Shown here: piece by piece, positions 1 through 64,000 of the stretch
Numbering within the stretch: position 1 is the first letter of the stretch
How the letters are laid out: the number at the start of each line of letters is the position of its first letter
DNA from: Thalia democratica
Lineage: Eukaryota
Direction of reading: 5' to 3'
Length of the DNA: 64,000 nt
Assembly: GCA_965202585.1 (NCBI GenBank)
Contig: OZ241832.1
Span: 45,012,001 to 45,076,000, forward strand
The notes under the pieces: generated by a model
Databases searched by the model: none
The model's input: the letters and a program-made list of their open reading frames with translations, nothing else
Told to the model about the DNA's origin: nothing
Program-made: the position numbers and the translations under genes

Positions 1-1219
1 GTCTTTTTTGTGTTGATCCTCCAAAAATTTTTTTAACACGGACTAGAAATTAATTATTTATAGAAAAGTTAGCTTACTAATAAAGACTGCTGACCCCTGT
101 ATAATTTTTTTAACTTCCTGAGAATAATTTTTTATGGACTGATAAAATACTGAAATTCGAAAATTTTAGAAAAAATAACTTGAGTTAAAGCAATAAGAAA
201 TAAAAAAGCTTTAAACGAATTTTACTAATTAAACTATAAAATTTTGTTATATACAAAAAATCTATTCATATAAACTAATCTAATTTGTATTATTTAAAAT
301 TTTATTTACTATAAAACATATTCAGTGTAGTATTACAGTATCTATTTAATATTTTTATAAATTGTTTAACTATTTAAAATTATAAATTTGCGCGTTTGTT
401 AACAAATATCGTAGCGAAACAAGTTCACTAGAATTTATAAAAATAAATAATTAATCCGTTAACACACAAAACATTTGTTTGTGTAATAAAGAAAGGATCT
501 GTACAACTTGTTATTGTTATTATATATTATTAAGACATTTTTTAATCTTAAATTTCTTTGTATACCAAAAATTGAGAAAAAAAATCAAACTTTCAAAAGC
601 GAGTCGAAATTCTAAAAATCTTGAGAAAAAAAGAAAAACACAATTAAATGACACATTAAAGAACATGAATGGAAGAAAAAGATGTGAAGTACAGAACAAA
701 TGAGTTGAAAGAAACTAATTTAAAGTATTAAAAAGATTTAATATTACGTTATGAAATAGTTAATTTCAAACTTATCTTAATAAATTTTTTGTTAAGTGCT
801 AATAATGGCTTAATACCAATACTTTAATTGCATTTAAATAAAATAAACTCTAATATGCTTTTTTAAATTGTTTAATATAAGGTAAATTTTTATAAACAGT
901 ACAAGTAGTAAAGTGTTCATAAAAAATTACTTAGTTGTCGTTAATTTTTTAAGGCTTATATTCTAATCTATTTTATACTAGTTTCACTTTATTTTATTCT
1001 TCTCAATAAGTTTTAGTAGTTTTAAAAACCAAGTAACAAATTTAAAGGTTTATCAGAATACAAAAAAAAGTAACCGTTTAAAAACATTAGTAGTTGATAA
1101 TATAATAATATATTAAACTACCTTCTGTAAGCAAAAGCATGTTAAACTTATTGACACGCCGTGCAATGACTTTTAAAAGTTTTAAAATAATTAAAAAAAA
1201 ATCTTCTTTTTACCAACCT

Positions 1220-1542
1220 AAGTGTTGCAGCAAAGTCAGGAAATTTAGGAAAAACCTAAATAAAAAACACAATATCAGGAAAAAATTAATGAAAAATCAG
1301 GAAATTTGATATAAGTATGCTTTTAATAAGAAAGTTTATCATCTTTAAAAATTTAATTTTGTAAATGTTATATCTAAAAAACTTTTCTTTCGCAACTCTA
1401 ACTTTATCAGGGTCTTATTGAATTTTATGAATTACTTAAAAGTCTTTCAAAACTTTGATTATGTAATTTTGAATCGGTTTTTAATAAGAATTTGATTTAG
1501 AAAAGTCTATAAATTTTTTCAGCTCTATCTGTGGCAACCCTG
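1220..1542. mobile_element. hAT-type MITE (CAGGGTTGCCAC-type terminus)
   Basis: Right end GTGGCAACCCTG and a degenerate left end (AAGTGTTGCAGC); near-identical 8-bp flanks CAACCTAA/CAACCTGA; repeated TCAGG subterminal motifs. Confidence 0.5.
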
Positions 1543-2232
1543 CAACCTGATCTGATACAACGCTTATAGGTAGAACTAAAATAGTTAAGAAACAAAAACT
1601 GTTATTCTTTTTAATGTAATTTAGCTGAAAAATTCTATGAATTTCAACCTTTTTGTCAGACTTATTTTTAACTCTTATAAAATATTTTAGTTGTTTCTTT
1701 TTTATAAAGTACGGTAAAAATTATTGAAAAAAAATTTATAATACTAATTTCGAATAAAACACAAAAATGTCGAAAATATTTTGTTAAAAAAGTTTTATAA
1801 AATGGATAACAGAATAATTTGAAGAATAATAATAAAACATTGAATTTTATAATTGAAGTAAAATCTGTTTGAGAAAAGTTTCGTTAAACTAATATTCAGC
1901 TATTTTACAACATTTAACCTTGTTTATACCTTTATTTGTACATAAAATATGTTTTTATTTACAAATTAAGCTATTATATGGTATTTCTAGTCTACTGCTA
2001 AGCATGTTTATTTTTTTTCTCTAATAGTTTTTATTCTTTCAAAAAAAGTTAAGCTATAAAGGGTCGAATTTAATGGTACGGTTTTTTATGGATACCAGAA
2101 AGTTTGTTTATGCAGTTAGTAACACCACAAATAAATCTCCTAATGAATAAATTCAAATATTACCAACCTTGTTGTAAGTATTGTCTGCTTGTTCACCGAG
2201 AGAATAAAAATTAAGATAGTTTACTGAAGCGT

Positions 2233-2482
2233 TTAAATTCGCGAAGGGAATGCCCCGGAGTGGTGGTCACATTAGTGGCCATGCTAAATCGCGGTGAAGG
2301 TTTTCCAGAAGGAAGCTTAGCTACATCCAGACTGGAGGGGGGTTTGTAATTAGGGTCCATGTTAGATATAGCTTTGAGTCTAACATAATTTCAATTAACA
2401 AATAAAACCAAGACAAGTAACAATGTTATACAACGAATTTATTCAGCTTTAAAACCAATACAAATAAATACAAATCTAGAAA
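2233..2482 (-). repeat. 3' LTR (5'-truncated) of Gypsy element 1
   Basis: Homologous to 6984-7241; abuts a truncated integrase core. Confidence 0.8.
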
Positions 2483-3367
2483 ACGACATGGCGATGATCT
2501 AACCCCAACCGATTAAAAGCCTATTTTAATAATTTATTTGCCAATTTCTTCCCGTTATCACTTACCACTTTTTGGGGAACACCAAAATACCTCCACTAAG
2601 ACTGTTTAATAGCGTTTTTAATCGTCTGCTTTTTTATCAGGGACAGGTGCTGTTACTTCGAACCCAGTTCCTCTGTCTTTTAAAGTAAGCACGTACTTAT
2701 GGCCTGCTGAAGCTAAATCTAATGGCCCTACAAGATCTATGTGTAAAAACTGGAATCTTTTAGTCCTGTTTGGGTAAAAACCAGTTTTTGGCTTGTTGTG
2801 CCTAGGTACTTTTACTGCTTGAAATTTTATGCACGACCTTACCAAATGTTCTACATCCTCTTTTAGAGAAGGCCACCAATAATATTTTGAGACAGCAAGT
2901 ATAAATTTATCTTTACCTAAATGTAGCACCTGGTGAGCCGCATAAATGCCATAAGTCGAAGTTGGTCTGGTAAGATAACCCGCTTATTTTTCTCAACGAT
3001 TGCCAGATTTTCAGGGTGAATATACTCGACATTATTTTTGAGTTTCAACGCGTTGTCTAGTAGGCCAGGATTCTTCTCTTGGAGTGTCGCAATCTCTCTT
3101 TTGTTTAAGAAGTCAGGACCTAGACACTTTGGTTCGTCATTAGTTGATGTATCTTCGGCTTCGCTGGTTACAGAGTTAGTATCTATGGGTTAACTATAAT
3201 CAGTGTCGTACCCTCTACTCCTTATGTGCATGGAGGATGGTGGTCTACTAAGAGTATCTGCAACTTTATTGTTGACCTAAGATATGTGTTCAATTTTTGC
3301 GTTAAATTCTTTTATCAATATTATGTAACGTTGCTCCATAGGTTATTGGTTTTTATTGTGTTTAAAA

Positions 3368-3788
3368 TGGGAACTTGTCAAAACTGCATGAAGACAAATT
3401 TGCACGAGGGCACAAAATTGCACATGGGAACAAAATTGTACGAAGACAACTTTTAACTAAGGATCAATTTTTCACAAGTTACATTTTTGCACGAGAGTAA
3501 AAAAATATTAAAAAAACAGAAAAATAAATTAAAAGATTAATTGAAAAATAATTAAAAGAAAAAAAAGTTACTGACCGAGGGTAAGGGTTAAGGGTAACAG
3601 TGATAGTAAAAAAAGAAAAATACAAGTCGTTCAAAAAAGTCTCTGTGCAAAATTTTCTGCTCGTGCAAAAGTGTCTTCGTACAAAACTGACCCATCGTGC
3701 AATTTTATCCCCTCGTGCAAAAGTATCTTCGTGCAATTTTGTGCGCTCGTGCAATTTTGTACACTCGTGCAAATTTGACAGCTACCCG
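3368..3788. mobile_element. MITE with TGCACGAG subterminal arrays, inserted in the Gypsy RNase H
   Basis: Degenerate TIR (C/T)GGGTAGCTGTCAAATTTGCACGAG; flanks TTTAAAA/TTTGAAA; RNase H reading continues across it. Confidence 0.8.
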
Positions 3789-6700
3789 TTTGAAATAGCC
3801 CCTACCAGTACCTTGTTATCTGAACTGAATGATAAGTTTCTCCCAATTATTCTGTACTTGAAGTGTTTTAAGCTCAAATAAAGTTCGCGAAGCTCTTTAT
3901 AAAATGGCAATCGGACGGTTTTAAGGGGTGGTATTTTTTTTTTAATTCCAAAGGACGCATTTCCGCTTCCTCACCCTTTTTTCAAAGACAGCACGCACAT
4001 GCGTATTTGACGCATCTGTGGTCAATATTAGAGGCCTGTCCTGATCTTCTAAATATTGTGTCACGACGTTGGCAAATGTGGCCATAGTTTCATTATACGC
4101 CTAAATTTGAGCTGTGTTAAGAACTTATTTTTTTATTAATAGATTTAGGTCCCCCTGAAATTTCATTTAAAGGGTAAATTTTTATTTCAGCTAAATTTGA
4201 CACAAATCTGTGATAGAAATAAAACATGCCTATGAAACGTTTCAATTATTCCTTAAATTGGGCAGTGGGAAGTCTCTAATAACCTGTACTTTTTTTTCTT
4301 GTATTTTTATCCCTTCAATCTCAACATTATGTCCTAGGAACTCTACCTAAGATCGTGCAAAAACATTTTTCTCTGTATACAGGCACAGTCCATTTAAAGA
4401 AATGACTTTTAAGACCCGCTTTAGGTGATGAAGATGTTCTTGCCATATTTTAGAAAATATTAATATATCATCAACATATATGTAGGTGTACCCTTTACAA
4501 TCAATAAACATGTCATCCATCATTTGTCGAAAACGGGTTGAGGCATTCTTCAAGCCAAACGTACAACGCCTTGGAATAAAGACTGCTCTATGAGTAATAA
4601 TAGCTGCTAATTTTTGAGACTATTCCTCAATAGGGAGGTTGTAATATACTTCCTTTAGGTCAAAGGTGCTGAAGAACTTGGTTCCACCTGCAATTATTTC
4701 AAACAATTCATTAATCCGAGGTAGTGGATAAGATAATGGGCGAATGTGTTTGTTCAAACTTGTATAATCAACTATACCCGAATATATTAACCAACTATAC
4801 CGAAATAATATTTGTCTTTCTTAGGTACACATGTCACAGGCGAGGCTCCAGCAGTAGCGCTTCCTCGTACTACCGCACCTCTATTTAACAGACTAGAAAA
4901 ATGTTGACTTATTACCTCTCTTGTACCGTTGCATCTCCGAGCTTTAGTCATTTTTAGTTTGTATTTGTACTGAATGATACCCAGAAAATGATTGTGTTTG
5001 GGTGGCAAATTATGATCTGGCTCTGTGGTGACTTCAGGTAGTTTTTTCAATAGTTTTTCACATTCTTCTTCCAAGCTACAGTAAGATTGTTCCATGTTTT
5101 CAATTTTGTTAACATATATGACTAACTGCGCGGGTAATTCTGATGGTTTAAAAAGTTTGGTTACATTATTAGATGTTAAAGACTTTATTTCTGATGTTGA
5201 AAGGTTAATTGGTAATTTGCTAAAATATCTTAACCAATAATGCCATAGTTTATATGTTCTTTAGTAACCTAAAACTCGTGTTTAATAGGTTCCAACTGTC
5301 CAAGTCACTTAATGTCAAGTATACTTACTGTACCTAAGGGATGTATAACATCCTTGTCTCCTATCCCTTGAATTACTTTACTTTTACAGGGAAAGTATCT
5401 ATTAATTCGATTGATAAGGGACTGTAGAATTAGTGATATTTCACTACCCGAATCTAATAAAAAGCAAATATTGCTTTTTGAATCTACTACAAATTGAAGA
5501 CCTTGAGATAAAGTATTTGTATATATTGCCAATTGTTTCTTTATTTTAAAAATCCATCGTTTCTCCTTAATTACATTGCTGTAACCAGTGACACTGCTCG
5601 TGGGACCTGAACTTTTAATGTAACATTGATGTAGGGTAGCTTTGTGGTTTCCTAATCTGGCATCAGGTTTTCCTACTAACTATTTTTTTAGTCTTAGTTT
5701 CAAAAGTATGTGTTTGAGTGGATTTTATAAATGAGTATTGGTTGAAACTAATTTATTGAGAGGTTTACCACTCCCATCCTTTCTGCCTCTCATTTCGAAC
5801 AGGATGGGTCGACCTTTTTTTTGGCTTATAGGGTTCAAATGTACCAGCCATGTTACAATTCTTAAGCCGATCATCATTAAACGTTCTTTCTTTCCAGCTT
5901 TGATGTGTTGGGAAGATTTTTCGATTCTATGAATTATCCAAAGTTTTATAGAATTTACCATCATTGCTGAATTTATGGTAATTAACATTGCTACTATTAT
6001 CCTTTACATTAGCCTGATGCATTCTATGTTCATATTCATGATTTTGGGTATCTGTTTGATAATGCATGTATTGATTATTTTTTTGCAAAGAAAACCTTTG
6101 AAATGTTTGTTGGGGCTTCTCCAATAGTTCAGATTATTACCCTCATCCCTCTCTTGCTGTTGTTTTACATCACAGGTATTTTTACAGCTGATCTTAAATT
6201 TTCGACATCTAGGCACAATTTTCTTTTCATTCTGGTTTTTAACTCTTTTTGGGCTAAATGTAAATAAAGGAACTTAGTTCGGTTAATAACTTTTTTGGGC
6301 TCGTTCTCTAATTCTTTTACCTCAATTTCTAATGTTAGACCACTTACTGTTGTCCATTCTGGTTTAAGCCTATAAACTCTTCGAAAATGACTATGAATGA
6401 ATAGTAAAAACTCTTTTAAAGATTTATAAGATTTATTTTACCCTCAGTTATAGCCCAATAGTTTTTGATGTCTTTTGCAGGCCATACTGCCGTTAATATC
6501 TTATACTTGTCATTTGTGTTGTGAATGTCGTTAACATTACATGACTCTTCAAAAAAATGGAGCTCGTCTCTTGGTTAATTTGTTTCGTCTACTTTCAAAT
6601 TGTTCTTTAGCTCAGCAACTTTCTGATTTATATAATACTTGCGTGAGTTTATATGCCTATAAATTGGTGGACATTCAAAATTAAAAGTGTTTGACGAGTT

Positions 6701-6983
6701 ACTACTCGAGTTACTACTAAACATATTCTTAATTTCTAATTCTATGTTACTGATTTCACTATTAAGTGTATCTAATATAGTCCGTTGCTTTATTAAATAT
6801 TTAAGATGCCTTTGTTTGAATTCATTGTCATGTTGAATTGCAGACATTCAGTTTTTTGGCACTTCTTTATAAATATTTTCTGAAACAGGCTTTCCAGACT
6901 GACCCAAATTTAACTCATCTAGACCCTTAACTTCTTCTTGACTGTCAACAAAGCTCAGCTCTTTGTGTTGGTCGAGGACGCCA

Positions 6984-7241
6984 TTAAATTTGCGAAGGTG
7001 TAGTAGTCATGGACCCGGAGTGGTGGTCACATTAGTGGACATGCTAAACCGTGGTGAAGGTTTTCTAGAAGGTAGCTTAGCTACATCCAGACTGGAGAGG
7101 GTTTATAATTAGGGTCCATGTTAGATATAGCTTTGAGTCTAACACAATTTCAATCAATAAATAAAATCGAGACAAGCAACAATTTTAAATCACGAATTTA
7201 TTCTGCTTTAAAACCAATACAAATAAATAAAAATCTAGAAA
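6984..7241 (-). repeat. 5' LTR (shared part) of Gypsy element 1
   Basis: Homologous to 2233-2482; followed on the minus strand by TGGCGTCC (6983-6976), a PBS-like match to a tRNA-Asn 3' end. Confidence 0.8.
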
Positions 7242-7339
7242 TTGGAAAACTAGTCAAATATAAAACTTAGCAGTATAATATTTCAAACTAATATAAGCCC
7301 TAATTGAATTGCATATATCAGCAGTTAAAAACATTATTT

Positions 7340-7690
7340 TATTTCAAACTGGAAACAAACTGTTAGGTTCCAATTCAAATACTCAGAGTCAAATATACAA
7401 CTTATGTTCCAATTAAACAGTAAATTCAAATACAAACCAGTTATAATTGAACTGAATCAACTACTCGAAGCCAAATACAGAACTTGTGTACCAATAAGCA
7501 GTAAATTTGAATACAAACCAGCTACAAATGAACTGCTTCAACTACTCAAAGCCAAATACAGAACTTGTATTCCAATAAGCAGTAAGTTCCAACACAAATT
7601 AGCTATAAATGAACTACTTCAACTGCTCAAAGATAAGTATACAACCTGTGGACCAATTAAGCAGTGAAATAACTGCAAGCCAGTTATAAA
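7340..7690. repeat. ~81-bp tandem repeat, ~4 units
   Basis: CCAAT(A/T)A anchors at 7409, 7491, 7572, 7653; produces the 27-aa repeat in ORF 7404..7667. Confidence 0.85.
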
Positions 7691-9049
7691 AAATATTTTA
7701 TCTAACTTATATTACATCAGGAACAATGCATTTTACAATTATTTACAAGTGACTTGCAACTCGCAAGTTTATTGATTAATGATTGGCCGTTTAGTTTCAT
7801 GTTGATTTTCAAGAAACTACTTATTATTAGGGATGCATTTCCAATGCATAACAGCATATTACGATATATAGCCGAGCGCGGCTTGAAATAAGGAGTTTAA
7901 TACATATTCATACGTAGAGTTTTATCGCTAACCGGGGGTCTACTTATACAATGTTAGGGGCCTGGTTTATAACGCAACGTGTGCTTTAACTTGTATAATA
8001 GATGTCTCCAAGATAACGAGTAAACTATAGTTGCTAAATAAACTAATATGATTTACTTACTATTTACTAAAGGTTTAATTAATAAATTACTTACACTAAT
8101 GTTAAACGTAATTCGAGTCTGTGGTAATGAGTTATATTTACAATGAAATTGCGAAATTAAGGTAAGAAAATACTATACAACATAAAGCCAATAAACCTAA
8201 TTATCAATTCTTTTAAAAGACTAAAAAACATGAATCAAAGAAGCTTAAAACAAAGTGTTCGTTTAAATTAAACTTATAAAGCTATCTAAATTCGATAAAC
8301 AAGATTAAAACCATTCATAAGCTAAGTACAGCGAAAAGCCGCGATAGCTTAAACAGCTCACTGCGAGACAGTAAAACTCTAAAAGCCTAGATCATGCGTA
8401 GCGTTGAGTTTTTATACAAATATGCTCTCTCGAAAAGGAGGAAATGCCAATAGCATTAAAGCTTTAAAACCTTCGTAGAGTTATTTTGAGTAGAATTTTA
8501 AAACGTAGTTAAAAGTCGCAGTTTTTTGTTTAAAGCGAGTGCGCTTTGAATTTGCAATTTCATTCACTTTTTCTTTTGCTATTTGCTGACTGTCATTGAT
8601 GACAAGAATAGTTATAATTAGTTTGCAATTAAAGCAAACGCTCTTTTGTTTTAGGAGGCACTCTTTTGTTAACAAATAATCTATTATCTATAGTGTGATT
8701 GGCTTATTTTTTAGTTTCAGTTTTTGATTTGACTTCACCCCGAAATTTATTATGACGCTTCTTTCTTTTTACACGTTGTTTACTTGAAGACTTTTTCTTG
8801 GCCGATGCACTAGTATGTAGTGTGGCTCAAACCTTTTTTCGAGCATATCCGTTGGTCTTGTTGCCCCAAATCAGGTTTGAAACCCTAAGCCGAGATTCGT
8901 TTAACTTTTAGGACGGGCAAAATGTTTTGAAAGTTGTTGTAAAGAAGCTCTTTTTTGGTAATACTATGATTATCTAGATTATAACTATTCAAAAATATAA
9001 ATTCAAGCGTTTTTTAACAAAAGATCCTAGCGAAACAAGTTCACTGGAA

Positions 9050-10620
9050 TATATAGTAATTATAAATTATACAGAAACCTTTTTTTATTACACTATTATA
9101 TGTTTCGGTTTTTTAATAGACTAACAAACTTCAACGGAGCTCTGTAAAAAAATAAATACTGCAAGAAAAGAATAGAAGCTTAAATAGGTATATACATATG
9201 TCCATTAAAAATAGAAATAATTGCTGTAGATTTTATAGGTCAATGGTTAATAATAGATAAAATACGTAATGTTAAATCCGACTGTTATAAAACTAAATAA
9301 TATTTGTAATTATTAAGTCTAAATTAGATAAATTAAAGTAAAAATACAAAATAAAATAATAAATCATAATATAAACTACTTACATTAAACCAATGTGGTT
9401 ATATGCTAGGTATTGACCTGCAGTAAAAAGATCTCTAGACGTTCTATTGGGCGTAGTAAAATTTTATTTTATTTTGTTCTCAAACTAAAACTTTTTCATA
9501 CTTTTTATGTGTTAAGTTCCAATTTTAATTGGAAACCTGTATTCAAGTCACAGACAAACCGTGTTTTTTTACCTACTACGCCCAATAGAACGGCTAGAGG
9601 TCTTTTTACTGCAGGTTTATACTTAGCATATAACCACCTTGTTGTTTTATGTTTTACATTTTAACTTTCATATTAAAAACAAGCCCGTAATTTATTACAT
9701 AGTTTAATCATTAAATACTTAAAACATCTGTAAAAGATCCTTAATTAGACACCCAACTGCTCTTTTCTAAAACAATAATTAGTTATTTTATTAATTGTAT
9801 AATATGTATGTAGTTTAAGTCATGGTGGTTTTAAGTATGGCGCTGTAACTTAATTATTGGTCAGGGCTTTGAAAGGTTAACAACAAGTTTGATTTTTGTG
9901 CTTTGTTTTTAAAACATTTTATATTTAGATATAATTTCTTTTTAATTGTATCTAATTTAATTTTGCTATAATTTAGATTAAACCATAATAAAAATTTAAT
10001 AAAAGTATATAATATACCAAGATTTTATAGCTTTTATTACCTTTATTATTGTTTAACTTATTAATCGAATAATTAATGTTTGTTGTTTTACCTTTTTACT
10101 CACAATAGATTACATATTGCCTTTTTTAAATTAAAGCGCTCTACTAATTTTTCCAAACATAAAATATAACTTATCTAACATTGTAGTATAAGTTAAATAG
10201 CTTGTCCTAATGTCTATATATAACAGCTTAATATTGTAACGTAATTATTAAATATTTTTTGAATGATTAGTAATTCCTTGGTTTCATGTAAGTAGTTTAT
10301 AATATGATTTGTTATTTTATTTTGTATTTTTACTTTAATTTATCTAATTTAGACTTAGCAATTACAAACATTATATAGTTTTATAACAGTTGGGTTTAAT
10401 ATTACGTATTTTATCTATTATTAACCATTAACCTATAAAATATATAAAAATTATTTTTATTTTTAATAGACTCATGTATACACCTACTTTGGCTTCTATT
10501 CTTTTCTTACAGTATTTATTTTTTTACAGAGCTCCGTTTAAGTTTGTTAATCCGTTAACACACAGAAATATGTGTAAGTGTAATAAAGAAGGATACTGTA
10601 TAGTTTGTTATTATTATCTA
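9050..10620. repeat. Fold-back element: long inverted arms, right arm split by a 634-bp insert
   Basis: 9397-9458 is inverted at 9574-9635; ~9050-9393 is inverted at ~10278-10620; the insert 9642-10275 is flanked by CCTTG. Confidence 0.8.
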
Positions 10621-11070
10621 GATTATATCAATATAACATCAAAACTGTTTAAATTATATATCATTTTAAATGAATTACATGGTATAAGCAGGTATTTTAA
10701 TTTTCTGCACTAGATAGGCTAACCCTGTTAGACTAATTTAGTCTGTTATACTACTAAAATTAAACTTGTAAACTCTAAATTATTTGTAATTAGCTTTGAA
10801 AAACCATTAATTAAATAAGCTATTTTTAAAAAATATACAAAACATCAAACAAGACTTATTAAATTAAAAAATATTTGGTTGTCTACTAAAATCTGTTGAC
10901 TTTTTAATTGTTGGCCTTTTTTTTTTGAGTGAAATAAAGATAAAATTACTGTTTTTAAAATAATGCAGCAAAATAAACAAAACAAAAAACAACACATCAA
11001 ATCTTAGCGATTAAAAAGAATAGAAAAAGTGTATATAAACATACAACATAAATATTTTTAGTTGAATTGT

Positions 11071-11169
11071 CTAGCTAAAGTATTTTTCAAAATCCAAGGT
11101 CTTTAGTTTTTCATATTCTTTGATTGCTTTCAAATTGTTTGGGTCTAGCTCGACAGCTTTTTTCAAGTG
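11071..11169 (-). CDS. TMTC-like terminal exon 18 (TPR helix B)
   Basis: tatttag| acceptor; HLKKAVELDPNNLKAIKEYEKLK...FS*; joins exon 17 (WKENLI) in TPR register. Confidence 0.8.
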   Translation of the reverse strand, partial: HLKKAVELDPNNLKAIKEYEKLKTLDFEKYFS

Positions 11170-14100
11170 CTAAATAAAAAATTATAAACATAAAAACTGC
11201 TCGTAATTTTTAAAAATATACTTAAACAATTTAAAAGTAGCCCCCTAAGAACCTGTTCCCTAATACTGCATGTTATATAAAAATTTCAATTTTTTTTTAA
11301 CATTACTGTTTGTTGAACACTAAAAACTAAAAAAATAATATAATTATGTTTGACTATCAAGCTGTTTTAAACTTAAGTCATTGGGTGTAGTACTTTAATG
11401 CATGTTTATTTTTCTGGTGAATATCATTCTGCTATAAGTTAGAAATTATAAAATTTGTGTACATTAACTAATAAGGTTACTAAACAAAAAATATAAGTTT
11501 AGTTTCTTTAAGATAAGTTTTCAGGCTAAGAACGTGTAACAAAAACCCAATTTAGATTTATAAGTAATACTTGGAAGTTTTTGTAAAATTGTAATATAAA
11601 ATTTATGGAAAACCTGAACGTTGTTGAGGTCAGTATGTACTTTGTCTTATGACTGGTAAAATCATTTTTTTAGATTACTTACTGTTGTCTAAAAGAATTA
11701 AATTTGCGTATCTATAATTGCATAAGTTATTGATAAATTATATTCACATTTAATAACCGAAGGTGAACAACTTATTTTCTTAAATTTTAAAGTTTTAGAT
11801 TTCTTATACAGCGAATAGTTCTAAGATTTTCAAATCTGTACTAATTTTGTGCTGTAATTTTGCTTAAACATTATAAAAATTTTACCTTTCTTCTTATTTT
11901 TCAGTAATTAGAAAAATAATACAACAGTTTAAAACGATTAATGATGTTTTTTAGAAACATTATTATATCAGTTAAATAATAAAAGTCCTCAGGTCGTTTT
12001 ATAAGTTTAGGTAATTTTAAAATCTAAGTTTTAGAAATAGAAATAAACTATGATTTTCTTTACTACAAAATTTAAAGAAGGATGCTAATATGAGAGTTTT
12101 ATTAATTTAACACCATACAACTTTTCAAACAAACGTGTTTTAAAATCAACTTTTTTACTCAAGCGTACTAAGTTTAATTGTTGTTTATACAAAATTTAAC
12201 TTTATTTATCTAAAGTGACTTTTAACATGAATAAAAGTTTTAAAAGAAGATGTGAAAGTGGCACCACAAGTTATTTGGCAAGTGGAGGTGCATATACACG
12301 CAGGTATGATGAAATTATAATCGACATACCAAGAAAGACAAATGCGTTGATGAAACTGTTTTATGGGATGAAAAGTTGGCTGATCATTAGTGGCGTATGA
12401 TTGACTATTCAGAGTTAAAGAGAAAAAATGGAGTTTTACTCAATCCTGAAAAATTCCAGCTTGCACAAAAAGAAATAGACTTTTCTGGATTTACCGTTAC
12501 GATATCTGAAATTAAGCCACAAAAAAAGTTCAAAAGTGAATTAAGGGATTTCCTATACCTAAGTCGCTAACAGATGTGCGATCGAGATTTGGTTTAGTGC
12601 ACTAAGTATCACATTATGACCAGTTGACATCTTTGATGACTGTGTTCAAACCGTTACTAAGTCCCAAAACTAGGTTCTACTGGAACGATGAGCTAGCTGA
12701 TTCTACAAGTCAAAAGAAGCTATAGTTGCAGCCATAATAAAGTAAATACAAATTTTCGATTTGGGAAAGCCCACTTGTATACAGGAAGACTGGTCCACAA
12801 CTGGTACAGCTTATTTTTTGTTGCAAATGCAACGCTCTTGTAGCTCTGTTGTGCCAGTATGTTGTCAAACTTGATGACATTTTGTTTTGGCAGGTTCTCG
12901 CATTCTTAGACCTTCAGAATCACGTTATGCTGCGGTAGAGGGAGAAACCTTGCAATTGTTTGGGCACTTAAGCAATCACGGTATTTTACACAAGGATGTG
13001 ATAATTTGTTGTTTCTGACTGATCACAAACCAATGGTAAAACTATTTGGAGACAGAAAACTTGATGAGCTTGCAAATCACCACCTTTTCTAGTTGAAGCA
13101 GAGATTGGTGGCAATTCTTTATAAACCTGGAAAACTACACATTGAATTAGATTAAATGTCTCGTCATCCGGTGGAAACCATTTATGAAACAAAAGATGGA
13201 GTTGACATAAGTGGTTCTGAAGTTCTAGCTGGGATACGTTTACCAGAAAGTGAGTGTATCATTGCAAGTCATCAAAGAGGTGAAATTTTCAAGATGTGAC
13301 TTTTGGCCAGGCTAAAGAAGAAAGCTCGAAAGATAAAGAAATGATGAAGCTTATTCATTATATTCAAGCTAGTTTTCCACAGATCAAAGACCACCTGCTA
13401 TAGAATAGCATGAGTTTTAGATAATTCGCTATTCTTTATTTATAATGGATGGGGTCATCATGTGTGGTGATCGTAAAAGAGAACTTGATCATAATAGGCT
13501 TCTATCACCTAGCAGTATATTTAGGATGGTGTGAGTAGAATAGTTATTCTTTCATTATTATAAGATTTGTTTTTAGAGTGCTGCATTCTGCTCATAAAGG
13601 GGTCACTGCAATGAACGAGCGAGTAAAAGCGATTGTTTATTAGTCGGGAATAGCAAATGACATTCAAGGTTGTCGGAAAAATGCAATAATTGTAACTTAA
13701 TTGCTTCAAGCAATCCTCGCCTACCTCCAATTGAACCATTGATTCCAAAAGTTCCTTTTAATTAATTGTGTGAGATTATTTTAATTTCAAAGGGTGATAC
13801 TATTTTGTAGCTGCTGACAGACTTTCAGGTTGGACAGAACAACAAAGAATCTAATAAGGTACAAATTATTCTGGTTCAAAATGGCTATGTAAAGCTTTGT
13901 CATTTTAGGTGTTCCAGTTGAAATATCTTCAGATGGAGGTTCAGAGTTTTCTGCAAAAGTTACCAAAGATTTTCTGAAACGATGGGGTTTCAGAAATGGA
14001 TACAGAGATTAGATGACACACGATGGGGCTCATCGTATGTCATCTGCATATCATCCTATGTCAAATAGTAGGGCGGAATTAGCAGTAAAGGCCACTAAGC

Positions 14101-17100
14101 GATTGTTAATGGAAAGCGTTTAACAGAATGCTACAAACTTTACTTACGCTAAGAAATACGCCTGATCCAGTATGCAAACTATCCCCTCTACAGATCCTTT
14201 TGGACTAAATTTAAAGGACTCATAACCTTACATCAGAAAGAGTGTTCGCAGATCTCAAATTTGTGACGTAATGCATGGAGTAAAAACGAAGAAGCTCTTA
14301 GGTCTTATTATGTTAAGTCACTCGAAAATTTAAGTTAGCACACAAAATCGTTGCCACCACTGAATTGCGGTGATCATGTCATGATACAAAACCAAACAGA
14401 TCAATTTCCTAACAAGTGGGGAAAGTAGAGTATTAGTGGAACTAAAAGATTATCATCAATATGTTGTCAAGGTTGATGGACCAGGTTGCTTAACTGTTCG
14501 AAATCGCAATTTAAAAAAAAAATTAATTCTCCCGGTTGCAAATCTCTAAGCAGTATCCCTTATCTGAAAAAAAACATACCACTGCAGATGTTTGTCTTTT
14601 CTGGTTATGATGAGAAAAGAGATTCCAAGTTTAATTTTGATGTTCTGCGCTCCCAGAAGAGAATAACTTTCAAAGCTGGAGATAACTATGGCAAGATTTG
14701 CAACGTTAAACCAGCTACCTTCCTTTCACCTGAAGACTCAAATTGCTTGGGTGCAAGCCAAACCTCTACAAAGCAGAGAAATGGTGTATTGTGTCGCTTG
14801 GATTCTAATAACAAATCTAGGTTATCTAAAAGAAATTTTTTTGACGATGGAGTGTCGCCAAAGAATGAACTGCGTCGTTCCGATCGTTTAAGAACCCGGA
14901 GAAGGATTTACGATACCATAAGTGGTGCCTATAAACCTGTTTAAACTGCAGTTTATATTAATGCTTTTATTCAATTGTAAACTATGTTAATTGTATCATT
15001 TTAGTGTTTTTTTTTTCCTTTTTCGGTTTAATTTCGTTGATTTTTAACACTGAAAACTGTAATAACTTTTATTTTAAATGATTTATTTTGCTAGCTAATG
15101 AATCGTTTCATCTTCTTCATAGATAAAATCTGGGGGAGATGTATAAATATTTATTTAGCTTTCAGTATGTTTTGTTGTACAGATTTTATCACTCTTGTAA
15201 TTAGTTCGTGAATAAACTCAACTAAGAAAGATATTTATTTAATTATCTGCAAAAAAGAACCCATCATACATTTTTAAAGCTCTATTTTTAATGCTTTTAA
15301 TTTTTAATTAGAATAAGTTTTCTATTTTGTACTTTTAGATTACCGTAGTAATAATTTTAATTTTTGTATTTCAATTACCGAAAGTAAATTTTTCAACAAA
15401 AACATTAGCAAACATAAAAAAAAACACTGTGTAAAAACTGTGAATACACTGCGTTGGTCTTTACGAAAATAAACTAACTTATGTAATTAAATACCTTTAA
15501 TCACACATGTATAAATATTTTAAAGTCTCTGTAAGTAAAGTTTGAACTCTAACTTACGATAAGATTTTCCTTCCATGTAATTTGTGACTGTCGTTTTTCG
15601 TTTTTATGATGCAAAAACTGGCTCAAACCTCTTAGTCTACTAGCAATTTCGAGTCGTAAATAAGAAATTTGTGACTTCAAACTTAATTTTTCGTTTTGTG
15701 GTATTAAATTTGACTTTAATCTTCGGTTCAACTTTTTTAAGCACAATTTGTTTGTGTCAATTGCCTAAATATGCTTATATGTCAGTTAAGTAGTAATAAA
15801 AATGTGTATGAAATGTTTTAACGTTCTACTCTTGTAAATATGTTAGATATTGTGGTATTGAAAGTAGCATCATTAAAATTAAACTTTAAATTACTCTTGA
15901 AAGAATGTTAAACAAAACTTATTTTATGAACTAAGTACATGAATTAGAGTAAAAACAACAAGTATACAAAATTACTAATATCTTTATAAAAAAATGTAAA
16001 AAAACATATTTAATCGGTTTTGTATATTTAATTGTATTTCGACAGATTTTATGATAAATTATTTAATCATCTTATTTTGTTAAAATAGATAAGGTAATTT
16101 TGATAATCGAATAATAAATGGTTTTAGGTTATTTTCTTATTAGTATATAAACAAACACAGGTTATTAAAGGTGTGTTATATATTTTAATCAGTTGAAAAC
16201 TGTACTACTATTCATTTATAAACATGTTTTTCGAAAACCTTTACTTCAATATAAACGAAGAAAACTAAGTATGTAGAAAATTTTTTGATATTAACATATT
16301 TCCTAACATACTATAACAAAGTTTATCTATTGATGACTTACAAATGACTTACAAAACAGTTTTAGCCTTAGCGTTTTCGATTTTGCATGTGGTAAAATAA
16401 TTGTTAAAACATTCACAAAAAACACATAATTAAATGAGAATAAAATTTTTAATACAGAACTAAGAAAGGTATCAGATTGGCTTATGGTAAACAAACTCAA
16501 ACTAAACCGTAATAAAACGAGAAGTATGCTTCTACATCAATCAGAAATATTTTTCGAAAACATATAGATCTTAATGTAAAAACAGGTAAAACAGCTAAAA
16601 AAATAAAAAATAGTTATAAATATTCGGGAATAATTATAGACAGAAGTTTAAATGACCAGATCATATAGAAACTATGAAATTAAATGTATAAAACATATTA
16701 AGTAGATTATATAGTACAACACATTTCCTAAATGAAAAAGCAGCTGTTTAATCTTGAATACTCTGTTTATGAGTAATGTTAGATATGGCTCGTTGTGTTG
16801 GGAAGAACAAATAAAAAAATTATAAATTTTATTATGTTCTCATAAACAGAGCACTTAGATGCATACATCATAAGAAATATTACGATAGTTTAAGGAAATT
16901 TAAAACTAATAATAAATATTAAACATTGATTTCTGTATCTGAACGAATTAGATCTTTTTGTGTTTAAAATTTACAACAATTTTTTACCAGATAACTTTAA
17001 TTATTACTTAAAAATTGTACGTATATTCATAGCTATTATACGAGTTCTTCACAAACTACTTTATTCCTACCTAGATTTAACAACAAGAATGGTCACAAAT

Positions 17101-20100
17101 CGCTAGCCTGTCAAGGTAATAAATTATGGCCTACTATTGTGTTTAAAAATTGAAAATTATTTTAGAAAGTTTGTTGATGAACTTAAAAACTATTTATTAA
17201 ATAGTGATAATCAAAGTCATAAGTGATGATTGCAACTCGTTTATTTACTTTTGTTTAACGAGTTAATAATAATTGTCACTTTATACTAAAATATTTTAGT
17301 TTAAAAAGGGATTAGTTTGGTTACAATAACAGTGGCTAAGTATAAATTACAAAATTTCAATCTTATTATTCTTTAGATTACTGTTTTGAATTAACTTCAT
17401 AATTATTACAAACTTCTTTTTTTCTAGCATGTCTATGTAAAATTTAGTTATAGATGTATTTATTTTAAAAGAGAGTTAAGTACATATTTAAATGTTAAGG
17501 TCAGATTACTGTTTCAAAAAAACTTAATCTTCTTTCTTGAGGAAACCTTTTTTTTTCTGCTTGCAAGTATTGTTTAAATTTTAATAGTTACATTTTTAGG
17601 CCTAGAAATATTCAAAACACAAAAAAAAATTTTAAGTAGAAAGAAAATTTGTTGCTATTATCATCAGTATTCTTTTTTTTTCTAATTAAATGCATAGTGT
17701 GTAAATGTTACCATACTTGTTTTTATATTTCTTGTTATAAAAGTTAAGTTAAGTTAATGGTTAAATTCACTTCTTTAAAAGTTATATAACAGTTTTGTTA
17801 TTTATAAAAGTATAAATTTATTTTACTGTTGTATTCAAATTACTAAACGAAATTGTATAGTTAAACTTTTAGCATATAATACAATTAAAATTTAACGTAA
17901 GTATATTTCAGCTTGTTACGCTTTTAACTTCTTTAAAGAAGTTGTAACCTATCTTTTAAGTACTTTTATGTTTGCTATCATTATTTCGTTTCATAGGTTA
18001 AATTAAAGTTATTTTTCAGCTCTTAAAATTTTCTCTACTTCTATTTTTTTAGTTTAAGCTTAGACTGTATTTTCGTTTTTATGTTATTAGACAATTTTTG
18101 GAGTACATTTTAAATAAAACATTTTTAAGTTAACACATTACTTAATTAGTTTTCGTTTAATTTTACTTTCTTTCGTTTTATTATTTGTTTTATTTCCTAA
18201 AGTTTAAAAGTTTGTATTATAATTTCTACTAGCTTGTAAGAAATTGTAAAATAATGCGGTTTACGACTCGATAACCAAAAGGTTCCTTTGCACACCTGGT
18301 CCTTAGACCAAACTTTTTGAGCGCTTTTTTTTTATCTTTAAATATACAATAATTGTCGTTATCAACTTTCGGCTGATAATTTTTTCAATTTGAGAGTAAT
18401 AAAAGTTTAAACAAGTTTTCAAGGCTACTAACAAAATATAGCTTTATTTTTTAGCTTATAATCTTTTTGAAAACAATAATGTTTAAACGAATTTACCTTT
18501 ATTGTTTGTCCATTTCTATCATAATATTTTACAAGTAGTTTCCATATAGTATCTTTATAATAACAACCCCAGTCTAATGGAATCAATTTTTCACGGCTTA
18601 ATTTTTCAATTTCCCGCCACATATTTTTTTGACTTTGAAAAATTTTCAGCTAAAAAAAATTTACTTGAGGTTTTATATATCTTTGTGAATTCTTTTTTTA
18701 TTTAATAAAAATCTATTTTGTACTGACTGTTTATATCGTATATGATAAAAGTCGAAAAACTATGGTGTATGACTTATCTTTTGTTTAGAATAATTTTTGT
18801 AAAACAACCTAAACTATTTGTTCTCTACAAGTATCAAAAATTATACTATATATTATTTGAAATGTAAGTAATAGTGTTAATTTAATGATTATTTTATCAC
18901 AACTTTCATTTAAACAGCTTTTTTTTGCTATAGATTTACAAAAACACTACGGTAAAATTAAATTGTCTTTTAGATGTAGTAATTACAAAAGATTTAATTT
19001 ATGTATGCATGAAAATTTAAACTTTGAGTATCACTTTCTAGACTAATGTTTTTCTGGTATAGTACATTTAACATTTTTTTCTAAATATCAATTTTCTAAA
19101 CAGTTTTTAGTAACTTTGATTAGAAAAACAACTAGAAAGCATATTTTATGTATTTTTTATTTAATTTTTATTTTACTTTCTCAAATACCTTTTCATAACC
19201 TGCTTGTAGAAAATCATCTTTTATGTCTTTAGAAACAAGCTCAAGAATTTCCAGAGCTTCTTTTGAACTATTTAATGATAGTTTACTTGCAAAGTGAATA
19301 GCCTTATTCAAAGCTCGGTGTTGTAATACACACCTAAAACATTAGCATTTGTTTTTCATTACACTTTAAAGTAGACTAATTAAAGAATACCTTTTTACTG
19401 AAACAAAATTAGTTTCCGATTTATTATTGTAAACTTCATCACAGTTTATATAGTTGTTCATTTTATAATAATTCTGCTGAATATCAGAGATTCCTGTAAA
19501 TTGAGTAAGTAAAGCAGTTAGATATTTTAAAGTAAGAAAAAGATAGTATAAAAAATTAATTCAAACTTAATAAAATTGTTATAAAGAGTTTAAGTTAGTT
19601 TTTTTTTAATGAGGTCTTATATTCTTCACAGTATTAGACACTGGTAATAATTTAAAATTTCTTTTTAATATATAAAAGTTGTTTATGTTGTTTAAAAACT
19701 AAATCGCAAAATTTCAAGTCTAATATTTTTACAAAAAAAAACGCACGCAAATCAAATGTTTTTATCTTTTTGGTTTTTAATGAACAATAACCTGTATTAG
19801 AAATCGATGTTTCGCAAACATGTTACTATATTTAAATCATTTAGAATTTCGTTGAAAACTTTAAATTAAAAGTGTTATTATAGTTGTTAACTATAATATT
19901 GTGGTGATTTTTTTTAGAACTATACCTGTTTTTAATGCTTTTGAAATTAAAATAAACTTTAATATTAAAGTTGACCTTCTTTAAGTTTGGTTCATACTTT
20001 AAGCTTTTAAAAGAAGTGAAACTTTAGAAGTATTTTATTAAGAAATAGTATCTTTAAAATTTAAGTATAGTTTTAAATTTAGTATCTCTTTTATACTCTT

Positions 20101-23100
20101 TTTTCAAACCTTCAATATTTTTTGGCATCATGTCCAAAAAGTAGATAAAGTTCTTATCGCATGAAGAAATATTTCCATTGCACAACAAGTTTTTGACTAT
20201 TTTGAATATTTTTAGTTGTAATTCTGAGCTTAAAGAAAGTTTGATTGCTTTTACGAAGCTTAAAACTGTTGAAGCCTCTGTAGCTTTGATTTGAAAACTA
20301 GAAACAGTATTAAGAACATCCTTTTCATCTGCATGACCGGAGAAAACTAGTTTTCTAAAATACCATGGTACAAGTTTAAAACTTTTACGACGTTTGTAGT
20401 AAACCAAAAAACTAGCTGTAGTGTTTTTAATTTTTGCCTGGGACATTTGTAATATGTATACTTTTTAAAATAATAAAAAAAAATTAAAACTATATATTAA
20501 AGTTTAAAACATAAAAAAACTGATAACATAACTATTAAACCAAATCAAAGTGTAGTTATAATGCTCTATTTGGGGTTATAACTAGTGATGTACCGGACCC
20601 GGATCCGGACTTTTTTTCAAATTAGAATGCGGCCGGAACCGGATCCGGACTTGTTTTTTCAAATTAGAATCCGGCCGGAACCGGATCCGGACTTTTTTTT
20701 TCAAATTAGAGTCCGGCCGGAACCGGATATAAGACAAAAATGGCAATATCCGACCGGACCCGGACCCGGATAGTGAGTCCGGTACATCACTAGAATAAAC
20801 TAGCCTGAGTCAGAATGAGGTTTTTAAAAACTGAAAAAAAAAATTTTAATCTAATAATAAGTAGAACAGCTAGCCACAAGGTTTACAAATTTAGGTGTTA
20901 TTTACAAGTAAAAATCTGAATTCAAGTTCTTGAACAAAATACACTAGAAAATTACAAAATATTGAAAACTGGATCAGCTCAAACTCATTCAAAATCTAAA
21001 AGAAAACTAGCCTGAGTTTTTATAAAAAACTAAACTATCCTGAGGCAGTCCAAGGTTTTCTAAAATTCCTAAAAATTTTCAAACTAGCAGGGTTGCCACT
21101 GTTTAAGTCAATAAAGCTAGCTAGAGTGAGTATAAACAAGCCTGAGTCAGAATGAGGTTTTTAAAAACTTAAAAAAATTACTTTAATCTAATAATCAGTA
21201 GAACAGCTAGCAAAGGTTGACAATTTGTTGTGGACTGAGTTGTGGACTGATTGTGGTACACTTAACTTATTAGTACTACCCATCATAATAAAATCCTACC
21301 TTATTTAATTAATATCTAACAAATACTAAATTCTAACTGAGACTACTTTCTATAATCAGACACGACAGTTTTGAGTGATGAATCTTTTATATAAAACACA
21401 ACAAGAAATACTAGCATATACAAAATTATTAATTACTTTGGTAATACTTTAAAAACTGGAAGCTATTTAAATCTATATCAAAAGACTTAAAACAAAAGAC
21501 TAAAAATTAAATAAAACTTTTAGTAAACAAGAAACTGTAAAATTTTTAATAAACTATTAAACTATAAACCTGGCTTAAATATTTAAACAATTACACACCT
21601 GTTGAAATATTCACTTTTAAAACAAAACACTACTTACAATAAGCATTCACAAAAACGTTCAAGATATTTTGTTGCTTCAAGCTATACACAAAACTAACTA
21701 ACTGCTTACATATAAACTGCCTGTCATGTTCTGATGTTTTATTACATCAGTATTTAGTTTGAAAAATTTCGTCATATGATTCTCCTTGGCTCGTACATTC
21801 AACCGTATAAACTCTAAATATTCTCTGAGCTCAACTTTAAACAATAAATAATGCAAGTATTCATTCCTAAGTTTTAAATTTTACAACATATGTAAAGAGT
21901 TGCATTTCATGAAATGTTTAATTCATAGTTTAAATGTAAACAAATGTAAATTAGTCACGTGTACAAAATGAGCCAATCACGGTAGGTGTTTAATTTTAAC
22001 TGACGAAAATGACTCTTATTAATTTACACAGGGTTTGTTTATGAAAAAGTACTTTTCAGTATGCTCTTTTTTACTAACTAGATCCCAATCGGCCGGATCC
22101 GGACTTTTTTTTTCAAATTAGAATCCGGCCGGAACCGGACCCGGACTTTTTTTTTAAATTAGAATCCGGCCGGAACCGGATCCGGACTTTTTTTTCAAAT
22201 TAGAATCCAGCCGGATGCGGATATCAGACAAAAATGGCAATATCCGGCCGGACCCGGACCCGGATAGCGAGTCCGGTACATCACTAGTTATAACCAACTT
22301 TATTTTTATATTCTAAAGTAAATGTTCTTTATATTACTATTTCAACGTAGACGGGTTATAAATGCACAAAGGTTCATTTTTGCAAAAAGGGACACTGAAG
22401 GCACAAAGACGCTTTTGCAAGAAGGGTCATTTTTGCATGAGGGACAACGATAACTTTGTACGAGAGTAAAAAATATATATATATATCAAAAAAATTAAAA
22501 TAAATAAATACCATTTGCAACTAAAAAGTAAGATAGTTTTATTCATTGTTAATTCGAAGCTTTTCGTCTTACTTCCATAAAACTTTATCAAGAATGAAAG
22601 ATGAGTTAGTAGTTAATTTTACAATAAGTTTGTAACTTGTAATATTATGACGTAAACTATAGACATTTTAGAATCGAAAAGTTAATAACTGTAGATAGTA
22701 AATGGGCAAAATTTTAAACAAAGTTATAACAGAATCACTTAAAACATTTAAATCAATATATACTTAAAACTATTCGTTTTCCATTCAAAGTTATTTGCGT
22801 ATTTTAAACAGGGTTTTCTTCCTCAATGACCATTGAATCTAAACCATAAAGGTTACTTATTTTACATCACTTTAAAACTTTAAAATTGTCATAGATATTT
22901 GTGTAACGGCAGGACTGGCAGTTGTAGATATGTTGAAATATTGCGCTGTTTTTGTCGGATCCTTTGTGATCTTCGATTCGTCGGAAAATTTGTCTGGATG
23001 TCTCTCCAACGTAGAAGATGTTCTGATCTTCAGAGCAAGTATATTTATAAATGACATTCGCATCGAAAACTTCCGAGCATTTGCTTTTGTTGTTTAAATA

Positions 23101-26100
23101 GTTGGATATTTTCTGCTGGTGTGTACGGGTTTGATTTCTATGTTGTACTTTTGAAAAACCGATTTTATACGCTTTTGGAACTTCAATGAGGGATTACCTA
23201 CTTAAACTGTTATGAAAAAAAGAGTTTTAGTTTTCTTGATTTGACTTGTTTATGCTTTGGTTATTTGATTTATTTTTACGTAATGTTGTCAACTTTGTAT
23301 TCTTCTAAAAACTTATCGATTTTAATTTCTATCAACTGTTTAGGATATTGATTCTTTAAAAGTAAATTTTTGATTCTAAAGAGTTTTTCTTTAAATGTCA
23401 AAAAATTAGAACTAATGTTTAGTGCTCTGTTTAAATAAAAAAATATTAACCTTAGTTTCCAAGCTTTTGGACAAGTAACTGTGTATTGCATAAATAAATT
23501 ATTGTCTGTTGGATTTCTATATACAATGGTTTGTAGTTGATTTTAAATCTCTTTTATTCTTGTGTCACGAAAAAATAGTTTATTTTCGTTGGGTCTTTCT
23601 AGGGTGAACTGCAGATTAGGGCGTATTGTATTCATTTTATTGTAAAAGGTATCTAAATAATGGTTGTTTTCCATAAGGACAAGTATGTCATCTACGTATC
23701 ATGTGTAGAAAATAGGTTATGTTTTAATACTGTCTTTTAATTGGGTGTTTTCTTTGATTGTTATAAACCAATTTGCTAAAAGATTTAGTAAGCACTTTTA
23801 CTATCTACAGTTATTAACATTTTAAATCTAAAATATTGTTTACGTCATAATATTTTAAGTTAAAAACTTATTGCAAAATTAATTACTAACTCGTTTTTCA
23901 CTCTTGATAAAGTTTTATGGAAGTAAGACGAAAAGCTTCGAATTAACAAGGAATAAAGCTATGTTACTCTTTAGTTGCAAATTATATTTATTTACGACGA
24001 AAATCCATCCAAGAATTATTAAAATAATAATAAAAAGTTACCGCTCAATGGTAAGGTCTAGGGGTAACATTGGTAGTATTAAACGATAGAAACAAAATAT
24101 ATATATATATATATAAAGTAAACCGACCAAGGGTTAGGGGTAATAGTAATATCAAGAAAAAAAACGATAATAATAAGAAAAAAAAAATACTAAGTAAGAG
24201 TAAGGGCTAGGGGTAACAGTGATATAGTAAGGAAATAAAAAGTATTATAAGTACTGATAAAAATTAAATAAAAAAAAGTTTCAACCCCTGCAAAACAATC
24301 TTCGTGCAAAAAAATTCCTCATGCATATTTGACACTTACCCATTCCTAATAGTATAAAGTAGACTTAAGAAGTGTTAAAATAATATAAAGTAGTATTATG
24401 AGTTAGTTTGGTCTACAATATAGATACATATAGTTAGCTTTAAAAAGGTCTTTTCACCTAGAAACCTTTAAGTAGTTACTATTTAGCTTAGGCTTGTAAA
24501 CAAAATAAATGTTTTTTTAAAGCAGTTGTTAACAGGCTTTAAAAAGTAAAGGGTCGGATACGGATTTACAAGAAAACGTACTTTGCAAGCCGCCATAACT
24601 TTGAAAACCTATAAATCAGGGCTTCCAAACTCATTTTCCTTTCGCCCACTTAACAGAAAATAAAATATATCCCTTTTAATCAGATATCGCTGAATTAAAA
24701 TAAATATTTGTTGGGTAATCAAATGCTTATTTATAATTGAATAAAGAGCACATTTGTAAATTTTCGTACAAAAAACTTGAATTTTGAAAAAATTTTTTTA
24801 AATAAGTCGCAGGCCAGATAAAATAGAAATAAATAATTTTAATATACTCATAAGTATATTGTATCAGTTTTTCATAGTTTATGTACACGTTTTGTTTAGC
24901 TCCTAATATGTCTGCTAAAATACAATATTTTTAATACAATTCGAATTTTGGTCAAGCTTATTTTAGTATAGCTAATAAGTGATGTTTATTCTTAAAATTG
25001 AAAAAAAAAAACAATTTCAATAGCGGAAAAATGTTATAGAAAATAACCTTTTATTTTAGACGGTAGTGAAAATAATGTGATTTGTCTACGTTTTTATTTG
25101 CGTATTTAAATTTTCGTAAACGGATATATGTTATTGTAAAGATGAAAAAAAAATTTGTACATAAAAAAAGATAAACTTTCTTTGCTTTTAAAGTAAAATA
25201 GACAACGTTTTGAAAGCACTGGCATTCGGCAGTTATGTGGTGAGCTTAACATTTTGAAATAATTCAGAACGTTTCTTTAAGAGATGTAGTCCGTTTGTTC
25301 TTAAGTTTTAAGTATGTCCTTATTAGCTTGTTAAACTGTATATTTGTGCTCATTTTTATTGTTATAAGTTTTGTAATAGTTATGTAGTGATCATTTTTTC
25401 CGTGTTGTTTAGTTTGTAAATTAAATAAGTCTTACAATTTGTATATTAATTTAATCTTCTATATCCAACACCCACATATATCCCCATTTATCTAACTCGT
25501 ATGTACTAATATACGTTACATTAGCATACCAGAAAAACGTAAAACCTCATTGAAATCAATCCTTTTTAATATCAGCTTACAGCTGCAACACTTAACAACA
25601 GTAAAAATACCATAAGGTATATTAATGCTTTGTTATTTAGTACGCTGTAGTTTTAAATTCATAGCAAGTTATAAGAAAACAAAGTAAATATGTAATTGAA
25701 TTTTTTTACATGAAACTATTACTTACGATTGGTATTCTGCCAGTTTATAACGAGGCAAGTTTTCTTTTGGAATTAATTCGATAGACTTTTTGTAATAGTT
25801 TTTGACTTTGATCTAAAAAAAAAACTAATAATGAGTTGTTCAAAATTCATTTCAAACACGTAATGTTTTATTACAATTTCTTGGTCGGTCTTTAAAAAGT
25901 TTTCATATGTTGATGCCAAAGATAAAAGAAACTTTCCTTTTACTTCACTTTCTGACTTTTGCACTGAACTTTTAAAATAGGTAATTGATTTATGTTCTTC
26001 TTTTAAATTGTTTAGAAATAATTTTCCTTTTTCATATTGGAGGTGGCTATCATTTGAAAAATCACGATTGATCGTACAGCTAAAAAGTTTAAGTCGTAAA

Positions 26101-29100
26101 GTTAATTTTATTAAATCTTAATTTAGTAAATTTGAGTAAAGTTGATTTAAAACCAGAAAATATGATAACTTCATTGAGCACAACCATTATTCATAATGTT
26201 CAAAACAATCATTACTTAGTTTTATGTACATTTCATACACATAAAATTTTCTATTTTTTAAAATTAAACAAAAATGTTAAGACCTTTATGCTTTCCTTAT
26301 AATTTATTTTTTGCTAAACAGTTTTTGATGGTAAGCGCAAGTCTGTTGTATTTTTGAGTTAATTTAAATATAATAATAGTAACTTTTTGTTAGGAATTTG
26401 TTTTGTGAATTACATGCTTCTTATAAAACGCTGTTTTTATAGTATGTTACAGCACTAAACTTATAATTAAATTAACTCGCTTATTTTATTTAAAAACTTT
26501 AAAAATGTTAGGCTAAAGTTATTTTCTAAGTTCTATATACAAGTATTAATTCACAGTATTCCAAACTATCCTTTTAAAACTTACTAAGAGCTCAAAGAGT
26601 AAAGTAAAACCCGAGCTGCTAAATAACATTATACTTTAAAATTTTCCTTTATTGCTTGTATGCTTCTCTTAAAACGATATTTTTGTAGTATGTTACAGCA
26701 CTAAGTTTAAAAATAATTGAACTTGCTTATTTAATTTTAAAATTAAACAAACTGTTAGGCTAAAGTTATATTCTAAGTTCTAACATAGAAGTTTTAATTT
26801 GCAATATGCTAGATTATCCTTTTAAAATTTACTAAGAGCTCAATGAGTAAAGTTAAAAGCTAAATAGTAAATTTCATTAAACTTAAAAGTTTACTTGTAT
26901 AAGACACTTAAATTTTAAACTAAAAATTTTATGTTAGTCAACTTTAAATTTTTATTTCAACTGAAAGAAATAAAGAAAGAATTGTTTTATTATTTTTATC
27001 TTATACTTTTATTTGCACTAAAACAACATTTTAAGACTACATTCAAAGTGTAAATACTTGATAAATTTAGGAAGTTTTAAGATGTAAAATTTATATCTAT
27101 CAAATTTTATCCTTTGAAGTATTGTACTTAAGTTTTAAAAGCTACTTTAATTTAAATGTTAAAAGTTTTTTATTGAAATTATGTTTTCTTACTTAATTGC
27201 AGATTCTCTTGATACCCATTCTAAAGACCTTATATTTGATAAACGTAGCTGTTGTAGTATCAAAATTATCAAAATGAATTTTGAAAAAACACTTGTTATC
27301 TCTGTAAATTAAATTAAAAGCTAATTATTAATGATATATGAGCTGCAAAATATTATTTTAAATTAAGTTTTAAGAATAAAAGTAATAATAATAACTATAC
27401 TGTTAATGATTAAATTATAATATTAATAACAACTTGATAATTCCTTAAAAAACTATTTTTTGTAAACAAAAACTTTTAAGTATTTTAAATCAATCCATGT
27501 CAATTCCTATCAAAAATTTATAAAAAAAATAACTTAACTTTTCATAAAAAATCTTGTACAATATTGAATGGGGAATTTTGTAATCTAAGAAATAAGTTGA
27601 TATACAAAGAAAAAAGTAATAAAAAAATAACTTTCAAACGTTGTCAGTAGACGAGCGAGAACTATACTAAAGCCAAGACAAGACACATACAGTCCTACTA
27701 CTGATGCTGAAGATGTTATTTTAATGGATAAAATCAAAGGAGCAAATAAAAGAATCAATCCATATGTTATTACTTTCTATAAAAATAATTTAAAGATAAG
27801 GTACTTTTCTTTGAATATTTATACAAAAAACTTACTGAGTTTTTTCCTGAAGCACTAAGAAGCAATACTAATGCGACCACCATAATATTGATCAAAGATA
27901 CACTTTCATTTAGTTCTTCAAAAGTCAATTGTAGATAAGGAAAGTTTTTGTGGACTAGCATTGTCTTAATAACTGATAATGTTTGCTTTAAGGTTTTAAA
28001 CAAAGGATTAAAACAAAAGTTTACAGTAGAATAGCTTGTATAACTATAAGCAAACCAGGACACAAAGCTGAAAGCAATAGGAACCTGTTAAATTCATGTA
28101 AATAAAAAAGAATTCCATAAAAATTATTACAATTTAATTTAGTAAAGTTATCAGTTACTTTAACTTAAGTTTAAAGTACTTTAGATTTTTGTGTAATTGA
28201 TGACTTGTTTAAATAACTTTAACAACTTTGATTTAAGATATAAAAAAGAGTTTAAGTAGGATTTTTTTCGGCTATTAAATAGATATTAAAATATATTTTT
28301 ACAGTAAGATCTGTTTTTAGTCCTAAAGGTAAAGACCATATGTCTAACAAACATAAAAATTGCGTGGTTTAAACGTTTGAATGCTGTTGCACAAACAGTT
28401 ATATTGTTCAAAACTCTAGGCATCTTGAAGCCGGAATTAAAGAGCACATTCCAAAGTGTGTTAGAGTACGTATTTAAAATCAGTCAAAGAAAATTAGTAT
28501 AGCAACTTCAAATGCAATAAATAGGTCTTCAATAGAACATTTAGTTCAAAATCTAGTTTGTGGAAGAAGTTATGATGAAACAAAATTTAAAATATTAAGA
28601 ACTTGTAACATTATTTTCAACCTGGTCAAAACTAAAGGCATATTCATTCATTTAAAACAAAGTTATGTAAGCAGAAAGAATTTGATTATTCATTATCCTT
28701 GTTTAGTTAACTAGTGATCTCATGTTGTATTTAGTTATGTTTTTTTAGAATTTTCATTACTTTTCTATTTTGTATTTTTTGCTTGATTAATTTATTTCTG
28801 ATGTAACTATAAAGCTATGTAAGTTTAAAGTCTTCTTTACTTTGTTGCAAATGTATCACACTGATAGAAATTTCTTGAAATATGCTTGTGTTGAATAAAA
28901 GACCTTGTTTGTTTTTAATCAAGTACAATAGCAAAATAATTTTAAAAATCTTCTAAAAATATGCATATAAAATTTTTATGTTGTGTTATTTAAGCTAATG
29001 TTACACTGGTAGATGCTATATAAATAACGCTAAGAAAAATTATTTATACTGTTTTACATGTGTTTCCAGTTTAATATCTGATCATAAAACTTATATGTAC

Positions 29101-32100
29101 GTAAAATATTATTTAAGCATATACATATATGCTTAGAAACAGAAATAGGATGTTAAATACGAAAAATCTTGACAAGAAAACTCCCTTAAAAAAGCTAAAG
29201 CAATCGTTTTTGCACGCAAATGCTTTATTCAACTTAGGACATTTAGCTGCTATAAAACATTAACAGCTTAAAATATTTGTAAATATTGTAACCTATATAT
29301 ATAGACAGAAGGTTTTATATGTAGGTTACGTTATGATAACGTGTTTCTATTATTTTTTCATTGTTAATTCGTAACAAAAACCTTTTTTAATTTTACTACA
29401 CATTATATTATTTTCTGTAACGTTCAGAGATAATTTGTTAAAAATGTTTTATTTTTAGTTAGTTTTGTATAACTAACTAAGAACTAAACCAACATTATTG
29501 TTTACTGTTAAAATCTATTTAGATAGAAATTTAATTCGTCTTTATTATTTTATGAATTTATTTTCATTATTGTAGATTTTCATTCTTGATTTGTTTTAGT
29601 ATGATTTTTAAATTTATGTTTATTAATTTTGTAATTACAGTAAACATTAATGTTATTTTTGCTTGTAGTTGAATATAAATTCGAGTTTTTCACTCAATTG
29701 TTACATAATTCTATTTATTTTTAATGTTTTTAATAACACAATTTTGTTTCAGTTTATTCTTACTAGGTATTGTATTGATAGTCTTAGTGGAAAAATATTA
29801 GAGTTAATATATTTTTCAATCTTTTTGTTTATGTTTTTAATGTATAACTATCAGTTTTGAGTCTTTGATTTAAATAGTTTAATAAAATTGGTAATCATTT
29901 ATATCTTAAATAAATGTATACTAGAACACTAGGTTGCTTTTTTAAAGTAACTTCTTAGTTAATAATTTTTAGTTTAATATTTATACTATGCGCGCCAAAT
30001 CTTCGCCCCAAACAGATCTATTAGTTTATAAAATACTTGTAAAAAACAACTAAATTTAAGCATTTTTGTAATAAACATTTACAAATATACTTTTAATTTA
30101 ATTATTTTTAAATGGAAAGTGCTATTTTAAAGATCATTTAAATACAATATTGTTGTTGATTAGATTTTTTTTGTTTTTACATTCAAATTTTCAAAAATAC
30201 ATAGACTTGCAAAAAAAATTTCAAACAGAACTAGTCGGCAAAAGTTTCTTTATAAAAAAATTACTTCTGGAAAGTTGCCGATTTTAGCTTTAGAAATTTT
30301 TGTTTTCAATTATTGCATTCTCTTTTTAATTATAAAAGTATGTATTTATAGATAGATAAACTTAGTATATACATCAGATTTTACTTAGTTTTATTTTATT
30401 TTTTATGATATATGTTATAATTTTTAAAGACTCCATAGAGCTTTTTATAACATATTGGCATGGAAAATGTAAAGTTGAATTATATATTTTCATAAAAAAA
30501 AAATTGTTATTTTTTAAACTTTAAGCCATTTATAGTTATTCAAAGAACTGTATTTAAACTTATATATTCTTGAACAAATACGAACTACTGTGTATTTATT
30601 TTTCTTAACTAAATATAACTTTTTTTTTTAATCTTATAAATGTAGAAAAAAAAACTGTAGTATCAAACAGAAAAAATGTATTATTAAGAAAGTACAATTA
30701 TTAGTATTTTACCAAAAAATCTTTCATTACTAACCTTTACGATAATATCAAGACTTTTCAAGTCGAAAATTTTTGAAACTGAATAGATACAGATGGCAGT
30801 CACAATAAAGATCAATGCTGAAAGTTGAAGACAAAAGGTTTTAATTTTTAAACAAAAAACAGTTATACCGCTTTAAAACTAACAGTAAAAATTATTTCGT
30901 TTTTATGACAATTTAAATCACGACATTTCAAATTCTTATAGCTCATAATTTTCAAGTAGCCATATTTCGAAAAAAAGTTTTAAGATAAAAAAAAGTGAAT
31001 TTAAAAGTCCAACTAATAAAAACTATAGAAGTATCATTTTTTTCTTATAAATAATAATACACAATCACTCGAGTTATTAGAGTTTGAAATGGTGGAATTT
31101 GTCTTATCAGAAATTTGAATGTGGTGCACCTAACTTTTTGCGCATTGCGTTCTACTTTGGTGAGAGTTTTTCATAACATGGATGTACTTTTTGCAGTAAG
31201 TTTTTCTTTTATTTTAACTTTAAATATTACGTTAAAATGAAACAGTTTGATTTACTTATTTATTAACTTTAAAAATTTTAAAAACTTAGGTTTTAATAGA
31301 CTAAGTATTTTTTTTTTTAAAAGGGTTTACTGGTGCATGTACTACTCCTTCAATTTTAACCGACTTTATTTACAAACTTAGCGAACATTAGCTGTTTTGT
31401 TCTTTATTTCTTCAATACTTGTGTCTAACTTGTAATTGATTTTTAACTGTTAACCAACATTTAATATTTACTAGCAATAACTTCAAGTTTATTAAAAATA
31501 GTTAATTATAACTTTTTTACTTCTTGTTACAAGCTTGTGAATAGTTTTGTTCAATTTTAAAATTTTACAAATATTTAGTCCTGGACAAGACGTTAAATTT
31601 TATCCGTGTTAATAACCGAAAGGTTCTTCGTGCACCAGGTCCCAGGACCAAAAATTTTGAGCGTTTTTTTTTTTTTTGTAGTTCAAATAAACTATATATA
31701 GTGTTTACTAACACTGCGTTTTACGTGTTTTTTTCAGATTTATAACACTGATAAGCCTATTTAGCAAGAAAATTGCTTGTAAAATACTTTTAAAAATTAC
31801 CTTAACAAATAAAAATTATTTTATGTTTAATATTATTTTTATGAATACTTACTTTTGTTTGTATTATAATGACAAAATTCTTAAAATAGTTATAGACGCT
31901 TACTTTATTTTTATTTTTTAATTATTCTAAGAGCAGCAATTTAAAATAATTTATAGTCAGCAAATAAGGTCAGTTCATCCCATTATAAAGTTTTCCGCAA
32001 AAAATATCAAAAAGTCTAACGTTTCAAAACTAACAAGCTTATATTAAAGTAGGCCTGGTTTACTTACCGCTACACTAAATGAAATGCATATTTATATATA

Positions 32101-34269
32101 AATTAAAATATAGTAGACAAAAGAAATTTTATAGATTGAACTAGAAAAATATAAACTAAATTATCTAACCTATTTTAGTTTGAGTAACCGTTAAAAATTT
32201 GTTCACAGGAAATTAGTTAAACGAATATAAAAATTATTAACATAAAATGTGTACTTATAATTTTATACAAACTAACAATTGGTTTGATGCAGCTGTAAAA
32301 GTACAAATATTAGAGGAATCAAGTAGACGGTTTTGCAATTCGGTTTAGTCATTTCACACAGTAAAGTCTTAAAAGTTAAGCAACCTATCAGAAGTGAAGT
32401 CCCTGTAATGTCGCACACCTGCTCATATTAAGTACTTATTAATTATTTCAAAAGGTTTTTAATCAGAAGTATTATATATTCTAGAACCATTTAAGTTTCT
32501 TCATACTGTTATCTTTTTTCTCTTTTTATATAGTACTGTTGTATTATACACGTCTTACTTTTATACATCAACAGTGTAGTGCAAAACAAAGAAACCTTTT
32601 TTTTTATCTTACAACCAAAATTTTAAAAACATTTCTATCAACAATGGTAAAACGTGATTACATTACTTATATAGAAAAATAAATCAACTTATTTTTATTA
32701 TACTATGTAATAATTATGCTCCATAATTTTTACAGCTAAAATGACACACTCTGAAAGGGACCCTGTTTCAAAAAAAACTTTAATAGTTGCTAGTTTTTTT
32801 TTTCAGTTATTAAACTTGTTATATTATATCAAGTTTAATAACTGAAAAAAAAAACTAGCAACTATTAAAGTTTTTTTTGAAATCAATTAATCAGGTTCTT
32901 TATAACGAAAATTGCTATTATAGCTAGAAAAATAAGAAAAAAAACCACTATTTAAAATTAGACAGTTGTAGAAAACTTATTTTTGACTGTTATTATGCCT
33001 TTAAATATTGATAAATAATTAACACTCGTTTTCAGCAAAAATAAATAACTAACAATTCTACGAGTAAACAAAAAAACTTATTTAACAAGTATGCAATTAT
33101 CTATATAATTTGTTTTTTTTTGTCACAGAGTTACTCGTTTTTTAAACAAAATGATTATTTATAAAAACGTAAAATAGTTTTTCGAAAAAAAATGAAAATG
33201 TTTCCGAAGTACCCGTAATACCTAGGCATAAATTATTTAAAGCAATATAAAAAACACTTATTTCAAAGTATCAATTTTATTATAAATTTAAAATTAATAA
33301 ATGAAAATAATATGTTCATTATTTTAAGTTTAAAATAAATCTTAGTTTGATCGAATTACAGCTTATAAAAACTTATTTTTATTTTTACATGTTGAAAAGT
33401 TTATTAGCTTTAGTTTATTTTTTTAGTTATATTCTAATCCTAGAGCTTGTTTTTTTCAACTAAAGTTAGGGGTTATTAAAAAACAAAAAACTTACTAGCT
33501 CACAGTGAACTGGGTGACTACTAAAAATCATTGAAGCATATAAAGAAAATGTAGAAGATAGCTTGAGTGAAAAGCAAAAATAGTAAAAGCTGATACAGCA
33601 CATTGTACGAACTAGTGCATTTGTCAAGATATAATACAAGTGTTTGTATTCAATCATATCCTGTAGTAGCCTGTAATTTTAAGTAAAGATTAAAAAAAAA
33701 TCGTTTTATAATAATTAGTTAAGAGTAAAAGTCAAAAAATAAAACAAACCAACGAATTCGAACCATTACAGTGTTACAAGTTTAAGGTTACTATTTTGTA
33801 GTTGTAACTCTTGTTAGCATTAATGTTTATCAAAAAAAAAGAAAATATGCAAATATTTTGAAAAAATATAAACAAAATTATTCAATACAAATTCTAATAA
33901 AAACTACTTGAAAAGTTTCACAGTAAATACTGAGTGGTCTTTTAACTCATTGTAAACAGGAATTCCACGTACAACAACATAATCTCCACTAAACCTGTAT
34001 TCATTCTGTAGAAACCACAAAACTTAAATCTAATATTTAGTCAAACTTTTGAATATTGTTTTTTTAGATTTTTTGAAGTATACAGAATGTTCTAATATAC
34101 TTTTAGTAAGATGCTAGTTTTTTTTTAACAGAAAAAAATGATTAATTCTCACCTGAAAAGCTCTATCTACAATTTTAGCACCAAATATCTTATAAAGTAA
34201 AGATAAATGAGCTACAAAAGACAAACAAACAATTAAATAAAAGTGAACATATGAAGTTTTTTTATTCAT
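11071..34269 (-). CDS. Divergent TMTC-like transmembrane + TPR protein, 18 coding exons, ~864 aa (hand-built model)
   Basis: GT-AG exons with consistent phases: 34269-34153, 34005-33908, 33670-33496, 32418-32277, 30817-30735, 28423-28349, 28084-27836, 27776-27632, 27301-27193, 26079-25875, 25812-25727, 25582-25530, 20460-20110, 19493-19391, 19333-19189, 18649-18497, 15764-15558, 11169-11071. Total 2595 nt, ATG to TAG, no internal stop. Hydrophobic segments in exons 1-9 with TMTC-like motifs in family order (YILTNALVR, FSSHPVHCELV, FNP, RSLEW). TPR-like helices afterwards (YYKKSIELIPKEN, HLKKAVELDPNN). Confidence 0.8.
12260..15251 (+). mobile_element. 5'-truncated decayed Ty3/Gypsy element 2 (RT end, RNase H, integrase, PPT, short LTR), in the last intron of the TMTC-like gene
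   Basis: YTRRYDEII..KCVDE (RT); DWSTTG and SRYAAVEGE (RH); LHSAH..G and PVEISSDGGSEF..YHPMSNSRAELAVK (INT); PPT GGGGGAGA 15132-15139; TGT...CA segment 15140-15251 with AATAAA. Confidence 0.88.
15558..15764 (-). CDS. TMTC-like exon 17
   Basis: tttag| acceptor, |GTAAGT donor; phase 0->0; overlaps ORF 15549..15746. Confidence 0.8.
16150..17250 (+). mobile_element. CR1/L2-type LINE RT C-terminal remnant
   Basis: ELRKVSDWLMVNKLKLNRNKT (~16455), YKYSGIIIDRSLN (~16615), VRYGSLCW (~16780); frameshifted. Confidence 0.75.
18264..18330 (+). repeat. Dispersed ~70-bp repeat (also 31612-31670 + and 61826-61895 -)
   Basis: ATAACCGAAAGGTTCTTYGTGCACCAGGTCYYAGGACCAAA..TTTTGAGCG in three copies. Confidence 0.75.
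18497..18649 (-). CDS. TMTC-like exon 16
   Basis: ttttag| acceptor, aag|GTAAAT donor; phase 0->0; overlaps ORF 18428..18622. Confidence 0.8.
19189..19333 (-). CDS. TMTC-like exon 15
   Basis: follows a 57-bp intron; |GTATTT donor; phase 2->0. Confidence 0.8.
19391..19493 (-). CDS. TMTC-like exon 14
   Basis: ttacag| acceptor, |GTATTC donor; phase 1->2. Confidence 0.8.
20110..20460 (-). CDS. TMTC-like exon 13 (alternative acceptors at 20437 and 20415)
   Basis: T-rich tract then aaaag| at 20460 (phase 1); donor g|GTTTGA; coincides with ORF 20054..20446. Confidence 0.75.
20583..22286. mobile_element. Non-autonomous hAT element with CCGGATCCGG subterminal arrays and a transposase C-terminal remnant
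   Basis: TIR TAGTGATGTACCGGA...TCCGGTACATCACTA; perfect 8-bp TSD GTTATAAC (20575-20582, 22287-22294); internal minus-strand ELREYL...FFKLN...VLCIA*SN..ERF resembles a hAT dimerisation domain. Confidence 0.85.
22501..23995 (-). mobile_element. 5'-truncated Penelope-like element with inverted pseudo-LTRs
   Basis: RT YVDDILV (~23695), thumb RLIFFYLNRALNISS, GIY-YIG VIYKYTC...YVGETSR (~22990-23060); 22501-22720 is inverted at 23775-23995. Confidence 0.88.
23899..23944 (+). ncRNA. Hammerhead ribozyme, U3-A8 variant (inverted copy at 22551-22596)
   Basis: UUGAUAA-A-[GUUUU/AAGAC]-GAAA-AGCU-UC; palindromic short stem III; lies in a PLE pseudo-LTR. Confidence 0.55.
25530..25582 (-). CDS. TMTC-like exon 12
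   Basis: ttgcag| acceptor, |GTATGC donor; phase 2->1. Confidence 0.65.
25727..25812 (-). CDS. TMTC-like exon 11 (TPR-like)
   Basis: follows a 62-bp intron; |GTAAGT donor; phase 0->2; NYYKKSIELIPKENLPRYKLAEY. Confidence 0.8.
25875..26079 (-). CDS. TMTC-like exon 10
   Basis: tttag| acceptor, |GTAATA donor; phase 2->0; overlaps ORF 25773..25964. Confidence 0.8.
27193..27301 (-). CDS. TMTC-like exon 9
   Basis: ttacag| acceptor, |GTAAGA donor; phase 1->2; last TM then RSLEWVSRES. Confidence 0.8.
27632..27776 (-). CDS. TMTC-like exon 8
   Basis: follows a 59-bp intron; phase 0->1; YGLILLFAPLIL...LYVSCLGFSIVLARLL. Confidence 0.8.
27836..28084 (-). CDS. TMTC-like exon 7
   Basis: taacag| acceptor, |GTAAGT donor; phase 0->0; matches ORF 27770..28063; two hydrophobic stretches. 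Confidence 0.8.
28349..28423 (-). CDS. TMTC-like exon 6 (boundaries least certain)
   Basis: ttcaag| acceptor, |GTTAGA donor; phase 0->0; MPRVLNNITVCATAFKRLNHAIFMF. Confidence 0.55.
30735..30817 (-). CDS. TMTC-like exon 5
   Basis: pyrimidine-rich tttcag| acceptor, aag|GTTAGT donor; phase 1->0; LIFIVTAICIY. Confidence 0.7.
32277..32418 (-). CDS. TMTC-like exon 4
   Basis: gcag| acceptor, |GTTAGT donor; phase 0->1; VCDITGTSLLIGCLTF...YLIPLIFVLL. Confidence 0.75.
32766..32882. repeat. Perfect inverted repeat, 53-bp arms and 11-nt loop
   Basis: 32766-32818 is the exact reverse complement of 32830-32882, including the homopolymer lengths. Confidence 0.92.
33496..33670 (-). CDS. TMTC-like exon 3
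   Basis: ttacag| acceptor, |GTAAGT donor; phase 2->0; ends FSSHPVHCEL, resembling TMTC FAxHPxHTEAV. Confidence 0.85.
33908..34005 (-). CDS. TMTC-like exon 2
   Basis: ctacag| acceptor, |GTAGTT donor; phase 0->2; NEYRFSG...DHSVFTVKLF. Confidence 0.8.
34153..34269 (-). CDS. TMTC-like exon 1 (MNKKTSYVHFYLIVCLSFVAHLSLLYKIFGAKIVDRAFQ)
   Basis: ATG at 34269; donor cag|GTGAGA; phase 0; first TM segment. Confidence 0.75.
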
Positions 34270-36125
34270 TATAAAAAAACTTAAATTTAAATTTTCTTAT
34301 ACTAAACTTAAAATAAATCTAGCTTATATAAGTTGAGTAAAAGTAGACTATCAAATGTAAAATGCCTACGGCTAACTTGAAACCTTTTTTTTTTTTGAAT
34401 AAAAACCGTAGCATGTTTAAAATTAACATTCTAAAATACATATGCTGCACATAACTTTATCATGTTTTTGAATTAAGTTTTTATTTTTTGCATTTAAATA
34501 TAAATAAAACTAGAAAGGTATGCAAAAAAATAGTAAACGTTTAACTTCGTTTAACCTTTAAGCTACAAAATGCTCAACTTTATAAATAAAAAATAATAAG
34601 GCAAGTAACTAAGTTGTAGCACTTTATATTAAAATATTTTATTTACGTGTTAACATTCAAGGTTAACACTCAATACGTGTTAACATTCAATGATTCATTA
34701 ACAATCAATGCCTAAAGTATTTAGCAAAAAACCTAAATATAAAATTATTAATAAACATTTGTTATTAACTAAACTAAGTATCATAGTTTCTAAAATATAA
34801 AATACATAAAACTTTTGTTTTAAGAATCTTATTATGAAATTTTATTTTTACTTTAATAGAAACAACTTAAGACAACATTCGTTATTAATGTAACCTATTC
34901 AAATAGAAATATTTAGGAAATAAATAACGTTAAAAACTTTTTTTGTAAACATTTTGTAGAAGAATAACGGTATTATCATACTTACTTTTTAATTAATGTT
35001 CAACTACGTACTTAAAAGTTTTCAACGTTTAGCTTACAAGTAGCATATTTTTCTAATTAAAATAACTTATGATAAACTGCTTAAGTTTTTTTTTTGTTTA
35101 TAGCTTTTCAAGTTTTCATTTGGTTCTTTTTTTAAATATAAATGTAAAACTTTTTTAATTCTTCAAAAATGCTCTTTATTTAATTTAACTTTTGAAAAGA
35201 AATAAAAGATAAGGTTCGAAAAGCTTCAAGATTATAAACTTATAAAAATAAATATTATAGTCATATTAAGTTACAAATAGTGTCTAAACACAAAAAAAAT
35301 TCTTCCGACAAAAAAATTTGTTTATATCTGCTTTGACACAGAAATTTTATTAATCTAATTAGTTCGCGGTCTGGTTTTAGTGTTATTCAGATTCGGATCC
35401 GAATCCGGTCGGATCTGGCCGTCTTTTGCTTAAATCCGGATCCGGCCGGATCCTAGCTGATATTTGACCGGATCCGGATCCAGTTAGTTTGGAAAGACTT
35501 TGTTTTCCGCAATCAGCTTCTTTCAGTTTTATATACTTAGATTATTGTTTTTTGAATGTTTAATATATATAAAATTAGTCAGACGAAACATACTAATGAA
35601 AGTTTAGTTAATTCAATAATTTGTTGTAAACACACAGGGGTGACAAATTCGCCTATTTTTTATTAATTTGTAATTTCAATTTTCGACAATTTTTGTGTGT
35701 TGGCGGTTAATGTATTATCTTACTGAGTCGTTGTTCTTTATAAGCTGTATTTGCACTAATTTTGTACATATTGTTTATAAATTGTTGTTTCTTATTGCTG
35801 TTATTAACTTAAATTTCACAAATTAAACTATCTGTAACTGTAACACTGGTTGTTATGATTTCTCACCTATATTTAGATAAAAATTAAAATACTAAATACT
35901 TATTTTCTTATGTTTAATATTTATTTTCTTAAACATTTTTATAACCATGGAGCAGAAAAAATTATATCTTGTCCGGCACCTCCACCATAAATATAAGACT
36001 AAGAGGAGTTTTAAATCTATGTACAAAAGTAATCCCTTAAGACAGGCCTCAAGGGTTACAACTGGTGACTCGACTCTGATTTTGACACCCAACCTTCTAA
36101 CTCAGGGAATGTTTAAAATGTCACA

Positions 36126-36725
36126 ATGGCAAACTATTCAGGCAACAGGACTTTAATAGTTTCAGGCAAAAACCCAGATACGGCCAGTGTCCCCACTCCC
36201 AGTCAGGCAGTAAATCATTCAGACAACAGGACTGTCAGATGCTCAGGCTGTAACCAAGATAGGGTTAGAGTTTCCATCCTAAGTGAGTTGACTAAATCTT
36301 CAGAAGAACAAATAAGGGAACTAAAACTCTAAAATGAAGAGTTGGAGAGGCAGAAAGCAGCTAAATTACTAGAAGAAGAACTCTACAAACTCCAGCTCCG
36401 AAACCTTGAATTGAATAGACAGATAGGTCAGGAGCACCAGGCTAACCAGGAAAGGAATGAGGTAAAGTCAAGAAAAAAAAGGTATGATGTAATACAGAGT
36501 CTTTCTACTTCTGTAAGGCAACCCTCAATACACAGGGAAACCCCAAAGTTTGCAGCTAGCGCTAGATATACAAACCGTAGATGTGGCAATCCAGACATAT
36601 GTCCTATGAGAAATGTGAAAGTTTTCATTTCACAAAAAGACTCATATGACATCAATAATGATAAATACAGACCGTACGGCCTGAGAGGGAGAAACATCTT
36701 ATCAATTATGCAGAGAGTTTCATGA
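36126..36725 (+). pseudogene. Gag-like coiled-coil ORF of the LTR element, one in-frame stop
   Basis: ORFs 36126..36332 and 36342..36725 share a frame, separated by one TAA; begins just after the PBS; heptad-like E/L/K stretch. Confidence 0.6.
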
Positions 36726-37099
36726 TTAACTCATCAAAAATCAAATTTTTAGGAAGTATTCAGATAAATGTTAGCTTCTTAGGTTTTAATCACCTTAAAG
36801 TTCGGTTTCTCAGGAAATATTCAGATGAAAATCATTCTCAGGTTTAAAAAAAAGTCTTTATATTTGAGTCTCTATTGAGACTATTTTTTCCTATGACTTA
36901 AATTATTTGGATTTTTTTTCGAAAATGTTTTGATTCTTGGAGATTTTTTATGTTTATAAAAGCGAATAAGGGTGGGAGTTATAGCAGCCTTGTTTTTTTA
37001 TTGGTTTTATAAAAATGCATTTTTTTACTAAAATGATAGTTTACTCAAAATTATGCAAAATTAAAAAAAAAATCTTAAGTGTTGAACTGATCACACGAT

Positions 37100-37520
37100 A
37101 ATGTTACTTAGTTGTATACGCGGGCCTGGCGATTACTGACTATAAGGCGCTAATATAACAACATCGTTAGACAGTTTCTTAAACTAAAGTTTAGAATGAC
37201 TTAGCTTATTAATAAAGTCGTTTTATCAAATGTGAATTAAACTTCTACTATTATTCTAATAGATGATAAGCGTTGATTGAACCTAAGCTGCTGTTTATTG
37301 AAATAGGTTTACGAGGAGTTAGCGTACTTAAATTAATATTTATTAAAGTGGTAAGATTGTTTGAAAGCTTAAACTACTTGTATGATGAAATTGAGTCTAA
37401 ATTATGGAAATGTATTTACAATGAGTTCAAGTACAGAAAAAATACAACAAACTGCTAAAAAATAACACAAAATCAACTACTTTGACTTAAAAGTCGAGAT
37501 GAAAAACAGTCGCCATCGTA
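37100..37520 (+). repeat. Dispersed repeat, second copy at 58080-58382
   Basis: Shared CGCGG(G/A)CCTGGC.ATT...CTACTTTGACT.AAAAGTCGAGATGAAAA; unclassified. Confidence 0.65.
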
Positions 37521-38244
37521 ACGCTAGTAATGATGGGAAATACATCCCTTTTTATAAATAAATATCAATACTGAAATAAATGCAACCCATGGCTCTTAGT
37601 TGCGTCAAAACTCAAAGCAACTAAAGCCTCGCTCAGTGTGATCGCCACCTTTAATATGAAGTTTGAGAGAAAATAAGGAAAGAAATAAGATGACTCTCTA
37701 CCGCTACAAAGCGGTACAGTATTTTCGTAGTATTTTTTTACTTAACCTTGAGCAAAATTTTTATTTTTTGTTTAATTTATTTTATTCTGAGTTGTTTGTT
37801 TTAACACTTTGTAAAAATTATTTGCACAATTAAAAAGATTATTCAACAAACTTTTAATTTATTTAAAATTTTTTGTAACAGTCAATTTTTTTTATTTTAA
37901 TAATATTTTATTATTTTTTGAAACTTAGATTTTTTTCATTGTGTACGTTTTTTTAACCTTAGACTTATTTTTTTTTGTAATAATTGAATGACAAAAAAGT
38001 TTTTCTTTAAGTTTTTTGTTAAATGTATTTTTAAAGTTAATCTTATATAAAATTAAAATAGAGTTATGTAGGTGAACAATGATAAGATTAAGTTTAAAAC
38101 TGCACAAACACGTTTTTTAACCAATTTTTCGTTGTGTTAGTTGTAAATTTTAATCTTAAAAAGCTTTTTGGAAGTTTTGATGCTTGGTTGGTATCTGAAC
38201 AATGCTTTCTTAGTTAGTGTTGCTCACATAACCTCTTGATTAAT

Positions 38245-38496
38245 GAGAAAAGTCTTCTGAAATAAGTGTCAGAAAACACAACAGATGAGAAAATACCTGT
38301 GATTTAAATGTGAGAAAACATCACAGATGAGAAAACTCTTGTGAAATAAGTGTCAGAGAGCACCACAGATGAGAAAATACCTGTAAAATATGTGTCGGAG
38401 AGCGCCACAGATTTAAAAATTCCTGTGAAGTATGTGTCAGAGATCACCACAGATTAGAAGATTCTTGTGAAATGCGTGTCAGAAAGCACCGCCATT
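38245..38496 (+). repeat. 42-bp tandem repeat (6 units) encoding a 14-aa EKIPVKYVSESTTD-like unit
   Basis: Unit starts at 38245, 38287, 38329, 38371, 38413, 38455. Confidence 0.88.
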
Positions 38497-41086
38497 GAGA
38501 GCAAGGTAGTAGAAGATAAAAGAAATCCTTCTGCATCCTGTTTCATGGGATTTGATTCAACCGTGAGCAAAAACGACGACATTTGAATGCAGTGATAAGA
38601 GGGGACGATCAAGACGGAGAGGAGTTTGAGAGGAAGCAGAAGCAGCGACATTTGTAAGCCGTTATGAGAGGGAACGGTTCAGAGGACGACGAGTGCGTGG
38701 TGAAGCCGCAGCTACACTAGAGGAACAAAAACTTAATAAGACTTAACTAATTCTAATAACTTAACTGTGTTTTGAAGTATGGTTTATGTCAGTTTTTCAT
38801 AGTAAAATTTTTGATCTTTCATAAAAATCATAATATAAAGCAGCGCTTGACTAATTTTTTGAATTCACATGTATTAAAACTTTTTGACTTTGATTTAACA
38901 AAAAAAACGTGGTTATAGAAACCCCTCGTAAGGGCTTCAGTTGAAGGGCCAAACAAAAGAAAATGTGACAAGTTCGCCCATTTTTTATTAAATATTAATT
39001 TAAATTTTCAGCCATTTTTCTGTGTTGGCGGTTAATGTATTATCTTATTGAGTTGCTGTGATTATAAGCTGTTATTGCACTAATTTTGTACATATTGTTT
39101 ATAAATTGTTGTTTCTTATTGCTGTTATTAATTTAAATTTCAAAGATTATACTATATGTAACTGTAACACTGGTTGTTATGATTTCTCATCTATATCTAT
39201 ATAACAATTAGAATACTTATTACTTATTTTCTTGTACTTAATATTTACTTTCTTAAACATTTTTATAACCATGGAGCAGGAAAATGTAGATCTTGTCCGA
39301 CACCTCCACCATAACAACAAGACTAAGAGGAGCTTTAGCTCTACATATAAACGTAATACCTTAAGACAGGCCTCGAAGGTTACACTGGTACGTACATACA
39401 TTAGAGTAAAAATAGTGAATTGTTAACAACGAGCTTTGCACTAAAAGGAAATAGAATGTTCTTACACTGACTTTGATATTTGTGAAAACATAAAAGAGAT
39501 GCTTGAAAATTGGGGTCTTATAATAAATCGCATTCACGTTTTTCTGTGCGACAGTGCATTTAATATAAAGGCTAGTATGTTGTTGTTAGAATTTTCTTCT
39601 GTATTCTGTTTCATTCACACGCTTCAACTGATAGTTAAAGATTCACTGTTTAGAAAATAACACAAGTGTGTTAAAAGCTAAGGCCCGTTAAACTGTTAAT
39701 TGTTTAAGATGTTGAAATTGATGCCCTGCTAATTGTGCAAGATGTTGTAACAAGGTGGAACTTAACCTACCTTATGCTGAAAAAGACTAGAAAACTATAA
39801 ACAAGTGTCCAGAACTACATAGCTAACAATAAATTTACACCCGAAAATATTCTTACAGCTGATGAATGGAAACTTGATAGCCTCCTTAATGAACTTCTCG
39901 AACCTTTTTACATAGTAACGCAGCAATGTAATAAAAAAACGCATTGATGTCAAGTGTAATCCTGCATGCAGCAGTACTAAAAAAGTTTTTTAATCACAAA
40001 ACTAATAGTCCAACAGGTAAAAGTAGTTATATAACTTTAGCAACCTTGGCAGAAAATATAGAGGCTTTCGAAAGAAGGTTTTATACTACTAATAACAGCA
40101 CACAAATAAACCTTCATGAAAACGACTTGTTTTTACTCACAAAAGCTTTCGATGCACGGTATCGACTTGACTTTTTCCCTGCTAATCTCAAATAGAAGGT
40201 TGTAAGGCTACTGAGATTAGAAGTAAAAAATCATAGTTGTTATGAGACTTGTCAAAGTTGCCAGGTTCCTCTAGTACATACCGCCTAATAAATTAGTGCT
40301 TAACTACCTAAAATTGATATTCCAAAAATTTTTTGTCGTTCTATTCTACACTTAAATCGAAAACAAGTGCAAACACTCACAAAAGTGAGCAACGAGATTC
40401 AGTTGATCAAGAGATTGAGACAGATTTTTTTTTGGCTGAAAAAAAATTATCTGCTGAAGAAGTTAAAGAACCTGAAGTCTCGTCTTGGTGGAACACAAAC
40501 AAGAAAAAATACACACATCTTGCCAGGTTTGCAAGAAGGTATCTTTCGGTACCACCATCTTCTTTTAAATCTGAAAGGTTATTTTAAGAATCTGGTAACT
40601 TGTACGGACAAAAGCAAATCGATTGCTTCCAAAAACAATGGAGATTTTTTTATTTCTTAATCACAACCAGAAAAACAAGAGTATATTTCATTGTAGCTTA
40701 ATGGCGTTGATATGAGTTAATGTTATTTACTAAATTACTTACTTTTATATATGTAAACAGTGGCTACAGAAGTTATTGTTCATCTTGTATTTCTAACTTT
40801 TGTAAATTAAAGTAAAATGTAAAGCTTATCATAAAAAATAAATAAAGTTCGTTGTATTTAAAGCTTTGTAACATTTATTTTTCTTTTACGTCATACAAGG
40901 TACGAAATTCAAGTTTAGTCGTAGAAGTAGCTTGAAATTCAACATTTAAACTAAAATTCTGTGAGGTAGATGTTTTTTTACAACGTTCTTTTTCCTAATG
41001 TTCACGTAATATATATTAGACGATAACATTGTGTTACTTTTAATATAATATTTGTTTGATCAATTTTTACTAATTAAATGTATTAT

Positions 41087-41300
41087 TTATCAAATTTGCC
41101 TTTTGTTATTAAACTTTACTTAGTTTTCGATCATTTTCGTTATATGTTGGTGGTTAATGTTTTTACTGTTTAATGTAAGCTGTATTTTATACTAACTTTG
41201 GTAGTGCCAACCTGTATCTGAAAAATTCTTCATTGTAGTTATTAATTCATTAAACCATTAAACTATCTGCAAATTTAAAACTTGTTGTTTTAAATTTATA
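41087..41300 (+). repeat. Diverged partial copy of the 35639/38964 LTR
   Basis: Shares CAAATT(T/C)GCC...TTGG(C/T)GGTTAATGT...AAACTATCTG order with both LTRs. Confidence 0.55.
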
Positions 41301-41649
41301 AAGTTTGTAAATATAAATTTAAGTTTTTTTAAAAAGTTTTTAGAACTATATAGCTATTATATATTTCCTTGTTCTTGAATACTTCTTAAATAGGGTACAG
41401 AGTTCATAAAGTAAAATCGACTTGTAAAAAGGGGCATAGAGTATAGACCCCCTTTGACCAGAACACATGTGTGTTAATAGTATGATGCATTATTCTTTAA
41501 GTTTTGTATTTAAAAAAAATTGCTTAGATAGTTTGTATTTTTTTTTTAATTTTGAATTACCCAAATGTTTATTTGCAGTAATTGTATAATTTAGTTTCCA
41601 AATTGTTTTAAAATTATACCAGTTTTTTCTTCAACAAACTAAGAAAGTC

Positions 41650-41930
41650 TTATTAGTTTTATTAGTTACTCTTTAATAAGTTAGTTTGTATCCTATATCA
41701 GCATTATCCAAAGCTCATAAACCCTGCAATGGGAATAGAAAAATTAGTTCTCCTAAGAAATGATATCTTTTTTTTACATAACTATTTAAGAGAGCTTTTT
41801 TTAATGAGGTAAATCTACAGGTGATGTAATTTAGCTTAAGTCACGGTAACATTTTTGTTGCATTGTAAAAAGTAAATACTGATGTACTTTTGCTCATTTT
41901 TCAATCAATTACTTCTTTCTTTTTTTCTTT
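41650..41930 (-). mobile_element. LINE 3'-end remnant
   Basis: LRRTNFSIP-like end-of-RT motif; short and degenerate. Confidence 0.35.
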
Positions 41931-42639
41931 TTTAATTAGGCATAAACTAAGTCTGGTAAGTTTTTTTAATTTTAAAGATTAGTTTTTAGGCTTCAAACTC
42001 AGGCTTGCTGTGCTTGGTTAGTTTTTATATTTAAAGGTAAATTTTTTGGATTTATACTCAGGAAACTCAGGATAGCGGTGTTTATAATAAGATAGTCATT
42101 AACCTTATTAAAAAATGAACACACTTAATATTACTAATTTTTTTTGATTTTTTGACTTAAAGTTACATTAAGATAAATATTTGGTGCTATCATTTCCTTC
42201 CCGTTAGTCACTACCTTTACGAAGTTTACCAAACTACTTTATTTTAAGAATATATTAAGACTTAATAGGATCAGTCTTAACTGTCTTAATGTGATTAGTT
42301 TTGTAAATTTCAAACCAAAGTGCTCTTAGGAAATGTTAACAAAGTATAAAAATTCAGGATAGTTTTTATTTTTTTAAATCTCAAGACAGGTTGACTCCAA
42401 GTTTGAGATATGAGGGGACAAAGTCGTTCAATGAAAATAATTTATTCTTAGAATTATTTTTTAGTGTCCATTTTCTATGGTTGAAGCTAATTGATTTGTT
42501 GTAAATAGTGTTTAACTAGTTGAAAAAACTATTTTCAAACAGTCATACAGTAAGAAACACACAATGAACAATATTTTGTAGCCATAAAAAATAAACATAC
42601 TTTTAAGAGAATTATGGTAAAAAATGTTTAAGTGCCCTG

Positions 42640-44500
42640 TTTTGAACCCAGTAACCGGAGAATAAGGTTTTTTGGATTGTACAATGTTCTAAATTAAACC
42701 AATGGAAAAATACAGACGAAGTGATTACCTGGTTCAAAAATTCAAAATTTAATAAAAACTACTGATTTATAAAGTTCAATATCACCAAGTTTTACCCAAG
42801 TATAACTAAAAATAATTTAATTAAAGCACTAGAGTTCGCTGAAACTTTTACCCAATAATAGACAAAGAAATGAATGTAGTAATACGCTCTTGTAAAGCAA
42901 TTTTAACACATAAAAACCAAACCTGGGAAAAAAACAACTTCAAACCAATTATTTAAAGTAAGTATGGATCATTTAACGGGGCAGAAATCTGTGATTTAGT
43001 AGAGTTATTTTTACTGAATGAAATCAAAAAAAGTAAGATTTTTACAGATAATGAATTCGGATTATATAGACATAACGGACTAGGAAAATTAAGAAGCAAA
43101 TCACCGAGATCAGCTGAAAACACTGCTAAATATTTAATTAAATTATTTAAACAAAACGGATTTAAAATAACAATAGAATCCGAATCATTCCAAACAGGTT
43201 TTTTAGATATATCCTTTAACATATTAAACTCAAGTTACCAACCCTACAACAAACTAAACTCACCAATTTTATACGTAAACAACAACTCCAATCACCCCCC
43301 GACAAATACTAAAACAACTACCGAAAACAATAAACAGAAGACTAATAAAACTATCTAACAATGCAGAATCTTTTAACAATGTAAAATTGAACACCAAAAA
43401 GCATTAAATTCAGCCAACTACAAAGATACCTTAAATACGATAAGACCACTTTATTAAAGAGAAATAAAATACAAAGAAAAAGACATATAATATTTTCAAC
43501 ACACCGTTTAGTTTAAATGTAAGTTCCAAAAAAGGTAAACAATTTTTAAATCTGATTACCACATCCTTTGATGAAAACCATCCATATAATAAAATATTCA
43601 AACGCAACACAATCAAAATACCATACAGTTGTACAAGTAATTTCAGAAGTAAAATAATAGCACACAACAATAAAATATTAACTAAAAACAATAAAGCCGA
43701 TAAAAGCACCACAAAATATAAACGTTGCAATTGCCGCAAAGAACCCTGCCCTTTAAACAACCAATGTCTAGTCTAAAACACAATATATAGAGCAACAATA
43801 ACATCAAAAAAACAACAAAACAGTACTTGTATCCACAGGAAATACTTTCAAACAAAGATACAGAAACCCAAATCATCATTTAACAATATTAACAAAATAC
43901 ATTCAACACAACTGGCAAACTAAATTTGGAATTTAAAGATAGCAATACTGACTACAAAATTAAATATGAAATATTAAACAGGACAAAATCAAAATTAAAT
44001 ACTAAATTCGGCAGCAAACTTTGTAACTTAAAAAAAAAAGAAACTGATAAATCAGACAAGAATATAACACTAAACAAGAAAAGCGAAAGACAAAATTTAT
44101 GCATTCATTATCAAAAATGATTTTTAGCAAAATTAAAACTAGCTAAATATTAAATCAAAGTAAAATTAAGCCGCAAACATGAACAGTTTAAAACATTTTC
44201 CGATGTAGTTAAAAACATTTTTCTAATACAGTTTAAAACGTTTTTCTAATACAACCTTTCCAAACTCATGCATAAGTTCTAAAATTAATAAGATCAGCGT
44301 ATTTTTTCAAACTCATCTTACTGTATGATAAACTTTCTTATTGCTAGGTCATAATAATTATAAATTTTTCAAATTCTAAATTTCTATTTAACATTGTAAA
44401 CAAACTTTAGCTTACTGATGAGTACATGAGGTTATATATCTCATATACGAAACGGTCGTATAAACTATTGTTTTTTATATTATCAAATAAACAAATATAT
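42640..44500 (+). mobile_element. Penelope-like element family A (RT + GIY-YIG + 3' pseudo-LTR)
   Basis: MGSFNGAEICDLV, GLYRHNGLG, FLDISFN, NSNHPP; CNCR..CPL then IYRA...FKQRY; 3' region contains a hammerhead. Confidence 0.9.
44409..44466 (+). ncRNA. Type I hammerhead ribozyme, intact core
   Basis: AGCUUA-CUGAUGA(44415-21)-stem II GUACAUGAG/CUCAUAUAC-GAAA(44449-52)-CG GU CG-UA-UAAACU; predicted cleavage after GUA at 44460. Confidence 0.85.
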
Positions 44501-44704
44501 ATTAATAGTTTTTAAAAAAAGTTTTTGTCGATAGCGCTCGACAATTTGAATTGGAGCTAATTTTTTTTTGATTATATAAAAACAAAACTATTTATATATA
44601 TTTATTTATTTGATTATATAAAAAACTATAGGTTTATACGACCTTTTGTATATGAGATATATTACCCCATGAACTTATTAGTAAAGCTAAAGTTTATTAA
44701 ACAG

Positions 44705-45935
44705 TTTACTTTTGGTACTAGTTTAAAAAAAAATTAAACATAAGTCACTCATTTTGAAAAGGTTTATTAATTTAATTTAGCGCGTCATCAGAATAATCTT
44801 GTTAAAAACTGGTAATAATATAGTGTAAATTTTGTTTTATACAATGATCTTAAAATGTCTTGCTAAAAATAGTTACGTCACAAAGTATAAAAGTCTGTTT
44901 AAAGGGTTAAAATTACAGTTAAGTTATACTTTGTTATTTGAAGTTATTTATAATAAATAAATTGTTAAAACAAAAACATTTAAAATAGTAGAAATTTTAC
45001 TTAAAACCTAATTAAATAAAAATTATATTACAAAATACGACAAAAAGCGACAAAAATAATACTATAAACAAACTATTTATTAAGTTTTAAGTTGTAAAAA
45101 TCTCTTTATTTGCAAATTTTCGGTTCGCGAGTTCTTATAAACAAAGATTCTAGAACTTAGAGATGGTAAGAGTTTCTCGCTCTGGATAGACTTTTGGCTT
45201 ACCGTCGTCATTAAAATTAAACTTTTTTAGCTTTTTTGTGACATGCTGCTCCCGCTTGACGTAGAAACGTTGAGATGTTTGACCTACGTAGTCATATCCG
45301 CAATGACATTGAAATATGTATACTACATTACTTAAATCATGGGTAGTTTTATTTCTAATGACGAAGTTAAGCCAAAAGGTGAACAATCATCTATCCATGA
45401 ACACCTCCTCAAAGACCCTAGTTGTGCTGAGAACAACCTGGATAGTAGGTTCAAAATTCTATCCAGAGCGAGAAACTCTTACCATCTCTTAGTTCTACAA
45501 TCTTTGTTTAATAGAACTCGCGAGTCGAGAATTTGCAAACAAATAGGTTTTTACAAATTAAAACTTTATAAATAGCTTGCTTTTAGTATTATTGTTGTAA
45601 TTTTTTGTCGTATTTTGTAATGTACTTTTTATTTAATTTGGTTTCAAATAAAATTTCTACTACTTTAATGTTTTTGTTTTAACAATTTTGTCTTACAAAT
45701 AACTTCAAGTCAGCAAAGTAAAACTTAACTCTAATTTAAACCGTTTTAAAAAACTTTTATACTTTATAACGTAACTATTTTTAGCTAGAAATTTCAAAAT
45801 TATTGTATATAACTAACTTTACACTGTATTATTATCAGTTTTTAGCAAGATTATTCTGATGACGCGCTAAAATAAATTAATTAATAAACTTTTTTTAAAT
45901 GAGCGACTTATGTTTAAATTTTTTAGTCAAAGTTT
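44705..45935. mobile_element. Penelope-like family B: tail-out inverted pair of 3' ends
   Basis: Minus GIY-YIG (VVYIFQCHCGYDYVGQTSQRF, ORF 45150..45386), plus-strand C-terminus (SSIHEHLL, ORF 45339..45575); 44720-45090 is inverted at 45581-45935. Confidence 0.85.
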
Positions 45936-46094
45936 ATTAACAATATTTAACAGAAATTTGGATTTTGAAAATTTTATAATTATTATGACGTAGTAATAAT
46001 GAAGGTTTTTGTACAGTAAGTTAAGTTTTAAAAAACACGCTGATCTCTTTAGTTTAAGAATTTATTCATTTTGAAAAGTTTAGAAAGGCTGTTT

Positions 46095-46480
46095 TTAAAA
46101 AATATTTTAAAAGCGAAAGAACAAAAGACAAAATATATGCCTTCATTACCAAAATACTTTTCTAGCAAAATTAAAACTAACCAAATATTAAATCAAAGTA
46201 AAATAAGCCGCGAATATGAGCAGTTTAAAACACTTTTCTAATACAGTTTAAAACATTTTTCTAATACAACCTTTCCAAACCCCTTTTCAAAATGCATAAA
46301 TTCTTACGAAACAGCGGAAATTAAAACTAACGAGAACAGCGTATTTTTTCAAACTCAGCTTACTGTACAAACACCTTCATTATTACAACGTCGTAATAAT
46401 TATGAAATTTACAAATTTTAAATTTCTTTTAAACTTTGTTAATAAACTTTAGCTTTACTGATGAGTATATGAGGTAATAT
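46095..46480 (+). mobile_element. Penelope-like family A 3' end / pseudo-LTR copy with truncated hammerhead
   Basis: Homologous to 44080-44435; CUGAUGA at 46458 without a downstream GAAA. Confidence 0.8.
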
Positions 46481-47125
46481 ATAATCAAGTAAACAATTAA
46501 AGCTGCAGAAAAATAAACTTTGAACAACTGTGTCTGCGTTTAATACGCTTCCTCAGCCAATATTTTATTAGGTGAAAAGCAAACTTCTAAGTACAGTAAC
46601 GAAATTTTAAAAATTGTATATTACTAAACAATAGAATAATTAATTAGTGTACTTTGAATAACATTAATAACACAGTTTTTATAAAAACTGTTTTTTGTAG
46701 TTTAAATACCAGTTTTCAATTCATTTCTTTTGTTTAGAGATTCTGATTTTTTAATTATCAAAATTTTATTTTTTCCACGTTGCATAATTTACATCCATTT
46801 TCTAAACTTTATTTGTTTTTCGTTCTATATATATATATATATTTATTTATTTATATAAACAACTTAAATAGATTAAAGTAAAAATTTTTATATTATATCC
46901 ATATAAACTAATTTAAATTGAAATAATTGATCATAATTGATTATACGAAAATTAAACCTAAAATATAAAAAATTACTTCATCCATTATTTAAAGAACTTT
47001 GTTTGCAGTACTTTGCATTACAAGTACTCTTCATATCGTTAACTGAAAATGAAGTTTTTATTGCATGTAATAACAACTAGCCTTATTAATTTTTAGTTAA
47101 GCTGATTTTTCTTTTTACATATAAG

Positions 47126-47204
47126 ATGAGTTCGAAATTCAAAGAAATATTTAAAACAAACAGAAATGTTGTTATTGCCATGTTGCATGTACCAGCATTA
47201 CCAG
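47126..47204 (+). CDS. BtpA-like exon 1
   Basis: MSSKFKEIFKTNRNVVIAMLHVPALP; donor g|GTAAAG. Confidence 0.9.
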
Positions 47205-50200
47205 GTAAAGCACCTTAGAACTTACTGACTTTTTTTTTACTAGACTTAAACTTTGTTTTAATGTTCTGAATTGACCGTACAATAAAAGTACTACCTAGTT
47301 ATAACTTTTTTTCTAATGATTTGTTTTGTATTTTATAAATATAACTAATGAGCTTATATTTAATGTTTTGAACTGACCGTATAACAAAAGTACTACCTAA
47401 ATATATATTTTTTCTGATAGTTTCTTTAGTTAGATATATTAAAAGTGCAACTAATAAGCTCAATTTAAGAAAGGCTACACTTGAGTTTTTAGCTAAAAAT
47501 AATTTTACAGTCAGTACATAACACAAAAACACTCATTAATTTAAGATGATTTGAAGAAATTTTCATGGTAACAAATTTTGATATTTTAAAACAACACCAA
47601 TGCAAAAAATGGAAACCAAAAATGATATCCTAAAGACTTCAGCTGGAAAGTTTTTTACATGTAGAAATTTCACAAAAAACACATTGTGCAGAATTTAAGG
47701 CGATTTAAAGAAAGTTTCACAGAAGAACTTACTGATTTTATTTAAGTTTATCAATTTTTTTTTAGAAAATAATATGTTGAGTACTAAGAAACAAACTATG
47801 CGTTTTCAGCTGTATCAGTATCAATATTATATATATTTGTTTGAACAAAACTCTCTTTTTTATACAACTGGTTCACAAATCTATTAAATTATACCTGCTA
47901 TTCAAATCGCTTCAACAAATAAAATATAATTTAAAGTGAACGTATAATAAACTAAAGGTTTCAAACTATTAGATATCTTTCTGAGTTTTTTTTTTTTTTT
48001 AACTGCTATACAATTGAACCTGATTTACAATTCACAAACACAATACCATCATACTTTTAAGCAATTGTTCTGCTCAAATAAGTTTTTCTTCGTTTTTTAT
48101 ACAGTAAGACAGAGTTTCCACACATTCAGGGTATTTTAATAATTTGAAATTCAAAGGATAACTAAAGATAGCTCAAAAAAACTAAGAATACTTTAAATTT
48201 TGTTTTTAAACTCAGACTGACTCAGGATAACTTTTTTTAAATGAAAACTCAGGATTATTTTAGGTTTCTTAAATAACCTTAGGACAAATTTGTTCTAGGT
48301 TTTGAATTATATTTAGTCGATTTAGTTTCAATATTGTTATTATTTATTAAGCGACAACAAAGCAACCCAACTTGATCGCAAACTTCTGAATCATAAGAGT
48401 ATATTTGCGATTAAAACTTATAAAACTCTAGTTTAAAATTGTGTTTGACTTTTTCGTCGATTTTAGAGTTTTGTTTACATTTTGTTGCTACTTGGTTTAA
48501 AAAAAGTTATATATAATTTTAGTTTTTATAACTTTTTTTAGATAATTTTTCATTAATTTTACAGTTTTGTTGATGTGTTGTTGATACTTGATTTAAATGA
48601 TTTTGTTAATATGCAACATCATAGTTTTGTTTATACTTTTATGCATGATTAAATTTTAAGTTTTCTTACATAAAGAAAAATTGCTAAGTAAAACTTACTG
48701 TTTTATTATACTTGACAAGGTCGGAATTTTTACCCACTGAAACCGGGTAATAAAAAAAATTATTAGTTTGCACACTTTTTTTTATATTTAAGTATTCTCT
48801 TTACTTTACAGTATATTGAGCAAAAAAAAATTAGTTAACAGTAAGTTAAAATAAATAACTAAAATATTACAATATAAACTTTAAAACAATTTTTTTTATC
48901 TCAACAACAGAATATTAACCACTTCAACCCTTAAAATAACACGTTTTTTACATTAAATGACAACTAAAATAAGTGCTTTGCAAGCAACCTCACTTACAAA
49001 GCTTTAACTAAAACAGACAACACAACAAAAGTTTACGTATGCTCGACTAGTAAAAAAATTAAAAATAAGTACTGAAATCACAAAAAAAGATTTAACAACA
49101 AAAAAAAAGATACACCACAGAGTTACCAAACTATATTATAAGTTTAAAAGAAACTTAAAAAAACACTCTAGAACTAGATATAAGAACTAAAACTACATCA
49201 AAAATGTTTAGACTTGTAGATTATACAAGTTAAAGAATTTTAAGACAGTAAAAAATAGGAAGAGAAACATCAATAAAAATAATGAAAGAGAGAAAAAAAT
49301 CGTACCTACACAACTAAAACATTTACTTTAAAAGAATTATTTTCAAATATATAACAAATATCATTACTTGTACATTTAGTTTTCGAAAAAAGTTAGTTTT
49401 GACTAATCAGTTTTTTTTTACTTTATCATTTTAAAGTGTTTATTTGTACAAAATGTTGTCAGAAACATAAAAAAGTAGTTGTATAAATATATAATTAGTA
49501 CTGTTTTTTGTTTGATTATTGTCGCAGTGCTTCCATAACTGATGTTGCAGAAATAAATGTTTTATAATTAAAAGAATCCGATACTCCTAACAATTGTTTC
49601 AGTGCTTATTGCACTAATTGTCAAAGGAAAATAAAGTTCAGTTTATTTAGTGAAATGTTACAAAATTTACAAAAATTAACAGGTATTAGAAAAAATAATT
49701 TAGTTAGTAGATCTTTGAAAGAGCAAGTGTACAAATGTTTTATGCCAAAGACTTCTGTATTTCTTTTTTGAATTTTTACCTAAGTAAATTTTTTAGTTAA
49801 AAAACATTCAAAAACTGCTTTGCATCACGTTTATCATTGTTTCCAAAGTTGGTTTCTGTTAACAAACCATTAAATAAAGTGTTTCAATTCTTAAAACAAA
49901 ACAGTTAGAAAAAGATCTTTTGTTTATTTAAAACACTTTCAACTCTGCTAAATTAAATAGAAATAATCATAATTAATTTAAAATTTTCTGACAACTGTTA
50001 TGATGCTATTTGCACCATATATCAACAAAGCAAAGTAAAGTGAAGTTTATTAGGTGAAATCTTACAAATTTTACAAGTTATGACGTATTAAACAAAGTCA
50101 ATGTAGCAAGTCAACTATTAAATTTTAATGTACAATCCTTGTACACTTTTTGCTTTGTTTGCTCAAATTTTAAATAATTGGTTTTGTATTTTCTGAAAAA

Positions 50201-53200
50201 TGTAAGACTTCACCTAATACACTTCACTTAATTTACTTTTATAATTGGTGCTATTAGTACCGAAACAATAATCAGAAAATTCTAAAATAATTGTTTTTGT
50301 TTAAAATATGTTTAGCTCTGTAAAAGTAAATTGCATTGAAACACTCTGAAAATAGTCAACCTGAAAAAAACAAAATAGTATTTATAGATAAATAGACTTA
50401 AATTTAGCTGATCAAAGTTATTCCAAAATACTAAGTTTAAGTTTCAAAAATTGAATTTAAGATTTAAACTTACTTTTAGACTAATCAATACTTTATTAAG
50501 CAGACACTTTATAGTTATTTATAACAATTAATGTTCCTTTTTATACGGTCGTTTTGAAGTCAATCGACTTTTTTTTAAAAACAAATTCACGAAAATATAT
50601 ATTGCTGCAAGAATGACTATTTACTTTTTTTGGTTTACTTTTAATTTATTTTAATTTAGTTTTATGTTTTAAGGTTGTCCTAAAAACAAACTTCCATTCA
50701 ATAAAATTAGGGATCATGTCCTGTATGAAGCTGATATACTTGCTAACTGTGGAGTCGTAAGTTTAAGTCTTGTTATACTTTGACAATATAACTTAGAGAA
50801 CTGTATTTTTTAATTTTCTGTTAATAGTTAGAGTTTATAACTTGTAAAAAATGTCATTTGATTTTATTTAAAAATATTAAATTTTAAATTTGTTTTTTAT
50901 TATTAATCATTACAGTATACTTTATGAATTCTTAATTGTTTCTGTTATCAATTAGTAATAATTTTTTTAATATATTCTGTTCTGATCATTAGTTGAAAAG
51001 TTTAAATCAAGTTTACTTGTAGGCTAAACTATTTTATCTTTTCTAATTCTGTTATTTCTTGCTACTATTCTCAAAACTTTTTTAGCAAACCATTAATGAA
51101 CTTGTTAAACATGTGTTTATTTTTAATAACTTTAAGACTTCTTTTCTATAGATGCTGTTAATCGATGAAAATTTTCTAGCACAATCGTAAAATAAGTGAT
51201 TTCTTTTTTAACAAAGTTTAAAACACGTCTGTATGTTTTTTTACATCTTTGTTAAACATTTTTGTTCCGTTTCTTGTTTTAATCTTCTTACTAACCTATT
51301 AACTTACAATTTATCTGTTTTATTTTAAAACATAACAAGACAACATGTTTAACTAGTATAATCTATTGTAAGTTTTTATGTAAAAGTATTGATGCATTAC
51401 ATAAAGAAACGTTTTAAAATAAACTGTTATAAAAACTAAACATATAAGAAGTTTCAAAAAGAAATTATTGAAGTTTTATGAAAGACCGACTTTTTTACTA
51501 ATTTTAAAAACTCTATGCTTATCTTATAAACCTTCTAATTTCTATAAAACTAACTAACGAATTTCACTAAATATGTTTTTATTTAATAGTTTACAACAAG
51601 GGTGGTGGTATTAAATGTTTACATTAGCTTTAAAAAAAAATTACTTTTAGTTGCTGAAATTTTGGTAGATTAAACTAAAGTTTGCGCTAGTTATAATCAT
51701 AGTTTTGAATTTATATGTTTTTCTGCAACAACTATTTCGAAAAGTTTTGTTGCGAATACACCGAGATCTAAACAAAATTAACAAAATTGATTATAAATAC
51801 AGATCATAAAGAATATTTATACCAAGGATACTTGAAAACAAATCTAAGACGTTTAAATTAGAAGCGTGGGCAACTTTTTTAACGGTGGTCCTGATATAAC
51901 ACAAAAAAATATTTTGCGGGCTTTGTACTTTTAAGAAATTATTAAATGAAAATGTATAAGACTTTTTTTTTAATAAATTTATTGAAATATTCATTTATTA
52001 ATTAATAATTAATTTTATAATTAAATAAAATTAAAATTCTTTTTTTTTTTAATCATCCCTATACTCACACATGATATATTAGTCAAACTAAGAACACATT
52101 TTAAAAGATTTGTTATTAAAAAGCTGAATTTTATTTCATTTGCACAAGATGTTTCAAGTTGAAAATATGTTGAGGGCAAAAGACTTCTAATCTTCTTTTT
52201 TAGATCGCTTTCTTTAGGCTGAGCGACTGCTACAATGCCCTCCACGCTTCATATTAAAATAAAGCTTTATAAAATTAATTAATTTTTAATTAAAAAATTA
52301 ACATAGCTTTTTATGCTTTACATTTAATTATAAATTAAGAGTACATAACGTACTTCTTACTTATGTTAAAAACGTATTTTTATGCTTTGTTAATAATGTA
52401 CCAAAAATCATTCTATTCAAAAAACGGTTTACAAAACAAATTTTGAAAACACTCAGTCTCCAAAACCCCAATTTAAACCGATTCACTAATCAGATAGCTT
52501 GATTTTATTGTTTTATCTACATTAAAGCCCTTTTAGAACTCAATGATGATTGAAAATATGCATGATATTCCATACATAAAAAGTCCAAACATCGGTCCAG
52601 AAATTGTTGCATCAATGGCATCGTTAGCTACAGCATTAAACAAAAACTATAGCGAAATACCGCTTGGGGTACAAATACTCACAGCTGGAAGTAAAGAAGC
52701 TATTGCAGTTGCAAAAGTTGCAGGTATACTTTATTTAAAATGTTCATTTTTTTATACATTTAAACTTTGTTACATACTTATGTATTTAAAAAAAATATTC
52801 CCTAAACTACTTACAAAGTGTTTTTTTTTTACTTTTATTTAGTTAGCTTTTAAAGATTAATTTACAGAACACATAAAAACTATCCAAAAATTCCTGAATA
52901 AGTTTACAAACTCAAAAAAAAGTTAATTTTAATTATTGCATTATATAAATGTAAAATCTTAGCAAATTGTATTTAATTTAAGAATATAATTACATTAGAT
53001 ATACTACTCTAAAAGTACTTTATTAAATTTAAACAAAATATTTAAGTATGAAACATAGTTTGAAAAATTTTAAAGGTCTTCAAATAAACAAAAAACTTAT
53101 TTACCACTCTATAAAACACGATCAAACAAAAAGCTTTAGTTCTGTTTTGTACTTTTACTTCTGGATTGTAGTAATTTTAGTTTTTACTCTTTTACTTTTA

Positions 53201-56200
53201 AAAGCCAATAATTTCTATGCTTAAAATAGGTTTTCTGAATAAAGATAACATTACTTAAACTTTAGTAAAGTTTATTTGTATAATTTAATTTAAAAACACA
53301 ATACACGACACAGTGTATAATTTTTCTTTAATAAAACTTTATTTAAAATAAAACATTCTTAAACTTGGTACTTTATTTTTTGTAATGCTATTCGCTAAAA
53401 AATACACTGAGTACTAAATAAAATATATTAAATATATAAAGTTATTAAGATATTAGAAAGAGTAGAAAAACGCTTATTAAAAACGGTGTTCTTAAAACAC
53501 TTTTGAGTGCAAAATTCATAATGAAATGCTAATTTTTCATAAACCTACTCGCGGATTTACTTATAATAAGGTTACCTACAGAATCACAAGCTTAATCTCC
53601 TCTATTCTAAAATAAAAATTTTTGTGGTTACAATTCTTTATAGTATTTTGTGTTGTTTTTGTAACATACAAATTTAAAAATATTACATATAAAAACTGCT
53701 TGATGCCTAAGTTTAAACTAAAACTTAAAATAAGTGCATTTAAAACAAATTAAAATGTTAGTGTATTAATAATTAGTCTATCTATTCTAAAAGAAATTAT
53801 TACACCACTAATGCGTTTTATATATTTTTTTTTTCAAAATGCTACCCTACACAAAAACACAGGATTACGCTATATAAGATGTGAAGGATATACATTTTCA
53901 CATATTGGAGATGAAGGCTGGATTGACTCTTGTGCAGGAGAATTATTGAGATATAGAAAACAAATTGAGGCTGAAAATGTTTGTGTGTTTACAGACATTA
54001 AAAAAAAACATAGGTAGGTATCCAATATTGATATAATGTATATAGTACATTTTAGTTTAGTTAGTTTTAATTGAATGTATTGTATTTTATATATAGGAAA
54101 AAAATATTTTTACATTTATTATAGTTAGATTTGGTGGTTTTTTTTAAATATTTGTTTACATGGTTTATTAGTTATTTAAAAATTAACGTTGGACAATATA
54201 AGAATTAACACCTGATGAGCTGTTAATACTGTGAGATATTTGTAGTGAGTAATATTAGTAAACACAAGCTGTTTAACAATTTATTAAATTTTAATAATTT
54301 GTTTTTATTGAAAACTAGTGTACAACTTAACTTTTATTAGGATGAAAATGATCATAATAGATAAACTACTATAGCCGTCTTTTTCAAAGCACTTTTATAT
54401 GTTACGTAAAACATTAGTCAAGTAACAAAAACTCGACATTTTTTTTTATGAAAACTTAATAATTTTAGTTGAATAGTATTTTAAAAAAAGTCTTACTTAT
54501 TGTCTATTAGCGAACTTGTAAAAAAAAAGTATTCAAACTAATACTTGTTTACACTATTTTAACAAATTGCTGCACGATTAATAAAATCTTACCACTTAAG
54601 TCAAGGCTTATGTCCATGATTGTTTTTTACAGTTCTCATGCAATTACTTCTGATGTTAGTTTAGCTGAAACTGCGGAGTTAACATCATTTTTTATGTCCG
54701 ATGGACTTATAATAACTGGAAACAAAACTGGAAGTCCTGCTAGTTTAAGAGATGTAAAAGGTAAGCATTTGACATATGCAGACAGGAGCGAATGTTGGTG
54801 TGGAATACTGACAAATCTCCTCCATGTACAAAAATAAAGACTTTTCAAGTTTAAATACGTATATTATATATTTAAAAATTTTTATACAAAACTAATGTTT
54901 GAAAACTTTTGTTTTACAATGAGGCACGAAGCAGATATTTTCTTCTCAAAAATTTATGTAAACTAGCATGTATGATATGTGTTACCTTTAGATAGTTATA
55001 AGCTATAATTAATTCACAAACATTTTAGTGAACCATAACAATGCTGAAAGTTTCCACAGTTCTTTAATTTTTTACATATCACATAAAAAACGTTTGGCTT
55101 CTAGTTTACGTACTGATTAGCATTGTTCATTTTGGTTAGTTTCTCTTAGTTTAAAAATCTATTTTAAACTTTTCTTTTACATTTAGCTAAGTTACTTATT
55201 ATTTTATTTATCTCCAATCAAAAGCTAAATGTATCCTTTCTGACTTTAATCTAAAGTATTTTTTTAACCTAAAGGGATGTTTGTTTTCAAATGAGCAATT
55301 GCTCTTTTCTTTAAACATATTTACAGTACATGCAAGCAGTGAATAACTTTCATTTAGTATTTAACATTTTTAAACTAAACTTGTCATTATTATACTAAAG
55401 ACTACATGAATAAAAAGAAATAGTACAGTTACCCAATAAAAAAGTACTAAAGATGTTTTACAATAAACACTAGTAAGTTCAAATAAACTTTAGACCTAAA
55501 CAATTAATTGACGGCAAGCTCTACTATACCGTCTGAAAATGCACGTGCTTTTATTTTTCTTCAAATAGCGATCACCTGAAATATTTCGTAGTTTTAAAAT
55601 CCTTTACACCACAAGATCTTTGTAGGCCTTAGTGAGATACTTTATCCGTTTCAACGAGCAAGCATTGGCAAGCAAATCGCTTTCTATGGTTACCTTCATA
55701 AATCTTTTCTGATTTATTCAAAAACCTTTTACCTGCAAGCGTCATTTTCTAGCCGATGGTGCTGAAGTTTAATACCCTGCTAAAATTCACAACATTCTTC
55801 ATCAGAAAAAAAAATTAACCAAGTTTTTACCAGGCATTTTAGTTTACCAAGAGCAAAAATTAAAGTACTACTTTTTATGGAATTTATATAAACTCTTTGG
55901 GTTCATTAATAGTATTGTTTAATTTTTCAGTTCAATAAACTTAGTTTTTGGACTAAATAAAACGTGCAATAGTTTTAAGCAGATTAGCACAGTTTAGGAC
56001 TTTTGATAACTTTTTACTTTAGAAATTACAATAAAAGTTCTCGACTTGATAATAGGGAGAAAATTACTTTAATTTTTTTTTATTTTGTTGTCAAAACAAT
56101 GTTTCAATCGTTTGAAATAATTCAAACAAAATCCTCAGTTGAATAATAAAATCTGTATTATGTTATTTTTTTCAAATATAAACATGCAAAAAGACATTAG

Positions 56201-59200
56201 GCTAAACTTGAAATAAAACTGGCATTTATGTGTAATTACACGTAACTAAACCCTATAAAAAAGTAAATACTGAAATTAGGTACATTAACAACAATTCCAA
56301 TCGTCCTAAAATTATCAAAAAAACCTACCAGCAATATTAGAAAATACACTGATTAAATCATCTAAAATCAAAAAAAAAATGACGACAATATATGCACATA
56401 CCAAAACGCGTTAGACAAATCAAATTTTAAACACACTAACTTGTACGGAAGATTTTAACAAACAAAAAAAGAAAAGAAACAAATCAAGAAAAGTGTTTTT
56501 TTTTTAATCCGCAATTTTGCGAGTCAGTAAAGACAAATGTATGAAAAATATTTTATGAACTAATAAATAAGCATTTTAAAGATAACAGCAGTCTGAACAG
56601 TTAAATTAGTAAATACAATTGAAAATTGTCGTATAGTTGCATGAATAATATAAAGAATATAATACAGTATGGCACAATAAAAAAACTTTAAATAATATAG
56701 AAAAAACTGAAAATACTAATACAGAAACAAAAGAGATGATTTTGCAATTGCAGAAATTAAAACCAATGTCCACTTAAAAATAAATACCTCACCAAGAACG
56801 TAACTTATAAAGCTACGGTGACCACAAAAAAACATAAATAAAACAATACTTTGGAAGAACTGGGAAGCTTTTGAAACAAGAGGGTAGATATTTAAAAGTC
56901 CACAAGGAAAACGGCTCTGAACTGTCGAAACATATTTTGAAATTAAAAAAGAATAATACTAATTTAAACATTAACTGGAAAATTTTACATTGCATCAGAG
57001 AAATAAGGAATCCACAGAGAACCTGCATTAACTGTACCAATGAGAAGATAGAAATAGCGAACGCTGACGGGGGAACTTCATTAAATAAAAGGAACGTGTT
57101 GATATGTTTGTGTGTTCATTTAAAAAAGCTTTATTTTTAAACTGAAAAATTTGATAAATGCATTCCTATTTCAACTTGTATAAACAAATACTAAAAAAAA
57201 ATATGATATTAACCAAAAACTTATAATACTATTACATTTTTTAAGCAAAACTTATAATTACGTCACCATATAATAATTGAATATTTTTAAGGCGTTAAAG
57301 TAGTGTAAATCATCCTAAAGTTTTAGTTACAAGAGTTTTGTTCTTTTTACCAATTTTACAAGCCTACTAATTGTAAGTATGTTATATAATTTAAACTTTT
57401 AACTTTATGATAATTTAGTGTAAATTTAGTTATATACAATGATTTTTAAATATCTAGTTTAAAATATTTACGTCATGAAGAGTTAATTGTAAAATTCTGT
57501 TTAAAAGTTTGTAATTAGAGTTAAGTTATACCTTGCTAATTTGAAGTTATTTTTAAGACAAAATTGTTAAAATGAAAACATTTAAAATAGTATAAATTTT
57601 ACTTAAAACTATATTAAAAAGTACATTACAAAAAACGACAATAATAACACTAAAAACACGCTATTTATAAAGTTTTAAGTTGTAGAAATCTCGTTGTTTA
57701 CAAATTTTCGGCTCGCGAGTTCTAATAAACAATGATTCTAGAACTGAGAGATGGTAAGAGTTTCTCGCTCTGGATAAAAGTTTCAATATTCTAACCAATT
57801 AGTTATGCTGAGAGCTTCTCAGCACAACTATTTTTATTCATGAGGTGTTCATGGAGGGATGATTGTTCACCTTTTGGCTTAACGTCGTCATTAAAAAAAA
57901 AACCTTCTTAGCTTTTTCCTGAATGCTGCTCACGCCTGACGTAGAAATGCTGAAATGTTCGACCTACGTAGTCATTTCCGCAATTACAGTTAAATATGTA
58001 CAGTACAGCTCTTAATTCATGGGTAGGAGTGACTTTTTTTACAATTCCGTTGAACCGGTCAACCGAAATTATTACTTAAATATACGCGGACCTGGCAATT
58101 AACTGACTTAACGCGCTTATTATAACAATATCGATGACGGTTACTTAAGCTAAAGTCGATTTATCAAATGTATACTAAAGTTATACTACTATTTAAACTT
58201 AGCCTAGTTAAGTAGTAAGATTCTTAGAATGCTTAAACTACTAGTATAAAGAAATCGAGTCTCAAAACAAAAAGGTGAATTTACAATTGAATAAAAGTAC
58301 GGCAAAAATACAACAACTGTACTAAAAACACAACACAAAATAAGCTACTTTGACTAAAAAGTCGAGATGAAAACAGTCGCATACATAACTCTATACATAT
58401 CATAAATAAATCACGGCGGCTGTTAGCGCAACTAAAGCGTGAACGACTAAAATGCAAACAGCAACTAACCAGCTAAGGCTTATATCAGAATAGTCTTTCT
58501 AAAAACTGATAATAATATAGTGTATATTTAGTTATATACAATAGTTTTGAAATGTCTAGCTAAAAATAGTTACGTCATAAACTATAAAAGTCTGTTTAAA
58601 TGGTATACTATCAAAATCGACCAACGATCAAAATCCACCCGATTTTTTTTCTTTATTTATTTATCTATTTTATGTATATTTTGCTTCTTTTTTCATTATC
58701 ACTGTTACCCCTAACCTGACCCTCGATCGGTAAGCGGTTCTCTAATTTTACTGGGTGGATTTTGATCGGGTGGATTCTGAACGCAGGTGGATTTTAATCG
58801 CGTGTGGATTTTGAATGTGTCTCGTTTAAAAGGTTAAATTAGAGTTAAGTTATACTTTGCTGATTAGAAGTTATTTATAAGACAAAATTGTTAAAGCAAA
58901 AACATTTAAAATAGTAGAAATTTAACTTGAAATTATATTAAAAAGTACAGCACAAAAAACGACAACTAAAGTTGCTTGATGAACTCAAAAACTCTTGTCG
59001 AAAGATACAACACCAAACCATTCAAATGTTTTTATTTAAACAATTTTGTCTTAAAAATAACTTTAAACTAGCAAAGTATAGCGTAACTCTAATTTAAAAC
59101 TTTTAAACAGATTTTTACCCTTAACTCTTTATGTCGCAACCTTATAATATTATAAAGTAGCTTATATTTTTCAAACCTTAGCATGAATTCACCTGTTAAT

Positions 59201-61163
59201 AGTATGGTTTTGCTAAATTGAGTTTTAAACTATAAGTTTTATTGTGTTTGTTTTCAATCATACATGCCAGTTTTATTTCAAGTATAACCTAATGTCTTTT
59301 TGCATGTTTATATTTTAAAAAGTACAGACTGTGTTATTCAACTGAGGATTTCGTTTGAATTGTTTATAACAAGAAAAACATTGTTTTGACAATAAAATTT
59401 TTTAAAATAAAGCAATTTTAGACTTGATTTATCAGACCAAACCACATTAGTATATCCGTGGCAGGCTTTAGAGTTGAAAAACTGCAAATAAAGTTTAGGT
59501 ATTTAGGCAGAGGCTTGTCAAAACTTCTAGATCCAGAAAAGTTAATTGACTTTTTATAAAACTTCGTTTTTTATGGTTTGAAATAATACTACCATTGTCA
59601 ATTTATGTCAGAAAATGTATTGTTCGCCACAAGTGACTTTATATTTTGCAACTACTTTAGTTTTGGTACTTACACATTTCTTGTTTCTTTCAAAACTTTA
59701 TAGAATAACAACAAAGCGACGATTTTAACTATCGCGAGATGGTACGGTACGTATAATTTATCAACTATTAGTTATATAACTTAATATATAAAATATCATT
59801 TTTTGATTTATTGTGAAATAATAAGTTATTTATTGTCTATAAAAAGCTAAGTTGTTTGTTTTTTATGCTTAGCTTATTCAAGTTTTAAATCAAGGAGTAG
59901 CATATAAAACTTGCTGTAAATTTCAGAAAGTTTAAGTTATACCATTTTTTTTCATTAAGTTAAAAAAAAAATAAGAATTGAGTTTAAGTATACATAGTAA
60001 TTTTTTGTTACCACTTACCATTTTAAAGTTGTCATACTTTACTTGTAGTACATGATTCATATAAAGTAAAACATACTCAAAAGACATATTTAATACTAGT
60101 TTTTGCATTATTTTTTTTTCATTTTTCTTAAATTTGTTTTAGTACTTTCGTAGTAAGGCTCATCAGAAATTGTACATTACTATGTTAGAATGGATAGAAA
60201 TTGAAATAAAATCGTACTGTAGTTTAAAGTTTTAGAATATAAAATGACGTAATAATCGAATATTAAAAATTAACTAAATCCTTATGTTGTATAGATTTGG
60301 TACACTAATAATTCTCGTTAGATTAAAAACATGCATACAGCATAAGCATTTAGTTAATTTTTAACATTCAATTATAACGTTATTTTATATTTTAAAACTT
60401 TAAACTACAGTATGATTTTATTTAAATTTCTATTCATTACAACATAGTAAGACACAAATTCTGTCAAGCCTTACTACGAAAGTACTAAAATAAATTTAAG
60501 AAAATTAAATGTCTTTTGTTATATTCTTTAAATAAGTTATGCACCGGAAAAAAGCTGTTCAAGCATTAATTTTTATAGTACACTATTTATGTATAAAAAT
60601 TTTTGTATTGTTAGTTTAATTTTAACTTTTAAACTAATTCAATAAACTCATAACTAATAATGCTTTATATGTTTAATATAGAATTTTTAAGCTATACACG
60701 CTGATTTTTATATTTTAAAACTAACTATAAATACAAGTTTTTATGAGGTTTACTTCTTTCATACCATAAAACACATACTAAATAAACAAAGTTCATGATA
60801 TCTTTTCTACAGAAAAAAATTATATATAATCATATAAACTGTATATCAAAGTTTTTCATTAAAAAAAAATAGTTTAGTTTTAATACAGACTAAATTATTT
60901 GGTCTTAAAATTACTTTTTTAGTTCTTTTTTTCATAGTTCTTCTTTTTAATAATATTTTTCAGAAGTATCAGAGTCTGTTGATTTACCAATTATAATAGG
61001 TAGTGGTGTAACTGATGACAACTTATCTGATTATAAAGACATGAAAACAGTTTCAGGATTTATCATCGGTTCTCACTTTAAAACAAATTCTGTTTGGTCA
61101 AACAATATAGAAAAAAAACAAGTTGATAAGTTTATGAAAAAAATAAGAGAACTTCAAAACTAA
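47126..61163 (+). CDS. BtpA/SgcQ-family TIM-barrel protein (F13E9.13-like), 6 coding exons, 275 aa
   Basis: Exons 47126-47204, 50674-50756, 52537-52723, 53863-54013, 54633-54760, 60964-61163. All GT-AG, phases consistent, 828 nt ATG to TAA. Family motifs: IAMLHVPALPG, IENMHDIPY, LGVQIL, IRCEGYTFSHIGDEG, FTDIKKKHSSHA, DGLIITG, LPIIIGSGV, GFIIGSHFK. Confidence 0.93.
50674..50756 (+). CDS. BtpA-like exon 2
   Basis: phase 1->0; CPKNKLPFNKIRDHVLYEADILANCGV|GTAAGT. Confidence 0.9.
52537..52723 (+). CDS. BtpA-like exon 3
   Basis: ttttag|NSMMIENMHDIPY...AVAKVA; phase 0->1. Confidence 0.92.
53863..54013 (+). CDS. BtpA-like exon 4
   Basis: cacag|LRYIRCEG...FTDIKKKH|GTAGGT; phase 1->2. Confidence 0.92.
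54633..54760 (+). CDS. BtpA-like exon 5
   Basis: ttacag|SHAITSDVSL...DGLIITGNKTG...|GTAAGC; phase 2->1. Confidence 0.92.
56280..57400 (+). mobile_element. Penelope-like remnant (family A-like thumb/GIY-YIG)
   Basis: FNP..VKTNV, SYSCMNN, CNCR..CPL, SELSKHILKLK...NWKIL (ORF 56871..57140). Confidence 0.75.
57400..58015 (-). mobile_element. Penelope-like family B 3' end
   Basis: Near-colinear with 44810-45340; GIY-YIG remnant (YVGRT). Confidence 0.8.
58601..58824. mobile_element. MITE with AAAATCCACCCG subterminal arrays and TTTAAA duplication
   Basis: TTTAAA at 58595-58600 and 58825-58830; the empty site is seen in the homologous pseudo-LTR at ~44898; shares the ACTGTTACCCCTAACC core with the 3368 family. 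Confidence 0.8.
60118..60510. repeat. Inverted repeat (~145-bp arms) containing a minimal hammerhead
   Basis: 60118-60262 is inverted at 60370-60510. Confidence 0.8.
60137..60170 (-). ncRNA. Minimal hammerhead ribozyme candidate
   Basis: UUU-CUGAUGA-GCCUUACUAC-GAAA-GUAC-UA-AAA; palindromic stem III, weak stem II. Confidence 0.5.
60964..61163 (+). CDS. BtpA-like exon 6 (terminal)
   Basis: ttcag|VSESVDLPIIIGSGV...ELQN*; AATAAA at ~61364 and ~61380. Confidence 0.92.
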
Positions 61164-64000
61164 ATTTTTCTAGAGAATCCAAAACTTAAATTAAAAAAGT
61201 TAAATTTATGATTTCTTTCAAATTATTAACTTCATTTAAACATAAAATTTTACTATTTAATTTAAAAATAATAACGATTCTAAAAAAATAATCACAGTTG
61301 ACGTTTCAAATATTTTAATACAACTTTTTAAAACTTAGTTTGTTTAAAAAATGTAAACGTAGAAATAAATACTTTTATTAATAAATAAATAGTTCTTTTT
61401 TAATTTATTTATATTTTATTTGGTTTTTGCATCTCACGGCAAACAATAGTCCAGACTTTGATTCTGTCAAATATTAGCCGATATTTTCTTAGATACTATT
61501 TAGGTAATAAGGTTATATACGTCGAATTCTTAGTTAAATAGAAAAAATCTATTTTTAATGTTAGTAACATTCTTAAAGAAAATAATTGTAACTATTGTAC
61601 AATGTAAACATTTAGTCGAATTAGGAGATTAATTGTTACTAAACATATGATTTTTTTAAATTTTTCATTTTTTCAGAAAAGGCATCAGCTTCTTTTATAA
61701 ATCGACAGCCAATTTCTTCAGAAAAAGTTGCCTGCAGGCCGCGTTTTATGAAAGTATATTTTTTGGGCAGCTTTTCTTTTTAATTTTTGCAGTATTCAGT
61801 ACAATTCTTTATAGTTTATTGAGACAAAAAGGACGCTCAAAATATTTGGTCCTAGACCTGGTGCACAAAGAACCTTTCGGTTATCGAGTCGCACACCACG
61901 AATACCTTTTTACGTCCTGCCCAGTACAATAGTACTATTTTAAAACAAAAAAGATATAAAAAAAACAATAACAAAGTATACTAATATTACTAGTTATCAA
62001 ATTAAGAGCCTAATTTTAAGTTTTTACAGTAAAAACTTTTTTTTTGTTAAGTAAATAGTTGTAGCGTTATTGTAAATTTTACAGACCCCTATATCAAAAT
62101 TAAAAAGAACCAATTTAGTTCACTTTACAATAGCGCTACATTTTCTTTTTGCATAGCTGGTCTCAATATTTAGGGTTAAAATGTTTTATTTGTTATATCA
62201 AATGCAAAATCTATAAACTTTAAGAAAGTAAAAAATAAACAACATGTAAAAAAAGTGTTTTTATTGAAAAAATATAACCGATAAGCAAATTTTTGAAACC
62301 TAGTAAAAAAAATAATTTTTATTTTTTGATTTAAAAATAGTTTTATTAACCATAGAAGAATAGACAAGTACATTTTATTAAAACATTTTAATGCTATTTT
62401 TACTTGGTGTTTTCAAAATAGTTCAAACACTAGCATTTTACAAACATCTACAAACTGTGTTCAGCCTTTTTAAAATCTTCTTATTACGGATAAAAACAGG
62501 TTGTGTAAAAGAAACATGAAGTTAGTTAAAAAACTGAACTACTCAAAAGAATAGTGAGATCGATTATAACTTTTACATAGATCTAATAACTTTAGATTTA
62601 ATTAAAAATTAACATTATAAGTGCATAGTTTTATCAAGTCTGGATTAAACAAATCCGGTTTAAAATTAAATAAGAAATTAAAAACAAATAAGTAACTTCT
62701 ACCCATTCAAGAGATGCTACTTTACGTACTAGAAATATTTAAAATCGAAAAGTTCTACAAAATATTTTTTTAGCTTTTAAATTTTTAAGATAAAACTTTA
62801 AATCACTAACGACATTAACTAGTGAAACTAATTTTAAAAACATACATAAATAAACACTTTAAATGGAAGGACTTTAAAAAAATGTTTTTAATAATACTCC
62901 TGGGCCCTAGTTTAAAATAACTTATTAAAAAGAACTATTTGCTAATTAAAAGATAACTTATTAAAAGAGTTCCAGTGGGTTTTTTATATACTTCTTTTCT
63001 ATTGAAGTGTTTTTTTTTAGTTAAATATTAATGTATGCCCAAAACTCTTTTCTGAACGTTTTGCTTTTAAAACACTATTTTTTAATTTACTTAAAGCTCT
63101 TTTTTAGTATTTAAGCGCAAAAATTTATTAAAACTTTAAAAAAATTAGCAAATATTTATGTAAAACAATAAATTAAAAAGGTTCAAAGCTTGTTTTTGAT
63201 CACAAATCATAAAAATCAATAAATTCTTTCAGGATATTTTAAGAAAAAATATTTTCTAAACTGTTTTAAAGACTGTAATAAGTTAACAAAGTTTTGTTTC
63301 TGTAGAAATTCATTGAAAATCTTAAGTATGATATAAAGGGACTGATTCTAAATTTCGATACAGCTTTTAGATTTATATTCATTGTTTTCTTTATAAGTAA
63401 ATAGTAACTATTGTAATAGCCAATAAACTAAATGGAACCTATTTGTTTTGTTTGTTAACTAGTTTGCAATGTTTCAAACAAATCTATGATTTTGTGTTTT
63501 GATGTTATGATCGTAAACAATTTTATTTTCAATTTTTTGTTTTTACTCAATAACCTAAGACTTGGAAGTCTGTATACAATAATAAAAATCAAACATATGT
63601 TTTAATTTCGTTTAAAACTTTGTAAATAAGTTAAATAAGAAAAAAATTAGGTCTCATATAGTTTGTTTGGAAATGAAACAATAAACAAAAAAAAGAAAGT
63701 AGTTCAAAAGTTTTTAATTATTCCCTGATAAAAACTAAAATGAAGCTTATAATATGAAATGTAATGTTTTCATTAGGGAATATTTTTTAAATGAATTTCA
63801 AGTAAAGTTATTTAAATTGTTTCTTTAATTGTAATTTTCAAATTTTTAGAACATAACATGATGATGAATAAAGATGTTAATCCTTATTGATCCTAAACTA
63901 ACACTTTTTTAAGAGTGGAGACTGCTTGGTAATTTGATCTTTTTCAACTATTTGTTTCGCATTATAAATCTTAAATGAACCATTAATAATTTGAAAGCTT

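Follow-up and report, generated by a model that had tools for sequence, protein, structure and literature searches.

An expressed, extremely divergent TMTC-derived gene of Thalia democratica in which the catalytic-loop motifs of the family are replaced

Introduction

TMTC1–4 are the protein O-mannosyltransferases of cadherins and combine the Pfam domain TMTC_DUF1736 with TPRs. They adopt the GT-C fold, in which 11 membrane helices carry long luminal loops 1 and 4 and are followed by a luminal TPR tail, which in canonical members is a C-terminal array of 8–11 TPRs. A case of pseudoenzymes retained from an active family is provided by the iRhoms among the rhomboid proteases. TMTCs share their fold, the Asp in loop 1, and the Arg before TM10 with PMT/POMT, ArnT, and STT3/PglB (PMC7801869), and the roles that we assign to the TMTC catalytic residues are taken from the same source. 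Non-catalytic TMTC roles exist as well, namely the association of TMTC1, 2, and 4 with SERCA2B (PMC7001481). Our literature search returned no described TMTC or GT-C pseudoenzyme.

Herein, we focus on a gene on the minus strand of a 64,000-nt window of Thalia democratica contig OZ241832.1 (45,012,001–45,076,000), to which all coordinates refer. Like TMTC1–4, it encodes a collinear N-terminal domain, probably of 11 helices, with HPxHxExV, NP, LYxxxxGF, and RxxxW, shares introns with TMTC genes, and appears to include some TPR-like helices, if not more, towards its C-terminus. Unlike them, it has D-R for DD, and substitutions or deletions have removed NDFWG, SHKSYRP, RxD, KE(T/Q)xxT, DW, PASNL, and ER. 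By descent, its product should share the fold of PMT/POMT, ArnT, and STT3/PglB, whereas it is set apart, by description, in lacking their Arg and second acidic residue. The iRhoms, whose genes are expressed and which likewise retain a scaffold without its catalytic residues, may serve as a working analogy for how such a protein could act.

Gene structure and transcript

The multi-exon gene starts with an ATG at 34269 (Table 1). The initial annotation had proposed a hidden gene of short exons that splice in frame, and this is borne out by RNA up to exon 6 and by splice sites and homology up to exon 10. A metatranscriptome contig of 2545 nt (X1 record 2), about 98% identical to the gene, falls into consecutive pieces matching exons 1–5 and continues with the exon from 28084. 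Mapping RNA had been suggested as a way to examine the junctions, and the contig joins exons 1–5 and the start of exon 6 exactly, through five junctions at canonical GT..AG sites; exons 1–6 are all in frame with GT..AG borders. A loose RNA end (X2) at 30732 continues into the same exon beginning at 28084. Exons 7–10 were placed by splice sites and phase together with collinear alignment to TMTC profiles, exon 7 being supported by domain 2 of the TMTC profile match and by hhalign confidence values of 7–9. The ten exons yield an open frame of 469 aa, as compared with the 18 exons and about 864 aa initially proposed. The 2545-nt RNA contig occurs in two runs of the same sample.

A GITGTSE-like stretch near 33222 resembled a second copy of the first part of exon 4; this was rejected, as its DNA alignment is no better than that of shuffles and its frame does not fit.

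Table 1. Features of the TMTC-derived gene, in the order of transcription
Feature	Position	Strand	Content	Basis
5′ untranslated start of transcript	34270–34295	minus		RNA contig starts 2 nt before 34295
Exon 1, coding part	34153–34269	minus	ATG, TM1, start of luminal loop 1 (D35-R36, probably for DD); phase 0 end, donor GTGAGA	RNA contig piece 34295–34153 and translation
Exon 2	33908–34005	minus	Shortened luminal loop 1, GDYVV for NDFWG, ELKDHSV for SHKSYRP; phase 2 end within codon K72	RNA contig piece 34005–33908; RNA-confirmed junctions
Exon 3	33496–33670	minus	TM2–TM3 and HPVHCEL; most conserved section of the gene	RNA contig piece 33670–33496; RNA-confirmed
Exon 4	32277–32418	minus	V131, TM4–TM5, T137..L139 for RxD, T176-N177-S178 for KE(T/Q)	RNA contig piece 32418–32277; RNA-confirmed, and alignments
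Exon 5	30735–30817	minus	TM6	RNA contig piece 30817–30735; RNA-confirmed on both sides
Exon 6	27836–28084	minus	TM7, shortened loop 4 (DUF1736 equivalent; NP kept, E261-E262 for DW), TM8	Start RNA-confirmed; GTAAGT donor
Exon 7	27632–27776	minus	TM9–TM10, PASNL lost, V314-V315..Y318 for ERxxY, LYxxxxGF kept	Splice sites and phase; also recovered by exon finder
Exon 8	27193–27301	minus	TM11 and RSLEW (for RNxDW); phase 2 end, eight residues past W	Splice sites and phase
Exon 9	25875–26079	minus	First degenerate TPR-like helices	Phase-compatible splice sites
Exon 10	25727–25812	minus	YYKKSIELIP, a TPR-like end	GTAAGT donor
3′ part downstream of exon 10	11170–25726	minus	Transposon insertions	RNA contig 1108 nt longer
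Probable last exon	11071–11169	minus	HLKKAVELDPNN... then TAG stop	Strong acceptor, phase 0

Descent from TMTC proteins

The gene descends from a TMTC protein O-mannosyltransferase. Against a family profile built from 83 animal, algal, and amoebozoan TMTC proteins, the spliced protein scores 35.5 bits, compared with 5.7 bits for the best of 900 shuffles and at most 3.7 bits for shuffles inside windows of 10 or 20 residues, which keep the hydrophobic profile. Using hhalign, the match has a probability of 86.7% (E 4.4e-6) over 453 collinear columns (query 2–466 vs. profile 12–625), and an independent MAFFT L-INS-i alignment gives the same residue map. BLASTP against a set of 120 TMTC proteins returns E values of 4e-8 to 5e-6 to named TMTC2/TMTC3 proteins, the best being on the order of 1e-8, and includes one alignment at 18% identity across 446 residues; identity to TMTC proteins does not exceed 21%. 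Exon 3 alone matches the TMTC profile (E 3.7e-7, 26 bits), as the sole match among the 2788 ORF fragments of the window.

The profile checks that had been proposed gave a mixed outcome: the TMTC family profile and hhalign recognize the protein, but Pfam DUF1736 is not detectable. Exon 6 shows no match to TMTC_DUF1736 (PF08409, cut-off 27 bits) even at E 1, and a genome-wide search with PF08409 at E 10 misses this locus, while three other loci score 60–96 bits. Exon-by-exon Pfam scans gave no family match. The homology was recovered only by splicing the exons together and comparing intron positions.

The canonical TMTC genes of the genome, namely C2 (22.04 Mb, a TMTC3 orthologue), C1 (68.89 Mb), and C9 (15.64 Mb), provide this second comparison. 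Three introns of the window gene are identical to theirs in position and phase: a phase-2 intron within the F(R/K) codon (also in C1 and C9), a phase-0 intron at HPxHxE[A/L]/V, the slash marking the intron (C1 and C2), and a phase-2 intron eight residues after the tryptophan of RNxDW (C1 and C9). A fourth, the phase-0 intron after the DD loop, corresponds approximately, as in C1. The latter, whose corresponding introns have the successive phases 0, 2, 0, and 2, is the closest in gene structure. All three canonical genes keep all motifs, whereas the window gene does not, and each of their exons matches the family profile (E 1e-7 to 1e-26), whereas in the window gene only exon 3 does. The gene is single copy, as exons 6 and 3 find no paralogue in their own genome. 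Taken together, the profile score against decoys, hhalign, BLASTP, MAFFT, and the common introns (three exact, one approximate) sustain the earlier proposal of a TMTC relative.

Membrane scaffold and catalytic motifs

About ten hydrophobic segments had been anticipated; the hydropathy profile shows eight that are strong and three that are weaker, collinear with TM1–11. Loops 1 and 4 are each about 12 to 25 residues shorter than in the family. HPxHxExV, NP, LYxxxxGF, and RxxxW survive. The strings quoted in the initial annotation are all present in the protein: AKIVDR (31–36), KDHSVF (61–66), HPVHCELV (124–131), HQTN (174–177), FNP (230–232), APLIL (300–304), GLY (316–318), and RSLEW (361–365).

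Its central claim, that the catalytic-loop motifs are replaced, holds at positions that are invariant in 76–83 of the 83 family members: DD became D-R, NDFWG became GDYVV, SHKSYRP was lost, and RxD, KE(T/Q), DW, and ERxxY became TxL, TNS, EE, and VVxxY. The claim has to be amended by the probable retention of D35 and by the Glu pair at DW. In loop 1, DD is found in 83/83 family rows, but these rows were selected for carrying it; D35-R36 stands opposite in a low-confidence part of the hhalign alignment, and MAFFT leaves the DD segment unaligned. Judging from the alignment, D35 probably still occupies the first position of the pair. GDYVV and ELKDHSV, further along the loop, are anchored on the well-aligned TVKLFK (family 81–83/83). 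In loop 2, T137 and L139 replace RxD/E within a high-confidence block. In loop 3, both hhalign and MAFFT place T176-N177-S178 at KE(T/Q)xxT, whose K and E are present in 79/79 family rows, and residues 160–190 contain neither Lys nor Glu. E261-E262 take the place of DW in loop 4, which is free of Trp and Asp, and before TM10 V314-V315-G-L-Y318, anchored on LY..GF, replaces ERxxY, whose R is present in 80/81. Since hmmalign placed only residues 67–148, the motif map was drawn from hhalign and MAFFT; hhalign confidence is 0–3 in the DD loop as well as in loops 3 and 4. Some Lys and His residues remain in the loops.

An alternative exon 1–2 restoring the DD loop was looked for across the window and is not present there, nor does the window contain any alternative exon with DD, NDFWG, SHKSYRP, KEQG, DNP, or AER.

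The 3′ half and the TPR-like tail

The transcript extends 1108 nt beyond exon 10. Exons 9–10 align weakly but collinearly to the first TMTC TPRs by profile, hhalign, and MAFFT, and exon 10 has five weak tblastn matches to TMTC TPR regions. An ab initio exon finder picked 11071–11169 as the terminal exon, which matches positions 23–34 of Pfam TPR_8/TPR_11/TPR_2, that is, the C-terminal half of the repeat, below threshold (E 0.012–0.025). The TPR-like helices previously suggested are hence seen as TPR-like stretches in exons 9–10 and a sub-threshold TPR end in the last exon, but no exon reaches the threshold of a Pfam TPR family. Searching the 3′ half with TMTC proteins and paralogue ORFs (tblastn/blastp) yielded repeats and weak TPR matches only. 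Ab initio exon chaining recovered all ten known exons at penalties of at least 14; from 25726 to 11170 it is unstable, choosing transposon ORFs or shifting the model with the penalty. One 3′ model has the same length as the rest of the contig (1108 nt); this agreement was discounted, as it would be no more probable under a correct model than under an incorrect one. The TPR tail may be degenerate or truncated. Read without splicing beyond 25727, the frame meets a stop after a single codon, so that such a transcript would encode a shortened protein of 470 aa.

Divergence and constraint

The branch of the gene is about 15 times the median, at roughly 10 substitutions per site, and because it is saturated the gene receives no placement in the tree. 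No orthologue was found. An exhaustive phmmer search of exon 6 against 1.84 billion representative proteins returned a spurious repeat protein only, and the same exon found nothing among metagenome contigs, while a look-up of contigs encoding the ORF around it gave no record. The protein atlas gave no usable match for exons 6 and 3. A canonical DUF1736 exon retrieved nothing from bacterial genome contigs, and neither it nor exon 3 retrieved anything in a PDB sequence search. That exon 6 lacks a relative among these proteins fits the expectation that annotation would miss the gene, but does not by itself prove its absence from annotation.

The reading frame has nonetheless been preserved over the long term. 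At the base composition of introns in this 27% GC genome, 469 open codons have a chance of about 8e-19, and every splice site is preserved. All 32 differences listed relative to a sister DNA sample lie outside the exons, in which 3.3 would be expected (P about 0.03). Among the eight listed differences between RNA and genome, six change an amino acid, which is what unconstrained sequence would give at an S-site fraction of 0.215, although the changes are mostly conservative swaps in membrane helices.

Interpretation

Resemblance to TMTCs through hydrophobic composition, in an unrelated multi-pass membrane protein, could be suspected from the silence of Pfam on every exon, of PF08409 on the locus even at E 10, and of the protein atlas and PDB sequence search on single exons. 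Such an origin is very hard to maintain, since hydrophobicity-preserving shuffles fall far short of the observed score and composition has no bearing on the three introns matched exactly in bona fide TMTC genes. A former TMTC paralogue that is drifting, still transcribed and spliced while its protein has no useful function, would account for the extreme branch, the six non-synonymous differences of eight listed, the lack of relatives of exon 6 among 1.84 billion representative proteins and of a paralogue in the genome, and a 3′ half full of transposons with unrecognizable TPR exons. We regard decay as unlikely, as neutral sequence this diverged would not hold 469 codons open at 27% GC, nor would it preserve ten splice-site pairs, 11 hydrophobic helices in their order, and family-specific motifs such as HPVHCELV and RSLEW; moreover, differences to the sister sample seem to be underrepresented in exons.

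Retained function could also mean retained catalysis, with a site rewired around D35 and E261-E262 that might use a different lipid-linked donor or acceptor. In all GT-C enzymes, loop 1 retains its first Asp at the least (PMC7801869), where D35 is alignable, the change from DW to EE retains an acidic side chain, and the scaffold is kept. Against this, neither the Arg of ERxxY, which binds phosphate, nor the Lys of KE(T/Q) has survived, and their surroundings offer no other basic residue; SHKSYRP, NDFWG, and RxD have disappeared, loops 1 and 4 are shortened, and the lost positions hardly vary between algae and mammals. An active enzyme of this kind therefore seems improbable to us.

On balance, we consider it fairly likely that the gene encodes a retained, non-catalytic TMTC-derived membrane protein of the ER. 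In this model, the single-copy, transcribed, and correctly spliced gene derived from a TMTC protein O-mannosyltransferase has kept the scaffold (helix order, HPxHxExV following TM3, NP within loop 4, LYxxxxGF within TM10, RxxxW following TM11), whereas the residues that bind metal, dolichyl-phosphate, and mannose in all other family members have been replaced or deleted. With those residues gone, the product most likely does not perform dolichyl-phosphate-mannose transfer, and the description "catalytically dead" in the initial annotation would then be apt. D35 and E261/E262 could still bind metal, which counts against a loss of activity. As a candidate role, the protein may bind clients or partners via its remaining luminal loops and TPR-like tail; alternatively, it may modulate one of the active TMTC paralogues or a partner in the ER, for example, the calcium pump bound by TMTC1, 2, and 4. 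The more specific proposal of a GT-C-fold pseudoenzyme, which lost the mannosyltransferase chemistry and is maintained by selection as a non-catalytic adaptor in the ER membrane, is put forward tentatively, at somewhat less than an even chance; such an adaptor might act by holding clients, or by regulating either an active paralogue or an ER partner.

Significance

As no exon attains a Pfam threshold, the gene is a useful annotation case. TMTCs are a recently recognized family with catalytic motifs that are essentially invariant from algae to mammals, and if the pseudoenzyme reading is true, the gene would provide the first pseudoenzyme to be described from the TMTC/PMT clan, and the GT-C fold would join the enzyme families that spawn pseudoenzymes. 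An expressed copy with the scaffold but with swapped residues would be a natural separation-of-function variant, and could reveal TMTC functions beyond mannose transfer, such as partner or client binding and calcium-pump association.

Gene structure and transcript

The window is very AT-rich, with a GC content of 27%, and belongs to an animal genome of 802 Mb. The initial annotation had described a hidden TMTC-like gene apparently without catalytic-loop motifs, and the motif strings that it quoted were all recovered in minus-strand open stretches from 34296 to 27192. Of the words sampled from 27100-34300, two metatranscriptome runs (one marine sample) contain about 5-8%, roughly as expected if these runs carry mainly exons. 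RNA and DNA contigs were compared over 28301-34300. A 2545-nt RNA contig aligns as five blocks, whereas a second one repeats three of the same junctions and continues, with its loose end, directly into the start of exon 6, so that the proposed junctions are borne out by RNA from exon 1 up to the entry into exon 6. Once alignment ambiguities of one to three bases are settled, the exon borders are canonical AG/GT throughout, and exons 1-6 translate free of stops from the ATG at 34269. The joints reflect splicing and not deletion, because DNA contigs of two other samples span the introns. The RNA contig differs from the window at exon positions 34184, 34242, 34245, 34248, 33603, 33595, 33589 and 32350 (about 2% overall), and the RNA therefore comes from a different population or close relative rather than from the sequenced individual.

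With exons 7-10, the chain amounts to 469 aa. With a penalty of at least 14, an exon finder returns exactly this ten-exon chain, an agreement that is partly circular as the finder was trained on exons of the window gene and its paralogues. The RNA contig holds 1108 nt further beyond exon 10. Downstream of 25727, in a region with several transposons and repeats, exon models shifted with the parameters, which makes the initial annotation's 18 exons and about 864 aa a tentative count. The transcript may stop just after exon 10. A candidate last exon aligns with five Pfam TPR models at positions 23-34 (E 0.01-0.14, below threshold).

Exons, repeats and other elements of the window, and canonical TMTC loci of the same genome
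Feature	Position	Strand	Remarks
Exon 1	34295-34153	-	RNA block
Exon 2	34005-33908	-	RNA block
Exon 3	33670-33496	-	RNA block
Exon 4	32418-32277	-	RNA block
Exon 5	30817-30735	-	RNA block
Exon 6	from 28084	-	Donor GTAAGT, then 59-nt intron to exon 7
Exon 7	27776-27632	-	Splice sites and phase
Exon 8	27301-27193	-	Leaves in phase 2
Exon 9	26079-25875	-	In phase, good splice sites
Exon 10	25812-25727	-	In phase, good splice sites
Candidate cassette exon	21710-21824	-	115-nt open stretch; AG acceptor, GTAAGC donor; enters phase 2, leaves phase 0
Candidate last exon	11169-11071	-	Strong phase-0 acceptor; encodes HLKKAVELDPNN...
Dispersed repeat	28250-28550		Intronic, not an exon; 70-85% translated identity to a stretch near the C9 locus
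High-copy element	31612-31671		Intron 4; about 60 bp
Relative of high-copy element	18200-18384		
Retroelement	12200-14950	+	Integrase-like and polymerase-like ORFs
Penelope-like element	22870-23700	-	Intronic ORFs; YVDD reverse-transcriptase motif, GIY-YIG-like nuclease motif
Three-copy repeat	20585-20809, 22157-22312, 35386-35541		One frame reads ...SGSGSGRILPFLS...RPDSNLKKK...
C1	68.885-68.889 Mb		Subfamily not resolved
C2	22.035-22.050 Mb		TMTC3 orthologue
C9	15.638-15.651 Mb		Subfamily not resolved; large low-complexity insert ahead of KEQG

The element in intron 4 resembles a SINE or MITE of very high copy number: its word depth in the DNA runs is 160,000-210,000, whereas most bins nearby have about 100-300, many RNA contigs contain it, and further relatives lie in introns of the canonical TMTC loci. 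ARAGORN found no tRNA in it. The retroelement lies within a large intron, on the strand opposite to the gene, and its higher GC misleads exon finders. The intronic ORFs with a reverse-transcriptase motif, on the gene's own strand, look like a Penelope-type element. Two of the three copies of the RPDSNLKKK repeat sit inside introns of the window gene.

Descent from the TMTC family

A Pfam scan of single exons gave no match, and a search of 1.84 billion representative proteins with exon 6 brought up no relative. An intron-less 757-aa homologue from a metagenome contig served as the query that retrieved 120 TMTC family members spanning animals, green algae and amoebozoans, and a TMTC profile was built from 83 members with complete N-termini. 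Against this profile the 469-aa spliced protein reaches 35.5 bits, split over two collinear domains, compared with at most 5.7 bits in 900 shuffled decoys, including 10- and 20-residue-window shuffles that preserve the hydrophobic profile; among 2788 ORF fragments of the window, exon 3 alone matches it (E 3.7e-7). With hhalign, the spliced protein aligns to the TMTC profile over 453 collinear columns (86.7% probability, E 4.4e-6). In BLASTP searches of the 120-protein set, E ranges from 4e-8 to 5e-6, one alignment having 18% identity across 446 residues. PF08409 (TMTC_DUF1736) misses the locus of the window gene even at E 10, while finding three other loci of the genome at 60-96 bits.

Around each of the canonical genes (C1, C2 and C9), 60 kb were retrieved, exons were placed by profile and splice sites were read. 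All three keep every family motif, catalytic ones included, unlike the window gene, and C2 is a TMTC3 orthologue in the maximum-likelihood tree (100/99). Three intron positions match exactly: intron 2 (phase 2, splitting the codon after ...LF) in C1 and C9 (...SF|R), intron 3 (phase 0, between HPVHCEL and V) in C1 and C2 (HPxHVEA|V), and intron 8 (phase 2, in the eighth codon past the RNxDW tryptophan) in C1 and C9. Intron 1, in phase 0 shortly past the DD position, corresponds approximately, with shortened flanks, to a phase-0 intron of C1. Such matches are independent of amino-acid composition, and the window gene is therefore a TMTC by descent, with a gene structure nearest C1. Together with the profile, hhalign and BLASTP scores, they uphold the relationship proposed in the initial annotation.

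Replacement of the family motifs

In TMTCs, loop 1 carries DD and SHKSYRP, loop 2 RxD, loop 3 KE(T/Q)xxT, loop 4 DW and loop 5 ERxxY, and these motifs jointly bind the donor's metal, phosphate and mannose (PMC7801869). The loop-1 diacidic pair is known to matter for TMTC3 function (PMC7001481). Residues were mapped by agreement of hhalign with an independent MAFFT L-INS-i alignment. NDFWG reads GDYVV in the window protein, SHKSYRP reads ELKDHSV, GRAD/E GTSL, KE(T/Q) T176-N177-S178, DNP FNP, DW E261-E262, AERxLY SVVGLY and RNxDW RSLEW; PASNL is deleted, and HPxHTEAV is kept as HPVHCELV. DD corresponds with low confidence to D35-R36, the segment being deleted in the MAFFT alignment instead. Blocks of confidence 7-9 cover RxD, the LY..GF anchor of ERxxY, and RNxDW; DD, KE(T/Q) and DW fall in low-confidence stretches, and the relevant loops are without a Lys-Glu pair, Trp or Arg.

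At the positions that the window protein has lost, 76-83 rows of the 83-member alignment share the same residue, and the replacement first read from the sequence stands. The lost motifs were also sought in the other ORF fragments across the window and are absent from all; therefore, no alternative exon restores them there, the DD loop included.

Divergence, selection and possible roles

The terminal branch of the window gene in the maximum-likelihood tree is 10 substitutions per site, the program ceiling, against a median of 0.64 and 1.4-1.65 for the three paralogues, and its position has no resolved placement. A decaying gene might look like this, and among the eight listed differences between RNA contig and window, six are non-synonymous, which equals the neutral expectation. 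Nevertheless, despite such divergence, 469 codons have stayed open (chance in unconstrained sequence of the same base composition, about 8e-19) and all splice sites are intact, a pattern pointing to selection that has long preserved a protein product; we thus regard decay as unlikely, if not markedly so. Data on short-term selection are thin: the residue changes in the RNA contig are mostly V/I, M/L and F/V swaps within helices, and, among the table rows listed, none of the 32 differences to a sister DNA sample, counted by hand, lies in the exons, which make up 10% of the stretch.

An active but rewired enzyme, which might use D35 and the E261-E262 pair, we find distinctly improbable with the donor-binding motifs replaced. 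That the gene encodes an unrelated protein is very unlikely in view of the shared introns. A literature search for a TMTC or GT-C pseudoenzyme found no description. On balance, we favour, with some reserve, a retained and probably non-catalytic TMTC derivative. A non-catalytic role has a precedent in the family, because TMTC1, 2 and 4 associate with SERCA2B (PMC7001481).
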